Below, piece by piece: positions 1-64,000 of a stretch of 64,000 bases of DNA. The notes beneath the pieces are model-generated. The model saw only the letters and a program-made list of their open reading frames with translations. It did not search any database and was not told the origin of the DNA. The translations under genes were made by a program, and so were the position numbers. The stretch covers positions 82,338,458 to 82,402,457 of the forward strand of contig NC_057718.1 in assembly GCF_004010195.1 (NCBI RefSeq), given 5' to 3'. How positions within the stretch are numbered: position 1 is the first letter of the stretch; the number at the start of each line of letters is the position of its first letter. The stretch comes from Chiloscyllium plagiosum. Lineage: Eukaryota.

Positions 1-183
1 CTATCCAATTAGTCTCACCCCATGCTCTTTCTCCCTTCCTCTGCAAATGTCCCTTCTCAAGTATAATTAAGCAGTTCAAACAATTCCATCTACTGTGCTT
101 GCATCAGCATATTCCAGATCATTGTGATGTACTGTTTTTTTAACAAAAAAAACCCCTGGTTTTCAACGAACCAAAAAATTGAA

Positions 184-1010
184 AACTGGATGCTGGAAAT
201 CAGGAACAAAAAGAAATAGAAATTGCTGGAAAATCTCAGCAAATCTGGCAGCAGCATTTGTGGAGAGAAAACAATTATCGTTTCAGGTCCAGTGACTCTT
301 ATTCAGAACTGATAGCAAGGAAAGGGTTGGTATTTATGTGGAAGATGTGGTGGGGAGAAGGGTGGAGTAAATAAAAGGAGATAGACAAAGTGGCTAAAGG
401 TCAGTCTGGGAGAATGAATAGCTGCTAATGGGAGTGATTAGCTAACAATGGGTTGTGTGCACAGACTGAGTGACCACCTTGCAGAACACCTATGTTCTGT
501 CTGCAAAAATGACCCAAGCTTCTAGTTGCTTCCCACTTCAACCTGCTGTGTTTCCTGGCCAACACCATTGTCTCAGGCTTGCTGCAGTGCTCCAGTGAAG
601 TTCAGTGCAAGCTGGAAGAACAGCACCTCCTTTTCCACTTGGAAACTGTGCGAACTCCCAGACTCTATACAGAGTTAAACAATTTTAGGGCTTGAGCAAC
701 TTCGCCCATGTTCTTACCCCAACCCCATCACGTGGACTGCTACCACACACAACCCATTGTCAGCTATTAATCCCCATTAGCTATTCATTCTCCCAGACTG
801 ACCTTTTATCTACTTATTTGTCTGTCCAATTGTTTCTCTCTTTTGGGCTCCATCTCCACTTATCATTTCTATTCTCCCTCCTACCCCCACTACATCCTCA
901 AAAAAATACCATCAGTACTGAAGAAGGGTTACTGCTTGAAGCGCTAACTCTGATTAGTCTCCACAGGTGCTGTCAGACCTACTGAGTTGTTCCAGTAATT
1001 TCTGTTTTTG
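184..1010 (+). mobile_element. Penelope-like element, 5'-truncated with an inverted 5' arm
   Basis: GIY-YIG C-terminal remnants RLSDHLAEHL (~462) and KLEEQHLLFHL (~610). 416-459 is the reverse complement of 746-786. Both termini carry degenerate hammerhead motifs (ctgaaga at 918-924). Confidence 0.8.
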
Positions 1011-1202
1011 CTCATAGCTGTGACTCTGGTGATTTTTGTAGTTATTGCTTTCTAAATTTGTTTTGCTGGGAAAAACATGCTTTTAGTAATTTCAGGTACT
1101 GTTTATATTGGAGGGAGTTAGCAGGAGAAGAAACATTTTAAGTGCTGTAGCTCTCCATACCAGTCTAACCAGTCTACTGACTATGAACTAATCTAATTGA
1201 TG

Positions 1203-1500
1203 TCGAAGAGTGTGGTACTAGAAAAGCACAGCCGGTCAAGTAGTATCTGAGGAGCAGGAGAATTGATGTTTCGGGCACGTGCCCTTCATCAGGAATGAGG
1301 CTTGTGGGCCTAGAGGTCTGAGAGAGAGGTGGGCGGGGCGGGGGTGGGGGAAGGTAGCTGGGAATGTGATAGGTAGATGAAGGTGGGGGAGAACGTGATA
1401 GTTTGGAGAGGAGGGTGGAGCAGATAGGTGGGAAGGAAGATGGACAGGTAGGACCATTCGAGAGGGCGGTGCTGGGTTGGAAGGTTTATACTGGGATAAT
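1203..1500 (-). mobile_element. Penelope-like 3' end / terminal repeat
   Basis: Its reverse complement resembles 57450-57740, the 3' end of the PLE at 56202-57756. Confidence 0.8.
1265..1292 (-). ncRNA. Minimal type I hammerhead ribozyme motif
   Basis: Minus strand reads CTGATGA-A-GGGC-acgt-GCCC-GAAA-CATC. The helix III palindrome ACGT has decayed to ACAT. Confidence 0.65.
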
Positions 1501-1501
1501 T

Positions 1502-2445
1502 AGTGGTGTACTGCAAGGATCTGTTTTGGGGCCACTGCTGTTGATCTTTTTATAAATTAATTAGATAAGGGTGTAGAAGGATGGGTTAGTAAATTTGTGG
1601 ATGACACCAAGGTCAGTGGAGTTGTAATAGTGCTGAAGGATGTTGCAAGTTACAGAGGGACATAAGCTGCAGAGGTGGGCTGAGAGGTGGCAAATGGAGT
1701 TTAATGCAGAAAAGTGTGAGGTGATTCACTTTGGAAGTAGTAACAGGAATACACAGTACTGGGCAATTGATAGGATTCTTGGTATTGTAGATGAGAAGAG
1801 AATCTTGGTGTCCAGGTACATAGATCCAGGTTGATAGGTTTGTTAAGGCATACAGTGTGTTACTTTTATTTATAGGGATTGAGTTTCGGAGCCATGAGGA
1901 CTTGCTGCAGCTGTACAAACCGCTGGTGCGGCCACACATGGTGTATTGCATACAGTTCTGGTCACCGCATTACAGGAAGGATGTGGAAATGTTGGAAAGG
2001 GTTCAGAGGAGATTTACTAGGATGTTGCCTGGTATGGAGGGAAGGCTGAGGGACTTTATGCTGTTTTCGTTAGAGACAAGAAGGTTGAGAGGTGACTTAA
2101 ATGAGACACAGAAGATAATCAGAGGATTAGATAGGTGGACAGTGAGAGCCGTTTTCCTCAGATGATAGTTAGCATGAGGGGACATGGTTTTAAATTGAGG
2201 ACTGATTGATATAGGACAGATGTCGGAGGTAGTTTCTTTACGCAGTAGGAGGGGTGTGGAATGCACTGCCTGCAACAATAGTAGACTCACCAACATTAAG
2301 AGCATTTAAATGGTCATTGGATAGGCATATGGACGAGAATGGAATAGTGTAGGTTAGATGTGCTTCAGATTGGTTTCACAGGTCGGCGCAACTTCGAGGG
2401 CTAAAGGGCCTGTACTGTACTGTTATATTCTATGTTCTAAATGTT
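1502..2445 (+). mobile_element. CR1 LINE 3' fragment (RT C-terminus + tail)
   Basis: KFVDDTK, WQMEFNAEKCEVIHFG and YCIQFWSPHYRKDVEMLERVQRRFTRMLPG motifs; tctatgttcta tail. Confidence 0.9.
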
Positions 2446-2534
2446 CTAGAGGTAAATTACTTGCTGCAGGATTCCTAGCCTTTGACCTGCTCTTGTAGCC
2501 GCAGCATTTATATGGCTAGTCTATATGGTCATTC

Positions 2535-4415
2535 TAATCCCATTTTCCAGCATTTTGCTCATAGCCTTGTAAGCTTTGGCATTGCAAGTGCACACCCAAA
2601 TATTTATGAAACGTTATGAAAGTTTCTGCCTCAACAACCCTTACAGGCAGAGAGTTCCACATTCTCACCACAGTCTGCCTGAATTTTCTCATATTTCCTC
2701 TCAACCTACTGCTCCTAAGCTTTAAAACTGCCCTGGTTATCGAGCCCTCCAACCAAGGAAAAGTTCCTTCCTGTCTACCCTGCCAATAGTTGTGTATGCT
2801 ATGTTGTTTCTGATGTCTTAGTCAATGTCTAGTTTAATTCCTCCTTCCCTTTCTAGTGGTAGATAGAACAGGGTGGCTTGTTAGGCCATTTCAAAGGTTA
2901 GTAAACCACACGTCTTTGAGTCATAGAGATGTACAGCATGGAAACAGACCCTTCGGTCCAACCTGTCCATGCCGACCAGATATTCCAACTCAATCTAGTC
3001 TCACCTGCCCATATGCACCCGGCCCATATCCCTCCAAACCCTTCCTATCCATAAACCCATGCAGATGCCATTTAAATGTTGCAATTGTACCAGCCTCCAC
3101 CACTTCCTCTTGCAGCTCATTCCATACGCATGCCACCCTCTGTGTGAAAAAGCTGTCCCTTAGGTCTCTCTTATATCTTCCCCTCTCACCCAAACTTATG
3201 CTGTCTACTCTGGACTCCCCCACCCCAGGGAAAAGACTTTGTCTATTTATCCTATGCATGCCCCTCATGATTTTATAGACTTCTATAAAGTCACCCTTCA
3301 GCCTCTGCGCCAGGGAAAACAGCCCACCCAAACCTCTCCCTACAGCTCAAATCCTCCAACTCTGGCAACATCCTTGTAAATTTTTTCTGAACCCTTTCAA
3401 GTTTCACAGCATCCTTCTGATAGGATGACCAGAATTGCACGCAATATTCCAACAGTGGCCTAACCAATGTCCTGTACAGCCGCAACATGACCTTCCAATT
3501 GCTGTACTCAATACTCTGGCCAATAAAGGAAAGCGTACCAAACGCCACCTTCACTATCCTATCTACCTGTGACACCGCAGGCCAGTGTGTGCAAGGACAG
3601 CTGGTTCCTTACATCGGAAGGATGTTTGTGAATCATTTGGGGTTTTACAACAATCCAAGGATGGTTTTACAAAGAACAGTACAGCACAGGAACAGGCCAT
3701 TCAGCCCACCAAGACTACATCAACACGTGATACCTTTCTAAACTTAAAAACCTTTTGCCTCTGTGGTCTGTATCCCTCTAGTCCCTGTACATTCATATCT
3801 ATTAAGATGCCTCTTAAGCATTGCTATTGTATCTGCTTCCACCAATTCTGCTGGTAGTGCATTTCAGACACTTTCCACCCTTTGAGTTTAAACAAAAAAC
3901 AAACTCGCTTTTACCTTAAACCTATGTGCCCTAATAACTGATATTTCTACCTTGGGAAAATGACTCCAATTATTCACTCTATTTGTGCGCCTCATGGTTT
4001 TATAACATTGTCAGGTTGTGCCACTTCCTTGGTTAAATGAAAACAAACCAGTTGTTGTTAATATCCTCCAGACCAGGTAACATTCTGGTAAACAGTTTCT
4101 GTACCCTCTCCAAAGCCTCCCCCACCTCCTTGTGTGGTGGCCAATCCTGTACACAGTATTCCAAATGTGGCTTAACTAAAGTTCTATACAGCTGCAAAAT
4201 GACTTGCTAACTTTTTACTTTATGCCCTTTTGTAGGCAAGTATGCTGTTTTCTTGATTACCTTCTCCACCTGCGTGGCCACTTTCAGGAACCTGTGGATC
4301 CATATTCCTAGATCCCTCTGGTGCTACTAAAAGTTCTGACATTTGCTGCATACTTACATCCTGCTTTAGATGTTCCAAAATGCATCACTTTGCCTTTATC
4401 TATATTGAACTCCAT
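2535..4415 (-). mobile_element. Cluster of three CR1 3' fragments (~2535-2790, ~2915-3575, ~3665-4415) interleaved with pieces of a tRNA-headed element
   Basis: Minus-strand LEYCVQFWS, LERVQKKFTRML and VVRMWNSLP motifs. Intervening pieces (2450-2530, 2850-2915, 3580-3665, 4445-4566) resemble the element at 36811 and 37829. Confidence 0.75.
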
Positions 4416-5794
4416 TATTTTGTGGCTGTCATTTGACATTTTTTAAGGCAAGATTTTTATTGAATTTAAATTACCACACCTTGCAGTGGTGGGATTGAAA
4501 CCTCAACACAACCTGGCTCTCTGGATTACTAGTCCAAAGGCAATACCACTAGGCCATCACCACCTCTAGTACGGTGGTCAAAGAACCTGGCATTGGGAAT
4601 GTTGTCCCACAGAGAACCACTGTCCTGTCCTTATTGCCAAACCCCTCTTTCCCTCACTCCTTCCACCATCACTCACCCAGGATCTAGCAACAATAGTAGG
4701 CTTTTAGTAGTGCTGTACCAGTAACAGCTGCAATTTCCTCGATAACACTGTTCAGTAGAGCTTCTGGCCTTTAGTCTGCAGGTAGGATGTCTGCTCCAGG
4801 GTCCTTTATCCTGACAGAAGGCTTTACACCGGCCTTTCTTGTGTCTAGGTGGTATATGGTGTGACAGGCCTTCTGAAACGGGTCAACACAGCTTTCCAAT
4901 CAATTGTTGCAACTCCTGTCACCTCTTTCAGAATCTAGTGATTTTGTTTGAAACTGCAGTTAAAAGGCTGCTATATTAATCCTTGAATTGATCAATGGTA
5001 TCTGCAGCCTAGAAGAGCAAATGCACTGTCTAAAAGCCAATAAAACGACAGGCCCTTGTGTCAAATCTTTCTTCGTCATCCCCTGGGAATCTCGTTCTAA
5101 TGCTGCTTGATTATTTAATGGTATCTTAAGAATTCTGTTCTTGACTTGCGTGCCAAGAATGCCAATCTGACTGCATTGTTAAAACTAACATCTTAATATA
5201 TGGTGAATTACAGGCAGTCAAGTCTATCACTATACATCTGTCGGACTTAAATATTGTACTTGTATGCAAATGTTGGCAGGGAGGAAACATTTATTTAAAA
5301 GTTGAATGTAATGAGTAACATTAAGATTCTATCACATCAATCCAAGTAGATGGCATGTTTGAAAGCTTGGCTGATCGTCAAGGGGTATGTAATGAGCAAT
5401 TATTTTCACTTATTGAATTGGCACCAACTGACAAACCTGTGCAACTCGGTGGGGACCTTCAAAAAGCAAATTATTTCAGAGCACTGCACAGTGGGTGTTT
5501 TCAACTATTTATTCCAACAATTAAATGGTATCTGTATGAATTTTACTCCTTGATACCGAGAGCACAATATTAGAGCATTTAAAGGTTCTGCTATCTGAAC
5601 GTGCACTGCATTAATAAGGCTGGCATACATTAGCTAGTTCTTGCTCAAGAATATGCTAATGGGTTACTTCCTTAAGCTTTTTAAAAATATATCTATATAT
5701 AAATACTCAGTGGCTTTTTAGGCCTGTCAGATACGTAGTCACCCACATAGCGTGCCTGGTGTGAACCAGACTAGCAGGGGATGGCAAGTTCTCT

Positions 5795-6155
5795 TTTGTG
5801 GCTCATTGGAAGCAGTTTAACCTGTTGAGGTTATGGGTTCAGGTCTCTTGCTAACACAGTGCAGCACTAGTGAATGTTACCCTTTAAATAAGACATTAAT
5901 CCCTCTCCTACTGTCACTCCATCTGAGCTATTCAAAGAGGAGATGGGAGCTCTGTACCTGCTCCTGGCCCATATTTATTCTTCAACTGAAACCACTAAGC
6001 ACATTATCTGGTGATTTGTCATTGAGAGAGGTAGCTTTGCAGAAATTGGTTGCCATGTTTTCATACTACATAAGTGACTACCGAACACTTAATAGGAAAA
6101 GTGTGGAGCTTGAAGGATCATAACAAGCATCACAGACGTGCAAGGTCTTTCTTTT
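5795..6155 (+). mobile_element. Old Deu-domain SINE (SacSINE1/AmnSINE1-like)
   Basis: B-box-like gggttcagg; Deu-like core cctggccccatatttattcttcaac...attatctggtgatttgtcatt...aaattggttgccatgttt; tail gtgcaaggtcttttcttt. Confidence 0.6.
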
Positions 6156-6319
6156 CAGTGTAGATATTGGATTTTTATAATAATTCAGCACCTTTCCTTA
6201 GTTTTGCAACTTAACCAGGGCAAGATTGAAATTCTGTTTCAGAATCTTGAGCATAATCATTTGTTACTCGTGGAATTATTCTTTGGCTGAAACTGAAGAA
6301 AATCAGAAAAGCAGAGAGT

Positions 6320-7250
6320 AATGGTAAGTGACAGTGTTTTTCAGACTGGCAGCAAATATAGTGGTGTCACTAGCAGTTGGTATTAGGACCACTGTACTCT
6401 GCTTTGTATTCATAACCTGGACTTGAGTACACTGGGCGTAATTTTAAAATTTTGCAGCTTGTATAAAACTTAAAATGTAATAAACAGTGAAGATAGTAGA
6501 TAATTTAGGAAGTGTAGCCTATTGAGGTCAGGCACATAGCTATTGAAATTTAAGAGGGAAGTGTGATGTAATATGTTTTAGTAGGAAGAATGAGTGGGGC
6601 AATATGAACTTAATGGTAGGATTTTAAAGCTCGTGCAGGAATCTAGAAACTTTGGGGTATATGTCCCAGCATTCTGGTGTACAAGTTGAGAAGACTTAAG
6701 AAATATGGGATTCTTCACTTTATTAATAGTGAGAAAAAGTGTAAACATTAAGTAGTTATGCTCACTAGTTTGGTTTCAACTAGGGTAATGTTCAATTCTA
6801 CTTTAGGAAGTATGTGTAAGCCTTGGAAATGGAGGAGAGATATTAGTTGTGGGATTTCAGTTATGTGGAGAGAATGCAACTAATTCTGCACTTGAGGGAA
6901 AAGTTGAGATTTGATAAAAGTATGCAAAATTGAATGTTTTGATACATTAGAAAAGAAGCTACTTGCTACAAGCATCAGTTGACAGTCCAAGGACACTGAT
7001 TTTTGCAAGTGTTTGGTAAAAGAATTCAATGCAATTCAAAGTTGTTTTTTAAAACGCTATCAAGTTTAATGTAGAATGCTCCCAGTGACTTTTGAAAGGA
7101 AATAGGATACTTACTTGATTGGGAGAGGTGGGTGGAAATTGCATAGCTATTGGGATAGAGCTCAGAAATGAGATGTCTTGGATGACTGAATCAATTAGTC
7201 AGTACAAGCACAATAGGCAGAACGGCCTGCTTCACATTGCATCATTTTGT
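6320..7250 (+). mobile_element. Ancient CR1 3' fragment
   Basis: Degenerate but collinear with the younger CR1 RT and 3' copies in this window. Confidence 0.65.
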
Positions 7251-7559
7251 GATTTCCTTCAGTTAGTGCTTTTGTTATTTTTGAAAAATATACAGTAATT
7301 ATAACACCGAAGGAAGCCATTCGACACATTGTGCTAGTTCTTTTAAACAGTTGACCAGTTAGTCCCAGTATTCCCGCCCAGCAATATTTTTCTGTCTATA
7401 TAGTGATTCACTTGAAATGAGTTTTTTTTAGAAAGACATTTGAGGATTGACAGGTCTACTCTACTGTTAACTTGACAAATTAATGCTAACATTATTTAAT
7501 ACCTATGTATAATTTCATAAGTTGGGGCTGTAGACCTCATGTTTAATCAACAAAGTTGT

Positions 7560-7750
7560 TGAAAATACCAGACAATCTTAGCAGGCCTGACCACATGTGA
7601 GATTTGAAACTGGGTTAATGTTTCAAGTCTGACTGTTCTTCAGAACCAAGGAATCCTATTAATCCTGTTATTCTGTCCACAGATGTGGCCAGACCTGCTG
7701 AGGCTCTCCAGCATTTTCTCTCTTTATTTCAGATTTCTAGCATCTCAGTG
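7560..7750. mobile_element. Degenerate inverted-repeat PLE terminal-repeat mini-element
   Basis: Left arm agcaggcctgaccacat...gttcttcagaa is inverted relative to right arm ccacagatgtggccagacctgctgag. Confidence 0.6.
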
Positions 7751-8063
7751 TATGCTTTTGTTACAGTGAGATGATATTCTGGGCTTAAAAATACATGATG
7801 TCTGTTTCTGCCAGTACCTAATAACTTCAAGTTTCATCCTCAAAAATAAGTGGTGATTTCATAGATGAACAGAGTGGGAGGGATCTCATGCCAGTTTTTG
7901 AATCTGTCTAATCTGTGCTAATGTTTCTAAGCACATCCTGTAAACTGAGCTTCCGCTGTCTCCTGGAAAAAGCTTCTTCAGGTCCTCAACTTTCCCCTAT
8001 TCAAGTAAATCATTGCTAGTTTGTATTTGACCTGATTATAACTACCTTCTGTTTGTATCTTAG

Positions 8064-8159
8064 CTAAGTGTCCGAAGGAAGAACACAAAAGAGATGTTTG
8101 GTGGATTTTTGAAGAGTATGATGAAAAGTGCTGATGAAGTACTCGTCTCTGGAGCCAGG
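8064..8159 (+). CDS. SNX5: Sorting nexin 5-like, internal coding exon (first one in window), 96 nt
   Basis: Acceptor ttag| and donor |gtaact. Encodes LSVRRKNTKEMFGGFLKSMMKSADEVLVSGAR, matching the SNX5 post-PX motif LSVRRKNTKEMFGGF as I recall it. Phase 0/0. Upstream PX exons lie outside the window. Confidence 0.93.
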
Positions 8160-9036
8160 GTAACTTTGGCATTAACTCTTAAGGAGTATAGAAATTTGGG
8201 ATATAAATATAACTTTGATAATGCCATTTATATTCAGAAAAAACTTAAATTTATAAGACAACATTTTTTTGACAAGCTAGTGTCAACTTCTGAGTGACAT
8301 TTTTGAGGTTGTTAAAATCCATCCTGTCATAGGCTTGAAGGGCCAAATAGAAAACTACTGTTTCTGTTTTCTGTTTCTAATTGCCTCACTATCACAGCTG
8401 CCATATCAGTGACTGGTTGCCACCAATTCCACCCACAAAAGTAGGACAAAAGTATATTAACCTCTATGGACATGACCATGACCTTCTGCACACTAAATTA
8501 ATGAAATTTATCAATCCATCAAAAATAAGCTAATATAAACCTGCCTCTCGCATCTCCATTTTAAAAACTTCCTCCTCTCAGGTTAAACCTGTACCCTCGA
8601 CTATTTAAGCCCAGACATTTGTGAACAAGATTCTGTGCCTCTCACTAGTTTTATATACCTCTATCAGATCACCCCTCAGCCTCTTACTGCATTTAATTAT
8701 TAGTATTTACAGCACCAAATTAGATCAATTTTTTGCTTCACAAGCCTCTTCCCATTCCTTTTCATCTGACTTTACAATCTTTCCTCCTATTCCCTTCTCC
8801 CTTCTGTTTATCTCACTTCACTTAATCTAACTGTGCCAGCATATTCAAGCAAAGGCTTGAATAAAGCAGGACAATGCCAACAGATCTCATGGGTCAAATG
8901 TACTGTTTCTGTGCTGCTAAATGCTATACAATGTAGATTGAGCAGCATTCCACTGTGGTTTAGCAATTTGACTGCCAGAACTGTCTGAAGTGGATATCTT
9001 TGGAATATGCATGCCCAGTTTAGGCCCTAATGAAGG

Positions 9037-9212
9037 GAGAAAGTGAGGACTGCAGATGCTGGAGATCAGAGTTGAGAATGTGGTACTGGAAAAGCGCACA
9101 GATCTGGCAGCAGCTGAGGAGCAGGAAAGTCAACGTTTCAGGCTTATGTCCGAAACGTTGATTCTCTTGCTCCTCTGCTGCCTGACCTGTGCTTTTTCAG
9201 CACCACACTCTT
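9037..9212. mobile_element. Palindromic PLE terminal-repeat mini-element
   Basis: Inverted arms join at aacgtttcaggcttatgtccgaaacgtt, so the hinge lies inside hammerhead helix II. Confidence 0.8.
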
Positions 9213-9864
9213 GAAGAGTTTCTAATGAAGCCTGGGTTTCCCACATCAGTTTGGAACTTTAGCACCTGTAGTCAAGGCTGTTTCAAGAGGAGAATTCTGA
9301 TATGCACTGTTTTAATGTGGGTCATAGAAATGGGCATAGGACATGCTGCTTTTTCATGAATATTCTATCATTCAAGTCTTAGTTATGGTAAATCTAACTT
9401 CTCTCCTGTTTGGTTCCATTGTGCTTGATTGACTGTTGCTAGGCAAAAACTATCTCCCTTCATTCTGAAATAAATTTATATGACCATTGAACTTTAAAGT
9501 TGAGATGTCTGTGGGGTGGGGTTTTGAGATTTCCACTTGTCTTTTAGCAGAACATCTTGACATCTCACTTGAATGGACTTATTCTAATTTTATGCTTGAC
9601 ACTCGGGTCATAATTTATAATATGCAAAATTCAATTCAAAGTGGCTAGAATGTGGAACTTGTTACCTCCTCAGGTGGTTGAGGAGCATAGACTGAATGCA
9701 GTTAAGATGGAAATGAGAGAAACAAGTGTTGGGGACACTTTAGATGTAATAATGAGAGGAGACTTGTGTCAAGCACAAAACTGACCCAAACCTGTTGGGT
9801 GCGCAGTCGTCTACTGTACCATACATGTTTCTTAAAGTAACCTTTTTTATTTTCCTTTGTGCAG

Positions 9865-9970
9865 GATGCCGATGAGTTCTTTGAACATGAGAAGACATTT
9901 CTTGTAGAATATGGCGTCAAAATTAAAGACTCAGCAATAAAGGCAGAAAAAATGACTAGAGTTCACAAAA
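9865..9970 (+). CDS. SNX5: Sorting nexin 5-like coding exon, 106 nt (start of BAR domain)
   Basis: Polypyrimidine tract + gcag| and |gtatgt. DADEFFEHEKTFLVEYGVKIKDSAIKAEKMTRVHK. Phase 0/1. Confidence 0.93.
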
Positions 9971-10105
9971 GTATGTGTCAGTCTGCCTGTTTATATTTCA
10001 CTAGCTTTTGTTTTATAAATAGCTTTTATGCAGTTTTCTTCTTTTTAAAAAAAAGAGTTGACTGCCAACTCTGCTTGTTTTGATTGGCGCTGTCTCTTTC
10101 TCCAG

Positions 10106-10181
10106 ATGTTTCTGATGATTACCTTAGTTTATCCTCTTCCTTGAATGAACTTGCAATAGACAATAAAGCTCCACTGAACAA
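10106..10181 (+). CDS. SNX5: Sorting nexin 5-like coding exon, 76 nt
   Basis: tctccag| and |gtaagt. (N)VSDDYLSLSSSLNELAIDNKAPLN. Phase 1/2, compatible with both neighbours. Confidence 0.9.
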
Positions 10182-10759
10182 GTAAGTCCTTTTTTCATCT
10201 ACATGATCATCCTGGTTGAGCCTGAGAAGTGATGTTCCTTCATTGCAAACTCCCACAGACTTATTTCTTTTTCCTTTTTTAAAAAAGAAATGAAGTATTT
10301 TCAGATGCCCTGGAGTAGCATTATCTACTTGTCTCTAGTCAAGAAGGTAGTGAGATGAGCTTCTGCCTTGAATCATTGCAGTCTGTGTGGTGAAGGCACT
10401 TCAATAATCCCATTCGGTAGATGTTCTAGGATCTTAACCAGCAATGCTGTAACAATTGCAATGTATAGTGTGGCTTGTCAGAATTGGTGATGGTATTACC
10501 ATGTAATTGTTGTCCTTGTCCTGTTTGGTTCTTTTGAGGTATGTAGAGAGTGTTGTCCCAATTATTGTAGTATGTCCTGTAGACAATGTACATTGCTGAT
10601 GATGAAAGGTTATGGATGTTCAAGATAGATGGGCTAGCAATCAAGCATTGAGGTTTTTTTGCCCTAAAAGTTGCAAGTATAAAAGTGCCTCAACTGTAAG
10701 GAGACTTTTTTGAAGGAGCTTTAGAGTTTGGGTGACCTGATTTGGGAAAAAGCAAGCTA

Positions 10760-12445
10760 GGTTAGAACATTACAGTGCAGTACAGGGCCTTCTGCCCTCT
10801 GTGCCAACCTGTGAAACCAATCTGAAGCCCATCTGACCTACACTATTCCATTCTCGTCCATATGCCTATCCAATGAGCATTTAAATACTCTTAAAGTTGG
10901 CAAATCTACTATTGTTGCAGGCAGGGCATTCCATGCCCCTACTATTGTCTGAGTAAAGAAAATGCCTCTGACATCTGTCCTATATCTATCACCCCTCAAT
11001 TTAAAGCCATGTCCCCTCATGCTAGCCATCTCAAACTGAGGAACAAAACTTCCCACTGTCCATCCTATCTAACCCTCTGCTCATGTCTCTTTTAAGTCAC
11101 TTCTCAACCTTCTCTCTAACAAAAATAACCTTGAGTCCATGAGTCTTCATAAGACCTTTCATCCATACAGGGCAACATCTTAGTAAACTTTCTCTGAACC
11201 CTTTCCAAAACTTCCGCATCCTTCCTATAAACGTGGTGACCAGAACTGTAAGCAATATTCCAAGTGCAGCTGTACAAAACTCTGGTGCAGCTGCACCATG
11301 ACCTCGTGGCTCTGAAACTCAATCCCTCCACCAATAAAAGCTAACACACTGGAGGCCGCCTTAACAGTCCTATCAACCTGGATGGCAACTTCCAGGGATC
11401 TTTGCACATGGTAAGATTCTTGGTGGTGTAGATGAGCAGAGAGACCACGATGTCCATTAGCCCAGTACTCTTTTTATTTCTGTTGCTCCTTCCAAAGTGA
11501 ATCACCTCACACTTCTCCACATTAAACTCCATTTGCCACCCCTTGGCCCAATGCTGTAGCTTATCTATGTCCCTCTATCTGCAACATCCTTCGGCACTAT
11601 CTACAACTCCACCAACTTTAATGTCATCCGCAAATTTACTAACCCATCCTTCTATGCCCTCATCCAAGTCATTTATACAAATTACAAACAGCAGTGGCCC
11701 CAAAACAAATCCTTGCGGTACACCCAGGACCCAGGATGAGCATTACCATCAGCCACCACCCTCTATTGTCTTTCAGCTAGCCAATCTCTGATCCAAACAC
11801 CTAAATCACCCTCAATCCCATGCCTCTGTATTTTGTGCGAAAGCCTGCTGTGGGGAATCTTATCAAAAGCCTTACTGCAATCCATATGCACCACATCAAT
11901 CACTTACCCCCATCCACGTGTTTGGTCACCTTCTCAAAGAACTCTATAAGGTTTGTGAGGCACGACCAACCCTTCTCAAAACTGTGTTGACTATCCTTAA
12001 TTAACTTATTCCTCTCCAGATGATAAATTCTCTCTCTCCTATAACCTTTTCCAACACTACTCAGAACTAAAGTAAAGCTCGCTGGTCTGTAATTGCCAGG
12101 GTTGTCTCTACTCCCCTTCTTGAACAAGGGGACAACATTTGCTATCCTCCAGTCTTGTGACACTCATCCTGTAGACAATGATGACATAAAGATCGAAGCC
12201 AAAGGCTCTGCAATCTCCTCCTGCTTCCCAGAGGATCCTAGGATAAATCCCATCCAGCCCAGGGGAGTTATTTATTTTCATACTTTCCAGAATTGCTAAC
12301 ACCATCTTGTGAACCTCAATTCCGTCTAGTCTAGTAGCCTGTATCTCAGTATTCGCCTCGACAACATTGTCATTTTCCAGTATGAATACTGATGGAAAAT
12401 ATTCATTTAGCGCTTCTCCTATCTCTTCAGACTCCATGCACAACT
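10760..12445 (-). mobile_element. CR1 LINE, 5'-truncated (RT)
   Basis: DWRIANVVPLFKKGSRDNPGNYRP, SCLTNLIEFFE, KFADD and LEYCLQFWSP motifs. Confidence 0.9.
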
Positions 12446-12788
12446 TAAAAGGTGTCTAAGTAGAATTACAAAGGGGGAAGTGAGCTGGAAGGTTCATGGT
12501 ATACAGTACAGAAGAGGTCCTTCAGCCCATCAAATCTATGCCACCAATCATTCTGCATAATAATTAGAGAGCAAGAATTTGGGGCTTGAAAGTTGGTCCT
12601 CTGTGATATGTGTAGCATAGACAGCATTCAGCAGGTTTAAATTGGAAGTGGCAAGTGTTTGTCTTTTAATTTTTATATTCATTACCAGGTCAACCCTTTT
12701 GTATCAAACAAAATTATTTTTCTCTTCAACAATAATGTGAGGACTACAAATCATTCTTAATGAATGAAAATGTGATTTCTCTTTCTAG

Positions 12789-12828
12789 CTACTACATGAA
12801 GCTTTCAGACGTGTTTGAAAAGCTCAGG
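12789..12828 (+). CDS. SNX5: Sorting nexin 5-like coding exon, 40 nt
   Basis: ctttctag| and |gtaagt. (N)YYMKLSDVFEKLR. Phase 2/0. Confidence 0.9.
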
Positions 12829-14200
12829 GTAAGTCTGGATTATTTCAGTGCTAATTAAAAAATAATTGCAAACAATAACTTGGACGTAAGTTTAAAAGTT
12901 GCATGTTATCCATAGGGATTCACTATTGTTTTGTAGTGCTTTGCTTAAGGAAAAGGGTGCATCTGTCCCACTATTCTGGTAGCTGACAGGTGACCTATAA
13001 CAGAGCATTTGACTTGGAAGGAGTAGGCTATTTGGTCCTTCCAGTATGCTCCACAAGAGTTGTAAGTCTTAGCTCCATATCTATGATACCCTTGACCAAA
13101 CTAATCTGTCAAGCTACAAATATTGGATGATGAGATTTGCTTTTCTTGCCACAACCTTCTTAATGATTTTAGGAATTGATGTCAATATGTTGGCTGGTAC
13201 TTCAGTGTTACATAAAGGTGAGATCACAATGAGCAGATGATGGTTTGAATAATAACTTCAGATGAAGCAACTCCTTTGCTAGTTCACTTATTTTTGAATA
13301 ATGTTACTAAAAATCTCAAACTTTGATTGTATTAATCTGAATTTTCACAAGTATTGCTGTCATTGGAAAATCTCTACTTCATGAATTTTTCATTCGCTTA
13401 ACTGGGCAAACCAATTAAGTGATATGGTTTCTTGATTGATTTGAGAAATTTAGTTTTCCGGTTATTTATTCACATCCTCGCTGAGAGTCAACGAGCAGTT
13501 GTTGTAACATTGGAGTTAGTGAAATCCTCAAAGATGGCAAGAGTTAATTTACTGCTAATTTTTTTTTGCCATCTTTCACTTTGTAAGTTGCAGAGCAGTT
13601 ACTGAGAAATCCTTTAGTGAGCCTTCGTGGCTTGTGAAAATCAAAAAATGCAAATGAGTTATAAGTTGCAGGATGCAATGAGAATATTGAAGGGTTTAAA
13701 TGTTTTTGGTCTGATGCAGTAGTTTTGTAATCCCTGTTGAATCTGGACAGAACAATTTGTAGGAATAATAACCATGGTTACTGTAGTCTCCTGGACTTGA
13801 TTTCCATCTCCTGAGGTTTTTGCCTATTTGTGTCTGGGTTCTTATCTGTTTTCGCCTTTCCTGGGAGGTTCCTTTGCCTCCACATGGCTAGTGGGCTAAT
13901 GTGGTGCTTCAGGCATCTCAACAAATGGGGCAGGCATTTCTCTGTTATGCATGTCATTTTAAAAGGCTAAGCTTTGTTTCCTGACTCAAGGGAGGAAAAA
14001 GCTGAGGAACATGCAAAGTAATTGGAAAGAGCCAAGGAAGACCATGCGAAACGTCAGCTGCACTGAAGATGTGCCATGTCCATTTAGGGAAGGAGACCAT
14101 TTGGCCATCACATCTGCTGCAATCAATGAAGATCTGATGACACTAGTCCCATTTTCCAGCTCGAGGCCCATACCTGTGGAACCTATGGCAATGCAAGTGA

Positions 14201-14388
14201 GCGCAGCAGGTCAGGCAGCATCCAAGGAGCAGGACAATCGACGTTTCGGGCATAAGCCCTTCAGGAAACAGGGCTTATGCCCGAAGTGTCGACTCTCCTG
14301 TTCCTTGGATGCTGCCTGACCTGCTGTGCTTTTCCAGCAACACATTTTTCAGCTCTGATCTCCAGCATCTGCAGTCCTCACTTTCTCC
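14201..14388. mobile_element. Palindromic PLE terminal-repeat mini-element with a 12-bp TSD
   Basis: caatgcaagtga at 14189-14200 and 14389-14400. Inverted arms hinge at the hammerhead core (~14260-14270). Confidence 0.88.
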
Positions 14389-16447
14389 CAATGCAAGTGA
14401 ATATCTAGTTACTGAGGTGTGTTTTGATTAGAATACTGTAAATCTGGTTGCACAGGAACTTAGGAAGGAAAGGGAGAAGGAAACTGAGGCTTTATTTTTA
14501 AGAAAAGTAAAGGCCCTATTTCAGTAAAGGACTTTACTGAAATAAAGTCAGTTAAATGCAGGGTTCCAGCACACTGGCACAATATGACATAGGCTCTTCA
14601 GGAGTGAGACTGGGAAATGTAAATGGATCTAGCTCTCCACTGTCCAAATTTAAATTGTCTTGACTGAGGGATTTTTTTGTTATTCAGTAAATATTTTTAA
14701 GGGATATGGAACAAAAGTGTATCAATGGAGTAGTGAAACTGAAATGCTGTGATTTAAATGAATACTGGAACAGGTATAATGAGATGAGTAGCTGCTTCTC
14801 TTCCATCTGTGTCTATCCAGTGAGGTGTTTATGTATGTTTTATAATCATCAAACAAATTTCTTTTTTTGGTGTAACTCCATATTTTCTTTGCTACTGTCC
14901 ACATCTAATGCTTAATTTGAGCAAGAGTCCAAATTTAAAATCCTGAGGGCACAATCTCTTCCTTACTGAACCCTTAAACGTTTATGCCCAGTGTGGTGGT
15001 TCTCCTTACCACTTGCATTGTAATTAAAAGTCTCAATTTAAGCAAAGGAAATTCCAATGCTCTACATGTGAAAACCCATGTCCTAATGGCAACAGTTTTG
15101 AATTTATTTACTGAAGTGTACTGAACCAAACTGACGGGTGGAGGCATAGTTCATACTTGTACCATGAGTGCAGAGAAGTTCATTCATGATCCTTCACAGT
15201 TTCTGTTCCGGATGTTGCAATAGAGCTAATGCTAAACTGCCTATCTAGACCAGATTTGTACCCAGAATGACTAATTAGTTGCCAGTTTTTGCTAGTTACC
15301 AAATTTTTAACAGTTAATTCATGTGCAAGACTGGGTGAAAACGGCTGACCAAGTAGAACAAGAAAAGGACTTTCAGGAAATTTTATCTCGAGGTAAAGTG
15401 GTTCAGTTCCTTGATATGTCCCATGTGCAACTCATGCAGTTATATTGTATGGGTCCACAGGGGTATGTGAGCAGAGGCTTGCATTGAAGAAACAGTCCCT
15501 GCTAAAAAGACTGTGCAAAACCAAAAAAGCTCCTCCAATGGAGAAACCGGAGACTGTCAAATCTCATCTTTTCAGGATTTGGTCATCATCCGAGAGATGA
15601 GTGAGTGATAACAGCATAGTGGGTGTCTACATTAGTAAAACCTTCAACCAGGTTGAATAAAGTCAGAAACGATTGGATGTTATCTCAGCAGATCTGGTAT
15701 TATTGCCATTCAATCCTCTAGGTTCAGCCCTCTGAAATAAACTATTTGCCATGGAAACAGTAATTAAAACTTCTTTCCAGTGCAAAACAAATTCACGTGT
15801 ACATCACTGACAAAGCTACTGTTTATTACCCCGACTGTAGTTACGCAATAGAAGATGGTGGGTAACTTCAAAGTGCTACTGTCTGTGATGAAAGTGTTCC
15901 TACAATCTCTTAGAGGGAAATCTTGGAACTTCCTACTTACCACTCTCTCTCTTTTATTGATTTGTGTATGAATTGGACGTGGTACCATGCATCTGTTTTT
16001 GTTCTAGATGTAGTACGTGCATTTGAGGGGCCATTTAAATACCTTGATGAATTGCTGCAGTGTGTCCAATAGATGGTACACAATGCAGTCACTGTTCTTT
16101 TTGAAGGTTTGCCATCACGCAAACCAGCAAACGGGCTACACACAACAAAGAGAAACACTTCATCCACACTCTAACATATGGAGTGATTTTTAGGCTATTG
16201 CCTGAAGAGCAAATCAACCACCTCTGTCCTTGCTCCTACATCAGCTAACTACTCTTAACCATACCGATGATTTATTATTACTGAGCACTTATTACAGCTT
16301 TTTTTGATGGACAGTGGAATTTGAACTTAAAATTAGAGGTGTAAAATTCTGGTTTGAATTGACCTGATGGTTAAACAGGCTTATTAACAACAAATCCTTT
16401 TTTTAATGATTTATTTCTTGCTCTTTCCACGCCCCCACCATTCACAG

Positions 16448-16534
16448 AAAGTAGAAGGAAGAGTGTCAAGCGATGAAGACTTGAAGATGACAGAACTGTT
16501 AAAATATTATATGAGGGATATACAGGCAGCAAAG
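16448..16534 (+). CDS. SNX5: Sorting nexin 5-like coding exon, 87 nt
   Basis: ttcacag| and |gtaata. KVEGRVSSDEDLKMTELLKYYMRDIQAAK, containing the family motif RVSSDEDLK. Phase 0/0. Confidence 0.95.
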
Positions 16535-16782
16535 GTAATATAACTGAGGCATGTGACTTTTCAATATTGCCTCTGTTTGTAATTCTGGAAGCCATCCTAA
16601 ATTTCAGGATTTGTTTCTAATATTTGATGAACTAGTCTGTTCAGCCCTTGCCAGGTTTTCTGGCAGTTAAATAATGGTGCTATGATTTTGTTTTTTGTTA
16701 AAGTAAATAGGGACTATGATTGCTGTTTTTCCTCCCTGTGTGTATTTCCTTGTAATATGGATATTTTTGAGTTTGTTTTTAA

Positions 16783-17074
16783 AGATTAGATTCCCTACAG
16801 TGTGAAAAAGGCTCTTTCGCCCAACCAGTCCACACCAACCCCCTGAAGAGCAACCCACCCAGACCCACTTCCCTCTGACTAACACACCTAGCACTATGGG
16901 CAATTTATCATGGCCAATTCACCTGACCTGTACATCTTTGGACTGTGGGAGGAAACCCATGCAGACACTGGGAGAATGTGAAAACTCTACACAGACAGTC
17001 GCCCGAGGCTGGATTTGAACCCAAAACCCTGGTGCTGTGAGGCAGCAGTGCTAACTACTGAACCACCATGCTGC
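16783..17074 (-). mobile_element. HE1/V-SINE-type tRNA-derived SINE
   Basis: Minus strand has a tRNA-like head (ggtggttcagtagttagcactgctgcctcacag...gggttcaaatcc), a V-domain-like core and an aatctaatct tail. Confidence 0.85.
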
Positions 17075-17972
17075 TAAGATCATCTCGCAATTTTTAAATT
17101 AAATTGATCTTTATTGGAATGAACAAAAATACATTCAACAACTCATCCTTGTGCTTTCACCATAAGAGTTAGGAGCAGAAGTAGTCCTGGAGATATCAAG
17201 TCTGCTCAATCATTCAGCGAGATCATGGCTAATCTAATTATGCTCCATTCCACTTCCCTGTCTGTCTTCCCAAAACCCCTGATACCCTACTGACTTTAAA
17301 AATCTGCATAGCTCTTCCTTGAATAAACTTAATGTACTGACTTCGACTGCCCTCTGGCAAAGAACTTCACAGATGATCTTCCCTTAGAAGAAATTCCTCC
17401 TTTACCTGTTTTAAATGAATAATTCCTTTTTTGAGATTAGTGGTTTAGGGAGGGTCATTGAATATTTTCAACACCTGAGGTAAATTGACACCCTTAATAG
17501 TCAGGACTCAGTATCAGGGTATAGGTAGGAAAATAGAGTTGAGGTCACGAGCATCTTGAATAGTGGCGTAGGCTCGAGGAGCCATTTGGCTCCATTCCTT
17601 GTCCTAATGACTATATTCATATGAACCTTACAGCATTAGAATGGGGAATCATCATTATTATCTAAGTTTTTTGGAAGAATTATCCAGCTGTTCCTATTCC
17701 TCTACTATTTTCCTTTCACCGTATAAAATTTTTATTTTCAAGTTTTAATCCATTTTCTTTAGAGTTTAATCTGCTTCCACTACCCTTTACAATGGTGTAT
17801 TTCAATGCTGTATTTGGAAAGAGAAAATTTTAAAAATCCTAATTTCCATTCTGCTTCTTAACTAAATACTGATTCTTAGTCAAAGTCCTTTTTTTTTTGG
17901 ATTCTCTTCCTTAAGCTGACTTACTCTGCCAAAATTCCTAATAATCCCAGTGTTGCAATATGGCCCTTGTGA

Positions 17973-18206
17973 TAAGGATAACAGCAAATTACTGTAGATT
18001 TTGGAATCTGAAACCAAAACAGAAAATGCTGGAAAATCTCAGTAGGTCTGGCAGCATCTGTAAGGAGAGAAAAGAGCTGACGTTTCGAGTCTAACTAACC
18101 CTTTGTCATAGCTTTGACAAAGGGTCAGTTAGACTCGAAACGTCAGCTCTTTTCTCTCCTTACAAATGCTGCCAGACCTGCTGAGATTTTCCAGCATTTT
18201 CTCTTT
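17973..18206. mobile_element. Near-perfect palindromic PLE-derived mini-element with a 12-bp TSD
   Basis: tggcccttgtga at 17961-17972 and 18207-18218. About 95-bp inverted arms centred on 18111-18112 with few mismatches. Confidence 0.9.
18110..18148 (+). ncRNA. Minimal type I hammerhead ribozyme, U3-A8 core variant
   Basis: AGCT (helix I)-TTGACAA-A-GGGTC-agtta-GACTC-GAAA-CGTC-AGCT (helix I'). Predicted cleavage after C18144. Confidence 0.7.
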
Positions 18207-18459
18207 TGGCCCTTGTGACTAGTTTGGAAGCATTGCATCATATTTAAGAGCAATAGGACCATTTTTTTTTAATTTCATTCATAGCTACACAATATTTCTT
18301 CAACACATTGTTAACTATTTCCAGCTAGTGGATAGTCCTCAGGTTTTGTTTTTGTCGCAACTTAAGAGCATTTAAATGTTTCCCCTCAGAGTTGCTGCAT
18401 GTTCCAAGCGTAAAGACTGTAAAGTATTCTCCAAAAATGGGCTGCTTTTTCAACTTTAG

Positions 18460-18740
18460 CTTAGCTACTGGCAATCCTCTTAAAGATTAGAATTAGAAGT
18501 CATGGGTTCAAAACCCCTTTAGAAATTTAAATACCCTATCTAAATTTATACTTTAATGCTACATTGCTAAGAGATGCCTTCACAAGTAGACATAAAAGAT
18601 CCTATTTTGAAGAAGATTAAGTTAATTTTTCCCTGCCAGTCAGTATTTATCCTTAACTGAAATCACCACAGCAGATTATCTGGCCATTATCCTAGTTCTG
18701 TTGATGGCAATTTGCTGTGTGCAGTTTCTCTATTTTAAAA
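18460..18740 (+). mobile_element. Old Deu-domain SINE
   Basis: gggttcaaaaccc B-box-like motif; cagattatctggccattatc...tttgctgtgtgcag Deu-like core. Confidence 0.55.
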
Positions 18741-19252
18741 TTATAGATTTAAATAAAACTTATAGCATTCCTATTAAAGGGATTGGTCTGATTCCAAAGC
18801 TATCTGTGAAATTCAAACTATTGAATCCAGCAGTTTATCAAGTATTGTTTAAGTTTTCAGATTGGTAAACCAGGATTTCACAGGCAATATGAAGTGATCA
18901 GGCACCGTGGCCTCACTGCAAAGATTATCTATGGTGCATTGCATTTCATTATGGAGTCAACAGTGGTACTAGTATTCCAGATAAATTATGTAACAAAACA
19001 AAATTTAAACCAAAAGGGTTTTTGATGTAATTCCCTTCCTGGTATTTGAACATTCTAGTCTAACTCACATTAACCCAGATTTCAACGAGGCAGAATATTT
19101 CTCTCACATTTTAACTTCTAATTCCTCCGTAGATTGTGCCCTCTGTTCTGGATTCCTTTTAGTGTAGAGCTAGGCTACAAGGGACTTTTTCTCAGTGGGT
19201 AGTGGAAATCTAGACCTGTCTTGCAAATAGACATGCTGAATAAAGCATTGTG

Positions 19253-19377
19253 GAGAAAGTGAGGTCTGCAGATGCTGGAGATCAAAGTTGAAACTTTATT
19301 GCTGGAACAGCACAGCAGGTCAGGCAGCATCCAGGGAACAGGAGATTCGACGTTTCGGGCACAGGCCCTTCTTCAGG
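19253..19377 (-). mobile_element. Solo PLE terminal repeat with a ~13-bp TSD
   Basis: ataaagcattgtg at 19240-19252 and 19378-19390. The empty site is preserved in the adjacent tandem copy. Confidence 0.9.
19349..19376 (-). ncRNA. Minimal hammerhead ribozyme motif, intact core
   Basis: Minus strand reads CTGAAGA-A-GGGC-ctgt-GCCC-GAAA-CGTC, with the ACGT palindrome and a GUC cleavage triplet. Confidence 0.75.
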
Positions 19378-19507
19378 ATAAAGCATTGTGCCTAGGAGTT
19401 GGGAGGTCATGTTGCAGCTGTATAGGTTATTGCAAGGGACTTTTTCTCAGTGGGTAGTGGAAATCTAGACCTGTCTTGCAAATAGACATGCTGAATAAAG
19501 CATTGTG

Positions 19508-19890
19508 CCTAGGAGTTGGGAGGTCATGTTGCAGCTGTATAGGTTATTGGTTAAACCACTTTTGGAGTATTGCATGCAATTCTGGTCTCCTTCCTGTCGG
19601 AAGGATGTTGTGAAACTTGAAAGGGTTAAGAAAAGATTTACAAGGGTTGGAGGATTTGAGCTATAGGGAGAGGCCGAATAGGCTGGGGCTGTTCTCCCTG
19701 AAGCATGGGAGGCTGAGGGATGACCTTTTAGAGGTTTATAAAATAAGGAGTGGCATGGATAGGATAAACAGGTGGGGGAAGAGTCCAGAGCTAGAGGGCA
19801 TAGGTTTAGGGTGAGAGGAGAAAGATATTAGAGACCTATGTTGGGCGGAAGGGTATGTTTTTGTGCTGTACATCTCTCTGACTCTATAAC
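19508..19890 (+). mobile_element. CR1 3' fragment with internal deletions
   Basis: LEYCMQFWSP and LFSLKHGRLRDDLLEVYKI motifs; tail ctctctgactcta. Confidence 0.85.
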
Positions 19891-20117
19891 AATAATGAGC
19901 AAACCAAGGTAAATAGACTTAACCAATCCAACTTGATCTGATTAAATGGCAGAACAGTAAGGAGCTGAACTGCTGCCTTCTGTTTGAACAACATTGTAAA
20001 CTTGAGGATTACAAAGTTTAATTTAATGACCTGCAATTAGACCGTACAATTGGCACTGAATTCAAATAGCTGTTTTTTATTAAAGTATATTAATGCAGTA
20101 CTTTTCTATTAATCCAG

Positions 20118-20277
20118 GATCTTCTGTACAGGAGAGCAAGGGCTCTTGTTGATTATGAAAATGCCAACAAAGCCTTAGATAAGGCTCGAATGAAGGGTAA
20201 AGACGTGAAACAGGCAGAGCTCCAGCATCAAATGTGTGGTCAGAAATTTGAAAAGCTTTCAGAGTCTGCAAAGCAAG
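20118..20277 (+). CDS. SNX5: Sorting nexin 5-like coding exon, 160 nt
   Basis: aatccag| and |gtacaa. DLLYRRARALVDYENANKALDKARMKGKDVKQAELQHQMCGQKFEKLSESAKQ. Phase 0/1. Confidence 0.95.
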
Positions 20278-20356
20278 GTACAAGATCCTAAATGTCTAAG
20301 GAAACCCTTTGTCACAATGTAAGGATGAAGATTAAACTTTGTTCTCCTGTTTTCAG

Positions 20357-20442
20357 AACTGACTGCATTCAGAGCCAGGCGAGTGGGAGCATTTCGAAAA
20401 AACTTGATTGAAATGACTGAGCTGGAGTTGAAACATGCCAGA
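20357..20442 (+). CDS. SNX5: Sorting nexin 5-like coding exon, 86 nt (follows a 79-nt intron)
   Basis: tttcag| and |gtgagt. (E)LTAFRARRVGAFRKNLIEMTELELKHAR. Phase 1/0. Confidence 0.95.
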
Positions 20443-20954
20443 GTGAGTAATACGCAACGGACCTGACTTTGTTTATTGTATAAGAGCACATGCCAGCACT
20501 GTCAACTATTACCCACAGCCTATTGTTAATATTTGCATCCTGAGATTTACCCTTCTCATCCAAAAAACTGCTTGCAAGTGTACTGCAAGAACATAAAGGG
20601 CAACGTTCCTAAATTATGCTGAGAACAAGTTCATTTTTTTTGTGCAACAAGCATAAAACTGCACCAGGGGGCGATATTGTAGTGAGTGAAACTACAACCT
20701 TTGCTCCTCCACTCAAAAGGTCCATCTTTTTTTGTGTATCTAATGCACAGTTTTAGCCTCTGCACCCATATTCCCTTTGTATTAAGGATCATTCTCTGTT
20801 ACTTAACACACTAACTTCATGCCAGCTTTCTGTAGGAACAGTCTAGCGAGACTCTCTCTTACCCTTTCCTGCAAGTTCTTTCCAATTGTTAATTATTTGA
20901 GCTAACTCCTCCACTCTCTGTTCCAAATCATAATATTTTTTAAACAAAGTGATG

Positions 20955-21145
20955 TAGCTGCCAGAGGAAGTGGTGGAGACTGGTACAATTAGAACGTTTA
21001 AAAGGCATCTGGATGGGTATATGAATAGGAAGGGTTTGGAGGGATATGGGCCAGGTGTGGGAGGTGGGACTAGATTGGGTTGGGATATCTGGTCGGCATG
21101 GACGGGTTGGACCGAAGGGTCTGTTTCCATGCTATACATCTCTGA
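20955..21145 (+). mobile_element. CR1 extreme 3' fragment
   Basis: LPEEVVETGTIRTFKRHLDGYMNRKGLEGYG followed by the CR1 3'UTR. Confidence 0.85.
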
Positions 21146-21599
21146 CGCTGTGGTTATTTTATATATCACCTTAATTCAGAATCCTCTCGTTCTCAGCAGT
21201 TCCATCAATGGGAACCGTAATGATTTTGAACATCTGTATTAAATCTCCCCTCAACTTTCTCTAATTAGAATAGCCCTAGATTCTACAATCTAGTTGAATA
21301 ACTGAAGTCTCTCATCCTTGGATTCATTTTGTTAAATCTTTTCTGTACTCTTGCCAAAGCTTTTGTAAATATCCTAAAATGTGACAAAGGTTGGACACGA
21401 CACTCCAGTTGGTATCAAAACAGTTTTCTCAATACCACCTTCAGTCATTTTTGAACATGTATTCATAGGTCTTTCTCTTCCTACCCCAGTTTCTGAATTT
21501 TACCTTTTTAGTAGTATTGTATACATCTTCAAAGAGGAGGTAATGCAGTTACAGTGAAGGTAATTCCCTCAAACGGGAAAGGCAGAACAACCAAATCCA

Positions 21600-23085
21600 G
21601 CACGCTTTGTTTATGAAAGGAGGTAGAAATAAGATTAAAGGAAAAAATGTGCTTATGACAAGTATCAGAAAATCAAATTGAGAGCCCTGGGGAATAATAG
21701 GTTCAGACAAAAGGTGAAAAAGCAAATAAAGCCGAGGGGAATTGAGAAAAGACTATCAGCCAATATAGAGATGTCCCAAAGTTGCCTTTGGCCACCATAA
21801 ATAGTAAAAGGAGAACTGGCGCTAATTTAGGGAGCAGCAATGGGATTTAAAGCTGAAAGCATGACTGAGGTGTTAAATGGTAAAGACAAATGCAAAGAAA
21901 AAGATGGTGACAGAGGAGAAAACTCTGGAGGATTTGAAGTTGATAAGGCAGAACTATTGGATAGACTGCTGAATTTAATGAGGCACCACGACTGGATGAA
22001 ATGTATCCAAGGATTTTGAGAGTAGAAATTGCAGGGCAGTAGCCGCAATCTTTGTCTTCTCTGGATTCAGGGAAGGTGCTGGAAGACTGGAAAATTGTAA
22101 AGCGTATTAATTTATTCAAAACAGAACTGAAAATCTAAGCCCAACAATTGCAGACCAGTTAGTTTAACTGTAGTGATGGGGAAGCTTTTAGAGACCATTA
22201 TTCTTTGTAGAATTGCTAGTTACATGGAAAAATGTGGGTTGATTTTAAAAAGTCAGCATGAATTTCTAAAGGGGAAATCCTGTTCAGCCAACTTGCTGGA
22301 GCTTTTGAAGAGTTAACAACAGGCTCATTAAGGGAATGCTGTTTAATGTAGTGTGTGTGGACTTTCAAAAGGCATTTGAGTACCACAACGGACTTAATGA
22401 AAGTTAAGGGTCAGGAACACAATTGGTACAAAATTGATAGGAAATAGTAATCATCAATGGGATTCTTTTAGGGTGAAGGACTCTTTTTCTTCTTTTTCCT
22501 GGTGTACGTTGATGATCTAGATCTGCAAACTCTGAAATAATCCCGTGCATGCTGATACTAAACTTGGCAAATTGGAAGCCGAGGAGGATTGTGTAGAGCT
22601 CCAGAAGGGTGTAGACAAATTGGATAGGTTACAGATAGGTTTTCGTGCAGAGTTGTGAAGGAATTTAATAGGAGCATTGAAATACAATAGAATTGTACCT
22701 CTTTAAGGGGAGTGGAGGAGCAACTGGCCTCCACAAACCAAAGGAAGTGGCAGGACAGTGTAGTAAATAAAGCGTATAGTATCCTCTACTTTATTCATAC
22801 GGTCATAGAATACAAGAGCAAAAGGTTGATGTTGAACTTGTGTAATGTACTCATTGTTCCCTAGTTAGAGTATTGTGTAATGTGGCACCCAGAACTGTAC
22901 ATGCGCATTCTCTCAATACATCCATAAGTGGTTCCAGGGATAAAGAACTTCAGTTATGAGGATAAATTGAAGTTGGGACTGCTGCCCTCTGGAGGAAGAA
23001 TACTTCGAGGAGATCTGATAGAAGTTTACAAAGTCGTAAGTGGGCTGATTGGGTAGATAGGGAGAAACTGCTCCTGCTGATGAAC
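21600..23085 (+). mobile_element. Old CR1 ORF2 fragment
   Basis: Degenerate DWKIV, SQHEFLKGKSCSANLLE and VDFQKAF motifs. Confidence 0.7.
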
Positions 23086-23212
23086 AAGATCATCTCTTTG
23101 AAATTGCATTCTTATTAGTTTCACATCCCTGTTCTTTTTACACTTATCATTTTAAGTATTTAATGGCTTTTGAAAGTTTTTTTGTAATTTGAATTCCTCT
23201 TTCCTTTCAGTG

Positions 23213-24095
23213 TCATAGAGTCATAGAGATGTACAGCATGGAAACAGACCCTTCAGTCCAACCTGTCCATGTCGACCAGATATCCCAACCCAATCTAGTC
23301 CCACCTGCCAGCATCTGGCCCATATCCCTCCAAACCCTTCCTATTCATATACCCATCCAAATGCCTCTTAAATGTTGCAATTGTACCAGCCTCCCCACTT
23401 CCTCTGTCTGCTCATTTCATACACATACCACCCTCTGCGTGAAAAAGTTGCCCCTTAGGTCTCTTTTATATGTTTCCTCTCTCACCCTAAACCTATGCCC
23501 TCTAGTTCTGGACTCACTGACCCCAGGGAAAAGNNNNNNNNNNNNNNNNNNNNNNNCCTTGTAAATCTTTTCCGAACCCTTTCAAGTTTCACAACATCCT
23601 TCCAATAGGAAGAAGACCAGAATTGCACGCAATATTCCAACAGTAGCCTAACTTATGTCCTGTACAGCCGCAACATGACCTCCCAACTTGTGTACTCAAT
23701 ACTCTGACCAATAAAGGAAAGGATACCAAACACCGCCTTCACTATCCTATCTACCTGCGACTCCACTTTCAAGGAGCTATGAACCTGCACTCCAAGGTCT
23801 CTTTGTCAGCAACGTTCCCTAGGATCTTACCATTAAGTGTATAAGTCCTGCTAAGATTTGCTTTCCCAAAATGCAGCATCTCGCATTTATCTGAATTAAA
23901 CTCCATCTGCCACTTAGCCCATTGGTCCATCTGGTCCAGATCCTCCATTACAATGTGAGGTAACCCTCTTCACTGTCCACTACACCTCCAATTTTGGTGT
24001 CATCTGCAAACTTACGAACTGAACCTCTTATGCTCGCATCCAAATAATTTATGTAAATGACAAAAAGTAGAGGACCCAGCACCGATCCTTGTGGC
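23213..24095 (-). mobile_element. Young CR1 3' fragment (contains an assembly gap at 23534-23556)
   Basis: ctctatgactctatgac tail; [14 protein letters not shown] and KFADDTK motifs. Confidence 0.9.
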
Positions 24096-24210
24096 AGTGG
24101 TGTGCATTTCATGCCATCATATTTTGATCATAAATTGCCCTTGTCGTGGACTCAATGATTTGAGCCTTATTCTGTACCATAATGATTTTATGACTGTGTT
24201 CCCTTTGATA

Positions 24211-24349
24211 AAAATCACACAACGTCAACCTGATGAAAGAGCAGTGCTCCAAAAACTGGTGCTTCCAAGTAAATCTGTTGGATTGTAACCTGGTGGTGTA
24301 TGATTTTTAACTATAGACACCCCAGTCCAACACTGGCATCTCCAAATCA
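24211..24349 (+). mobile_element. Terminal repeat of a separate PLE-like family with a degenerate hammerhead
   Basis: ctgatga at 24230-24236 followed by a gagc-agt-gctc stem. Short inverted 5' piece aaaatcacac. Flanked by near-identical ttccctttgata / ttcccttttgata. Confidence 0.6.
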
Positions 24350-24705
24350 TTCCCTTTTGATAATTTTATCAATTACCGTAAATTTGTCCTTTGATCATGC
24401 AGCAGTTTCTCCTCTCTACCCACACCCCCTCAAGTTTGACCACCACTATTACACCTTCTGTGTTCCATGAAGAACAATTCCAGCTTCTCTAGTTTAACAG
24501 AGTTCCTAATGGCAAATATGGTAAATGTCCTGTGCACACTTTACAATGTCTTGATACCCTTCCTTGAAATGTGGTGCCAAACAATTTTAGCATGATTTTT
24601 TTTTTGTGCTCTGTTTGTATCTGTTTTTAAAACTAAAGTAGTTTAAACAGCTTTGATCAACAAATTCTGCAATCATCCTAAATTTGTGAATTTTATTTCT
24701 TTTAG

Positions 24706-24756
24706 ACCAATGTACAGATGATACAAAATTGTCTGGCTGCGTTGATGAGTAATTAG
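24706..24756 (+). CDS. SNX5: Sorting nexin 5-like terminal coding exon with stop codon
   Basis: ttttatttcttttag| then TNVQMIQNCLAALMSN-TAG. Same length and pattern as the SNX5/SNX6 C-terminus. The eight exons total 702 nt (233 aa + stop) in one frame. Confidence 0.88.
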   Translation, partial: TNVQMIQNCLAALMSN

Positions 24757-26240
24757 TGCCATTCGACTGGATGAGGTCAGGAATCCTCAATGACCTCTTT
24801 TGACCCACAAGAGAAAATTTATAATTTGCAACCTAAAATAACTGCACATCTTTCTGCATGGAATAGGCTGTGCGTGCTCCTATAGTCCTTTTATGGCTTG
24901 TATCTCTGCTGCTGTTTAACTCCTAAAAGCTTGAATAATGTGCAAAGTAATACCTTTTTCAAAAAAAATGGAAACATTGTTCCCCACAAGTGCCTGCTGA
25001 TTGTAGAACTTCACAGTGACTTCCAAAACTGAAGCTGGACCAAATTTTGTATGTTCATATTCCTGTACATTGCTTCAACTTCATAGAAGTGAGGTATAAT
25101 AGAGATAATTGACAATAATTGTCATTCAACTTGTACTTGCACCCAGATTGTTTAGCCAATGCTTTAAGATCATGTTTGGAGTTTTAACAAATCTTCCATT
25201 TCATTCTGTTCAAATGACCAAATTAATACTGCTGGTTTCAGCTAAATGACCAAAATCTTCCCATTTTAACATTACATTACTCCAAAGCTCTTTCCTTCAA
25301 AAGTAACCTTTTTGTATTTATTCTAATTTTCTGAAAACTAAGCTTGGAGTTAAAAATAGTTATGCTTTTGGTCCCTGGGTTCAATTTTTAATATTGATTG
25401 AAATTTAAACAGTTATGCTAATAGAAAACAAAAGAGCTATAATGCTGAAGGCATTTCTGTAGTATTGTACTAGTTGTCTGGCACTTGTACAGTTAATTGT
25501 GCCCCACCCCACCCCCACACTTTATCCTCTCTGCAAAAGCAAAGCCTTGTACTTAAATATTTTATATGAAAGATTTAAACTGCAGAACACTTGGAATGAG
25601 TGCCTATCTTCTACCAATGAATGTTTTAATTCTCTCCTCATACCAATCTCAGTCAAAATTCCAGTTTGACGTTCTCATTTTAAAGGCTTACTATTTTGGA
25701 TCACTTTGTCAAAAGAGTTTGAAATGCAAGTGGTGCTTTGTTACTCTTGCTTTTCTTTCCTATCAGTTTGGGTTTGGAGATGAAGTGAAATTCGGAAATT
25801 CGGTTTTCCATCCTAACAATCTGGTTGAGCCATCGGGAGAATACGAGGCCAGACATGTCAAGTCTGTCCACTTATCAGCTATGCACTCTTCAGGAAATTC
25901 CACTTTTAAAGCAATATGATGAAGGGCTGAGAGAGCTTATCTTTCCTATGTCTTATCCTGTGATGAAAGGAAGAAGCCAAATGCAGGACGTGATTTAGAT
26001 AATTCCTGAAAGTTATATTGGAGAAGAAAATGGAAGCGTTTTGTTAAAGCTCTTGATTTGTTTTGTTGTTTCACATTGATCTGTGTCCTCGTCTGCAATT
26101 CCTAATAATTAATGGAGAACAGAGGAAGTCCAATGTGAAAACAAAAATTGAGATTTTATTACATTCAGGTGCACTCTGGTTTTGTTTTTGATGTCCGTGT
26201 ATGTGCATAAATGAATAAATGCTAATAACATATTAATGTT
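24757..26240 (+). other. Probable 3'UTR of the SNX5-like gene
   Basis: AT-rich stretch with no recognised repeats after the stop codon, ending near an AATAAA at 26214-26219. The end point is inferred. Confidence 0.5.
26214..26219 (+). terminator. Candidate polyadenylation signal (AATAAA)
   Basis: Canonical hexamer about 1.45 kb after the stop, followed by T/G-rich sequence and then a return to repeats. Confidence 0.45.
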
Positions 26241-26489
26241 ATGACTTGGCTTGAATTATCATGCTGTGGGAGGTACCTGTCCCTCTAACCTGCCACCTGT
26301 CCATCTCCTTGAGTTGGCCTTTGCTTTTCTATTGCACCCAAATTCCTGCAACCCCTGCCCCTTGCCCCTCACCAACAAACCAAGACCACCCGGAGAGTTG
26401 ATCTTGTCCTTGTCCATTGCCTGCCTTTCCAAATTAATAGTATTTCTTTGAGACATCAAACTTATTTGAGGGTGATGATTTTATTGGAG

Positions 26490-27362
26490 ACATGGTTTGT
26501 AAGTTTGCAAATAACACCAAAATTGGTATAATGGACAGCTAAGATTACCTAAGGTTTCAAAAAGATTTTGATTAATTGGGTCAGTGGGTGGAGGCATGGC
26601 AGATGGAGTTTAATTTAGATAAATGATAATACAAACAAGGACGGGATTTGTACAATTAATGGTAGGGCCCTGAGTAGTATTGTAGAACAGAGACGTAAGG
26701 GTTCAGGTACAGAATTCTTTGAAATTTCCATCACGGGTAGACAGGGTAGTTAAGAAGGTGTGTAGCACACTTGCCTTCGTAGCTCAGACCATTGAGTGCA
26801 GGAGTTGGGATGTCATGTTGATGTTGTATGAGACGTTAGTGAGAACTCTTCTGGGATGCTGTGTGCAGTTCTGATCACCTTGTTGGAGGAAGGGTATTAC
26901 TAAACTGGAGAGGGATCACAAAAGATTTACTAGGATGTTACTGGGGATGGAGAGTTTGAGATAGAAAAAGAGACTAGGACTTTTGCTGGAGCACAGCAGG
27001 TTGAAGGGTGACTTTGAGGTTTATAAAATCATGAGGGGCATAGATAAGGTGACCAGCAAAAGTCTTTTCCCTTGGATGAGGGAGTTTGAAACTAGAGGGC
27101 ACTCTTTTTAATGAGAGGAGAGATTTCAATAAAACACAAGGGGCAACTTTTTTTTAAACACTCGTTCTAATGTGGAATGACCTACCAGAGAAAGTGGTGG
27201 ATGTAGGTACATTTACAACATTTAAAAGACATTTGGATACATTTGTGACTAGGAAAGGTTTGGAAGGATATGGGTCAAGAGCAGGCAGTTTAGTTTGAGA
27301 ACATTGTTGGTGTGGATTGCGTGGACTGAAGGGTCTGTTTCCATGCTGTAGGACTCTATGCT
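26490..27362 (+). mobile_element. CR1 3' fragment
   Basis: KFANNTK, WQMEFNLDK and VWNDLPE motifs; gactctatg tail. Confidence 0.85.
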
Positions 27363-27874
27363 AGCTAGCTTGGTCAAACTTGCACTGTCAGTTCTGATCT
27401 ATGCTCAGTGTCCTAAAGGCGGAACTGAAACCAGCCAACAAGTAGCAAGTAGGTTATGATGTTAGGTAGAATTTCTATCTCCAGATGATGCAATTTCTAA
27501 CAAATCTGTTAACAAATTTTGGTATTGTTTATTGTTTCACAGATATTTTGCTTTAGTGTTTTCTCCCTGAAGACATGCCTGTGCTGTTTTCAGTAAAGAT
27601 GATAGTTTCTATTTATTGATGTCAAGCATCTACTTGCTGAGAAGCAAGCAAATATCACCCAGAAACTGAGTTGTCCCCTCCTGTGATATAGCAGACAAAC
27701 ACATGCAGTGGTTAAAGCAGCAGAATTTGCTCTCCTGAGAATCTATTTGGGTCAATTTAAGCACAACTGGGGGCTATGGAAATCAGACACTGCACAGTTT
27801 ACCCAAATTTCTTCAGATTCTGAAGGGTTTGGGTTCAGTCCTCACTTTATACTCTTATTGTGAGAGCAACAATC

Positions 27875-28025
27875 ATTCTTAAAGTAGTTTTCATAAACTC
27901 AGGACAGCCCAAAAGCATTTTATCCCAATGAACAACTTTACGGCGATGTAGTCACTGTCATTAAGGAGGCAACTTTGTACACGTCGGGATTCCACAGACA
28001 GCAATATGATAGTGACCTGGTTGTA
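27875..28025 (-). mobile_element. Deu-domain SINE 3' fragment
   Basis: Minus strand reads ggtcactatcatattgctgtctgtggaatcc...acagtgactacat...ttcattgggataaaatgcttttgggctgtcctgag. Confidence 0.55.
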
Positions 28026-30130
28026 TTCCTGTCAAAAGATTAGGTGGATTCTCAGGTGAATCAAGGCTGAGAATCCTTGATCCACCTTTAACTATTGCCT
28101 TAGGGTTTCTCACTGGAATTTGAGCTGATCATTCAATGAAGATGAATTCCCAATCTTGAGGTGAAGACAGAAATCTAGCCACTGGACACATGGCTGTTGA
28201 ATCTAAATGCAATGAGAGAGAGAACTAACATTTTGTTTGACTTTCCTGATTTCCAGTCCAGCAATTTGCTGGTTACCCATTGGCCTTCAATAGATGTGTC
28301 GCACATCTTCAAATGGCTGTAATCTAAGCTGTTTTGACACAATGAGTATCATTTGAGTCATTTACTGATGTTTGTGCTGACACATTCAAATAAAAGTTGG
28401 ATTTAAAACAAAGCCAGATCATGAGGTGCCCTTATGGTCCCTTGAACTTGCTCTGCTATTCCATACGATCATGGCTGATCACCGATTGCAGTTTCCCCCT
28501 CTATCCCCCATGTCCTTTGATGCCAACAAAAATACTTCTCTTGACTAAACTAATGAACTGAGCATCCACAACTCTAGCATGGAGAATTCTAATGATTTAC
28601 AATGTTGAGTGAAGAAATCTTTCCATCTCAGTACTCCAAGGCCAAGCCCTTATCCTGAGATGTTGACCCAGTTCCGCATGCTGTAGCAAGGTTAATGCTA
28701 TCTTGGCATTTACGTTGACAAACCCTCAGAAATTTGTTTCAATGAGATGACCACTTGTTTTACTAAACACTTGAGAATGTAGGCCCAATATGCTTGGTCT
28801 TCACATAGGTCAACTTTCTGTCAGGATCAAATCTAGTGAGCCTTTATTCACCACCACCAACCCCTGCCTCAACTCAAAGGTGTATATCTGATGTCAGCTG
28901 ATCATAGCTATACAATATTCCATGATATACAATACATGGTATATAATAATAGCAGTTGCATGATCTCAAACAGCACTACTTCACTGATATTTTGGACAGG
29001 CAGCTTATATATTTACTTTAACAACTGCCTTTAATTGACTGCTAGAAATCTACAGGAAATTGCTAAGAGGAGAGAAGTCTGCGATAGTAACGCATTGGCA
29101 GAAAGCAACAAGTTTTTGCATGCAGTGATTTCTCCATGCAGTACATTCCTGACTTGCTGGGCATTTTATATTGAATTCATTACTGAATTCTCTGGCAGCA
29201 GGCTAGGAAAGTGCTGTTTACACCAACACTGAGGCCAATTCCAGGCTGGAGACATCTAGGCATCAGTCAGTAAGGCAGCTGGAAGGCTTCCACCTACTTT
29301 GCACGTGAACTAGGCAACCTCTGGCAAAGGTACCCAGGCACTCTGCAACAGTTGTTTGCGACTGAACACTCCTTGTCACAAAATGGACAACATTGAGGAG
29401 AAGTGGAAAGATTTGTAATCTGACTAATCAACTGACCAGTCATGATGTGTATAACCCTTCTGTGGCATGGCCACTTTTATATCGACTTTATAGATTAGTC
29501 CTATACAATGGGAAGGATTTATGGGCTTACAGTCCATGTGATGAGGTGGGATTACTCTGCTTCTGGACATGAGTACGGTTTGCTTGATCCAGAATCTGGA
29601 GTTAGAGCTCATTGGCACTATTGGGATTACCTGGGAGTGTGTTCAAATCTTGAGCCCTCTGACATGAGCTCATAATATGAAGCACTTGTTTAGAGGAGAG
29701 ACTTGTGGCACTCAGTGCACCTTTTGTTTGATTTTAACAATATGCAAATTTTGCATTGCTGAAAATCATTTTTCTCAGACGTGACATTAAACCAAAATGT
29801 TTACCTTAGAGTGTGGATGTAAAACTGAAGTGTTCTCCCAGACCAACATTTTAAAACCTTACTTGTTTGTGGGAGCATAGGAAATGCACCTTTCATAAAA
29901 GTTGAATTGCAGCTTCAAAATTCAGTTCATTCTTTCTTACACGTTCAGCTTTTAATACGTAGCCAAAGCATCTGCAAGCACTCAACACTTTAGGAGCTGA
30001 TGGTTCATGTAGTTTGCATTTTATGTGTAGGCTAAATATTTTTGGAAGCAACTTTTGGGGGCTGGGTAAATTGTGGTTGGCAAGTGCCCAACTGGTTGGC
30101 TTCCCTGCCTGGCGATACATCTCAGCACAT

Positions 30131-30225
30131 CTGTCACAGGGTCACTGGACCGGAAACGTTAACTCTACTTTCCCTCCACAGATGCTGCCAAGACCTGAGT
30201 TTCTCCAGCGATTTCTGTTTTATAT
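30131..30225 (+). mobile_element. Solo PLE terminal repeat with a degenerate hammerhead
   Basis: ggtcactggacc-ggaaacgtt then ccacagatgctgccaagacctgagtttctccagc. Same family as 184-310 and 913-1010. Confidence 0.7.
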
Positions 30226-30249
30226 TTATTCTTTGTTGCAGCTGCTGCC

Positions 30250-32330
30250 ATCTTAGCTACTGTAGAAGTGGCAACTAAAAGTTTCCTACTTAAGGAATCT
30301 AATTCTCAAGATAAGGGCAAGTATCGTGTGACTGAGATTAAAAGGATCACATGAGTAACCAAGAGCTTGATAGAAAAAATGTTGTACAATTACAGAAAGA
30401 ATATCAAAATCAGTTGTCCCACCTGGCTTGGGACAGATTGATACAAATATTATGGATGAAAAAATATAAAAAGAATCCTGTAGATCTCATTTCTGTAAAC
30501 GTTCTGCCTCTTTAAACTTTCTTGGAGTTTCGGTGCTTATAGGTGAAGCTATACCCTTCATTTCAGCCAAATCGTTTCTAAAATTCAACGCTGTCCGAAG
30601 TGTTTCTTAACTCCTGCCACCTTTCTAGACATCAAGTCATGTTCCAGCTGCAGTTTGTACGAAGGAACTGGGATATATGTTCCACTTATGCTATTTATTA
30701 AAAAATGACTTTCAATACACTCTCTGGAGGAAACACTAATTCTGCCTCCAGCCAAAGAGTTGAGTAGCTCCTCTGTCTTAATATATTTGTCAGTTTAGAA
30801 GTCCTTTTTGAAGAAAACGGGCTTATCTTTCCTGTTGACAAAGATTCTCTATATTTTTCACCTCATGCACCTCTCCCAGCGACAATTACCTCTGGTTTCA
30901 TAGTTATAATTAAAGCAATAATTTGATGTATTGTATTTTCCTTGCGAATTTCTTTCTTGGACTCGCTCTTCCAAACCCCCAATAAATCCCCTGGGGTTCA
31001 CTTGCAACTTCCAGCATTCCCAACAAACGTGTCTGGCTTTGTTACAAGTGGAAACATTTGTGCTGTAAATTTTCACTTCCATTCTCAAAACCTTCCTTTT
31101 GACTTGGGAGGGGAGTGGGGGAAAAGATGCTGGGACATTCCCAGCTGTCCCTTCTCTACTTCCTTTCACACTTCTGTCTTTATCTTCTTTTGTGTGTTTA
31201 TGGGGGGGGTAACAAAAAATGGTTTAGCTTTATTGATAAGGTCATAATCATTATGCATTTGTGCTGGCTGTTTTGCAGTTGCTGCATTCTAGTCTTCAAT
31301 ATAGGTTCTAATTATTAAAAGTAATGAGTTTTTACATTCATCAGGATCTGATCTCTGAGAGTTTCATGCATGGTATTTTCTCTTAATGTCCATAACTACT
31401 AGTCAAAATTATTTTGCGTAACTTTTTTTTAATTGAATGATTTATTGTCACTGGTATTTAACAAATAAATAGTGGAAAATGTAATATGTCGCCATGCTCC
31501 ACCGTCATTTTGATTTACAGACAATATTACAGACTGAAATTAAGAAATAAAACTTAAATATAAGTAAAAAGAGTTCATCCTCCTCCCTCCTCGTGCTCCG
31601 CTCGTGTGCCCAGACTGTTCCTTCAATTTCAAAACTTTTGTGTGTTTCCCCTTTGAGGACCCATACACCCTAAATAGCCTATGAGAGCGTGAATTTCATC
31701 TGTTCAGCTTGTCAACTGCACAAAGTCCAGTTTCCTTTTGGCCACTTCATTTGTTTCATTATTTTCTCAGATGTCAGAGAGAATACCTGCACATCATTTT
31801 CTTTTATTTGTTTTATGATGGTTTCTGTCAATATTTCCTACTGGACTTTACATTATGATTTGCATTTGCCTCATCACCTTTGCCCAGTCACCTTCTGCAT
31901 CTGAAGTTTTATTAACTGCATTATTTTAACCTGGTCTCCCCTATCTCTCTTCCTTTATTTTTTTCCCTTTTCTTTACCTCTATCTGCTGAATCTCTAGCT
32001 CTAGCTTTTTAAATTCTTCTGGATCTCTTTCTTTCTTCAAGTCTTTTTGTCTCCATCCTTTGCAATTCCAATATATTTTTCTTCTCTACCTCAAGCTGCC
32101 TCAATTCTTTTTAATGTTCAACTGCTTTAACTAACAGAATTCTCACAAATTTGTTCCCTCTTGTATTTCCACCAATACCAAATGCCTTGTCAATGTTTCA
32201 ATTACTGTTGCCGCCTTCGCAATTCCACCTTTAGTTTGCCAGTTGTAAGAGCTTGACTTTTATTATCAAGGATTCCTCTTTCCACTGTAGGATACTATTG
32301 CCTTATGCCAATGCCACTATTTTATGGTAT
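30250..32330 (-). mobile_element. Decayed Gmr1-like Gypsy LTR-retrotransposon gag/protease
   Basis: Minus strand, frameshifted: K/E-rich coiled coil (~31930-32100), EKIMKQMKWPKGNWT (~31730), SCAN-like ETLRDQIL...IRTYIED...AKQPAQMHNDYDLINK (~31230-31370), CCHC remnant CNKARHVCWECW (~31015) and a DTGA-like protease remnant (~30770). Confidence 0.65.
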
Positions 32331-33609
32331 AAGAAAACTGGTAGGTGTCCTCTTATCCTTTATCAATCACCTTTACATCACATTCCGTATTACGTACTCC
32401 ATGTTTAATACATCCAACAGCCAGCTCCTGATCTTAGTTATGTATGCAATAGTTTCATTAAATGCAGTTATCAAATTTATATACTTACCAAGTATTTTTG
32501 GAAAAGATTAACTCCCTCCCATGTAGGTTTATAATGATTTTAAGGTTCTTGTTTGTTTACATTGTCAATTTTAGATTCTAGAAGATTTGCCATTTGGTCT
32601 GGAACACTTTTTTGGCATGTTTCATAAGTTGAATTTTGTGGATTGTGAAACACTGGCAGTCATCCATGGACACCTTGCACCAATAAACACTGATTTAGAT
32701 TTCCTCTCCTTGGCAATCACTTCTGCAGATAAATCGAACCAGCCATCTGTGGTGATTTAAATCTGGCTTGGCATGTTCAATTTTATCCTCTGGTTATTCC
32801 GTTGATGGTGTTGAATCTTCAGCCTGAAAGTCGCTCTTAAATTTCATTAGATTTGGATAAATGCTTGAATATTTTATCAGGAGATTCATTGTTGCTTTGC
32901 CAAGAGTTTTGCCGTGCCCCTGTAATAGGTTCATATTCGGCATGTTATTGGTTCCAATTGAGTACAATCCACTTTCAGGAATCCACATGCCACTCTCCCC
33001 AGTTCAGTGTTTGCACCAAGAAGCTGTATTCTGTAGCAGGACATGAAATTCCGCAACTATGGAGCATTATCAGATTGTGAGCTGAACTTGGTCAGAGGGT
33101 CGGAAATGAGAACCCAATCGGATGTGGATTTATCAGGGCAGTTCAAAGTCAGATTTGCTAACTTAGAATAGTGTAGGAACAATATCTGCACATGTGTGTG
33201 CCCATAGTTTAGTGAAAAACTGCCATGTTAAAATTTAGAGAAAATTATTTATCATGCCAGATTTTGTTTTGGGATCTGGTTTGTCCAGTAGTAACATCAA
33301 TTGGAATCACAACAGACAATACTGAAAACCAGTGAAGTAAAATCAATCAAAAAAAACAAATGACATCCAGGCTTTGATCCTTTGGGGGTCTGAAAGAAAA
33401 GGGAAGTGATGCTTCAGTTGTACAGAGGCTTAGCAGAACACCTTTCACTTTTGGAACACTCCCCTCTCGAAGCTTGTGTCAACCCTAAAGGTTGATTGAG
33501 AATTATCAGGGATTAAAATGGTTACGTTATGAGAAAAGGTTGCTTGAATTTTGAACACATTGAGTTTAGGAGATTGAGGTGAATTTTAAGTTGATTGGAT
33601 AGGGGAGGT

Positions 33610-33703
33610 TGAGAGTGTGGTGCTGGAAAAGCTCAGCAGGTCAGGCAGCATCAGAGGAGTAGGAGAATTGACGTTTTGGGCATAAACCCTTCATCAGGAA
33701 ATT
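33610..33703 (-). mobile_element. Solo PLE terminal repeat with an 11-bp TSD and a hammerhead remnant
   Basis: ataggggaggt at 33599-33609 and 33704-33714. Minus strand ctgatgaagggtttatgcccaaaacgtc (G12 to A). Confidence 0.85.
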
Positions 33704-35725
33704 ATAGGGGAGGTATAGAGCAGATAGTTCATTATTGGGGAAGAGGCATACTCATAAAATTAGAACTAGGATATTGATAAATGAAATCTAAGTCCATTTT
33801 CACCGCAAAAAAACAGGCAAAGAAATCTGGAATTCTGTTCTTCCCATGTGGGCTGCGAAACGTCAAGTAGCAAACCATCTTGAAGGCAACAAGGGATTGA
33901 CAGAAAATTCCAACAAATGTAAAAAAAATCCTGTGTGATGCTAGGATTCATCCCATTCTGCATCTTTTTTAGCCATTTGTATCTAGCTCTAGAACTCATT
34001 ACTTTAATCCATCTTGTATTCCTTCTGGTCCTTCCATGCCCCCACCAGGAGGCATATTGCTGTAGTATTTTGCTTAAAATGTATAGGTCTTCCCTCCATT
34101 CTCTGGAGAGAGTGTTGGGGCTGGCTCTGACCTCATCGTTAAATTGAACCTTTCATATCTTTTAAAATTATTTGTGTTGTAGATGTCGCTGACACGTATT
34201 ATCCAGCCAGAGTTGTCCTTCAGAAAGTGAGCTGCAGTCCTCTCAGTCACTGTGAGCTGTGTGGTAAAGGTACTCCCATGTTGCAGTAAGGTACGGAGTT
34301 CAAGGACTTGGATTCAGCAACTGTGAGAGCAAGTGAAACATCTCCATGTTAGCATTGGCAGTGTATGTCGAGGCTTAGTGTGTCAATGGAGTATAGTGCC
34401 GTAGCTGTGGGAAATCATTAGTTTGAATGGGAAAGTGAAGCTACATGTTACAGGAGCAGAAAAATGAATGTTTATCTGTTCAGTACAATATTCTAGAAAT
34501 TGGAGTTGTCATCCTGAAATTCTTCCTTCTCCTGCTAGATGGTGCTAGAAAGTTTCTTTTAAAACGTGTCAGTATTAAGCACTCCTTTCATTTAAAACGC
34601 AGTATATTAGGAAGCCACATGCAAAGGAGAATTGCTTGGAACCTAAGTGTTTATCTCGAGTTTCCATGAAACCTGTCTACGACCAACTTTCACCTTTTAA
34701 GTTCACCGTGCTTTAAGTATTCGAATGAATGACTGGCCCACAATATTTTTGAAGTTTGGGCACCTGAACAGATTTAACTTTGGCCCACGTCACACACTAT
34801 GAAATCCTGCGTCTTTACATCCTGAAAGAAGTGTGTGTTTACATCCTGGTTCAACAGGACGTGCTTGTTCCACACTCACTGCTGCCAAGATCTGATCGTC
34901 TGACTCACTTCTTTGTGAAGGAGTGTTATGTACTCTTTTTTTTCCCTGCAGAGAAATCCGGGTTCTAATTGTCAAAGTTACCAATTAGAGCAATGAGTAC
35001 AGGAACACTGGGACTTGTATGTCCTGTCTTTGAGTTTATACATGTTCTTGGATCAACAAAAATAATCTAAAAGGGCATTTTTAACAAAGTAACTTTTTAA
35101 ACTCTGCCTCAGTGGTGAGAATGTGGAATTTGGAATGGTGTGGATAATAGCGTAGAAACATTTACTGGGAAGCCAGATGTGGGAGAAAGGATATCTTGCC
35201 AGGGCAAGAGGAAGTAAAATGAGAAGACAATACTGTCATAGATTTGTTGGGCCAAATGGCCTATTGCTATGCTGGAATTCTATGCAGACTCAGTGATTAA
35301 CTTACAATGAAAACTCTTCACAACTGCAGAGGCTGTCCAAAATTTCAGGGGAAATTAGTGCTATGGAGTTGTAACAATGTTACAGTTGTACAAAGGCTTA
35401 GCAGAATGCCTTGTGGAGGACCTTTCATTTCTGGACGTTGGCCCAGTGGAAGGATGTGTCAACTGTGAAGGGACAGCAACATTGATTCCAAATGCTCAGA
35501 GACTGAAAGGGTCAAGTTATGAGATAAGGTTGCTTGAACTCTGAACAACATTGAGTGTAGGAGATTGAGGTGAATTTTAAGTTGATTTGATAAGGCAGGT
35601 GTAAAGGAGATAAATCATCTATTGGGGAACAGGCATACTCTCAAAAATAGAATGAGGATATTGAGAAGTGAAATCTGGATCTATTTTCACCATTTAAAAG
35701 AAGTGGGAGAACTCTGGAATTCTGT

Positions 35726-35771
35726 TCTCTCTCTCTCTCTCTCTCTCTTCTCTCCCCCCCCCCCCCCCCCC
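35726..35771. repeat. (TC)n microsatellite followed by poly-C
   Basis: Directly visible in the sequence. Confidence 0.9.
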
Positions 35772-36810
35772 ACCCTCAACTTCCCGAAAGGCTGTAGAGT
35801 TTAACTTAGGGTACAGGAGACTGACGAGAAGATTATTATAAAAGAAAAGGCTGGAGGTAACAAAGGCTTAACGGACAGTTTCAGGAACAGCTGAGCTAAG
35901 ACCAGGTTGGAAATAGACAATATTACAGAGACAGAAATAGGTCTTGATTATGACTAGATTAGGTTACAAACACTTCAAAGTTGATTTTACTAGTGGTTAC
36001 CAGGGAATTTTACACCTTCGCTGTTACTGACACATACATAGAAGTGAGAAAATAAAGCAGATGCTGTTGCTTGGCAACAGTACAATTTCATCTTCAAGCG
36101 CTGCATTCTGGGTAGCCTGCTTTAATGGGATGATTCTCTTGACCTTCTTGACCACAAATTAGATATTACCATTTAATCAGTGAATGTGCTTTCATCTCCT
36201 TGGTACAGATTTTTTGCAAACAAATATGCAAATTGGTAAACTAGAATTATTTGATACTGATCTGTGCTTTTATTGTTGTGTCAGGCTGAGTAGGCAAGAG
36301 TCTAGCAGTATAAGTCATTTAATGTTTTTCACCTGAACATGCTCCTTGTAAAATCATGAACGTGATATGCTGCTGCAAGTATTTTGACTGAGAGATTAGC
36401 ATTCACTCTGGTTGTGTTGTGATGAATCTTTTTGCAATTTGTCTGTTCTCTGGATGCTCAGTTTTTATAAGATGTTGGTCAAAACAAAAATGGATCCCAA
36501 TAGTCCTGAGGTGATTGACTGCCCACTGTTGTGGTTTCCATAGAAGCCATGGACAATTGTATCAATTGCCACCTTGTTATTGACTCTTCAATAATGAAAG
36601 CACCACTTCTAGTCAGATACAGAATCCCATTTCACTTACTAGTGAGTTAATGACTGAAGTTAAAGCTGTTTCGCTTATTGGAGAAATGTTAAGATCCTAT
36701 AGGTTTTTCTGAGCTCTGGTTTTGCTCATGTCAGTTTATTTCCTCTTAGAAAGCTAGTGCATAAAGGTGAGCAATGGTTTCAATGTGCTGCCCTCCCACT
36801 CCCTTCACAA

Positions 36811-37140
36811 GGTGGTGATGGCCTAGTGGTATTATTGCTAGCCTATTAATCTAGAAACTCGGCTAATGTTCTGGGGACTTGAGTTCAAATCCCACCGTGA
36901 TGGAATTTGAATTCAAAGAAGAATCTGGAATTAAGGGTCTAATGATTGTTGGGAAAACCCATCTAGTTCACCAATGTCCTTTAGGGAAGGAAATCTGTCA
37001 TCCTTACTCAGTCTGGACTACATGTCACTCCAGACCCACGGCAGTATGGTTGGCTCTTAATTGCCCTCTGGGCGATTAGGGATGGGCAATAATGCTGGTC
37101 TAGCCAGAGACACCCACAGCTCATGAGTGAATTTTTAAAA
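36811..37140 (+). mobile_element. tRNA-headed SINE-like element (head and tail of the LINE at 37829-49586)
   Basis: A box tggcctagtgg at 36819-36829 and B box agttcaaatcc at 36882-36892. The 3' tail atgggcaataatgctggtctagccagagacacccaca matches 49530-49566. Confidence 0.75.
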
Positions 37141-38103
37141 ATAACTCAAGTAGCATGATGTCTTCTACACTCCATTAAAGTAGATGAAGAATGACCAGTA
37201 AACTAGGGTACTGGTGCAAAGGCCAGTGCCTCTGGGTATGGGAAAGGATAAAATTTCAAGTAAATGATAATCTCAGATGTTTAAGGGTTATAACAAACTA
37301 CTCAAAGCCCTCTTAAAGACATTTACCAGGCTACAATTATTGATGTTCATTTATTATGCACTGATTGAAAGGTGGTTGTTCAAAATATAATGACTGAGAA
37401 TTGAAGACAATCTCTAGCTCTCTTTAATTTCTCCCCCCTCACTCTCCTTCCTCTAGATACAAAGTTCAGCATTCCCCTACTCTTATTGGGTGGGATTTCC
37501 ATTCCTTAAAGATGGCAGGAAGGGCAAATAATTGGTTAGATTGGCTCTAAGACACTTGGCCACTTCTTGCAACTCAGCAATTAAATTCTGAGCAGCAAGC
37601 TTAATGGGTGACCTTTCCCTTCTGCCATCAGTTAAAGCAAGTGGCCCAATTAATGACCACTTATTGGCTGGAATACCCTTCCCAACTGGTATACGTGGCC
37701 TGCATGTCAATATGGGGCACCTCCACTTGTCCCAGTCTGCGAGGCAGTTGGGGTTATGGTTGATGGGGTAGGGGAGTGGCAGCTGAAAGCCAAGCTCCTG
37801 CCCTTGCTTCCACTCCTCTGACTTCCCAGGGGAAGTGATGACATATTGGTATTGTTCACTGGACAAGAATTCCAGAGAACACAGGTAATGTTCTAGAGAG
37901 CAGGGTTCAAATCCCAGCACTGTAGATGATGGAATTCGGATTAGTTTGAAATAAAACTGAAATTAAAAAGTCTAATGATTATGAAGGAACCAGTGTTGAT
38001 TTTTGGAAAAACATATCAGGCTCATAAAGTCCTTTAAGGAAGGAAATCTCTTGTGCTTACCTAGTCTAGCCTAAATATTGACTCTTAACTGCCCTCTGAA
38101 ATG

Positions 38104-38227
38104 GGCGAAAGTATATACTGCAAATGCTGGAGATTAGAGTCAAGATTAGAGTTGTGCTGGAAAAGCACAGAAGGTCAGGCAGCATCCGAGGAGCAGGAAA
38201 ATCGACATTTCGGGCAAAAGCTCTTCA
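38104..38227 (-). mobile_element. Solo PLE terminal repeat with a 9-bp TSD
   Basis: tctgaaatg at 38095-38103 and 38228-38236. The element ends inside the hammerhead core. Confidence 0.8.
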
Positions 38228-39380
38228 TCTGAAATGACCCAACAAACCACGAAGTCGTATCTAAGTCTCAAAATTCTAACAAGAAAATCTCGAAGGAATG
38301 AAACTGGATGAACCATCTGACATCAACTGATGACAAGGGAAAACACAGCCCTGTCAAGCCTGCAAAATACTCTTAGTAACATCTAGGCGCAAGTGCCAGG
38401 ATTGGGAAAACTGTCTCACAGGCTCATCAAGCAACAGCCTGACATAATCATAAAACTAACAACTCCGGATGCTGAAAATCTGAAACAAACAAAAACAGAA
38501 ATTGTTGGAAAAACCTGGTAGGTCTATTGGCAGCTGTGGAGAGATTCCACTAATATCCCCACACTCGATAATGGGGGAGCCCAAATCATCAGTGCAAAAG
38601 ATAAGGCTGATGTATTTGCGTCAATATTCAGCCATAAGGCCGTGGGTCTTAGCCTCCCTCAGAGATCCCAAGCATCACAGATGCCAGTCTTCAGCCAATT
38701 TGTTTCACTTCACAGATATCAAGAAATGGATGGAAGCACTGGATACTACAAAGACTACAGGCCCTGACAATATTCAAGCAGTAGTATCAAAGACTTGTGC
38801 TCCATAACTTGCTGTGCCCCTACCCAAGTTCTTCCAGTACAGTTCCAACAATGGCATCTACTGGACAATGTTGAAAGTTGCCCAGTACATAAAAAGCAGG
38901 ATAAATCCAACGCAGCCTGTTACCACCCCATCAGACTACTCTTGATTATCAGTAAAGTGATGGAAGATGTCATCAATAGTACTATTAAGCAGCACCTGCT
39001 TAGCAATAACCTGCTCAGTGATGCCCAGTCTGGGTTCTGCCAGGGCCACTCAGCTCCTGACCTCATTGCAGCCTTGGTTCAAACATGGACAAAAGAGCTG
39101 AATTCCAGAGGTGAAATGAGAGTAACAGCCCTTGATATCAAGGCATAAATTGACCAAGTAAGACACCAAACAGCCCTAACCAAACTGGAATCAGTGGGTA
39201 TAAGGGGGGAAAATCTTCACTGTTGGAGTTATACCTGGCATATAGGAAGATGATTGTGGTTGTTGGAGGTCAGTCATCTCAGCTCCAGGATATCACTGCA
39301 GGAGTCCCTTGGGGTATTGTCCTAGGCCCAACCATTTTCAGTTGCTTCAACAATACCTTCCCTCCATAAGACATAGGAGC

Positions 39381-39871
39381 CAGAGGACCTCCTTGTGGTT
39401 CTGCTCCTGGGCTTGGCCAAACTGGCCATAAACAGGTCCAGGCAGTGGGCTGTGGAAGGGGTTGTTATGGCTGATTATCTGCCCCTCTTCCATGGTTACG
39501 TTTGAGCCCGTGTATCCCTGGAGAAGGAGGACGCGGTGTCCACCAACTCCCTCGAACTGTTCAGGAAGAGGTGGACACTGCAGGGAGTGGAGTGCATTAT
39601 TTCCCCCTCCAACTCTATTTTGATTTAATCCCTGCCCTCCCCTTCACTGTTTGATCGCACAGCATTGCCCTTTGATGTGAAGGGCACTGCTTGTCACTGG
39701 CCACTCGGGTGTTTCCTTTCTTCCTGGTGATGGAATATAAATAAAGATTTATGCACCTGTTGTTCTTCACCTGCACACACGCAACATGGGTGCTGGGGAA
39801 ATATAAGTACTACCGCAGTTACGGGGTAGGGGGGGGAAAACAAGAAGAAAAAAAGAAAAAGAGAAAAAAAG
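39381..39871 (+). mobile_element. Tx1/L1-clade LINE 3' fragment with an A-rich tail and a 12-bp TSD
   Basis: LLLGLAKLAINRSR...ELFRKRW ORF2 C-terminus; aataaa; A-rich tail; agacataggagc at 39369-39380 and 39872-39883. Confidence 0.75.
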
Positions 39872-41160
39872 AGACATAGGAGCAGAATTAGGCCGATCAG
39901 CCCATCAGGTCTGCTCCACCATTCGATCATGGCTGATATATTTCTCAACTCCATGTTCCTCCCTTCTCCCTGCAACCCTTGTTCCCCTGACCAATCAAGA
40001 ACCTATCTATCTCTGTCTTAAATACACTCAATGACTTAGCCTCCACAGCCTTCTGCAGTAATAAGTTTGACAGATTAACCATCTTCTGGGTGTCAAAATT
40101 TCTCCCCATCTCAGTTCTAAATGGTGTCCCTTCACTCTGAGGTTGGGTCCTAGTCTCTTCTAATAATGCAAACATCTTCTCCACGTCCACTCTACCCAGG
40201 ACTCTCAGTATTCTGTAGATGTTAATCATAGACCTCTCATCTTGCTAAACTACATCGAGTACAGACCCAGAGTCCTCAACCACTCTTCGTATGACATGTC
40301 CTTCATCCCCAGGTCATTCTTGGCCCCCTCCAATGCCAACATATACTTCCTTAGATATAGTGCCCAAAACTGTTCATAATATTCCAAATGTGGTCTGACC
40401 ATAACCTTTTACAGCCTCTGCAATACATTTCTGCTTGTGTATTCTAGCCCTTTTGAAATGATAACTAACATTGCATCTTCCTTCCTACTGAACCTGAATG
40501 TTAACCTTAAGAGAATCATGAACTAGGACTCCCAAGTCCCTTTGTGCTTCAATCTCTGAAACCTTTCCCCATTTAGAAAGTAGTCCATACCTCTATTCTT
40601 CCTACCAAAGTCCATAATCTTGCACTTTTCCACATTGTATTTCCATCTGTCCCTTCTTTGCTCACTCTCCCAGTCTGTCCAGATCTTTCTGCAGCCTCCC
40701 CACTTCCTCAACACTATCTGTCCCTCCATCTATCCTTGAGTCATCTGCAGACTTAGCAACAACGCCCTCCGTTTCTTTATCCAGATGGTTAATGCATAAC
40801 TTGAATAATTGTGGTCCCAGCCAGGATCTCTGTGGAATTCCACTAGTCATCAGCTGCCATCAAAACAGATCCCTTGGTCCCAAACCTCTGCCTTCTTCCA
40901 GTCAGCCATCCTCCATCCATCCTTATCTTATTTAGCAGCCTCCTGTGCAGCATCTTGTCAAAGGCCTTCTAGAAAGCCAAATAGATCATGTTCACTGGGT
41001 CTCCTTTGTCTAATTTGTTTGTTACCTGCTCAAAGAATCCTAACAGATTTGTCAGGGATGACCTCTGCTTGACGAGGTCATGCTGACTCAACCCTACTTT
41101 TTCATTCACTTCCAAGTACTCTGCAATCTCATCCTCAATAATGGACCCTAAAATCTTACC

Positions 41161-41290
41161 TCATTTCTGAAGAAGGGCTTATTTCCGAAATGTCGATTCT
41201 CTTGCTCCTCGGATGCTGCCTGGCCTGCTGTGTTTTTCCAGCACCACATTTTTCAACTCTGGTCTCCAGCATCTGCAGTCCTCACTTTCT
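41161..41290 (+). mobile_element. Solo PLE terminal repeat with a 14-bp TSD and a hammerhead motif
   Basis: cctaaaatcttacc at 41147-41160 and 41291-41304. CTGAAGA at 41167-41173 through GAAATGTC at 41187-41194. Confidence 0.88.
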
Positions 41291-41819
41291 CCTAAAATCT
41301 TACCAATGACTGAGGTAAGAAGTCAGACTAACCGGCTTGTAGTTTCTTATCTTCTGCTTCCCTTCTTTCCTAAACAGGAGGGGGTTATATTAGACATTTT
41401 CCTCTGGAAACCCTCCCTGACTCCATTGATTCCTGAAATATCACCACCAATGCCTCTACAATGTCTTCAGCTATTTCCTTCAGAAATCTGGGGTATAGTC
41501 CACTCATTCCAGGTGATTTATCCATCTTCATATGTTTCAGCTTTCCCAGTACCTTCTCCTTAGTGATGGCCACTGACTTCCCTGAAGTTCTGATATGCTG
41601 CTGGTATCTGGCACTGTGAAATCCAATGCAAAATCCCTATTCAGTCCCTCTGCCACTTCTTTGTCCTCAATTTCTGTTTCTCCAGCTTCATTTTTGTGCA
41701 GTTCAATGTCCACACTTATCTTTTAGATATCTAAAAAAACCTCTTGCAGTCTTCTTTCTCTCATGTTTCATCTTTTCCCCAGTATTGTTCTTTTCAGTTA
41801 TCTTCTCCTGGTTTTAAAG

Positions 41820-44430
41820 ACTTGGACTACTTTTCCCAGGATCACCTCTGGGTCCTATGGCCTACCTGCAGCCAGCCAGCATACCAGTTCTCCCTCCTCA
41901 TCCATCCAACCCCACAATGCACCCTTTGCCTCCACCTCTCCTTCTTCTGCCCCCCCCCCCCGACCTTGAACTGTCTGAGGTCGAATGGTCTATCCTCAGT
42001 AAAGGGCTCACGTTAGTGCTCCTCCGTCCCCACCTTAATGAATTCTGGACCCACCAAGACTTGGAGCTCTTCTTCCGCTGCCTCTACCTCCGCATCCATG
42101 CCTACTCCTTTGACAAAAACTCCAAACCTCCCTCTGAGGATCTCTTCGCTCACCTCCAACTTTCCTCCTCCACTTGGTCACCACCCACCGCCAGCCTCAT
42201 ACCCACCCTAGACTTCTTCATTGCAGATTGCTGACGTGACATCAACCACCTCAATTTCTCCACACTCCTCCAACCTCACCCCCTCTGAACATGCAGCATT
42301 CCACTCTCTCCGCACCAACCTCCTGTTCACCATCAAACCCGCTGACAAAGGTGGGGCAGTGGTAGTCTGGAGAATGGACCTCTATGTTGCAGGAGCTAAA
42401 CGTCAACTCTCCGACACCATGTCCTACCTCCCCCTTGCCCACAACCACACCATGGCACATCAGGTCAAAATCACTCGCACTGTCCGTGACCTCACTGCCT
42501 CTGATGATCTCCCCACCACTATCTCCAAACTCATAGTCCCTAGCCCCACACTGTCCGGTTCTACCTGCTCCCTAGATCCACAAGCCCAACTTCCCCGGCC
42601 GACACATTGTCTCCATATGCTCCTGCTCCCTGAATTCATCCTGTTCAACCTCGACTCCGTCCTCTCCCCCTTGGTCCAGACACTTCCCACCTACATCCAC
42701 GATACCAACCATGCCCATTTCTTCAGCAACTTCCAGTTCCCTGGCACCCAGCGCTTTATCTTCACTATGGACGTGCAGTCCTTATACACGTCCATACCCC
42801 ACAAGGATGGCCTTCAGGCCCTCCGCTTCTTTCTCTCCAGCAGACCCACCTAGTCCCCCTCCACCAATACCCTCCTCCGCCTCACTGAACTCGTCCTCAC
42901 CCTTAATCATTTTTTCTTTAACTTCTCCTATTTCCTCCAAATCCAGGGGTGGCCATGGGCACCCGGATAGGTCCCAGCCATGCCTACTTCTTTATCGGCT
43001 TTGCCAAACAGTCCCTCTTCAGCACCTACACAGGCACTGTGCCCCATCACCATTCCATTGATGACTGCATCGGTGCAGCATCTTGCACCCAGGCTGAATT
43101 GGAGCAGTTCATCGACTTCACCTACAACTTCCATCCCACCCTCAAATTCACTTTGTCCATCTCGGACACCTCCCTCCCTTTCTTGACCTCTCCATTTCCG
43201 TCTCTGACGACAGTCTCCAGACGGACATTTACTACAAACCCACAGACTCTCACAACTACCTGGACTACATCTCATCCCATCCAGTATCCTGCAAGAACTC
43301 CATCCTGTTTTCCCAATTCCTCCGCCTCTGCTGCATCTGCTCAGATGAAGAGACATTCCACTCCCAAGCATTCCAGATGTCCACCTATTTCAAACAATGT
43401 TCCTCCCCCCCTCTGTCATCCAGACAGCCCTCCACCGCGCCACCTCCATTCCCGTTTCACTGCTCTAAATCATCCCCCCAATGCAATAAAGACAAATCCC
43501 CCCTTGTCCTCACTTACCAACCCACCAGTCTCTGCATCCAACATATCATCCTGAAACAGGTCTGCTAACTCCAACTAGACCCCACCNNNNNNNNNNNNNN
43601 NNNNNNNNNNNNNNNNNNNNNNNNNNNNNNNNNNNNNNNNNNNNNNNNNNNNNNNNNNNNNNNNNNNNNNNNNNNNNNNNNNNNNNNNNNNNNNNNNNNN
43701 NNNNNNNNNNNNNNNNNNNNTTGTGCCACTCTCCCCACCAAACCCCCAGAACTCCCAAGTACCTCCCCCACAACCAGAAAAGATAGAAAACCTGCTGGCA
43801 CACCAACCCCCACCCCACTCCCACCTCCATCCAGGGCCCCAAACAGTCCTTCCAGGTGAGACAGACATTCACCTGTCTCTTTTCCAGCCTAGTTTACTGC
43901 ATCAGGTGCTCCCAATGTGGTAAACTTAGGGAATGGTTCACCGAGCATCTCAGCTGGGCCCGCAGTTACCAGACCTCCCAGTTACCACTCCTTTCAATTC
44001 CCCCAATCACTCCCCTTCCGACATGACCATCCTTGGCTTCCTCCATTGCCACAATGAACCAAACCACAAATTGGAGGAACACCACCTCATCCTCTGCCTG
44101 GGCAGCCTACAGCCCAGAGGACTCAACATTGAGTTCTCCAATTTCAAATACTCCCACTTCCTTTCTCCTACTCACTTCCCAGCTCCTCCCCCTCCCTTCC
44201 ACTACTCCCAGCCACCAACTGGATTCATTCCTCCGATCGACCAACCAGGTCATACCCCCTGCCTGTCTTCACCTATCCCCAATTCACTACCCTGCCCCCA
44301 ACAATCCCTTTATCTGCAGCTCCCCTTCTACCCACCCCGAATTCTGAAGACAAGTTAGACTCAAAACATCGACTTCTCCACCTCCTGATGCTGCCTGGCT
44401 TGCTGTGTTCTCCCAGCCTCCTGCTTGTCT
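41820..44430 (+). mobile_element. Penelope-like element (RT + GIY-YIG), frameshifted; assembly gap at 43587-43720
   Basis: LSKGL, TIKPADKGGAVVV, FTMDVQSLYTSIPH, AMGTRIGPS, IDD and KLEEHHLILCLGSLQPRGLNIEF motifs. Terminal repeat with a degenerate ctgaaga near 44344. Confidence 0.92.
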
Positions 44431-44901
44431 ACCAGTTCTCTGACTTCCCATCATCTTCACCACATTGTATGCCTTTTCTTTTGCTTTTATGCTTTTCCTG
44501 ACTTCTCGTGTCATCCATGGTTTCATCATCTTGCCCCTTAGTATCTTTCATCTTCCTTGGGATGAATTTCTGCTGTGCCTCCTGCATTACCCCCAGACAA
44601 CCCTGTATTTGCTGCTCCCCCATCTTCCCTGCTGGGGCTCCCTTCCAATCAACTCTGGCCAGCTCCTCCCTCTTGTCTTTATAGTTGCCTTAACTCAATT
44701 GTAATACCATTACGATCTGATTCCAACTTCTCCCTCTCAAGCTGCAGAATGCATTCTATCATATTATGGTCACTGCTCCCTAGGGGTTCCTTCACATTAA
44801 GCTTTCTAATCAAGTCTGCCTCATTACCCATCACCAAATCCAGAATTACCTGTTCTCTCAGGGGCTTGACCACGAGCAGCTCCAATAAACTATCTCATAG
44901 A

Positions 44902-45162
44902 CATTCCATGAATTATTTTTCTTGGGATCTGCAACCAACCTGATTTTTTCCAGTCCTCCTGCATGTTGAAGTCCTCCATGATTATTGTAATAGCGCCTTT
45001 CTTACATGTCTTTTCTATCTCCTAATTTATTCATTCCATGAATTATTTTTCTTGGGATCTGCAACCAACCTGATTTTTTTCCAGTCCTCCTGCATGTTGA
45101 AGTCCTCCATGATTATTGTAATAATGCCTTTCTTACATGTCTTTTCTATCTCCTAATTTATT
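44902..45162. repeat. 130-bp tandem duplication inside CR1
   Basis: 44902-45031 versus 45032-45162, differing by two substitutions and a 1-nt indel. Confidence 0.9.
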
Positions 45163-46459
45163 TTCTTCCCCACATCCTGACTCCTGCTAAGAGGCCTGTA
45201 CATAACTCCCATCAGGGTCTTTTTTCTTTTGAAGCTGCTGAATTCTTCCCACAGATTCTATGCCTTCTGACTCTATATCACTTCTTGCTTTCGATGTAAT
45301 TTCAATTCTTACTAACATGGGAAATCCGCCTCCTCTCTCCATCTGCCTGTCCTTGCGATAGGATGTGTATCCTGGGATATTTAGTTCCCAGCCCAGATCC
45401 CCTTGCACACTGTAATACCCACAACATTGTACATGCCAATTTCAGTCTGCAGTACAAACTCATTTACCTTGTTTTGTCTCCTTCATGCATTTAAGTACAA
45501 CATGCTTAGACTGCACTCCCCCCCCTTCTCATAGTTGTCCCCTGATCTGCTGTGTCTGAAGTTCGATTCCTGACCCTTTCCGTACTCTCTGTCCTATCGC
45601 TGGTGCTGGAAATTTTAATAACCTCTGCTGAGCCGTCCCCCACTTTATCCATCACTTCCCATGCAACTGAAGCTTCTGCTCCCCACCCACTCTATTTAGC
45701 TTAAAGCCCTGTCCAGTCACATGATTTGCCAGGTGTCTGGTCCCAGCATGATCCAGGTGGAGCCTGTACAATGAGAACATCTCCCTCCTTTCCTCAGTAT
45801 TGCTACAAATGTCCCATGAATTCAAACCTATTTTTCCCACGCCCAATCATTGAGCCACATAGTTACCTCTATAATCTTGTTGGCATTGTGCCAATTTACT
45901 CCTTGCCCAGGTAGTAAGATTATTACTTAGAGATTGTTACCTTTTTGATAATGCTTGTTAATTTAGCCTCTCTTTCTACCTATACCGTTAGTACATACGT
46001 GGACACAACTGAATCTTTCCCCTCCTCCTTCAAGTTCCAGCCCAGATGAGATATCCTGAACCCAGGCACCAGGCAGGCAACATAGTCTTTGGGTCTCTCA
46101 ATTCTGGCCACAGAGAACAGTGCCTATTCCCCTAACTATACCATCCCTGATTACAACTACACTTCTCTTTTCTCCCAGCTCTTAAACAGCTCATGAAGTC
46201 AGAAGTGGATATGGTCACTGATAATTGTGCAATGTTCAATCACCATTTGTGATTCCTCAGAATCTAAGGTAGTCCATGTCTAAATGCAGCAAGATCTGAA
46301 CAACTTCCAGATTTGGGGTGACAAGTGGCAAGTATCATCCACACCACACACTGTCAGACAATGACCATGTCCAACAAGAGAATCCAACCATAGCTCCTTG
46401 ATACTGAATGGTATAACCATCACTAAATCCCCCAGTAATAGTATCCTGGGGGTTTCTAT

Positions 46460-48014
46460 TGTGATGATGCTGCTTCTTTAATAAAGTTAAGCTGTCATAG
46501 AGTCATAGAGATGTGCAGCACAGAAACAGAGCTTTCGGTCTAACTCATCCATGCCGACCAGATATCCCAACCCAATCTAGTCCCACCTGCCAGCACCTGG
46601 CCCATATCCCTCTAAACCCTTCCTATTCATATACCCATCAAATGCCTTTTAAATGCTGTAATTGCACCAGCCTCCACCACTTCCTCTGGCAGTTCATTCT
46701 ATACACGTACCACCCTCTGTGTAAAAAGGTTGCCCCTCTCACCCTGAACCTATGCTCTCCTGTTCTGGACTCCCCCTCCCCAGAGAAAAGACCTTGTTTA
46801 CTTATCCTATCCATGCCCCTCATGATTCTATAAACCTCTTTCAGGTCATCCCTCAGCCTTCAACGCTCCAGAAAAAACAGCCTCAGCCTATTCAGCCTCT
46901 CCCTAAAGTTCAAATCCTCCAACCCAGACAACATCCTTAGAAGTCTTTTCTGAACACTTTCAAGTTTCACAACATCCTTCCAATAGGAAGGAGACCAGAA
47001 TTGTATGCAATATTCCAACAGTGGCTTAATCAATGTCCTGTACAGCTGCAACATGACCTCTCAACTCCTGTACTCAGTACTCTGACCAATAAAGGAAAGC
47101 ATACCAAACGCCTTCTTCACTATCCTATTTACTTGTGACTCTACTTTCAAGGTGCTATGAACCTGCACTCCAGGGTCTCTTTGTTCAACAACATTCCCTA
47201 GGACCTTACCATTATGTGTATAAGTCCTGCTAAGATTTGCTTTCCCAAAATACAGCATCTCGCATTTATTTAAATTAAACTCCATCTGCCACTCCTCATC
47301 TGATCAAGATCCCGTTATAATCTGAGGTAACCCTCTTCACTGTCCACTACACCTCCAATTTTGATGTCATCTGCAAACTTACTAAATATACCTCTTATGC
47401 TCAGATCCAAACTATTCATATGAATGACAAAAAGTAGAGTTCTTAAGTTTTTCTCAAGAGGCATTGTAAACTGCAGAGGTTCTGACTTGTCTGGAATTTG
47501 GGGTCTTTGCTTTTGGTAACAGATACTACCCAAGGCAACAATCAGGGAAAAGGCCTTTAGGTTTTTTTCGAAACAGTTGTCCAATGATAGGGGAGTGACC
47601 GGTTCTCCCAGTTCAGGAATTTTTCTCGTTTGGTTTAGTTTTAGTTGGGGACCCGGAGAAACAGCTGCAGTGAAACGTTTCCATGCTTCAGCAAATGATC
47701 CTGGCTGATTCTGTCTCTGTCTGACATCTCCCCTGTAAGAACCTGTGATGGAATTTACCTTTTTGCCAAAGGGTGTGTTTATGAGATGTTGCAGGGAATC
47801 ACAACAGCTCTTTGTGAAATTGCAGGGGATATCATGGCGGTCAGGTTTTCAAATTATAGTTATTCTAAATTCTATTTTATTTGAAGCCAAGGAGTTTGAC
47901 CAGCTGCATCACTCTTGGGATATCCACTTACATCTGCCTGAAACAGCTAAAGCTGTGTAGGAGCTGGGCTACCTTCTTAAAATGTATTGTGGGGGTCTGG
48001 CCTCGTCCATAACA
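46460..48014. mobile_element. Probable solo LTR (~610 bp), interrupted by a CR1 at ~46495-47440
   Basis: Starts TGTGATG and ends CATAACA (6/7 inverted match, TG...CA). Flanked by ctat/ttat, and the host LINE resumes immediately after it. Confidence 0.6.
46495..47440 (-). mobile_element. Young CR1 3' fragment
   Basis: KFADDIK, MEFNLNKCE and LEYCIQFWSP motifs; ctctatgactctatgac tail. Confidence 0.9.
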
Positions 48015-48477
48015 TTATTGATCAGGAACTGAACTGGACTAACTATATAAATATAGTGGCTACAAGATCAGGATAATGTCTAGGAATCTTGCAGCAAGTA
48101 ACTCCCCTCCATAATCTCCAAAATGTGATGGCACAATGTGATGGAACATTCCTGATTTGCCCAAATGAGTGCAGCTTCAACAACACTCAAGAAAAATGAT
48201 ATCATCCAAGCCAAGCCAGACCACTCAATGGCATCACATCCACAAGCATCCACTCCTTCCACCACCAATTGTCAGTAGCAACAGTGTTTGCCATCTACAG
48301 GATGCAGCAATTCAAATTCACAAAGGCTCCTTGGATGGTACCTTCCAAACCAATGATCACTTACAGTCACAAGAACAAGGGCAGCAATTCCCCTCCAAGC
48401 CACTGACCATCCAATATATCTTGTAACTTCAATGTTGTTGGGTCAAAATCCTGGAACTCCCTCCCTAATAGCAGATA

Positions 48478-49490
48478 TACTAATGGAGTGCCTCAGGGTA
48501 TGGTGCGGGGCCCATTGCTGTTTGTCATCTACATCAATGATTTGGACGAGAATGTACAATGCAGATGACACTAAAATAGGAGATATCATGGACAGTGAGG
48601 AAGGTTATCAGAAATTGCAGCAGGACCTTGATCAGCTGGGGAAGTGGGTCAAGAAGTGGCAAATGAAGTTTAATATAGATAAGTGTGAGATGCTGCATTT
48701 TAGAATATCAATTCTAAGCAGGTGTTTCATGGTGAATAGTAGGACCTTAAGGAGTGTTGTGGAACAGAGGGACCTTGGAGTTCATGTGCACGGTTCTCTG
48801 AAAGTGGAGTCACAGATAGACAGGGAAGTGAAGAAGGCTTTTGGCACACTGGCCTTCATCAGTCAGGGCATTGAGTATAGAAGTTGGAAAGTTATGTTGC
48901 AGTCGTACAGGACATTGGTGAGGCCGCACTTGGAGTATTGTGTTCAGTTTTGGTTATCTTGCTATAGGAAAGATGTTATTAATTTGGAAAGAGTGCAGAA
49001 GAAATTTAGAAGGATGTTGCCAAGACTCAACAGTCTGAGTTATAGGGAGAGGTTGGACAAGTTAGGACTGTTTCTTTAAAGTGTGGGAGACCGAGCGGGG
49101 GGGTGGGGGTGGGGGATCTTATAGAAGTGTGGAACATCATGAGAGGCATGGATAGGGTGAATGCACTGTCTTTTTTCCCCCAGGATTGGGGAATTGAGGA
49201 CCAGAGGGAATCAGTTTAAGATTAGAGGGGAAAGGATAAAAGGGAAGCTGAGGGGCAACGTTTTTACACAGAGGATGGTACGCAAATGGAATGAGCTGCC
49301 AGCAGAAGTGGTTGAGGTGGGTACATTAACATCATCTAAGAGGCATTTGGACAAATACATGAATAGGAAAGGTTTAGAAGGATATGGGCCAAGTACAGTG
49401 AAATGGGGTTAACGTAGATGGATATTTTGGTCGGTATGGACCAGTTTGGGCGAAAGGGCATGTCTCAGTGCTCCATGACTCTATGAGTCT
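48478..49490 (+). mobile_element. CR1 3' fragment
   Basis: ADDTKIG, WQMKFNIDKCE, LEYCVQFW and WNELPAEVV motifs; gactctatgagtct tail. Confidence 0.9.
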
Positions 49491-49656
49491 ACTGAGTGAT
49501 TCACCACCATCTTCTAAGGACAACTAGAAATGGGCAAGAAATGCTGGCCAGCCAGTGACACCCACATCACAAGCAAATTTTAAAAACTGTCACCACAGCC
49601 TGTCAACCTTTAAAAATAAACACTGATCAACTTACCAGTGCAGATTTTCACAGGGA

Positions 49657-49803
49657 TGAGAAAGTGAGGACTGCAGATGCTGGAGATCAAAGTCGAGAGT
49701 GTGGTGCTAGAAAAGCACAGCAGGTCAGGCAGCGACGAGGAGCAGGAGAATTGATGTTTCGGGCGGGAGCCTTGACGTTTCAGGCAGGAACCCTTCATCA
49801 GGA
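49657..49803 (-). mobile_element. Solo PLE terminal repeat with a partly duplicated hammerhead
   Basis: Core at 49774-49801 (minus strand CTGATGA-A-gggt-tcct-gcct-GAAACGTC) plus an extra helix II/GAAAC copy at 49753-49771. Confidence 0.8.
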
Positions 49804-52800
49804 AAAAATGTTGTTTCTCAGAGTTGCATAGACTGAGCTTATTGCAAGAATCACCAAAGACTGCTGGCATCTGATTGGCTGGCAGTTTCTGGCAGGGAAA
49901 GACTTCAGTGTGGGGTTCAGTGATACACCAAGAGGTCCCAACCACTGGTCAACTCTGAGTGTCTGACCGGTGCTTGATCCAATGGGATTTCTCACTGGTT
50001 GGGGTAATGTATTAGTCACCCCTGAAGGTGCTCACCATTATACCCAGAGCTGAGAACGCTAAATCAGCCATTACTTATTTTCAGTACATTCTCACAACAT
50101 TGCTACATGAGCACCCCTCCCCCTTTGTCTGTTAAGGATAAATTCCTTTGCAACATCAGATTTGAATTTTCAAGAAAAGAATCTGTAACTGGGAGGTTTT
50201 GACAATAGTGATCTTTGCTCATTTTGAAAAGCTACTTAAATAGTCAAGAGACCAGACTGCTGAATCCTGTAACAGGATGTGTATTTTCCCAATGCCAATG
50301 GGTTTATTCTTTAGCAACCGTTAATGAGCAGTATGTTTAACTCTGTTACTAACATAATTCTGACAGGGAATGTTCTTGTCCATTTATAGATGGAAATATC
50401 AGTACAGTTAGGCACAAACTTTAAGTGTTTTCATTTTGAATGCACTGCTCTGAATTACAGGAAATCTTTCTCCCAGACAGACTGGGAGTGCCCTTAAAAG
50501 TTTTTGACCTTAAATAATACTAACGTGAAAATTTGTTTCTTTGCTTTGATGCCTAAGTACATGTCAGACTAATTCTAGCTTCTGATTCTACATTTCTGAT
50601 TATGATTTCATTTACTGTTAAGCTCACAGTAAGGTAGGTTTGTTGGTGATGGGAGGGCTTATGCTGAATTTTTTCATTCGATGTCAGTATTGAACACCCT
50701 GGATTAGGACCAGTACAGGACAGATGTAGAGCTCAAAGCTCTCTTTGTGAAGTACAAACAAGGTGCTAACACGCTCATGTCAGTTGAATACCCCTGAACC
50801 TGCAATTTGCCCTGAATAAATGGTCCATTTTTATTATGTGTTATTGTAGGAATTTGATCAACCTTGCCTAAGACTCTGGCAGCTAACATCAACAATAAAG
50901 AAACTTGCATTTATTTAGTGCCCTTCACATAATTAATTAGCTCAAGGAATTTCACAACAGCGTTCTTCAGCTATCTGCCTGAAGGCGGATACAACCACAC
51001 CACAATGATGTTAACCACAGGAAAATGAGGAGGCAGGACCCAAACAGGGATCAGAACTCCTGTCAGCCATGTTAGGAGCCCTGTTTTGTTGGCATCAATC
51101 TAATCAACAGTAGTCATAATACAACCAAATCTATCCCAAGGAATGTTCTGGAAACATGTACTTTAATGCGATCTGGAGCCACGGTAGAAGCTCCAACGAT
51201 TGACTAGGAATCTCTCCTACTCCTAACGCCTACCATTGTGTGTGTGTGTGAGTCAGATTTACAGGTCAATACTCAACCTGTTTGATCACATGGTAAACAC
51301 ACCTTTCTTGGCCACAAAGTCCTGAGTAGAACCTGAGGTGTCTGCTTCAGTGCCACGCGACCACTTTGCCAGAGCCATGTAAGCGCTTGCTAAGACAGAC
51401 TGTTCCGATGTTGGTGAAATTCATCCATTTTCAGTGAGTGAAGTTCCAGCCCGCTGTCCATTTTCTGGAGTTCTCAGGTCAAACATTGATGAGAAGTCTG
51501 CTAGCGTAACAAAGGGATGCCTGATGCCAACCTGACAGAAGAAAAGCACAACACATATGCAGCCAGGAGTGAGACAGGGTTACCCCAGCCTTGCCTAGGA
51601 TCTCAGTAATAGAATCAGAACAGTAAAAATGAGGAATTAAAAACAATAAAAAGCACTGTTGCACAAAACAATCTTTTAAAGAAGTTTTTAGGGAAATTTT
51701 GTATCCTCATTCATTTTGGACATTTTGGGAATTAATGTGTTTCTAATGAAATACAGTAGCCTACAGAATATAAAAAAATAGTTAAGTTAATGCTTTGGAA
51801 ACTTCCACCTGACAGCAAATTTTCAGAGTTCAATGAATGCCTCCTGATTGCCCCCAACTATGACAGACTGCTGTTTAGCTGGAGTGGGAGTTCTAACTGA
51901 CTTGGGACTGAAGTTAGTTTTGTTGAGTTCCCAGTGGATGTGTATGCACAACGTTGAACTATTTCTTATCTCCAACTCAAGTTCTCATTGGTGAAATATT
52001 CTGTTCCTAACCCTATCTCCATGACTACAGCTGTGTTGAATCCCTTTGTTTTTATTTGCATCCTGAAAATTGTCACAAAGATGACAATGTTTTGGACTTT
52101 GAATGTTCTCTACTTTGAACATGTCAGCAATCTAATGATGTAGGGTCGGCACAATATTCCCTCTGATTTCTGAGTTATTTTTAAAATACCTTAAAATCAT
52201 ACACACTTAACTGCAAGGGAAGAGCAATTTCCTTCAGTTTATATGGAGCCAACTGTGACTCATATCCAGTACAATGCTAATAACCCGTCCGAGTAATACA
52301 CAAACAACTTTCGTTGATTAAAATGTTCTAACAGCATCCATATTTGGTATTAACAAAATGATTATCATTCCACTGACTGATTAGCACAGTAAAGTTCATG
52401 TTTTGATCCTTGGATTACAGAGTTCACTGTAGAACTCACTGTAATCCCAAGCTCCAAAAGGCGAGTTCACTTCATATCAATGGAAGTTATTGTGATCACA
52501 TATTTTTGAAGATTTAAGCCTGATTCAGTGCAGTTTATCCACCAAAAGAATGAGATAGGAGGAATGAGAAAAATTCATTCCATTAAAACCCTCACCTATG
52601 CTTGTGTTGCTTCCACATTCAACTGTTCTGTGCTCTCATGGTTGACTCCTATCTTTGGCTCTCAAACCTGAGGTTATGTTAAACACCACTGTCCATTCCT
52701 CTCCAACACTTAAATTGTAAGTCCTGCTTACAATTTCTATATTGGCTCCTGACACCAATACATCATATTTAAATTTCTTTGCAGAACTTGTGTACTACAA

Positions 52801-55800
52801 GTTCCTAAATGCAATTTGTAATTTAACTAAAAGCCTTTTTGAAACTTGATTGGAAGGATATAGCTATCCAAATGGCCTGCCCTTGACCAGAATCCTACTT
52901 TTTTTCTTTTTAAGTGTGAACCAAACTCCTTTTGAAAGGTATAGTTGAATTTATTTTTTTCAGCTGTGCATTTCAGATCGTGGCCACTTGCTTTGTGAAA
53001 TATTGTTTAACTACCCTCTTTTTTGCCATTTACCTTAAATCTATGTCCTCTTATTAAGGACTGCACCCAGGAAAACTTAACAGCGAAATTCACAACTGAA
53101 CTTGGAGGAACCTGTTTGGGAGAGGTTACAGCACAGAAACAGATGAGTGTGCAATTTTAAGTGTAGCCTTGCTGTAAATCTACAATAGTGAGTAGAGTTG
53201 GTTCTTTCTTGATTATATGTTTCATTGAGATCTATCTCTTGATTAAATTTCAAAAATATAAGCCATAAGTATTAAGTTAGTCTGGAGCAATTTGTAGAGT
53301 ATTAAGACAGTGCTAATTTCTGGATCTGTAGATTGGAAGGAGCAAAATTGGCCTAGAATAGAGTGATATGCTCTTCTTGTCAGATGTGGGAGTTTCGAGA
53401 GACTTTACATTTTACTGAGGATTATATCCGCAATAAATGTCGTTGGTTGCGAATCCTATCAAAACGAATGGATCTGTTAGAGGAGCGACAGTTAGAGGCA
53501 ATGAGGAGTTTACAAAGGTAGAGGGTATGATGGATGGCAGTTATAGGAAGGGAGAAAAGCTGCAGATACAGTCACATAGATGGGTTAACTCCAGGATAGG
53601 TAAGAGAGGTAGGCAGGTGCTGCAGAGTCTTCTGTGGCTATCCCCATTTTAAACAAGTATGTTGTTTTGAAAAATGTAGGGAGAAGATGGATTATCAGGG
53701 GAATGAAACACATAAAGCCAAGTTTCTGATTTTGAGACTGTTTCTCACGTAATGAGGGGTACGTTGGATTACAAGTGATTGACTGTGATAGGGGACTCAC
53801 TCTAGACCGAGGCACGGACAGACGTTTCTGCAGCCAGCAGCGAAAAATCAGAATGGTGTGTTGCCTCCATGCTGCCAGAATCAAGGATGTCTCAGAGAGG
53901 ATGCAGGATGTTCTCAAGGGTGAGAGGAACCAGCAGGAGGTCATTGTACACATTGGAACCAATGACAGATGAAGAGAAAAGAATTAGATTCTGAAGGGAG
54001 AATATAGAGAGTTAGGTAGGAGTTTAAAAAGGAGGTCCTCGAGAGTAGTAATATCTGGATTACTCCCAGCGCTACGAGTAGTGAGGATAGGAATAGGAGG
54101 ATAGAGCAAATGAATGCATGGCTGAGGAGCTGGGGTATGGGAGAAGGATTCACATTTTTGGATCATTGGAATCTCTTCTGGGGTAGAAGTGACCTGTGCA
54201 AGAAGGACGGATTGCACCTAAATTGGAAGGGGACTAATATACCGGCAGAGATTTGCTAGAACTGCTCGGGAGGATTTAAACTAGTAAGGTAGTGGGGAGG
54301 GGGGTGGGACCCGGGGAGATAGTGAGGAAAGAGATCAATCTGAGACTGGTACAGTTGAAAACAGAAGTGAGTCAAACAGTCAGGACAGGCAGGAATGAAC
54401 CAGAGAACAAGGTAGGTCTGATAAATTAAACTGCATTAATTTCAATGCAAGGGGCCTAACATGGGAGGCAGATGAACTCAGGGCATGGTTAGGAACATGG
54501 GACTGAGATATCATAGCAATTACTGAAACATGGCTCAGGATGGACAGGACTGGCAGCTTAATGTTCCAGGATGCAAATGCTACAGGAAAGATAGAAAGGG
54601 AGGCAAGAGAGGAGGGGGAGTGGTGTTTTTGATAAGGGATAGCATTACAGCTGTACTGAGGGAGGATATTCCCGGAAATACACCCAGGGAAGTTATTTGG
54701 GTGGAACTGAGGAATAAGAAAGGGATGATCACCTTATTGGGATTGTATTATGGACCCCCTAATAGTCAGAGGGAAATTGAGAAACAAATGTGTAAAGAGA
54801 TTTCAGTTATCTGTAAGAATGATAGGGTGGTTACAATAGGGGATTTTAATGTTCCAAACATAGACTGGGACTGCCATAGTGTTAAGGGTTTAGATGGAGA
54901 AAAATTTGTTAAGTGTGTATAAAAATATTTTCTGATTCAGTATGTGAATATACCTACTAGAGAAAGTGCAAAACCTGACCTACTCTTGGGAAATAAGGCA
55001 GGGCAGGTGACTGAGGTGTCAGTGGGGGAGCACTTTGGGGCCAGCGACCATAAATCTATTAGTTTTAAAATATGATTTGGAGATGCCAGAGAAAGTATAT
55101 TCCTGTTAGGGTGAAAGGAATGGCTGGTAGGTATAGGGAATGCTGGATGACTAAAGAAATTGAGGGTTTGGTTAAGAAAAAGAAGGAAGCACATGTCAGT
55201 ATAGACAGGATAGATCAAGTGAATCCTTAGAAGAGGCTTTATGTGTTTCATTCCCCTGATAATCCATCTTCCCCCTACATTTTTCAAAACAACATACTTG
55301 TTTAAAATGGGGATAGCCACAGAAGACTCTGCAGCACCTGCCTACCTCTCTTACCTATCCTGGAGTTAACCCATCTATGTAAAGGCATTAGGAGTATACT
55401 TAAGATGGAAATCAGGAGGGCAAAAAGGGGACATGAGATAGCTTTGGCAAATAGGGATACAGAGAATCCAAAGGGTTTTTAGAAATACATTAAGGACAAT
55501 AGGATAACTAGGGAGAGAATAGGGCCCCTCAAAGATCAGCAAGGCGATCTTTGTGTGGAACCGCAGGAGATGGGGGAGATACTAAGCTAGTATTTTGCAT
55601 CAGTTTTTACTGTGGAGAAGGACATGGAAGATACAGAATGTGGGAAACAGATGGTGACATCTTGAAAAATGTCCATATTACAGAGCAGGAAGTGCTGGAT
55701 GTCTTGAAATGCATAAAAGTGGATAAATCCCCAGGATCTGATCAGGTGTACCCTAGAATTCTGTGGGAAGCTAGGGAAGTGATTGCTGGGCCTCTTGCTG

Positions 55801-56201
55801 AGATAATTGTATCATCGATAGTCACAGGTGAGATGCCGGAAGACTGTAGGTTGCTGCCACTCTTTAAGAAAGGTAATAAGGACAAACCAGGGGACTATAG
55901 ACCAGTGAGCCTGATGTTGGTGGTGGGTAAGTTATTGGAGGGACTCCTGAGGGACAGGATGTACATGTATTTGAAAAGGCAAGGACTGATTAGGGATAGT
56001 CAACATGGCTTTGTGTGTGGAAATCATGTCTCACAAACGTGATTGAGTTTTTTGAAGAAGTAACAAAGAGGATTGATGAAGGTAAAGTGGTAGATGTGAT
56101 CTATGTGAACTTCAGTAAGGCATTCGACAAAGTCCATGGGACACTGGTTAGCAAGGTTAGATCTCATGGAATACAGGGAGAACTCGCCATTTGGATACAG
56201 A

Positions 56202-57756
56202 GTTGTGAGTGTGGTGCTGGAAAAACACAGCAGTTCAGGCAACATCTGAGGAGCAGAAGCGTCGACACTTCGGGCAAAAGTCCTTCATCAGGAATGAGGC
56301 TGTGAGCCAAGGGGGTGGTTAGATAAATGGGAGGAGGGTGGGGCTGGGGGAAAGGTAGCAGAGAGTGTGATAGGTAGGTGAGGGTAGGGGTGAAGGTGAT
56401 AGGATGGTGAGGAGACTGAAGCAGATAGGTGAGAAAGAAGATGGACAGGTAGGACAAGTCATGAGGGCAGTGCCTTCCAAACACATGGGAGGGGAAATTG
56501 TGGTCTTTAAAGAAGGAGGCCATCTGGTGTTTTCTGTGGTGGAACTGGTCCTCCTGGGAGCAGATGAGGCAGAGGCAGAGGAATTGGGAATAAGGGATAA
56601 GGACGACCGGTTCCTTGTTCCCAGGACGACCAGTTCTACCACAGCCTCCACCTCCATTGCATCTGCTCCCAGGACGACCAGTTCCACCACAGATCACACC
56701 AGATGGCCTCCTTCTTTAAAGACTGCAAATTCCCTTCCCAAGTGGTTGATGATGCCCTCCTGCGCATCTCATCCATTTCCCACACCTATGCCCTCAGACC
56801 CCACTCCCTCCAACTGCAACAAGGACAAAACCCCCCTGGTCGTCACCTTCCATCCCATCTATCTCTGTATACATCGCATCATGCTCCGCCATTTCCGCCA
56901 CCTACAAACAGATCCCACCACCAGAGATATATTTTCCTCCCCACCCCATCCACTTTCTGCAAAGACCATTCCCCCTGCGACTCCCTTGTCAGGTCCATGC
57001 ACCCCCCCAAACCAGCCTCCCCTACTGGCACTTTCCTCTGCCACCACAGGAATTGCAAAACCTGTGCCCTCACCTTGCCCCTCACCTCTGTCCAAGGCCC
57101 CAAAATGCCTTCCACATCCACCAGGGTTTCACCTGCACTTCCACGCATGTCATTTATTGTATCCATTGCTCCCGATGCAGTCTCCTCTACACTGAGGAGA
57201 CTGGACGCCTACTCGCAGAGCACTTCAGAGAACATCTCAGGGACACCTGCACCAATCAACCCCACTGCCCCTTGGCTAAACACTTCAACTCCCCCTCCCA
57301 CTCTGCCGAGGACATGCAGGTCCTGGGCCTGCTCCATCGCCACTCCCTAACCACCTGATGCCTGGAGGAAGAACATCTCATCTTCCGCCTTTGGACCCTC
57401 CAATCCCAGCATCAATGTGGATTTCACCAGTTTTTTCATTTCCCCTCCCCCTTATCCCCGATCCAACCTTCCAACTTGGTAGCCCCCCATGACATGTCCT
57501 ACCTGTCCATTTTCCTTCTCACCTATCCGCTCCACCCTCCTCTCTGACCTATTACCATTACCCACCCTCCATCTACCTATCGCATTCCCAGCTACCTCAT
57601 CCCCCCCAGCCCCACCCTACTCCCATTTATCTCACCATCCCACGGCTCACAGCCTCATTCCTGATGAAGGGCTTTTGCCTGAAACATTGATTCTCCTGCT
57701 CCTCGGATGCTGCCTGACCTGCTGTGCTTTTCCAGCATCTGCAGTCCTCATTTTCA
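56202..57756 (+). mobile_element. Penelope-like element with inverted termini and a 15-bp TSD, inserted in the CR1 RT
   Basis: ccatttggatacaga at 56187-56201 and 57757-57771. GIY-YIG VIYCIHCSRCSLLYTEETGRLLAEHFREH. 56202-56475 is an inverted copy of the 3' end. Confidence 0.93.
57657..57692 (+). ncRNA. Minimal hammerhead ribozyme motif in the PLE 3' terminal repeat
   Basis: attc-CTGATGA-A-GGGC-tttt-GCCT-GAAA-CATT-gatt. Directly downstream of the GIY-YIG region on the same strand. Confidence 0.7.
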
Positions 57757-59149
57757 CCATTTGGATACAGAACTGGTTCAAAGGTAGAAGACAGAGGGTG
57801 GAGGGATGCTTTTCAGATTGGAGGCCTGTGACCAGTGGAGTACCACAAGGATTGGTGTTGAGTCAACTACTTTTCGTCATTTATAAAAATGATTTGGATG
57901 TGAACATAGGAGGTACAGTTAGTAAGTTTGCAGATGACACCAGAAATGGAGGTGTAGTGGACAGCGAAGTAGGTTAACTCAGATTACAATGAGATCTTGA
58001 TCAGATGGACCACTGGGCTGAGGAGTGGCAGATGGAGTTTAATTTAGATAAATGTGAGGTGCTGTATTTTGGGAAAGTCAGTTTAGCAGGACTTATACAC
58101 TTAATGGTAAGGTCCTAGGGAGTGAATAAAGGGACCTTGGAGTGCAGGTTCATAGGTCCTTGAAAGTAGAGTCGCAGGTAGATAGGATAGTGAAGAAGGC
58201 GTTTGGTATGCTTTCCTTTATTAGTCAGAGTATTGAGTATAGGTCTTGGGAGGTCACATTGCAGCTGTAGAGGAGATTGGTTAGGTCACTTTTGGAATAT
58301 TGCGTGCAATTCTGGTCTCCTTCCTATTGGAAGGATGTTGTGAAACTTAAAAGGACGTTCAGAAAAGATTTACAAGGATGTTGCCAAGGTTGGAGGATTT
58401 GAGCTATAGGGAGAGGCTGAATAAGCTGGGACTGTTTTCTCTGAAGCATCAGAGGCTAAGGGATGACCTTATAGAGGTTTATAAAATCATGAGGAGCATG
58501 GATTGGATAAATAGACAAAGTGTTTTCCCTGGTGTCGGGGAGTCCAGAACTAGAGAGCATAGGTTTAAGATGAGAGGGGAAAGATATAAAAGAGACCTAA
58601 GGGGTAACTTTTTCATATAGGGGCTGGTATGTGTATGGAATGAGCTTCCAGAGGAAGTGGTGGAGATTGGTACAATTGCGACTTTTAAAAAGCATCTAAA
58701 TGGGTATATGCATAGGAAGTGTTTAGAGGGATATGGACCAAGTGCTGGCAAATGGGACTTGATTAGGTTGGAATACCTGGTTGGTATGGATGAGTTGGAC
58801 TGAAGGCTCTGTTTCCGTGCTGTACATCTCTGTGACTCTACCAACTTCCCCGTTTGTGGAAACAACGTTTGCTTATCTATTCTATCAAATACCCTCAAAT
58901 TTTCTCCTAAATCTCTCTTTCATGTACTCTTCTGAGGAGAGTATTGCCATATGCTAGATTTCATTGCTTCATTATCACAATGCATATTTTTATTGTTCAC
59001 TTTTATGGCTTGAAGTCATTTTGTGTTGTCACTGTGCCAGTGGCTAGGAAGAGCTGTATTCCCCATTTGTGGAGAACATTTTCCATCATGTTAGGCTTTC
59101 GCTGACTTTGGATAAAACAAATTGTCAGTATAAAAAGTAACAAAGGAGG

Positions 59150-61215
59150 GAAAAATTAGATTATGAAAGAAAGCTGGCTGGAAATATAAAAACAACTGGT
59201 AAGAACTTGCATAAATATTTTAAAAAGAATTAACACAGTGAGTTTTGGACTCATAGCAATTGCATCTAGCAATTAATAATGGAAAATGAAAAGAGGCAGA
59301 TAATTTGTATAAGTATTCAGTACAGAAGCTATTTCTGAAACATTCAGAAAAAACTGTAAATCAGAAATGAAAGGAAGGGGGGAAATTTAGGAAATTAGAA
59401 TCACTGGGAAAATGGTACCAAGGAAGTTGTTGGAGCTTCAGCTTGACAAGTTCTTGTCTGTTAGATCTTACATGTTTTAAAAGAAGTGAGTGGTGAGTTA
59501 ATTGATGCCTTTCTAAAATTCCCTGGATTCTGGAAAGATTCTACTCAATCGATGGCTAGCAAATGTAACTCCTTTATTCAAAAAGGAAGAAAGACCAAAA
59601 GCTGGAATCAATTAGCTTAACATTTGTCAGAGGGAAAGTGTTTGTTGTTATGAAAGTTGCTACTGCAGGGCACTTAAAAAAAACACAAAGAAATCAGGCT
59701 GTAAACATGGTTTTGTATAAGGGAAGCCATTGCCTTGTTTAACCAACATATCGGAGTTTTTTGAAGTAGTAACATGGGTTGTGATAAAGACGAACTGATG
59801 GGTGTACTATACTTCGATTTCCAAAATGCATTTGATAATGTATTAAGTTGCAAAACATGAAGGCTCATGGTGTAGCAGATCACATATTTGCATGGATACC
59901 TAAAAGGACACAGGCAAGAAGCATAAAAGGGTCATTTTCTTCATGTCTGATCAAGAGTCATCTAGATTTGAAACATTTGCTTGCTCTCTGTCCACAGATG
60001 CTGCCTGACCTGCTATGATTTCCAGCCTTTTTTGTTTTCAGGTCATTTTAGAATGGATTAGATTAGATTAGATTTCCTACAGTGTGGAAACAGGCCCTTT
60101 GGCCCAACCAGTCCACACCGACCCTCTGAAGAATAACCCACCCAGACCCATTTCCTAATGCACCTAACACAATGGTCAATTTAACATGGCAAACTCATCT
60201 GCAAATCATTGGATTCTTGTTAGGTGAGCCATGGGTATCAGTGCTGAAACCTCAACTTCTAAATTACTTCTTAGGTGAAACTACCAAAGGTATTATGACT
60301 AACATTTCTGATGACACAAAGGGAAATAAGAAGTAAGTTATGAAGAGAAGGCAAGGAAGCTACTAAAAGATAAAGTCAAGTTCAGTGAGTGGCGAAAAAT
60401 CTGGCAAATTGAGTTCAATGCGCAGAAACATAAAACTGTCCATTTTAGCAGTAACAACGTAGAAAAAAGCAAATTATCTCAATGTTAAGAGATTGCAAAG
60501 CTCTGAGATGCAGAGCAATCTGGGTGGTCTAGTGCATGAATCACAAAAGGCTAATTTGCAAGAACAGCAAGTAATCTTTTGTTTAAAAGAGTAGAATCAT
60601 TGTTTATTGTGAAGGGAATTGAATGCAAAAGTAGAGAGGTTATGCTTCAATTGCACAGAACATTGGTGAGACTGTGTCTGGATTACTGTGTACAGTATTG
60701 GTTTCCCTAGTTAATGAAAGATGAAAAATAAACTGGAAGCATTTCAGAGAAAGCTAACTAAATTAACAACCAAAATGGGTGACTTGTCTTGTGAGGAAAG
60801 GGTGGACAGTCTGGACTTGTATCTGTTGGTACTTGGTAGAGTAAGATTCAGAAGACTTCAATGAAATACACAAGGTGCTGAGGGGTCTTGGCAGAGAATG
60901 TATTTCCCCTTGTGAGAAAATCTAGAGCCGGGGGTCACCATTTTTAAAAAAAAGGGTCAGTTCTTTAAGATGGAGATGAGGCTTTTTTTTTTCTCTGAGG
61001 GTCATAAAACCTTAGGAACTCTATTCCCCAAAACGTGATTGAAAAAGAATCTTTGAATATTTTTAAGGCAAAGATAAATATGCTCTTAGTAAGCAAAGGT
61101 GTGAAAGGTTGTCAGGGGTAGGTGGGATTGTGGAAATCATCAGCCATGACCTTATTAAATGGCTGAGCAGCCTCAAGGGATCAAATGGATTACTCATGTT
61201 CCTAACTTATTTGTT
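59150..61215 (+). mobile_element. Old CR1 ORF2 fragment containing a PLE repeat (~59941-60040) and a SINE 3' part (~60056-60205)
   Basis: WLANVTPLFKKG, FDFQNAFD, SDDTK and LDYCVQYW remnants; ctgatcaagagtcatctagatttgaaacatt; gattagattagatt tail. Confidence 0.75.
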
Positions 61216-61459
61216 CAATTCATTCAAATTTGGTCACCTTCAAATCATTTTTAGCCTTTATTTCACATCCTGCAAGCTAAGTGTAATTTTTCATTAGCTT
61301 GTCGTCAGTGTTTTCATTCCTAGAGTACTTTGCCTTCTGGGATCCTGCTTTGTATCAGAGCACACTGATGGTGTCAGGCTTGCATGTTAACTGAGTTGTG
61401 GAGACTCAATACACTCTATTGTGAATGTGGACCCACAGAATAAACAACAAAACTGGTAG

Positions 61460-62530
61460 CTATCAGTACTCTCACTGCATCTTGACAGGGTGCTTGGTGT
61501 AGGGCATCAAGCTGTGCATAGACCAAGTGTCACTACATAATCCCTGGTGTTGCGAAGGATGGGACTGGCCTTGTTGCTGCAGAATGCTCCAGGTAGTTGG
61601 ACAGTTCTGTATCATCTGTCTTTCATGGAGAAACCTGCAAAGAAAAACACCTCTCACCACCCGTCCATCAGGAAGTGGTCAGCACATAGCATCCTTGACA
61701 CCCTGCAGGGAAAATGAAAGGGTGGATCCAGTCGGGTTTTTTCCTGTTCAAATGGTCAAAGTCATTTGACAGAATGCCTAATCACCACAACTTTCTAACA
61801 AGCAACAAGACATCGCTTGACTGGTGGTCAGTATGGCACCATCTGTGAGATCCTTCATCCATGTAGTCAGTCTGTGCCACCTCACATTGCCCTCGAAGTA
61901 ACTGCAGGGTGGTTGAGACTCTTACACGTCTCTTGCTAGAATGTGCCTTTTTAAAAGATGTCTGGAGAGAAATGATTTTTGTGGCGGTTTGTCCCGAGCA
62001 GTTCCATGATGTGGAACTCTGAGCTCAACAGTCTGTTCCCCTGGACAAACTCTGAGACAAACATCAACTGCGCCTGTAGGACCATCAACTCAGTGAATCT
62101 GCCCAAAACTTGTTGGTCTTCCAGAACAAGAAGTTCACCTCGAACGAGTATGGCAGACTGGCACATTCCAAGATCCGGGACGACGTGCTGAGGGACGCAC
62201 TGAAGCTTGGGGCAGCTGACAGCAAAGCTCAGTGGGGAAAGACTGCTGTCTGACAGCTTCCTGCCGAAGGTAGGTGGGGATCCATTCAGTTATCAGACTC
62301 CCCAATATCTCAATGTGTATAAATATAATCTTGTAAATATGCCTCAATGTATGTAAATATAACCTTGTATGCGTAAGAGATGCTTTAGGTTTGTTGGGAT
62401 AGAGTCAAACTCAAATGGTTGATTGTTTACTTGACATACTCCACAGACCCAACAGCATTGGTGACAATGTATATATATACAATAAGAGATTTTTTATGAA
62501 TAAAGTATATTTTGAAATTTTAATAAAATG
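61460..62530 (+). mobile_element. Tx1/L1-clade LINE 3' fragment
   Basis: Zinc-knuckle remnant CPRSNC...ETLTRLLLECAF..DVWR (~61888-61970); aataaa and an A-rich end. Confidence 0.7.
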
Positions 62531-62584
62531 CAATTGAACCAGTAGGTTTCTCATTTTCTTTCTCCATGCTCCATCAATATCATA

Positions 62585-63040
62585 GAATTATAGAATGAAA
62601 CAGCAAGGGCAGATGCAGTTATGCCCATTTTGCTTGTGCTAGCTTTTTGGTAGAGTGCCCCAGTTAGTCCCACTCCTGTTCTTGATATGTAGCCCTGTCA
62701 ATACTTGTTTCCACTCTGCGTCTGAAGTATTACGACTGAAACTGCTTTCACCACCATTTCAGGCAGCGAATTCCAGCTCACTGTAGAAACGAAAGAATGT
62801 TTCTTCATATCGTTTCTCTTCCTTTTGGCAATCACCTTACATCTGTGTCTTCCGTTTACTGCCACTGAAAATAGTGTTTTCTTATCTACTGTGTCAAAAC
62901 CATTCATTACTTTGAACACTTCTATCAAATCTCTTAATCATCACCTCTCTAAGGAGATTAACACCCAGCTTTCTCTATTTCTCCACACCTCTCATCTCCG
63001 GTACCATTCTCGGACACCTCTCCTACAGACTCTCTAAGGC
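62585..63040 (-). mobile_element. Old CR1 3' fragment
   Basis: IEVFKVMNGFD...SWNSLPEMVV motifs. Confidence 0.75.
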
Positions 63041-63664
63041 TTCAATTCGACCTGACATCTGCTTTCCAGAATGGGGAACAAATTCAGCAGCTTTGCTAAA
63101 AAAAAAATCAAGTGTAACCAAATTTGTTTTGCATTTGTTGGGAGAACAGTGTGTCAATCAGGACAATGTGGTTGATTTGGCACTCAGAAACTTCCGGAAA
63201 AATATTTAATAAAATACCAGACAAAAGAAGTTAAGACTCTCAAAATAAAAAGGGATAGCACGGATTGGATGTTGGCTGAGTGGCATGGAGTTGAGAGAAG
63301 TGATGAATGGTTGTTTTGGATTGGAGGATATTATGTAGTAGTGCTCCCCAGAGGTCTTTACTAAAACCATTTCCTCTCTTGGTGTGTATTTATGACTTAG
63401 ACTTGTACGTAGGGTTAAGAGTACTGTTTGTCTTGTTCGGTTCCGAACTCTGCTGGTTTAAGGGTGGTCCGGAGCCCGTGTGGGATGAGTTGGTAACGGA
63501 GGCAGGCTTGTATGTGCAGTACACAATTTCAAACTTTTCAGGTGACGCAAAACTTGGGAGTAATGTCAAATAGACAATGGTAGATTTCAAGAGACATATA
63601 CAGGCTGGTGAAATGAAAGATGGAATTAATGTGAAGAAGTGTGAAATAATCTTGGAACTGCTAC

Positions 63665-64000
63665 AGTGAGGAAGTAGGCTACTCAGCCCCTGGAGTGCAT
63701 ACCAACCTTCCAAAAAGCATTCCACCCAGACCCACCCTACCACCTACCCTCTCCCTGTAACTCTGCATTTCCCATGGCTAATCCACCTAGCCTACACATT
63801 CCTGGATGTTATGGACAATTTAGCATGGCCAATCCACTTAACCTGCGTATCTTTGGATTGTGGGAGGAAAACAGAGCATCCAGAGGAAACCCACGCAGAC
63901 GTGGGGAGAATGTGCAAACTCCACACAGATAGTCACCCAAGGGTGGAATCAAACCCAGGTCACTGGCGTTGTGAAGTGGCAGTTTTAACCACTAAGCCAC
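63665..64000 (-). mobile_element. HE1/V-SINE-type SINE, running off the window end
   Basis: Minus strand reads gtggcttagtggttaaaactgccacttcacaacgccagtgacctgggtttgattcc...gtggagtttgcacattctcccc. Confidence 0.85.

Follow-up and report, generated by a model that had tools for sequence, protein, structure and literature searches.

Short hammerhead-bearing repeats in a shark genome as probable stubs of Penelope-like retrotransposition

A preliminary description of the locus analysed here, a 64-kb stretch of DNA (hereafter, the window), listed short dispersed repeats carrying all or part of a hammerhead-ribozyme motif and interpreted them as independently inserted, SINE- or retrozyme-like units derived from Penelope-like elements (PLEs). 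The locus raises the question of what these repeats are, why they share their ends, and whether they propagate themselves. We found that they are about 17 insertions of the ends of Penelope-like retrotransposons with a minimal hammerhead-ribozyme motif (min-HHR), a kind of repeat that has been described previously, and that the short ones are best read as promoterless by-products, not as a SINE or retrozyme lineage.

Hammerhead-bearing insertions in the window

We searched the window by BLAST, using two window copies as queries, and by nhmmer, using six window copies and one natural copy from the genome. These searches recovered every repeat listed previously, from 184/918 through 59941, and added a weak tail fragment at 38468–38557. 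In total, 17 insertion events were identified, about one per 3.8 kb, close to the one per 4 kb estimated earlier; seven are head-to-head, and none is a tandem copy. Target site duplications (TSDs) of 9–14 bp flank ten events, where at least six had been claimed. The events are as follows.

186–1013, no single strand: old head-to-head pair with long arms, a minus-arm unit (186–339) and a plus arm (472–1013) (nhmmer); hammerhead boxes decayed in both arms; TSD looked for and not found (best 5 nt)
1215–1500, minus: family A copy, 5'-truncated (reference 648–915), short 3' end; hammerhead at 1265–1292 with decayed helix III CpG (GAAACATC)
7560–7749, no single strand: B-like head-to-head pair, motif decayed (nhmmer); TSD looked for and not found
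9036–9221, no single strand: family A head-to-head pair; TSD CTAATGAAG; one long and one short 3' end (reference 966 and 916); no CUGA box, because the arm junction falls inside helix II
14201–14388, no single strand: family A head-to-head pair; TSD CAATGCAAGTGA (12 bp)
17973–18206, no single strand: young family B head-to-head pair; TSD TGGCCCTTGTGA; 35-nt tail on the left arm, short end on the right arm; intact min-HHR with U3-A8 core at 18114–18144 (plus)
19253–19377, minus: single family A unit, 125 bp; TSD ATAAAGCATTGTG; intact min-HHR at 19349–19376
24212–24349, plus: family F unit; TSD TTCCCTTT(T)GATAA; motif CTGATGA-A-(G)GAGC...GCTCC, with GAAA decayed to AAAA; short inverted piece at the 5' end
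30124–30224, plus: B-like unit truncated inside the hammerhead, without CUGA box (nhmmer); TSD looked for and not found
33610–33703, minus: single family A unit, 94 bp, short 3' end; TSD ATAGGGGAGGT
38104–38227, minus: single family A unit, long 3' end; TSD TCTGAAATG
38468–38557, minus: weak, tail-only fragment of a related family (nhmmer E 4.5e-5 to 1.7e-3)
41161–41290, plus: single family A unit, 130 bp; TSD CCTAAAATCTTACC (14 bp)
41818–44439, plus: long decayed PLE copy with RT-like ORF pieces (FTMDVQSLYTSIP..., ...IDDCIG...) and a run of N at 43587–43720; terminal unit 44330–44439 with decayed hammerhead and short 3' end
49656–49814, minus: single family A unit; intact min-HHR at 49774–49801; hammerhead region partly duplicated internally; TSD doubtful (8 nt, one mismatch)
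56202–57758, no single strand: single insertion with two long inverted arms, within a LINE ORF2; TSD ATTTGGATACAGA; minus arm (about 56202–56553) with short 3' end, plus arm (56825–57758) with GIY-YIG-like ORF piece and long 3' end
59939–60040, plus: single B-like unit, motif decayed; TSD GGTCATTTT

A paralogous 'empty site' of the 19253–19377 insertion lies uninterrupted at about 19494–19507.

The pattern CTGANGA-N6-30-GAAAC matched the window five times against 1.08 expected, and none of 100 shuffles gave five or more matches. A strict min-HHR descriptor, with a background of 0.02 matches per Markov-simulated window (50 simulations), matched at exactly the three intact motifs listed above; only these three copies keep the complete motif, which has decayed in the other 14 of 17 events. 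Rfam hammerhead models expect a helix III hairpin; they gave no match in the window at the gathering score and none at E ≤ 10.

The boxes CUGANGA ... GAAA are present with C3-G8 or the covariant U3-A8: families A and F carry CUGAUGA or CUGAAGA, and family B carries the U3-A8 variant UUGACAA-A (29 of 35 arms). An unpaired extra A stands between A9 and G10.1 in 97% of 121 family A copies and also in families B and F. Helix II, of at least 4 bp and closed by G10.1-C11.1, shows compensatory change between families (GGGC/GCCC in A, GGGUC/GACUC in B, GGAGC/GCUCC in F), so the earlier observation that it differs between copies yet still pairs holds, as does the division into at least three subfamilies. 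Within family A, 89% of helix II cells pair, as opposed to 24–48% with slid partners, with only 15 cells altered on both sides and 54 broken. Helix I is short, with 2 bp, a mismatch and 1 bp in A, 4 bp (AGCU/AGCU) in B, and 3 bp (CAC/GUG) in F. Helix III is replaced by a palindromic CG or GC, within ACGUC in A and B and AGCUA in F; the predicted homodimer is better than two monomers by 4.7 kcal/mol (A) and 1.8 kcal/mol (B), which weakly supports this arrangement.

The excess conservation of the hammerhead core, on which the preliminary description had staked its own interpretation, did not materialise: on the scale of 121 family A copies, core conservation is not above that of the flanks, and the best-conserved part of the unit is the block GGATGCTGCC.GACCTGCTG...TTTTCCAGCA. 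The variability that had been written as GAAAC(G/A)UH is mostly decay of the palindromic CpG, whose columns are 64–68% conserved against 91–98% for their neighbours. We infer that the hammerhead was inherited passively and decayed after insertion, mostly at CpG.

The units probably belong to PLEs. As the preliminary description held, they cap coding copies: those at 44330–44439 and 57650–57757 end copies with RT-like or GIY-YIG-like ORF pieces. A natural long copy runs from a GIY-YIG-like ORF through a C-rich 3' UTR into CUGAAGA-A-GGGC-UUAU-GCCC-GAAA-UGUC, followed by 95 nt and then its end. Another long copy (L118) continues unbroken from the unit into the ORF, with the ATG about 36 nt beyond the long 3' end, and the unit lies directly upstream of the ORF start in 24 of the 30 loci fetched with that start. 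Domain matches are sub-threshold in Pfam, with GIY-YIG at 19.6–21.7 bits (cut-off 22.6; the L017 ORF that precedes the unit has E 1.1e-3 at 19.6 bits) and RVT_1 at 16.4 bits (cut-off 29.6). The window ORF pieces themselves match nothing in Pfam or PDB, and a protein from a shark that has 80% identity to the window ORF shows weak matches to RVT_1 (E 7.7e-3) and then GIY-YIG (E 2.5e-4). Atlas language-model look-alikes, which serve as leads only, carry GIY-YIG or DUF8422/RVT_1, and among named proteins the closest come from Chiloscyllium punctatum.

Where the units begin and end

We took an unbiased sample of the same genome (80 segments of 10 kb plus the window, 864 kb), which yielded 164 hits in 137 events; the density, from 259 distinct hits, is one per 3.3 kb. 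The 5' ends are concentrated in the 0–20 nt that precede the CUGA box, which in each of families A, B and F is where hammerhead helix I begins. Among 145 hits reaching the 3' region, 94 begin within reference positions 818–856 (box at 838), nhmmer alignment ends being fuzzy by a few nt, and this concentration in a 39-nt span bears out the discrete short class that the preliminary description had set against a smooth truncation series. The boundaries are genuine insertion ends: exact TSDs of at least 8 nt flank 32 of 128 events, compared with 4 of 128 for a displaced control window, TSD lengths span 8–16 bp in sample and window, and most TSD-defined single units begin at 829–848. The units were rightly described as independent insertions from PLE termini carrying the PLE-type minimal hammerhead, with TSDs of their own. 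Copies bearing ORFs share the boundary, 13 of 24 beginning at 824–846. A consistent extra G as an untemplated letter is absent, occurring at two of six TSD-defined family B 5' junctions.

Short copies could be ordinary random 5' truncations of PLE insertions, since heavy 5' truncation is known for PLEs (PMC8557442, in the part drawn on here), and of the 145 hits, 42 do begin at dispersed points farther upstream and another 9 within the unit. However, 5'-end density rises from about 0.15 per nt (750–817) to about 3 (818–846) and falls to about 0.3 (847–900), with TSDs confirming the boundaries. Because 5' ends cluster and 3' ends fall at two sites, random truncation can be ruled out as an account of the short class, its probability being very slight.

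The 3' ends form two classes in each family: at reference 915–930 and 960–965 in family A, separated by a 35-nt tail in family B, and about 40 nt apart in family F, where 17 and 17 of 43 hits fall in the two classes. This spacing of 35–40 nt corresponds to the PLE 'tail'. Head-to-head pairs make up 27 of the 137 sample events, and 21 of 24 classifiable inverted pairs combine one long with one short end (expected fraction 0.49, binomial P = 1e-4). In family B, the arms are joined exactly through the terminal palindrome AGCT in 8 of 30 loci. Tandem-like arrangements (unit, 45–90-nt spacer, unit) were found in only three sample events (L037, L074 and L041), and the spacer in L074 contains an ORF start.

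A candidate promoter and the origin of the short copies

Upstream of the 5' boundary, at 25–38 nt, lies a TATA or TATA-like motif that is missing from the short copies. In family B it is TATAAATA, whose first T stands 33 nt before the sharp boundary at AGCUUUGAC, in all three long copies among 30 loci; in family F it is TATAAAT, 33–38 nt upstream; and in family A it is TTTATC, with conservation of 0.8–0.9 among 36–42 long copies. The 5' ends of family A are more scattered, matching its TATA-like motif. The three long family B copies and the motif spacing make the upstream TATA a candidate promoter.

An RT that stopped or switched template after copying the folded hammerhead, in longer or tandem RNAs, would also produce a common 5' boundary. 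In all three families, A, B and F, the boundary does fall where helix I begins, and extra letters at some junctions, together with junctions inside helix II (9036–9221), show that template switching or microhomology joining occurs. Yet a polymerase moving 3' to 5' along the template would have unwound the structure before arriving, three unrelated unit sequences each have the TATA or TATA-like motif at a distance that would suit a promoter, and the sharpness of the boundary follows TATA quality, being sharp in B and scattered in A. The exact AGCT arm joins of family B, moreover, are what two run-off cDNAs ending alike would be expected to give. We therefore consider a stop at the hammerhead quite unlikely.

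On the reading that we favour and regard as probable, the units are insertion products of PLEs of at least three families, and the short unit is likely a DNA copy of the 5'-terminal 95–135 nt of the RNA, beginning at a predicted TATA-directed start immediately upstream of the hammerhead and ending at either of two internal RT start sites. The common 5' boundary would then be the transcript 5' end. Nicked target DNA would prime the PLE reverse transcriptase, which would begin at an internal site, as that of the Anolis element PAc does in vitro, where initiation at two adjacent sites defines the tail, both target strands are extended, and the dominant template is uncut RNA (PMC11167929). An RT using the site copy near the RNA 5' end would run off after about 100–135 nt; it may enter at the 5'-proximal site on a full mRNA or on a short 3' pLTR transcript, and the DNA fits either. 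Priming from both target strands would produce the inverted pairs, in keeping with inverted 5'-truncated copies and a tail at one end only in the portion of PMC8557442 considered. Templates would be RNAs uncut by the hammerhead, inferred because only 1 of 164 hits begins within 3 nt of the predicted cleavage site. Stubs without the upstream promoter would be dead on arrival. The abundance of units fits this reading: in a run holding DNA, of unrecorded library type, contig word depth over the unit exceeds that over the neighbouring ORF start about 200 times, and RNA reads show a difference of about 100-fold, on both strands, with 97% of them continuing into unlike flanks, a sign of passive transcription. 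On the other side, the sole RNA run covering the stretch, poly-A single-cell data, revealed no position at which molecules start or end, the predicted cleavage site included. Dispersed single min-HHRs have been called 'probably related to truncated PLEs' (PMC4209133, in the passages used here).

An alternative, which takes up the SINE- or retrozyme-like reading of the preliminary description, is a self-propagating non-autonomous lineage in which hammerhead-processed RNA of short or tandem units is copied in trans by the PLE RT. It accords with the discrete length class, with units far outnumbering ORFs, with the three tandem-bearing sample loci, and with the conserved block, which could be a cis signal in every stub. 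Vertebrate non-LTR retrozymes with dispersed monomers have been traced to PLE pLTRs in the part of a 2026 preprint considered (10.64898/2026.07.22.740005). The promoter of Drosophila virilis Penelope is TATA-less and internal (PMC2377424, in part), and by analogy the shark unit may contain an internal promoter and stubs might transcribe themselves.

Several observations stand against such a lineage, which we consider unlikely. Ends at the cleavage site, which unit-length ribozyme products need, are almost wanting, tandems are scarce, the TATA motif is external to the unit and the boundary is shared with ORF-bearing copies, and decay of the motif goes unchecked in the copies. If PAc is a guide, the RNA required for initiation would reach beyond the RT start, a part that the stubs lack (PMC11167929). 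On a low-resolution FastTree tree of the shared 92 nt, 82 short and 34 long copies are intermixed, suggesting from sequence that the short copies share a source with the long ones.

Two specific candidates found no support. A SINE master lineage apart from the autonomous partner would separate the labels, and the tree gives 27 label changes versus 29.9 ± 2.0 for shuffled labels, at low resolution; Rfam gave no match in the window to tRNA, 7SL or 5S, the sources of a SINE head with its internal pol III promoter. A non-LTR retrozyme was set aside on head-to-tail tandems (0/17 in the window, three tandem-like cases in the sample).

Comparison with known systems

Taking PMC4209133, PMC8557442 and PMC11167929 together, in the portions used, all hallmarks of these units have already been published. 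The min-HHRs of metazoan PLEs (Cervera and De la Pena 2014, PMC4209133, as excerpted here) are alike in the CUGANGA and GAAA boxes, the unpaired nucleotide between A9 and G10.1, the G10.1-C11.1 pair, the short helix I, the palindromic 15.2-16.2 replacing helix III, and the covariant U3-A8 core. That study likewise reported thousands of dispersed single motifs, and opposite-strand pairs 100–700 bp apart, attributing both to truncated PLEs. The present case differs in its host, a cartilaginous-fish-type genome that the excerpts do not describe, and in that the motif opens a discrete unit at its very 5' end, with a quantitative account of where that unit starts and stops.

PAc (Poseidon) of Anolis carolinensis (Frangieh et al. 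2024, PMC11167929) is similar in having a hammerhead shortly upstream of two adjacent RT starts that define a 30–40-nt 'tail', in the extension of both target strands with uncut RNA as template, here read from DNA copies alone, and in AT-rich flanks, matched here by an AT-rich loose-end consensus. In PAc, however, the ORF begins at stem II and RT begins 111–118 nt into it, whereas family A has its two RT start sites within the 5' UTR, about 36 and 70 nt before the ATG.

Canonical PLE insertions (Craig et al. 2021, PMC8557442) likewise combine heavy 5' truncation with partial tandems, have an inverted 5'-truncated copy alongside, and carry a tail at one end only; the sections of that paper relied on here make no mention of a 5'-end pile-up or of dominant stubs of about 100–135 bp. 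Non-LTR retrozymes (Li, Clavereau and Pollet 2026, 10.64898/2026.07.22.740005, again in part) resemble our units in their type I hammerheads and their kinship to PLE pLTRs, and their dispersed monomers are thought unable to transpose, but they are defined by head-to-tail arrays, of which the window has none and the sample 3/137 tandem-like cases. Finally, D. virilis Penelope (Schostak et al. 2008, PMC2377424, to the extent drawn on) also starts inside the pLTR upstream of the hammerhead and requires a partial tandem to supply that start, but its promoter is internal and lacks a TATA box, and a 75-bp intron separates the start from the hammerhead, whereas the shark units have a TATA or TATA-like motif upstream and a predicted start that abuts helix I.

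Insertions of PLE terminal sequence in the window

The window (C9:82338458-82402457, in a genome of 3.56 Gb) yielded BLAST and nhmmer matches to the short repeat family at all coordinates where the preliminary description had located it. Grouping of these matches resolved 17 insertion events, most of which consist of units, that is, short insertions (~95-135 bp) of terminal sequence from Penelope-like elements (PLEs) carrying a minimal hammerhead (min-HHR). Target-site duplications (TSDs) of 9-14 bp bounded 10 events, bearing out the earlier count of at least six copies with their own TSDs, and the proposed minimum of three subfamilies matches three clear families (A, B and F), each with a different hammerhead.

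PLE-derived insertion events in the window
186-1013, head-to-head pair
7560-7749, head-to-head pair
9036-9221, head-to-head pair
14201-14388, head-to-head pair
17973-18206, head-to-head pair
56202-57758, head-to-head pair
24212, head-to-head pair (small inverted piece)
Window, single units (8)
1215-1500, 5'-truncated copy (1)
41818-44439, long copy (1)

A segment of ~65 bp (AGTGGGTAGTGG...GCATTGTGCCTAGG) is present twice, ~250 bp apart, in 19194-19513; the unit at 19253-19377 splits the first copy, and the second is uninterrupted, thus providing an empty-site control for this insertion and its 13-bp TSD. The pair at 56202-57758 splits a LINE (54527-58000; an endonuclease piece, Exo_endo_phos, E 3.5e-5, and RT-like ORF pieces), the reading frame of which picks up again past the TSD of the pair. 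LINE RT-like ORF fragments also occur on both strands of 47315-49079 (RVT_1, E 0.008 for 48357-49079), and a strong negative GC skew extends across 40-48 kb of the window. N runs are found at 23534-23556 and 43587-43720, the latter within the RT-like portion of the long PLE copy.

Ends of the units and their position in the element

A sample of 80 arbitrarily chosen stretches of 10 kb, drawn from four contigs, was searched together with the window using one natural copy as query, which gave 164 hits that represent 137 events. Among the 145 hits reaching the 3' region, 94 had 5' ends at positions 818-856 of the natural family A copy (ref; CUGA box at 838), with 42 upstream and 9 downstream, which shows that the short copies form a discrete class rather than a smooth spread of lengths and rules out random 5' truncation as their origin. 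Exact TSDs of at least 8 nt were found in 32 of 128 events compared to 4 of 128 for a displaced control, so that the unit boundaries are genuine insertion ends. Only 1 of the 164 hits started no more than 3 nt from the predicted cleavage site.

In each of families A, B and F, the 3' ends form a long and a short class separated by 35-40 nt; this is the PLE 'tail'. Head-to-head pairs numbered 27, of which 24 could be classified, and a long end was joined with a short end in 21 of these 24 (P = 1e-4).

The order in a natural long copy is a GIY-YIG-like ORF, a C-rich 3' UTR, the hammerhead, 95 nt and the end. Pfam matches, though with sub-threshold scores, placed RVT_1 before GIY-YIG, the PLE order, and the atlas look-alike proteins were concordant with this domain arrangement; the ORF pieces of the window itself gave no RT or GIY-YIG match in Pfam or PDB. 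Open frames listed as long partly represent N runs, one such locus reading X across most of the frame. In ORF-bearing copies, the ORF directly follows the unit, its ATG lying ~36 nt past the long 3' end, and therefore the 3' ends of the insertions are internal positions of the full RNA.

At 30 ORF loci, the unit was detected in 24, with its boundary at ref 824-846 in 13. Family B has a sharp boundary, at AGCUUUGAC, and all three long copies among the 30 loci of this family carry TATAAATA, with the first T 33 nt upstream of the boundary; in family F, TATAAAT lies 33-38 nt upstream, and family A, in which the 5' ends are more scattered, has a conserved TTTATC ~22-41 nt upstream. The terminal palindrome AGCT is the exact arm junction in 8 of 30 family B loci, as expected of two run-off cDNAs with identical ends. 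From these sequence features, we infer that the boundary is the putative 5' end of the transcript, in which case helix I would start at or near +1. The letter preceding AGC, inspected for an extra-G cap signature in the six TSD-defined family B singles, was G in 2, C in 3 and T in 1.

RNA reads at L118:480-1400, a locus elsewhere in the genome, numbered 2040 from one raw run (poly-A single-cell) and 0 from a second. There was no pile-up of molecule starts or ends at this locus in these poly-A single-cell reads, which are uninformative on the start site or cleavage. Given that the reads cover both strands, that 97% extend into unlike flanks, and that the unit-to-ORF depth ratio is ~100 compared to ~200 in contigs of a DNA-bearing run of unrecorded library kind, they appear to reflect passive transcription of dispersed copies. 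At L118:250-540, the 5' end of the ORF-bearing PLE copy adjoins another abundant repeat that resembles a shark SINE.

Hammerhead motifs and conserved sequence

In the window, a loose hammerhead pattern produced 5 matches versus 1.08 expected, and a strict min-HHR descriptor 3 versus 0.02 expected; Rfam results for the window contained no hammerhead families, either at the gathering score or at E<=10. The motif is CUGAUGA-A-GGGC-N4-GCCC-GAAA-CG-UC in family A, UUGACAA-A-GGGUC-AGUUA-GACUC-GAAA-CG-UC with helix I AGCU/AGCU in family B (17973-18206), and CUGAUGA-A-GGAGC-AGC-GCUCC-GAAA-GC-UA in family F (24212-24349). The U3-A8 core was present in 29 of 35 family B arms, which come from 30 genomic loci sharing 96-100% identity. 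Thermodynamic folds, which cannot demonstrate catalysis, reproduce helix II and, for family B, helix I as well.

Helix II of family A pairs in 89% of cells compared to 24-48% for slid partners. Most changes affect one side or break the pair: 57 cells are wobble or one-sided, 54 are broken and 15 are compensatory. The hammerhead core is not better kept than the downstream block GGATGCTGCCTGACCTGCTGTGCTTTTCCAGCA, contrary to an excess of conservation over the flanks. Given this and the small number of compensatory cells, the helix II covariation initially reported lies between master families, and single copies decay, chiefly at the helix III CpG. Applied to 29 loci around other PLE N-termini, the strict descriptor found 5 motifs only and no cross-family covariation set.

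Conservation within the unit is highest (0.9-1.0 in family A) in the block GGATGCTGCC(T/A)GACCTGCTG..TTTTCCAGCA, located ~30-65 nt beyond the cleavage site, for example, at 57705-57737 and 18165-18197 of the window. Families A and B share this candidate RT-recognition or promoter element despite their unlike hammerheads; family F is without it.

The 96-100% identity of family B copies genome-wide (L171-L200) suggests that activity of this family is very recent or ongoing. Head-to-head pairs apparently account for more than half of the 30 best family B loci; the family B reference also matches family A copies (34 of 86 overlapping), and B counts are from the 52 non-overlapping matches. Apparent miRNA genes at 18047-18176 (Rfam mir-3202, MIR529 and mir-14; up to 48 bits, both strands) are artefacts of the near-perfect 104-nt palindrome formed by the family B head-to-head pair; no other Rfam matches in the window were strong. 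If located within transcribed introns, hairpins of this type could form long dsRNA.

Origin of the units and comparison with known elements

The suggestion that the units are self-propagating and SINE- or retrozyme-like was not sustained. In a tree of the shared 92 nt, of low resolution, the 82 short copies are interspersed with the 34 long ones, with 27 changes of the short/long label compared to 29.9 +/- 2.0 in 200 shuffles, and no tandem copies are present among the 17 events of the window. Unit-spacer-unit tandems with a 45-90-nt spacer were found at three sample loci (L074:7147-7456, L037:7153-7456 and L041:7285-7542), an arrangement reminiscent of either a retrozyme-like dimer or a partial tandem; at L074, two nearly identical units are separated by the 5' UTR of the PLE ORF together with its first codons. 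A further locus carries an internally deleted element, possibly a non-autonomous PLE:

L108:4300-5100, minus strand, internally deleted element of ~800 bp in which a unit and ~100 nt of the ORF start are followed by the GIY-YIG end of the ORF, the 3' UTR and another unit

Thus, non-autonomous PLE derivatives exist but are rare. When downstream flanks in the sample were clustered, few shared sequence, three or four looking like unit-to-ORF continuations.

We propose that PLE RNA would begin just upstream of the hammerhead and that the PLE protein would nick AT-rich DNA, with cDNA synthesis initiated 55-95 nt past the cleavage site, at either of two internal positions. Use of the 5'-proximal copy of the start site, or of a short 3'-pLTR transcript, would lead to run-off at the RNA 5' end and yield a 95-135-bp stub; priming of both target strands, one per site, would give a head-to-head pair with a one-sided tail. 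The stubs, which lack the upstream TATA region, would be dead on arrival, the hammerhead being a passenger. We consider it an evenly balanced proposition that most firing of the PLE RT takes place at the entry site close to the 5' end of the mRNA encoding it, leaving about a hundred cap-to-entry-site stubs with the entire hammerhead per ORF-bearing copy, and that paired two-strand priming at both entry sites produces the hairpin-like pairs. If so, the stubs, several hundred thousand in number, would preserve a fossil record of where PLE transcription and RT began and of the in-vivo use of templates uncut by the ribozyme, and SINE-like copy numbers would be attainable without any SINE master gene. 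For annotation, the stubs and their long perfect hairpins, at ~1 hit per 3.3 kb a source of spurious miRNA-model matches, are to be masked as PLE fragments.

All these hallmarks are already published for PLEs, and the finding itself is ordinary, PLE-terminal minimal hammerheads and their mass dispersal as single motifs having been known since 2014. Cervera and De la Pena (PMC4209133) list min-HHR traits for PLE pseudo-LTRs, among which our motifs share the G10.1-C11.1 pair, the bulged A, a short helix I, a palindromic dinucleotide replacing helix III and the U3-A8 variant; according to these authors, most such motifs are dispersed singly and 'probably related to truncated PLEs', and opposite-strand pairs also occur. 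The 5'-end pile-up at the hammerhead edge, the TATA spacing and the numerical dominance of stubs are not stated in the available text of the cited PLE sources. The present observations are of value in that they corroborate, in vivo, recent in-vitro findings on PLE mobilisation: two RT start sites, two-strand priming, a tail at one end and templates uncut by the ribozyme are all displayed by the DNA copies, which also indicate a testable transcript start abutting the hammerhead. The internal 3' ends, seen here in DNA copies, fit the internal RT initiation demonstrated for the Anolis element PAc (PMC11167929).

Follow-up and report, generated by a model that had tools for sequence, protein, structure and literature searches.

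Minimal hammerhead ribozymes (min-HHRs) with a U3-A8 core have been described in Penelope-like elements (PLEs), with ~1,300 of them coming from the Cercyon PLEs of Schistosoma mansoni (Cervera and de la Pena, 2014, PMC4209133). These motifs have an extra base after position 9 and a short helix I, show low activity even as dimers and occur in opposite-strand pairs; a min-HHR needs a partner on the same strand to build helix III, and the alignment, in its accessible part, includes no shark sequence (PMC4209133). At the DNA level, PLE insertions comprise inverted 5'-truncated copies, junction palindromes, one-sided tails of 30-40 bp and target duplications (PMC3846280, PMC8557442). With purified PLE protein, both target strands undergo cutting and extension, and reverse transcription sets out from two internal starts that define the tail (PMC11167929). 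The PLE ribozyme cleaves only with the PLE protein present, and ribozyme mutants were without effect on PLE insertion in vitro, so that cleavage is not needed for it (PMC11167929). Self-priming on an antisense template has been proposed as an alternative route to head-to-head palindromes (PMC3846280). For animal non-LTR retrozymes, a 2026 preprint sampled one chondrichthyan (10.64898/2026.07.22.740005).

The element analysed here lies in a window of 64,000 nucleotides (the whole stretch of DNA analysed) from Chiloscyllium plagiosum, within an intron of an SNX5-like gene that spans 16535-20117. This agrees with the location given in an earlier reading of the sequence alone (the sequence-only reading), as the flanking exons on the + strand match human SNX5, which was the only solved-structure match (both matches of each exon were SNX5 chains); the right-arm hammerhead motif is therefore sense in the pre-mRNA. 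A Pfam search with three exon frames of the gene gave no match. The features of the locus are:

16448..16534, + strand: coding exon (SNX5-like) lying upstream of the host intron, with an approximate start (phmmer, human SNX5 residues 276-306, E 2e-9; GT donor at 16535)
17961..17976, + strand: left target-site duplication, of which 12 bp are exact; its full length is likely 16 bp, both 17973 and 17974 having been substituted later
17977..18013, - strand: 3' tail, on one side only; a few filler bases, then family sequence from ~17981, with a rise in depth
18014..18111, - strand: left arm, a copy of the PLE end (pLTR), with four private changes inside the palindrome as judged by the majority letters of aligned runs
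18075..18113, - strand: left-arm minimal hammerhead motif with A3 (private change, predicted dead) and A8
18110..18113, no strand: central self-complementary 4-mer common to both arms, which is the 5' strand of helix I
18110..18148, + strand: right-arm type I hammerhead of the minimal kind, carrying a U3-A8 core and predicted to cleave between 18144 and 18145; agrees with the min-HHR consensus (PMC4209133)
18112..18209, + strand: right arm, an inverted copy without tail; its final 3 bases overlap the target duplication
18207..18222, + strand: right target-site duplication, 16 bp, from direct-repeat comparison
20118..20276, + strand: coding exon (SNX5-like) lying downstream of the host intron, with an approximate end (phmmer, human SNX5 residues 305-359, E 8e-20; AG acceptor ends at 20117)

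The two arms (18014-18111 and 18112-18209) are 98 nt long each, 95% complementary and joined with zero spacer; their alignment mismatches at five places. The near-perfect palindrome of ~190 bp proposed earlier is thus real, with a corrected length of 196 bp and, in addition, a tail on its left. The whole element folds with -180.3 kcal/mol (z = -26), and none of 200 shuffles folded equally well. It measures only ~230 bp in total and has no ORF between the repeats; its inverted repeat and the target duplication are the only repeats detected in 17500-18700. On the left side ~33-37 extra bases form the 3' tail of the element, which the right side lacks, and the last three bases of the arm are identical to the first three of the target.

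Four public runs, chosen from 24 listed, were aligned to 17790-18136 at 85% likeness. At the outer end of the tail the summed depth of run X1, which is not a copy number, rises from 6 (bin 17958-17969) to 39,210 (bin 17982-17993). One contig of organism B (17790-18014) crosses from the unique flank into the element, so the same left junction is present there and the insertion is older than the separation of the two labelled organisms; the evidence for this sharing is the left junction in that single contig. The contig also matches the right copy of the target duplication at 17973 and 17974, and a contig of organism A does so at 17974. An exact direct repeat of 12 bp (17961-17972 and 18207-18218) is present as first reported, and the letters of organism B extend the flank match to 16 bp, so that the duplication is likely 16 bp long, with two later changes in the window copy. 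Compared with the read majority, the copy has deviating letters at 9 of 131 positions on the left side and at 1 of 98 in the right arm (~4%). It is younger than the other relics in the window, yet no fresh insertion, and calling it young, given the junction in a second species, was an overstatement.

The hammerhead in the right arm was found by its numbering exactly as first described, with U3, A8 and a helix I of four Watson-Crick pairs out of four. Its core reads U3 U4 G5 A6 C7 A8 A9, G12 A13 A14 A15.1 and U16.1 C17 (U3 at 18114, A8 at 18119, C17 at 18144), with one extra base after position 9 (A at 18121). Helix II has all five of its base pairs, one of them G-U, is closed by G10.1-C11.1 and is followed by GAAA; a helix III loop is absent, and 18140-18143 (ACGU) is self-complementary and palindromic. 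Both core boxes (positions 3-9 and 12-15.1), an N-U-H site and a Watson-Crick pair between positions 3 and 8 are thus present in the right arm. On the minus strand, the left-arm motif combines A8 with A3, as had been noted and as the comparison of the arms bears out, and departs from the min-HHR core by this A3. Judged by the aligned runs, A3 is a private change; it could alternatively be a letter of the junction and not a point mutation.

Folding predictions for the isolated 39-nt motif gave helix II with p 0.99 and a mostly formed helix I, and the core was predicted to mispair with the cleavage triplet (G5-C7 with G16.2-C17, p ~0.95). For two strands, the predicted dimer structure of minimum energy differed from the double-hammerhead fold. 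At the gathering threshold, Rfam gave no match in the window, hammerhead and miRNA families included; below threshold only generic hairpin matches were obtained, and those to miRNA families reflect merely the long hairpin.

In most respects the right-arm motif resembles the Cercyon min-HHRs. It shares with them the minimal type I form, U3-A8, the extra base between positions 9 and 10.1, G10.1-C11.1, the short helix I, the loopless palindromic 15.2-16.2 region, and occurrence mostly as scattered truncated pieces and as opposite-strand pairs; it differs in its cartilaginous-fish host, a helix II of 5 bp and C at position 7 (PMC4209133). It is nearer to the C3-G8 motif of the Acropora digitifera Neptune element (Fig. 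S3 of that paper) than to the Schistosoma motifs, and we infer from this closer likeness that the U3-A8 swap is likely convergent with that of Schistosoma. The rarity first ascribed to U3-A8 was thus exaggerated, the variant having been published for PLE minimal hammerheads (PMC4209133). The same covariation of positions 3 and 8 is found in natural U3-A8 hammerheads (Perreault et al., 2011, PMC3088659), compared with which the present one is a minimal motif of the dimer type in a vertebrate repeat.

As an insertion, the element resembles the inverted-pLTR units known from PLEs with an endonuclease (Arkhipova et al., 2013, PMC3846280; Craig et al., 2021, PMC8557442) in its head-to-head 5'-truncated copy, junction palindrome, tail at one end and target-site duplication. 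It differs from them in the missing ORF between the repeats, its ~230 bp and a duplication of ~16 bp, as against 8-10 bp in rotifer examples (PMC3846280, PMC8557442). With animal non-LTR retrozymes it shares the non-coding nature, a type I hammerhead and kinship to PLE pLTRs (10.64898/2026.07.22.740005). Unlike these direct tandem repeats with at least two same-strand ribozymes, it is inverted and has one motif per strand; no direct tandem repeats with same-strand hammerheads were found in 17500-18700.

The relation to PLEs was followed through other relics in the window. The motif and the block downstream of it align with many of them, including ends at 44.4 kb and 57.7 kb that follow decayed ORFs matching RT/HTH/GIY-YIG proteins. 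A frame at 42.2 kb gave 77 protein matches, most of them with RT and PF26215 and several with GIY-YIG, the best being to a ray and a bamboo shark. As a lead, GIY-YIG clusters were matched at 0.95 by the frame that precedes the copy at 57.7 kb; Pfam returned nothing relevant for seven PLE relic frames. Going by these protein matches, the ORF relics have the PLE architecture, and they point to a cartilaginous-fish host. The terminal repeat of the SNX5 element is homologous to the 3' end of an RT and GIY-YIG ORF at the level of the family, not of the exact subfamily, and its head-to-head inverted copy, one-end tail and target duplication are those of an endonuclease-bearing PLE. This link rests on relatives that are 70-85% alike, and no autonomous PLE with the exact U3-A8 end was seen in the window. 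Motif scans of two viral, two metagenome and one prokaryote collection gave no match.

Several of the relics deserve mention in their own right. At 41800-44450 (+ strand) lies a decayed, nearly full PLE with RT, HTH-like and endonuclease frames and a C3-G8 hammerhead relic at its end, whose helix II loop region is similar to that of the SNX5 element; this decayed PLE accounts for the strongly negative GC skew seen at 40-48 kb. A longer inverted PLE insertion (56200-57760) has two 3' ends facing outward and inner inverted arms of 104 nt (85%), and sits in a LINE-like RT remnant. On the minus strand, a hammerhead relic lies at 49705-49810, and after it comes a short direct duplication of the relic's 3' half. 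Two further head-to-head stubs were observed. One, in the same gene at 14191-14400, has 61-nt arms (90%) of a C3-G8-type family, a flanking direct repeat of ~10-11 bp, a tail only on the right and a hammerhead core broken at the centre; the other, at 9035-9215, has its centre inside helix II, with short microhomology.

Taken together, we assign a probability of roughly 0.78 to the reading that the element is a head-to-head stub of a PLE end, made of two copies of the hammerhead-bearing repeat end, likely left by a Penelope-like retrotransposon, with an inherited U3-A8 core that is predicted to be masked and inert at this site. Core variant and insertion form have both been published, and the element is a further example of a known thing. 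A literature search, mostly outside subscription journals, found no paper on a shark U3-A8 motif. The locus adds a very abundant vertebrate subfamily with U3-A8 that shares its genome with C3-G8 relatives, and the two together offer a handy natural comparison for the question if PLE hammerheads must cleave in vivo. Its significance is modest.

In the aligned runs, 18109 and 18104 (positions 3 and 8 of the minus-strand motif) were scored. U was found at position 3 in 18,263 of 20,248 depth (90%) over 101 contigs for DNA of organism A, in 6,126 of 10,907 (56%, the other 44% being not U) over 85 contigs for DNA of organism B and in 1,108 of 1,172 (95%) over 22 contigs for organism D; these depths differ from copy numbers, and the shares of U3 may be inflated as C3-G8 records would be more prone to clipping close to where the aligned stretch ends. 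In organism A, the raw RNA reads gave U in all 27 cases (~23 starts). Position 8 does not appear among the differences listed, besides which 11 further ones exist. On these alignments, U3-A8 is the state of an abundant subfamily in at least three organisms, as the sequence-only reading had expected of a subfamily consensus.

That reading further took the double change as a sign of selection for catalysis, which would be plausible in the source lineage, and U3-A8 as a viable swap. U3-A8 occurs naturally, and its in vitro activity is cited from earlier work (PMC3088659). A complete scan of double mutants in a type III hammerhead found activity rescued by the G3-C8 swap alone, the other doubles of this region being low (PMC9901934). 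Active in one setting and not rescued in the other, U3-A8 depends on context for its activity. In favour of selection, the two paired positions are the only ones changed among 13 in the core, and the swap recurs in unrelated lineages; against it stand that a single fixation event is involved and that insertion in vitro proceeds without need for cleavage (PMC11167929). Two random changes among these positions would hit the 3/8 pair with a chance of 1 in 78, which becomes 1 in 12 where G8A was forced by CpG decay at C7-G8. U3-A8 would likely have arisen in the source lineage when CpG decay removed G8 and C3 then changed to U in compensation. We lean towards the view that it cleaved usefully there.

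The strongest competitor grants the same origin and holds that the U3-A8 core is dead or nearly so and spread as a passenger, the pair having come about by chance through CpG decay and a further transition. The family does show CpG decay (run X1: 18081 C>T 19%, 18082 G>A 13%), the figure of 1 in 12 precedes any transition bias, the inserted copies cross the cleavage site, so that their template was uncut, and both the dispensability of the ribozyme in vitro (PMC11167929) and the low activity of the other double mutants (PMC9901934) fit a dead core. It explains less well that the other core positions and both helices of the right-arm motif are all intact, that U3 stayed the subfamily majority in three organisms and that the swap recurs in unrelated lineages (PMC4209133, PMC3088659). 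We consider it quite possible, if not the probable course of events. A more ambitious account, in which a vertebrate PLE lineage lost G8 by CpG decay, regained cleavage by C3-to-U and was amplified to high copy in an independent repeat of the Schistosoma swap, with the self-complementary helix I strand marking the template's 5' end and driving head-to-head joining of cDNAs, is offered as a tentative and, as a whole, rather doubtful proposal. If true, it would be natural evidence that hammerhead cleavage is selected in the PLE cycle in vivo, despite being dispensable in vitro.

For the head-to-head stub itself, the following course is envisaged. PLE protein would nick both target strands ~16 bp apart, and each nicked 3' end would prime reverse transcription on uncleaved subfamily RNA, one in the tail and the other ~37 nt further in, at the 3-base match to the target. 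Both cDNAs would run to the 5' strand of helix I and join through the self-complementary 4-mer, which would yield a palindrome without spacer. As both arms span the cleavage site, the template was uncut or re-ligated. The mirror half would likely be remade at each insertion, and cutting by the motif would, within the source element, require a dimer of same-strand copies.

Alternatively, the palindrome itself could be the mobile unit, MITE-like or retrozyme-like and copied whole, for which the clean target duplication around the entire palindrome, the zero spacer and the full length of both arms up to the same 4-mer would be natural. A fixed unit is at odds with the joints seen in other copies, where 11 of the 15 listed, out of a total of 37, lead from left arms of many lengths, ending at 17999-18077, to nearly the same start at 18110-18115; in these joints the short side has only 21-26 letters, and detectable right arms are those starting within the 25 bases given. 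The three palindromes in the SNX5-like gene have three different centres, the ends of the element are asymmetric with a tail on one side, and retrozymes are direct tandem repeats (10.64898/2026.07.22.740005). Copying as a whole is accordingly improbable.

Two further ideas were set aside. Copies beginning at the cleavage site are fitted by a single listed joint (18077 to 18115), which a 4-base microhomology also explains, and contigs cannot show ends. A single template switch that perfected a local 11-base palindrome and made both changes was rejected, as the changes lie on opposite arms of the small palindrome.

For SNX5 pre-mRNA, the prediction is that a 98-bp hairpin locks up the inherited PLE-end copy. 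The pair probabilities of helices I and II were 0.000 with 25 left-arm bases, with the whole element and in every transcription prefix tested, in line with the masking of the ribozyme foreseen earlier. Given this masking and the lack, within the element, of a partner on the same strand, the one copy in SNX5 is, on these folding predictions, most likely inert. Incidental editing of such a hairpin is likely on general grounds and would not imply function.

Whether the host has kept the hairpin as an intronic dsRNA element of SNX5, as an ADAR substrate or splicing modulator, was considered in the light of the same fold. The predicted 98-bp hairpin in sense pre-mRNA and an insertion common to two species would suit such a role. 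None of the five arm differences is compensated, however, the copy has drifted ~4% from the read majority, and similar hairpins are common, with 5 inverted pairs of at least 30 nt in the 64 kb. Among 320 aligned RNA reads none was 99% alike, with depth 0 on the unique flank of the element. In the family RNA, A>G and T>C were found at 10 places each, compared with 3-4 in DNA; G>A and C>T were also raised, and as A>G and T>C rose in the same mate orientation together with other types of change, the pattern does not fit editing. We therefore regard retention by the host as very unlikely. At 18088, in helix II, a change occurs in 12 of 32 RNA reads of one mate orientation and is absent from the DNA contigs, which likely reflects one expressed copy elsewhere.

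The readable cores of other relics in the window, from 14 hand-picked regions among the relatives found of which 13 were read, had C3 in 11 of 11 and G8 in 8 of 11; these cores are those of older, distinct subfamilies. The notion that this single copy acquired U3 and A8 as private mutations, to which such a survey might seem to lend weight, is hardly credible, being refuted by A8 in both arms and by U3 being the prevailing letter across 85 to 101 contigs in each DNA run. Among the window relics, helix I was paired in 35 of 52 cells (weak) and helix II in 34 of 39 (better), the weaker pairing being expected for decayed copies. One relic (30132-30221, + strand) has C3, C7 and A8, possibly a CpG-decayed core, and may resemble an intermediate toward U3-A8 or reflect simple decay.
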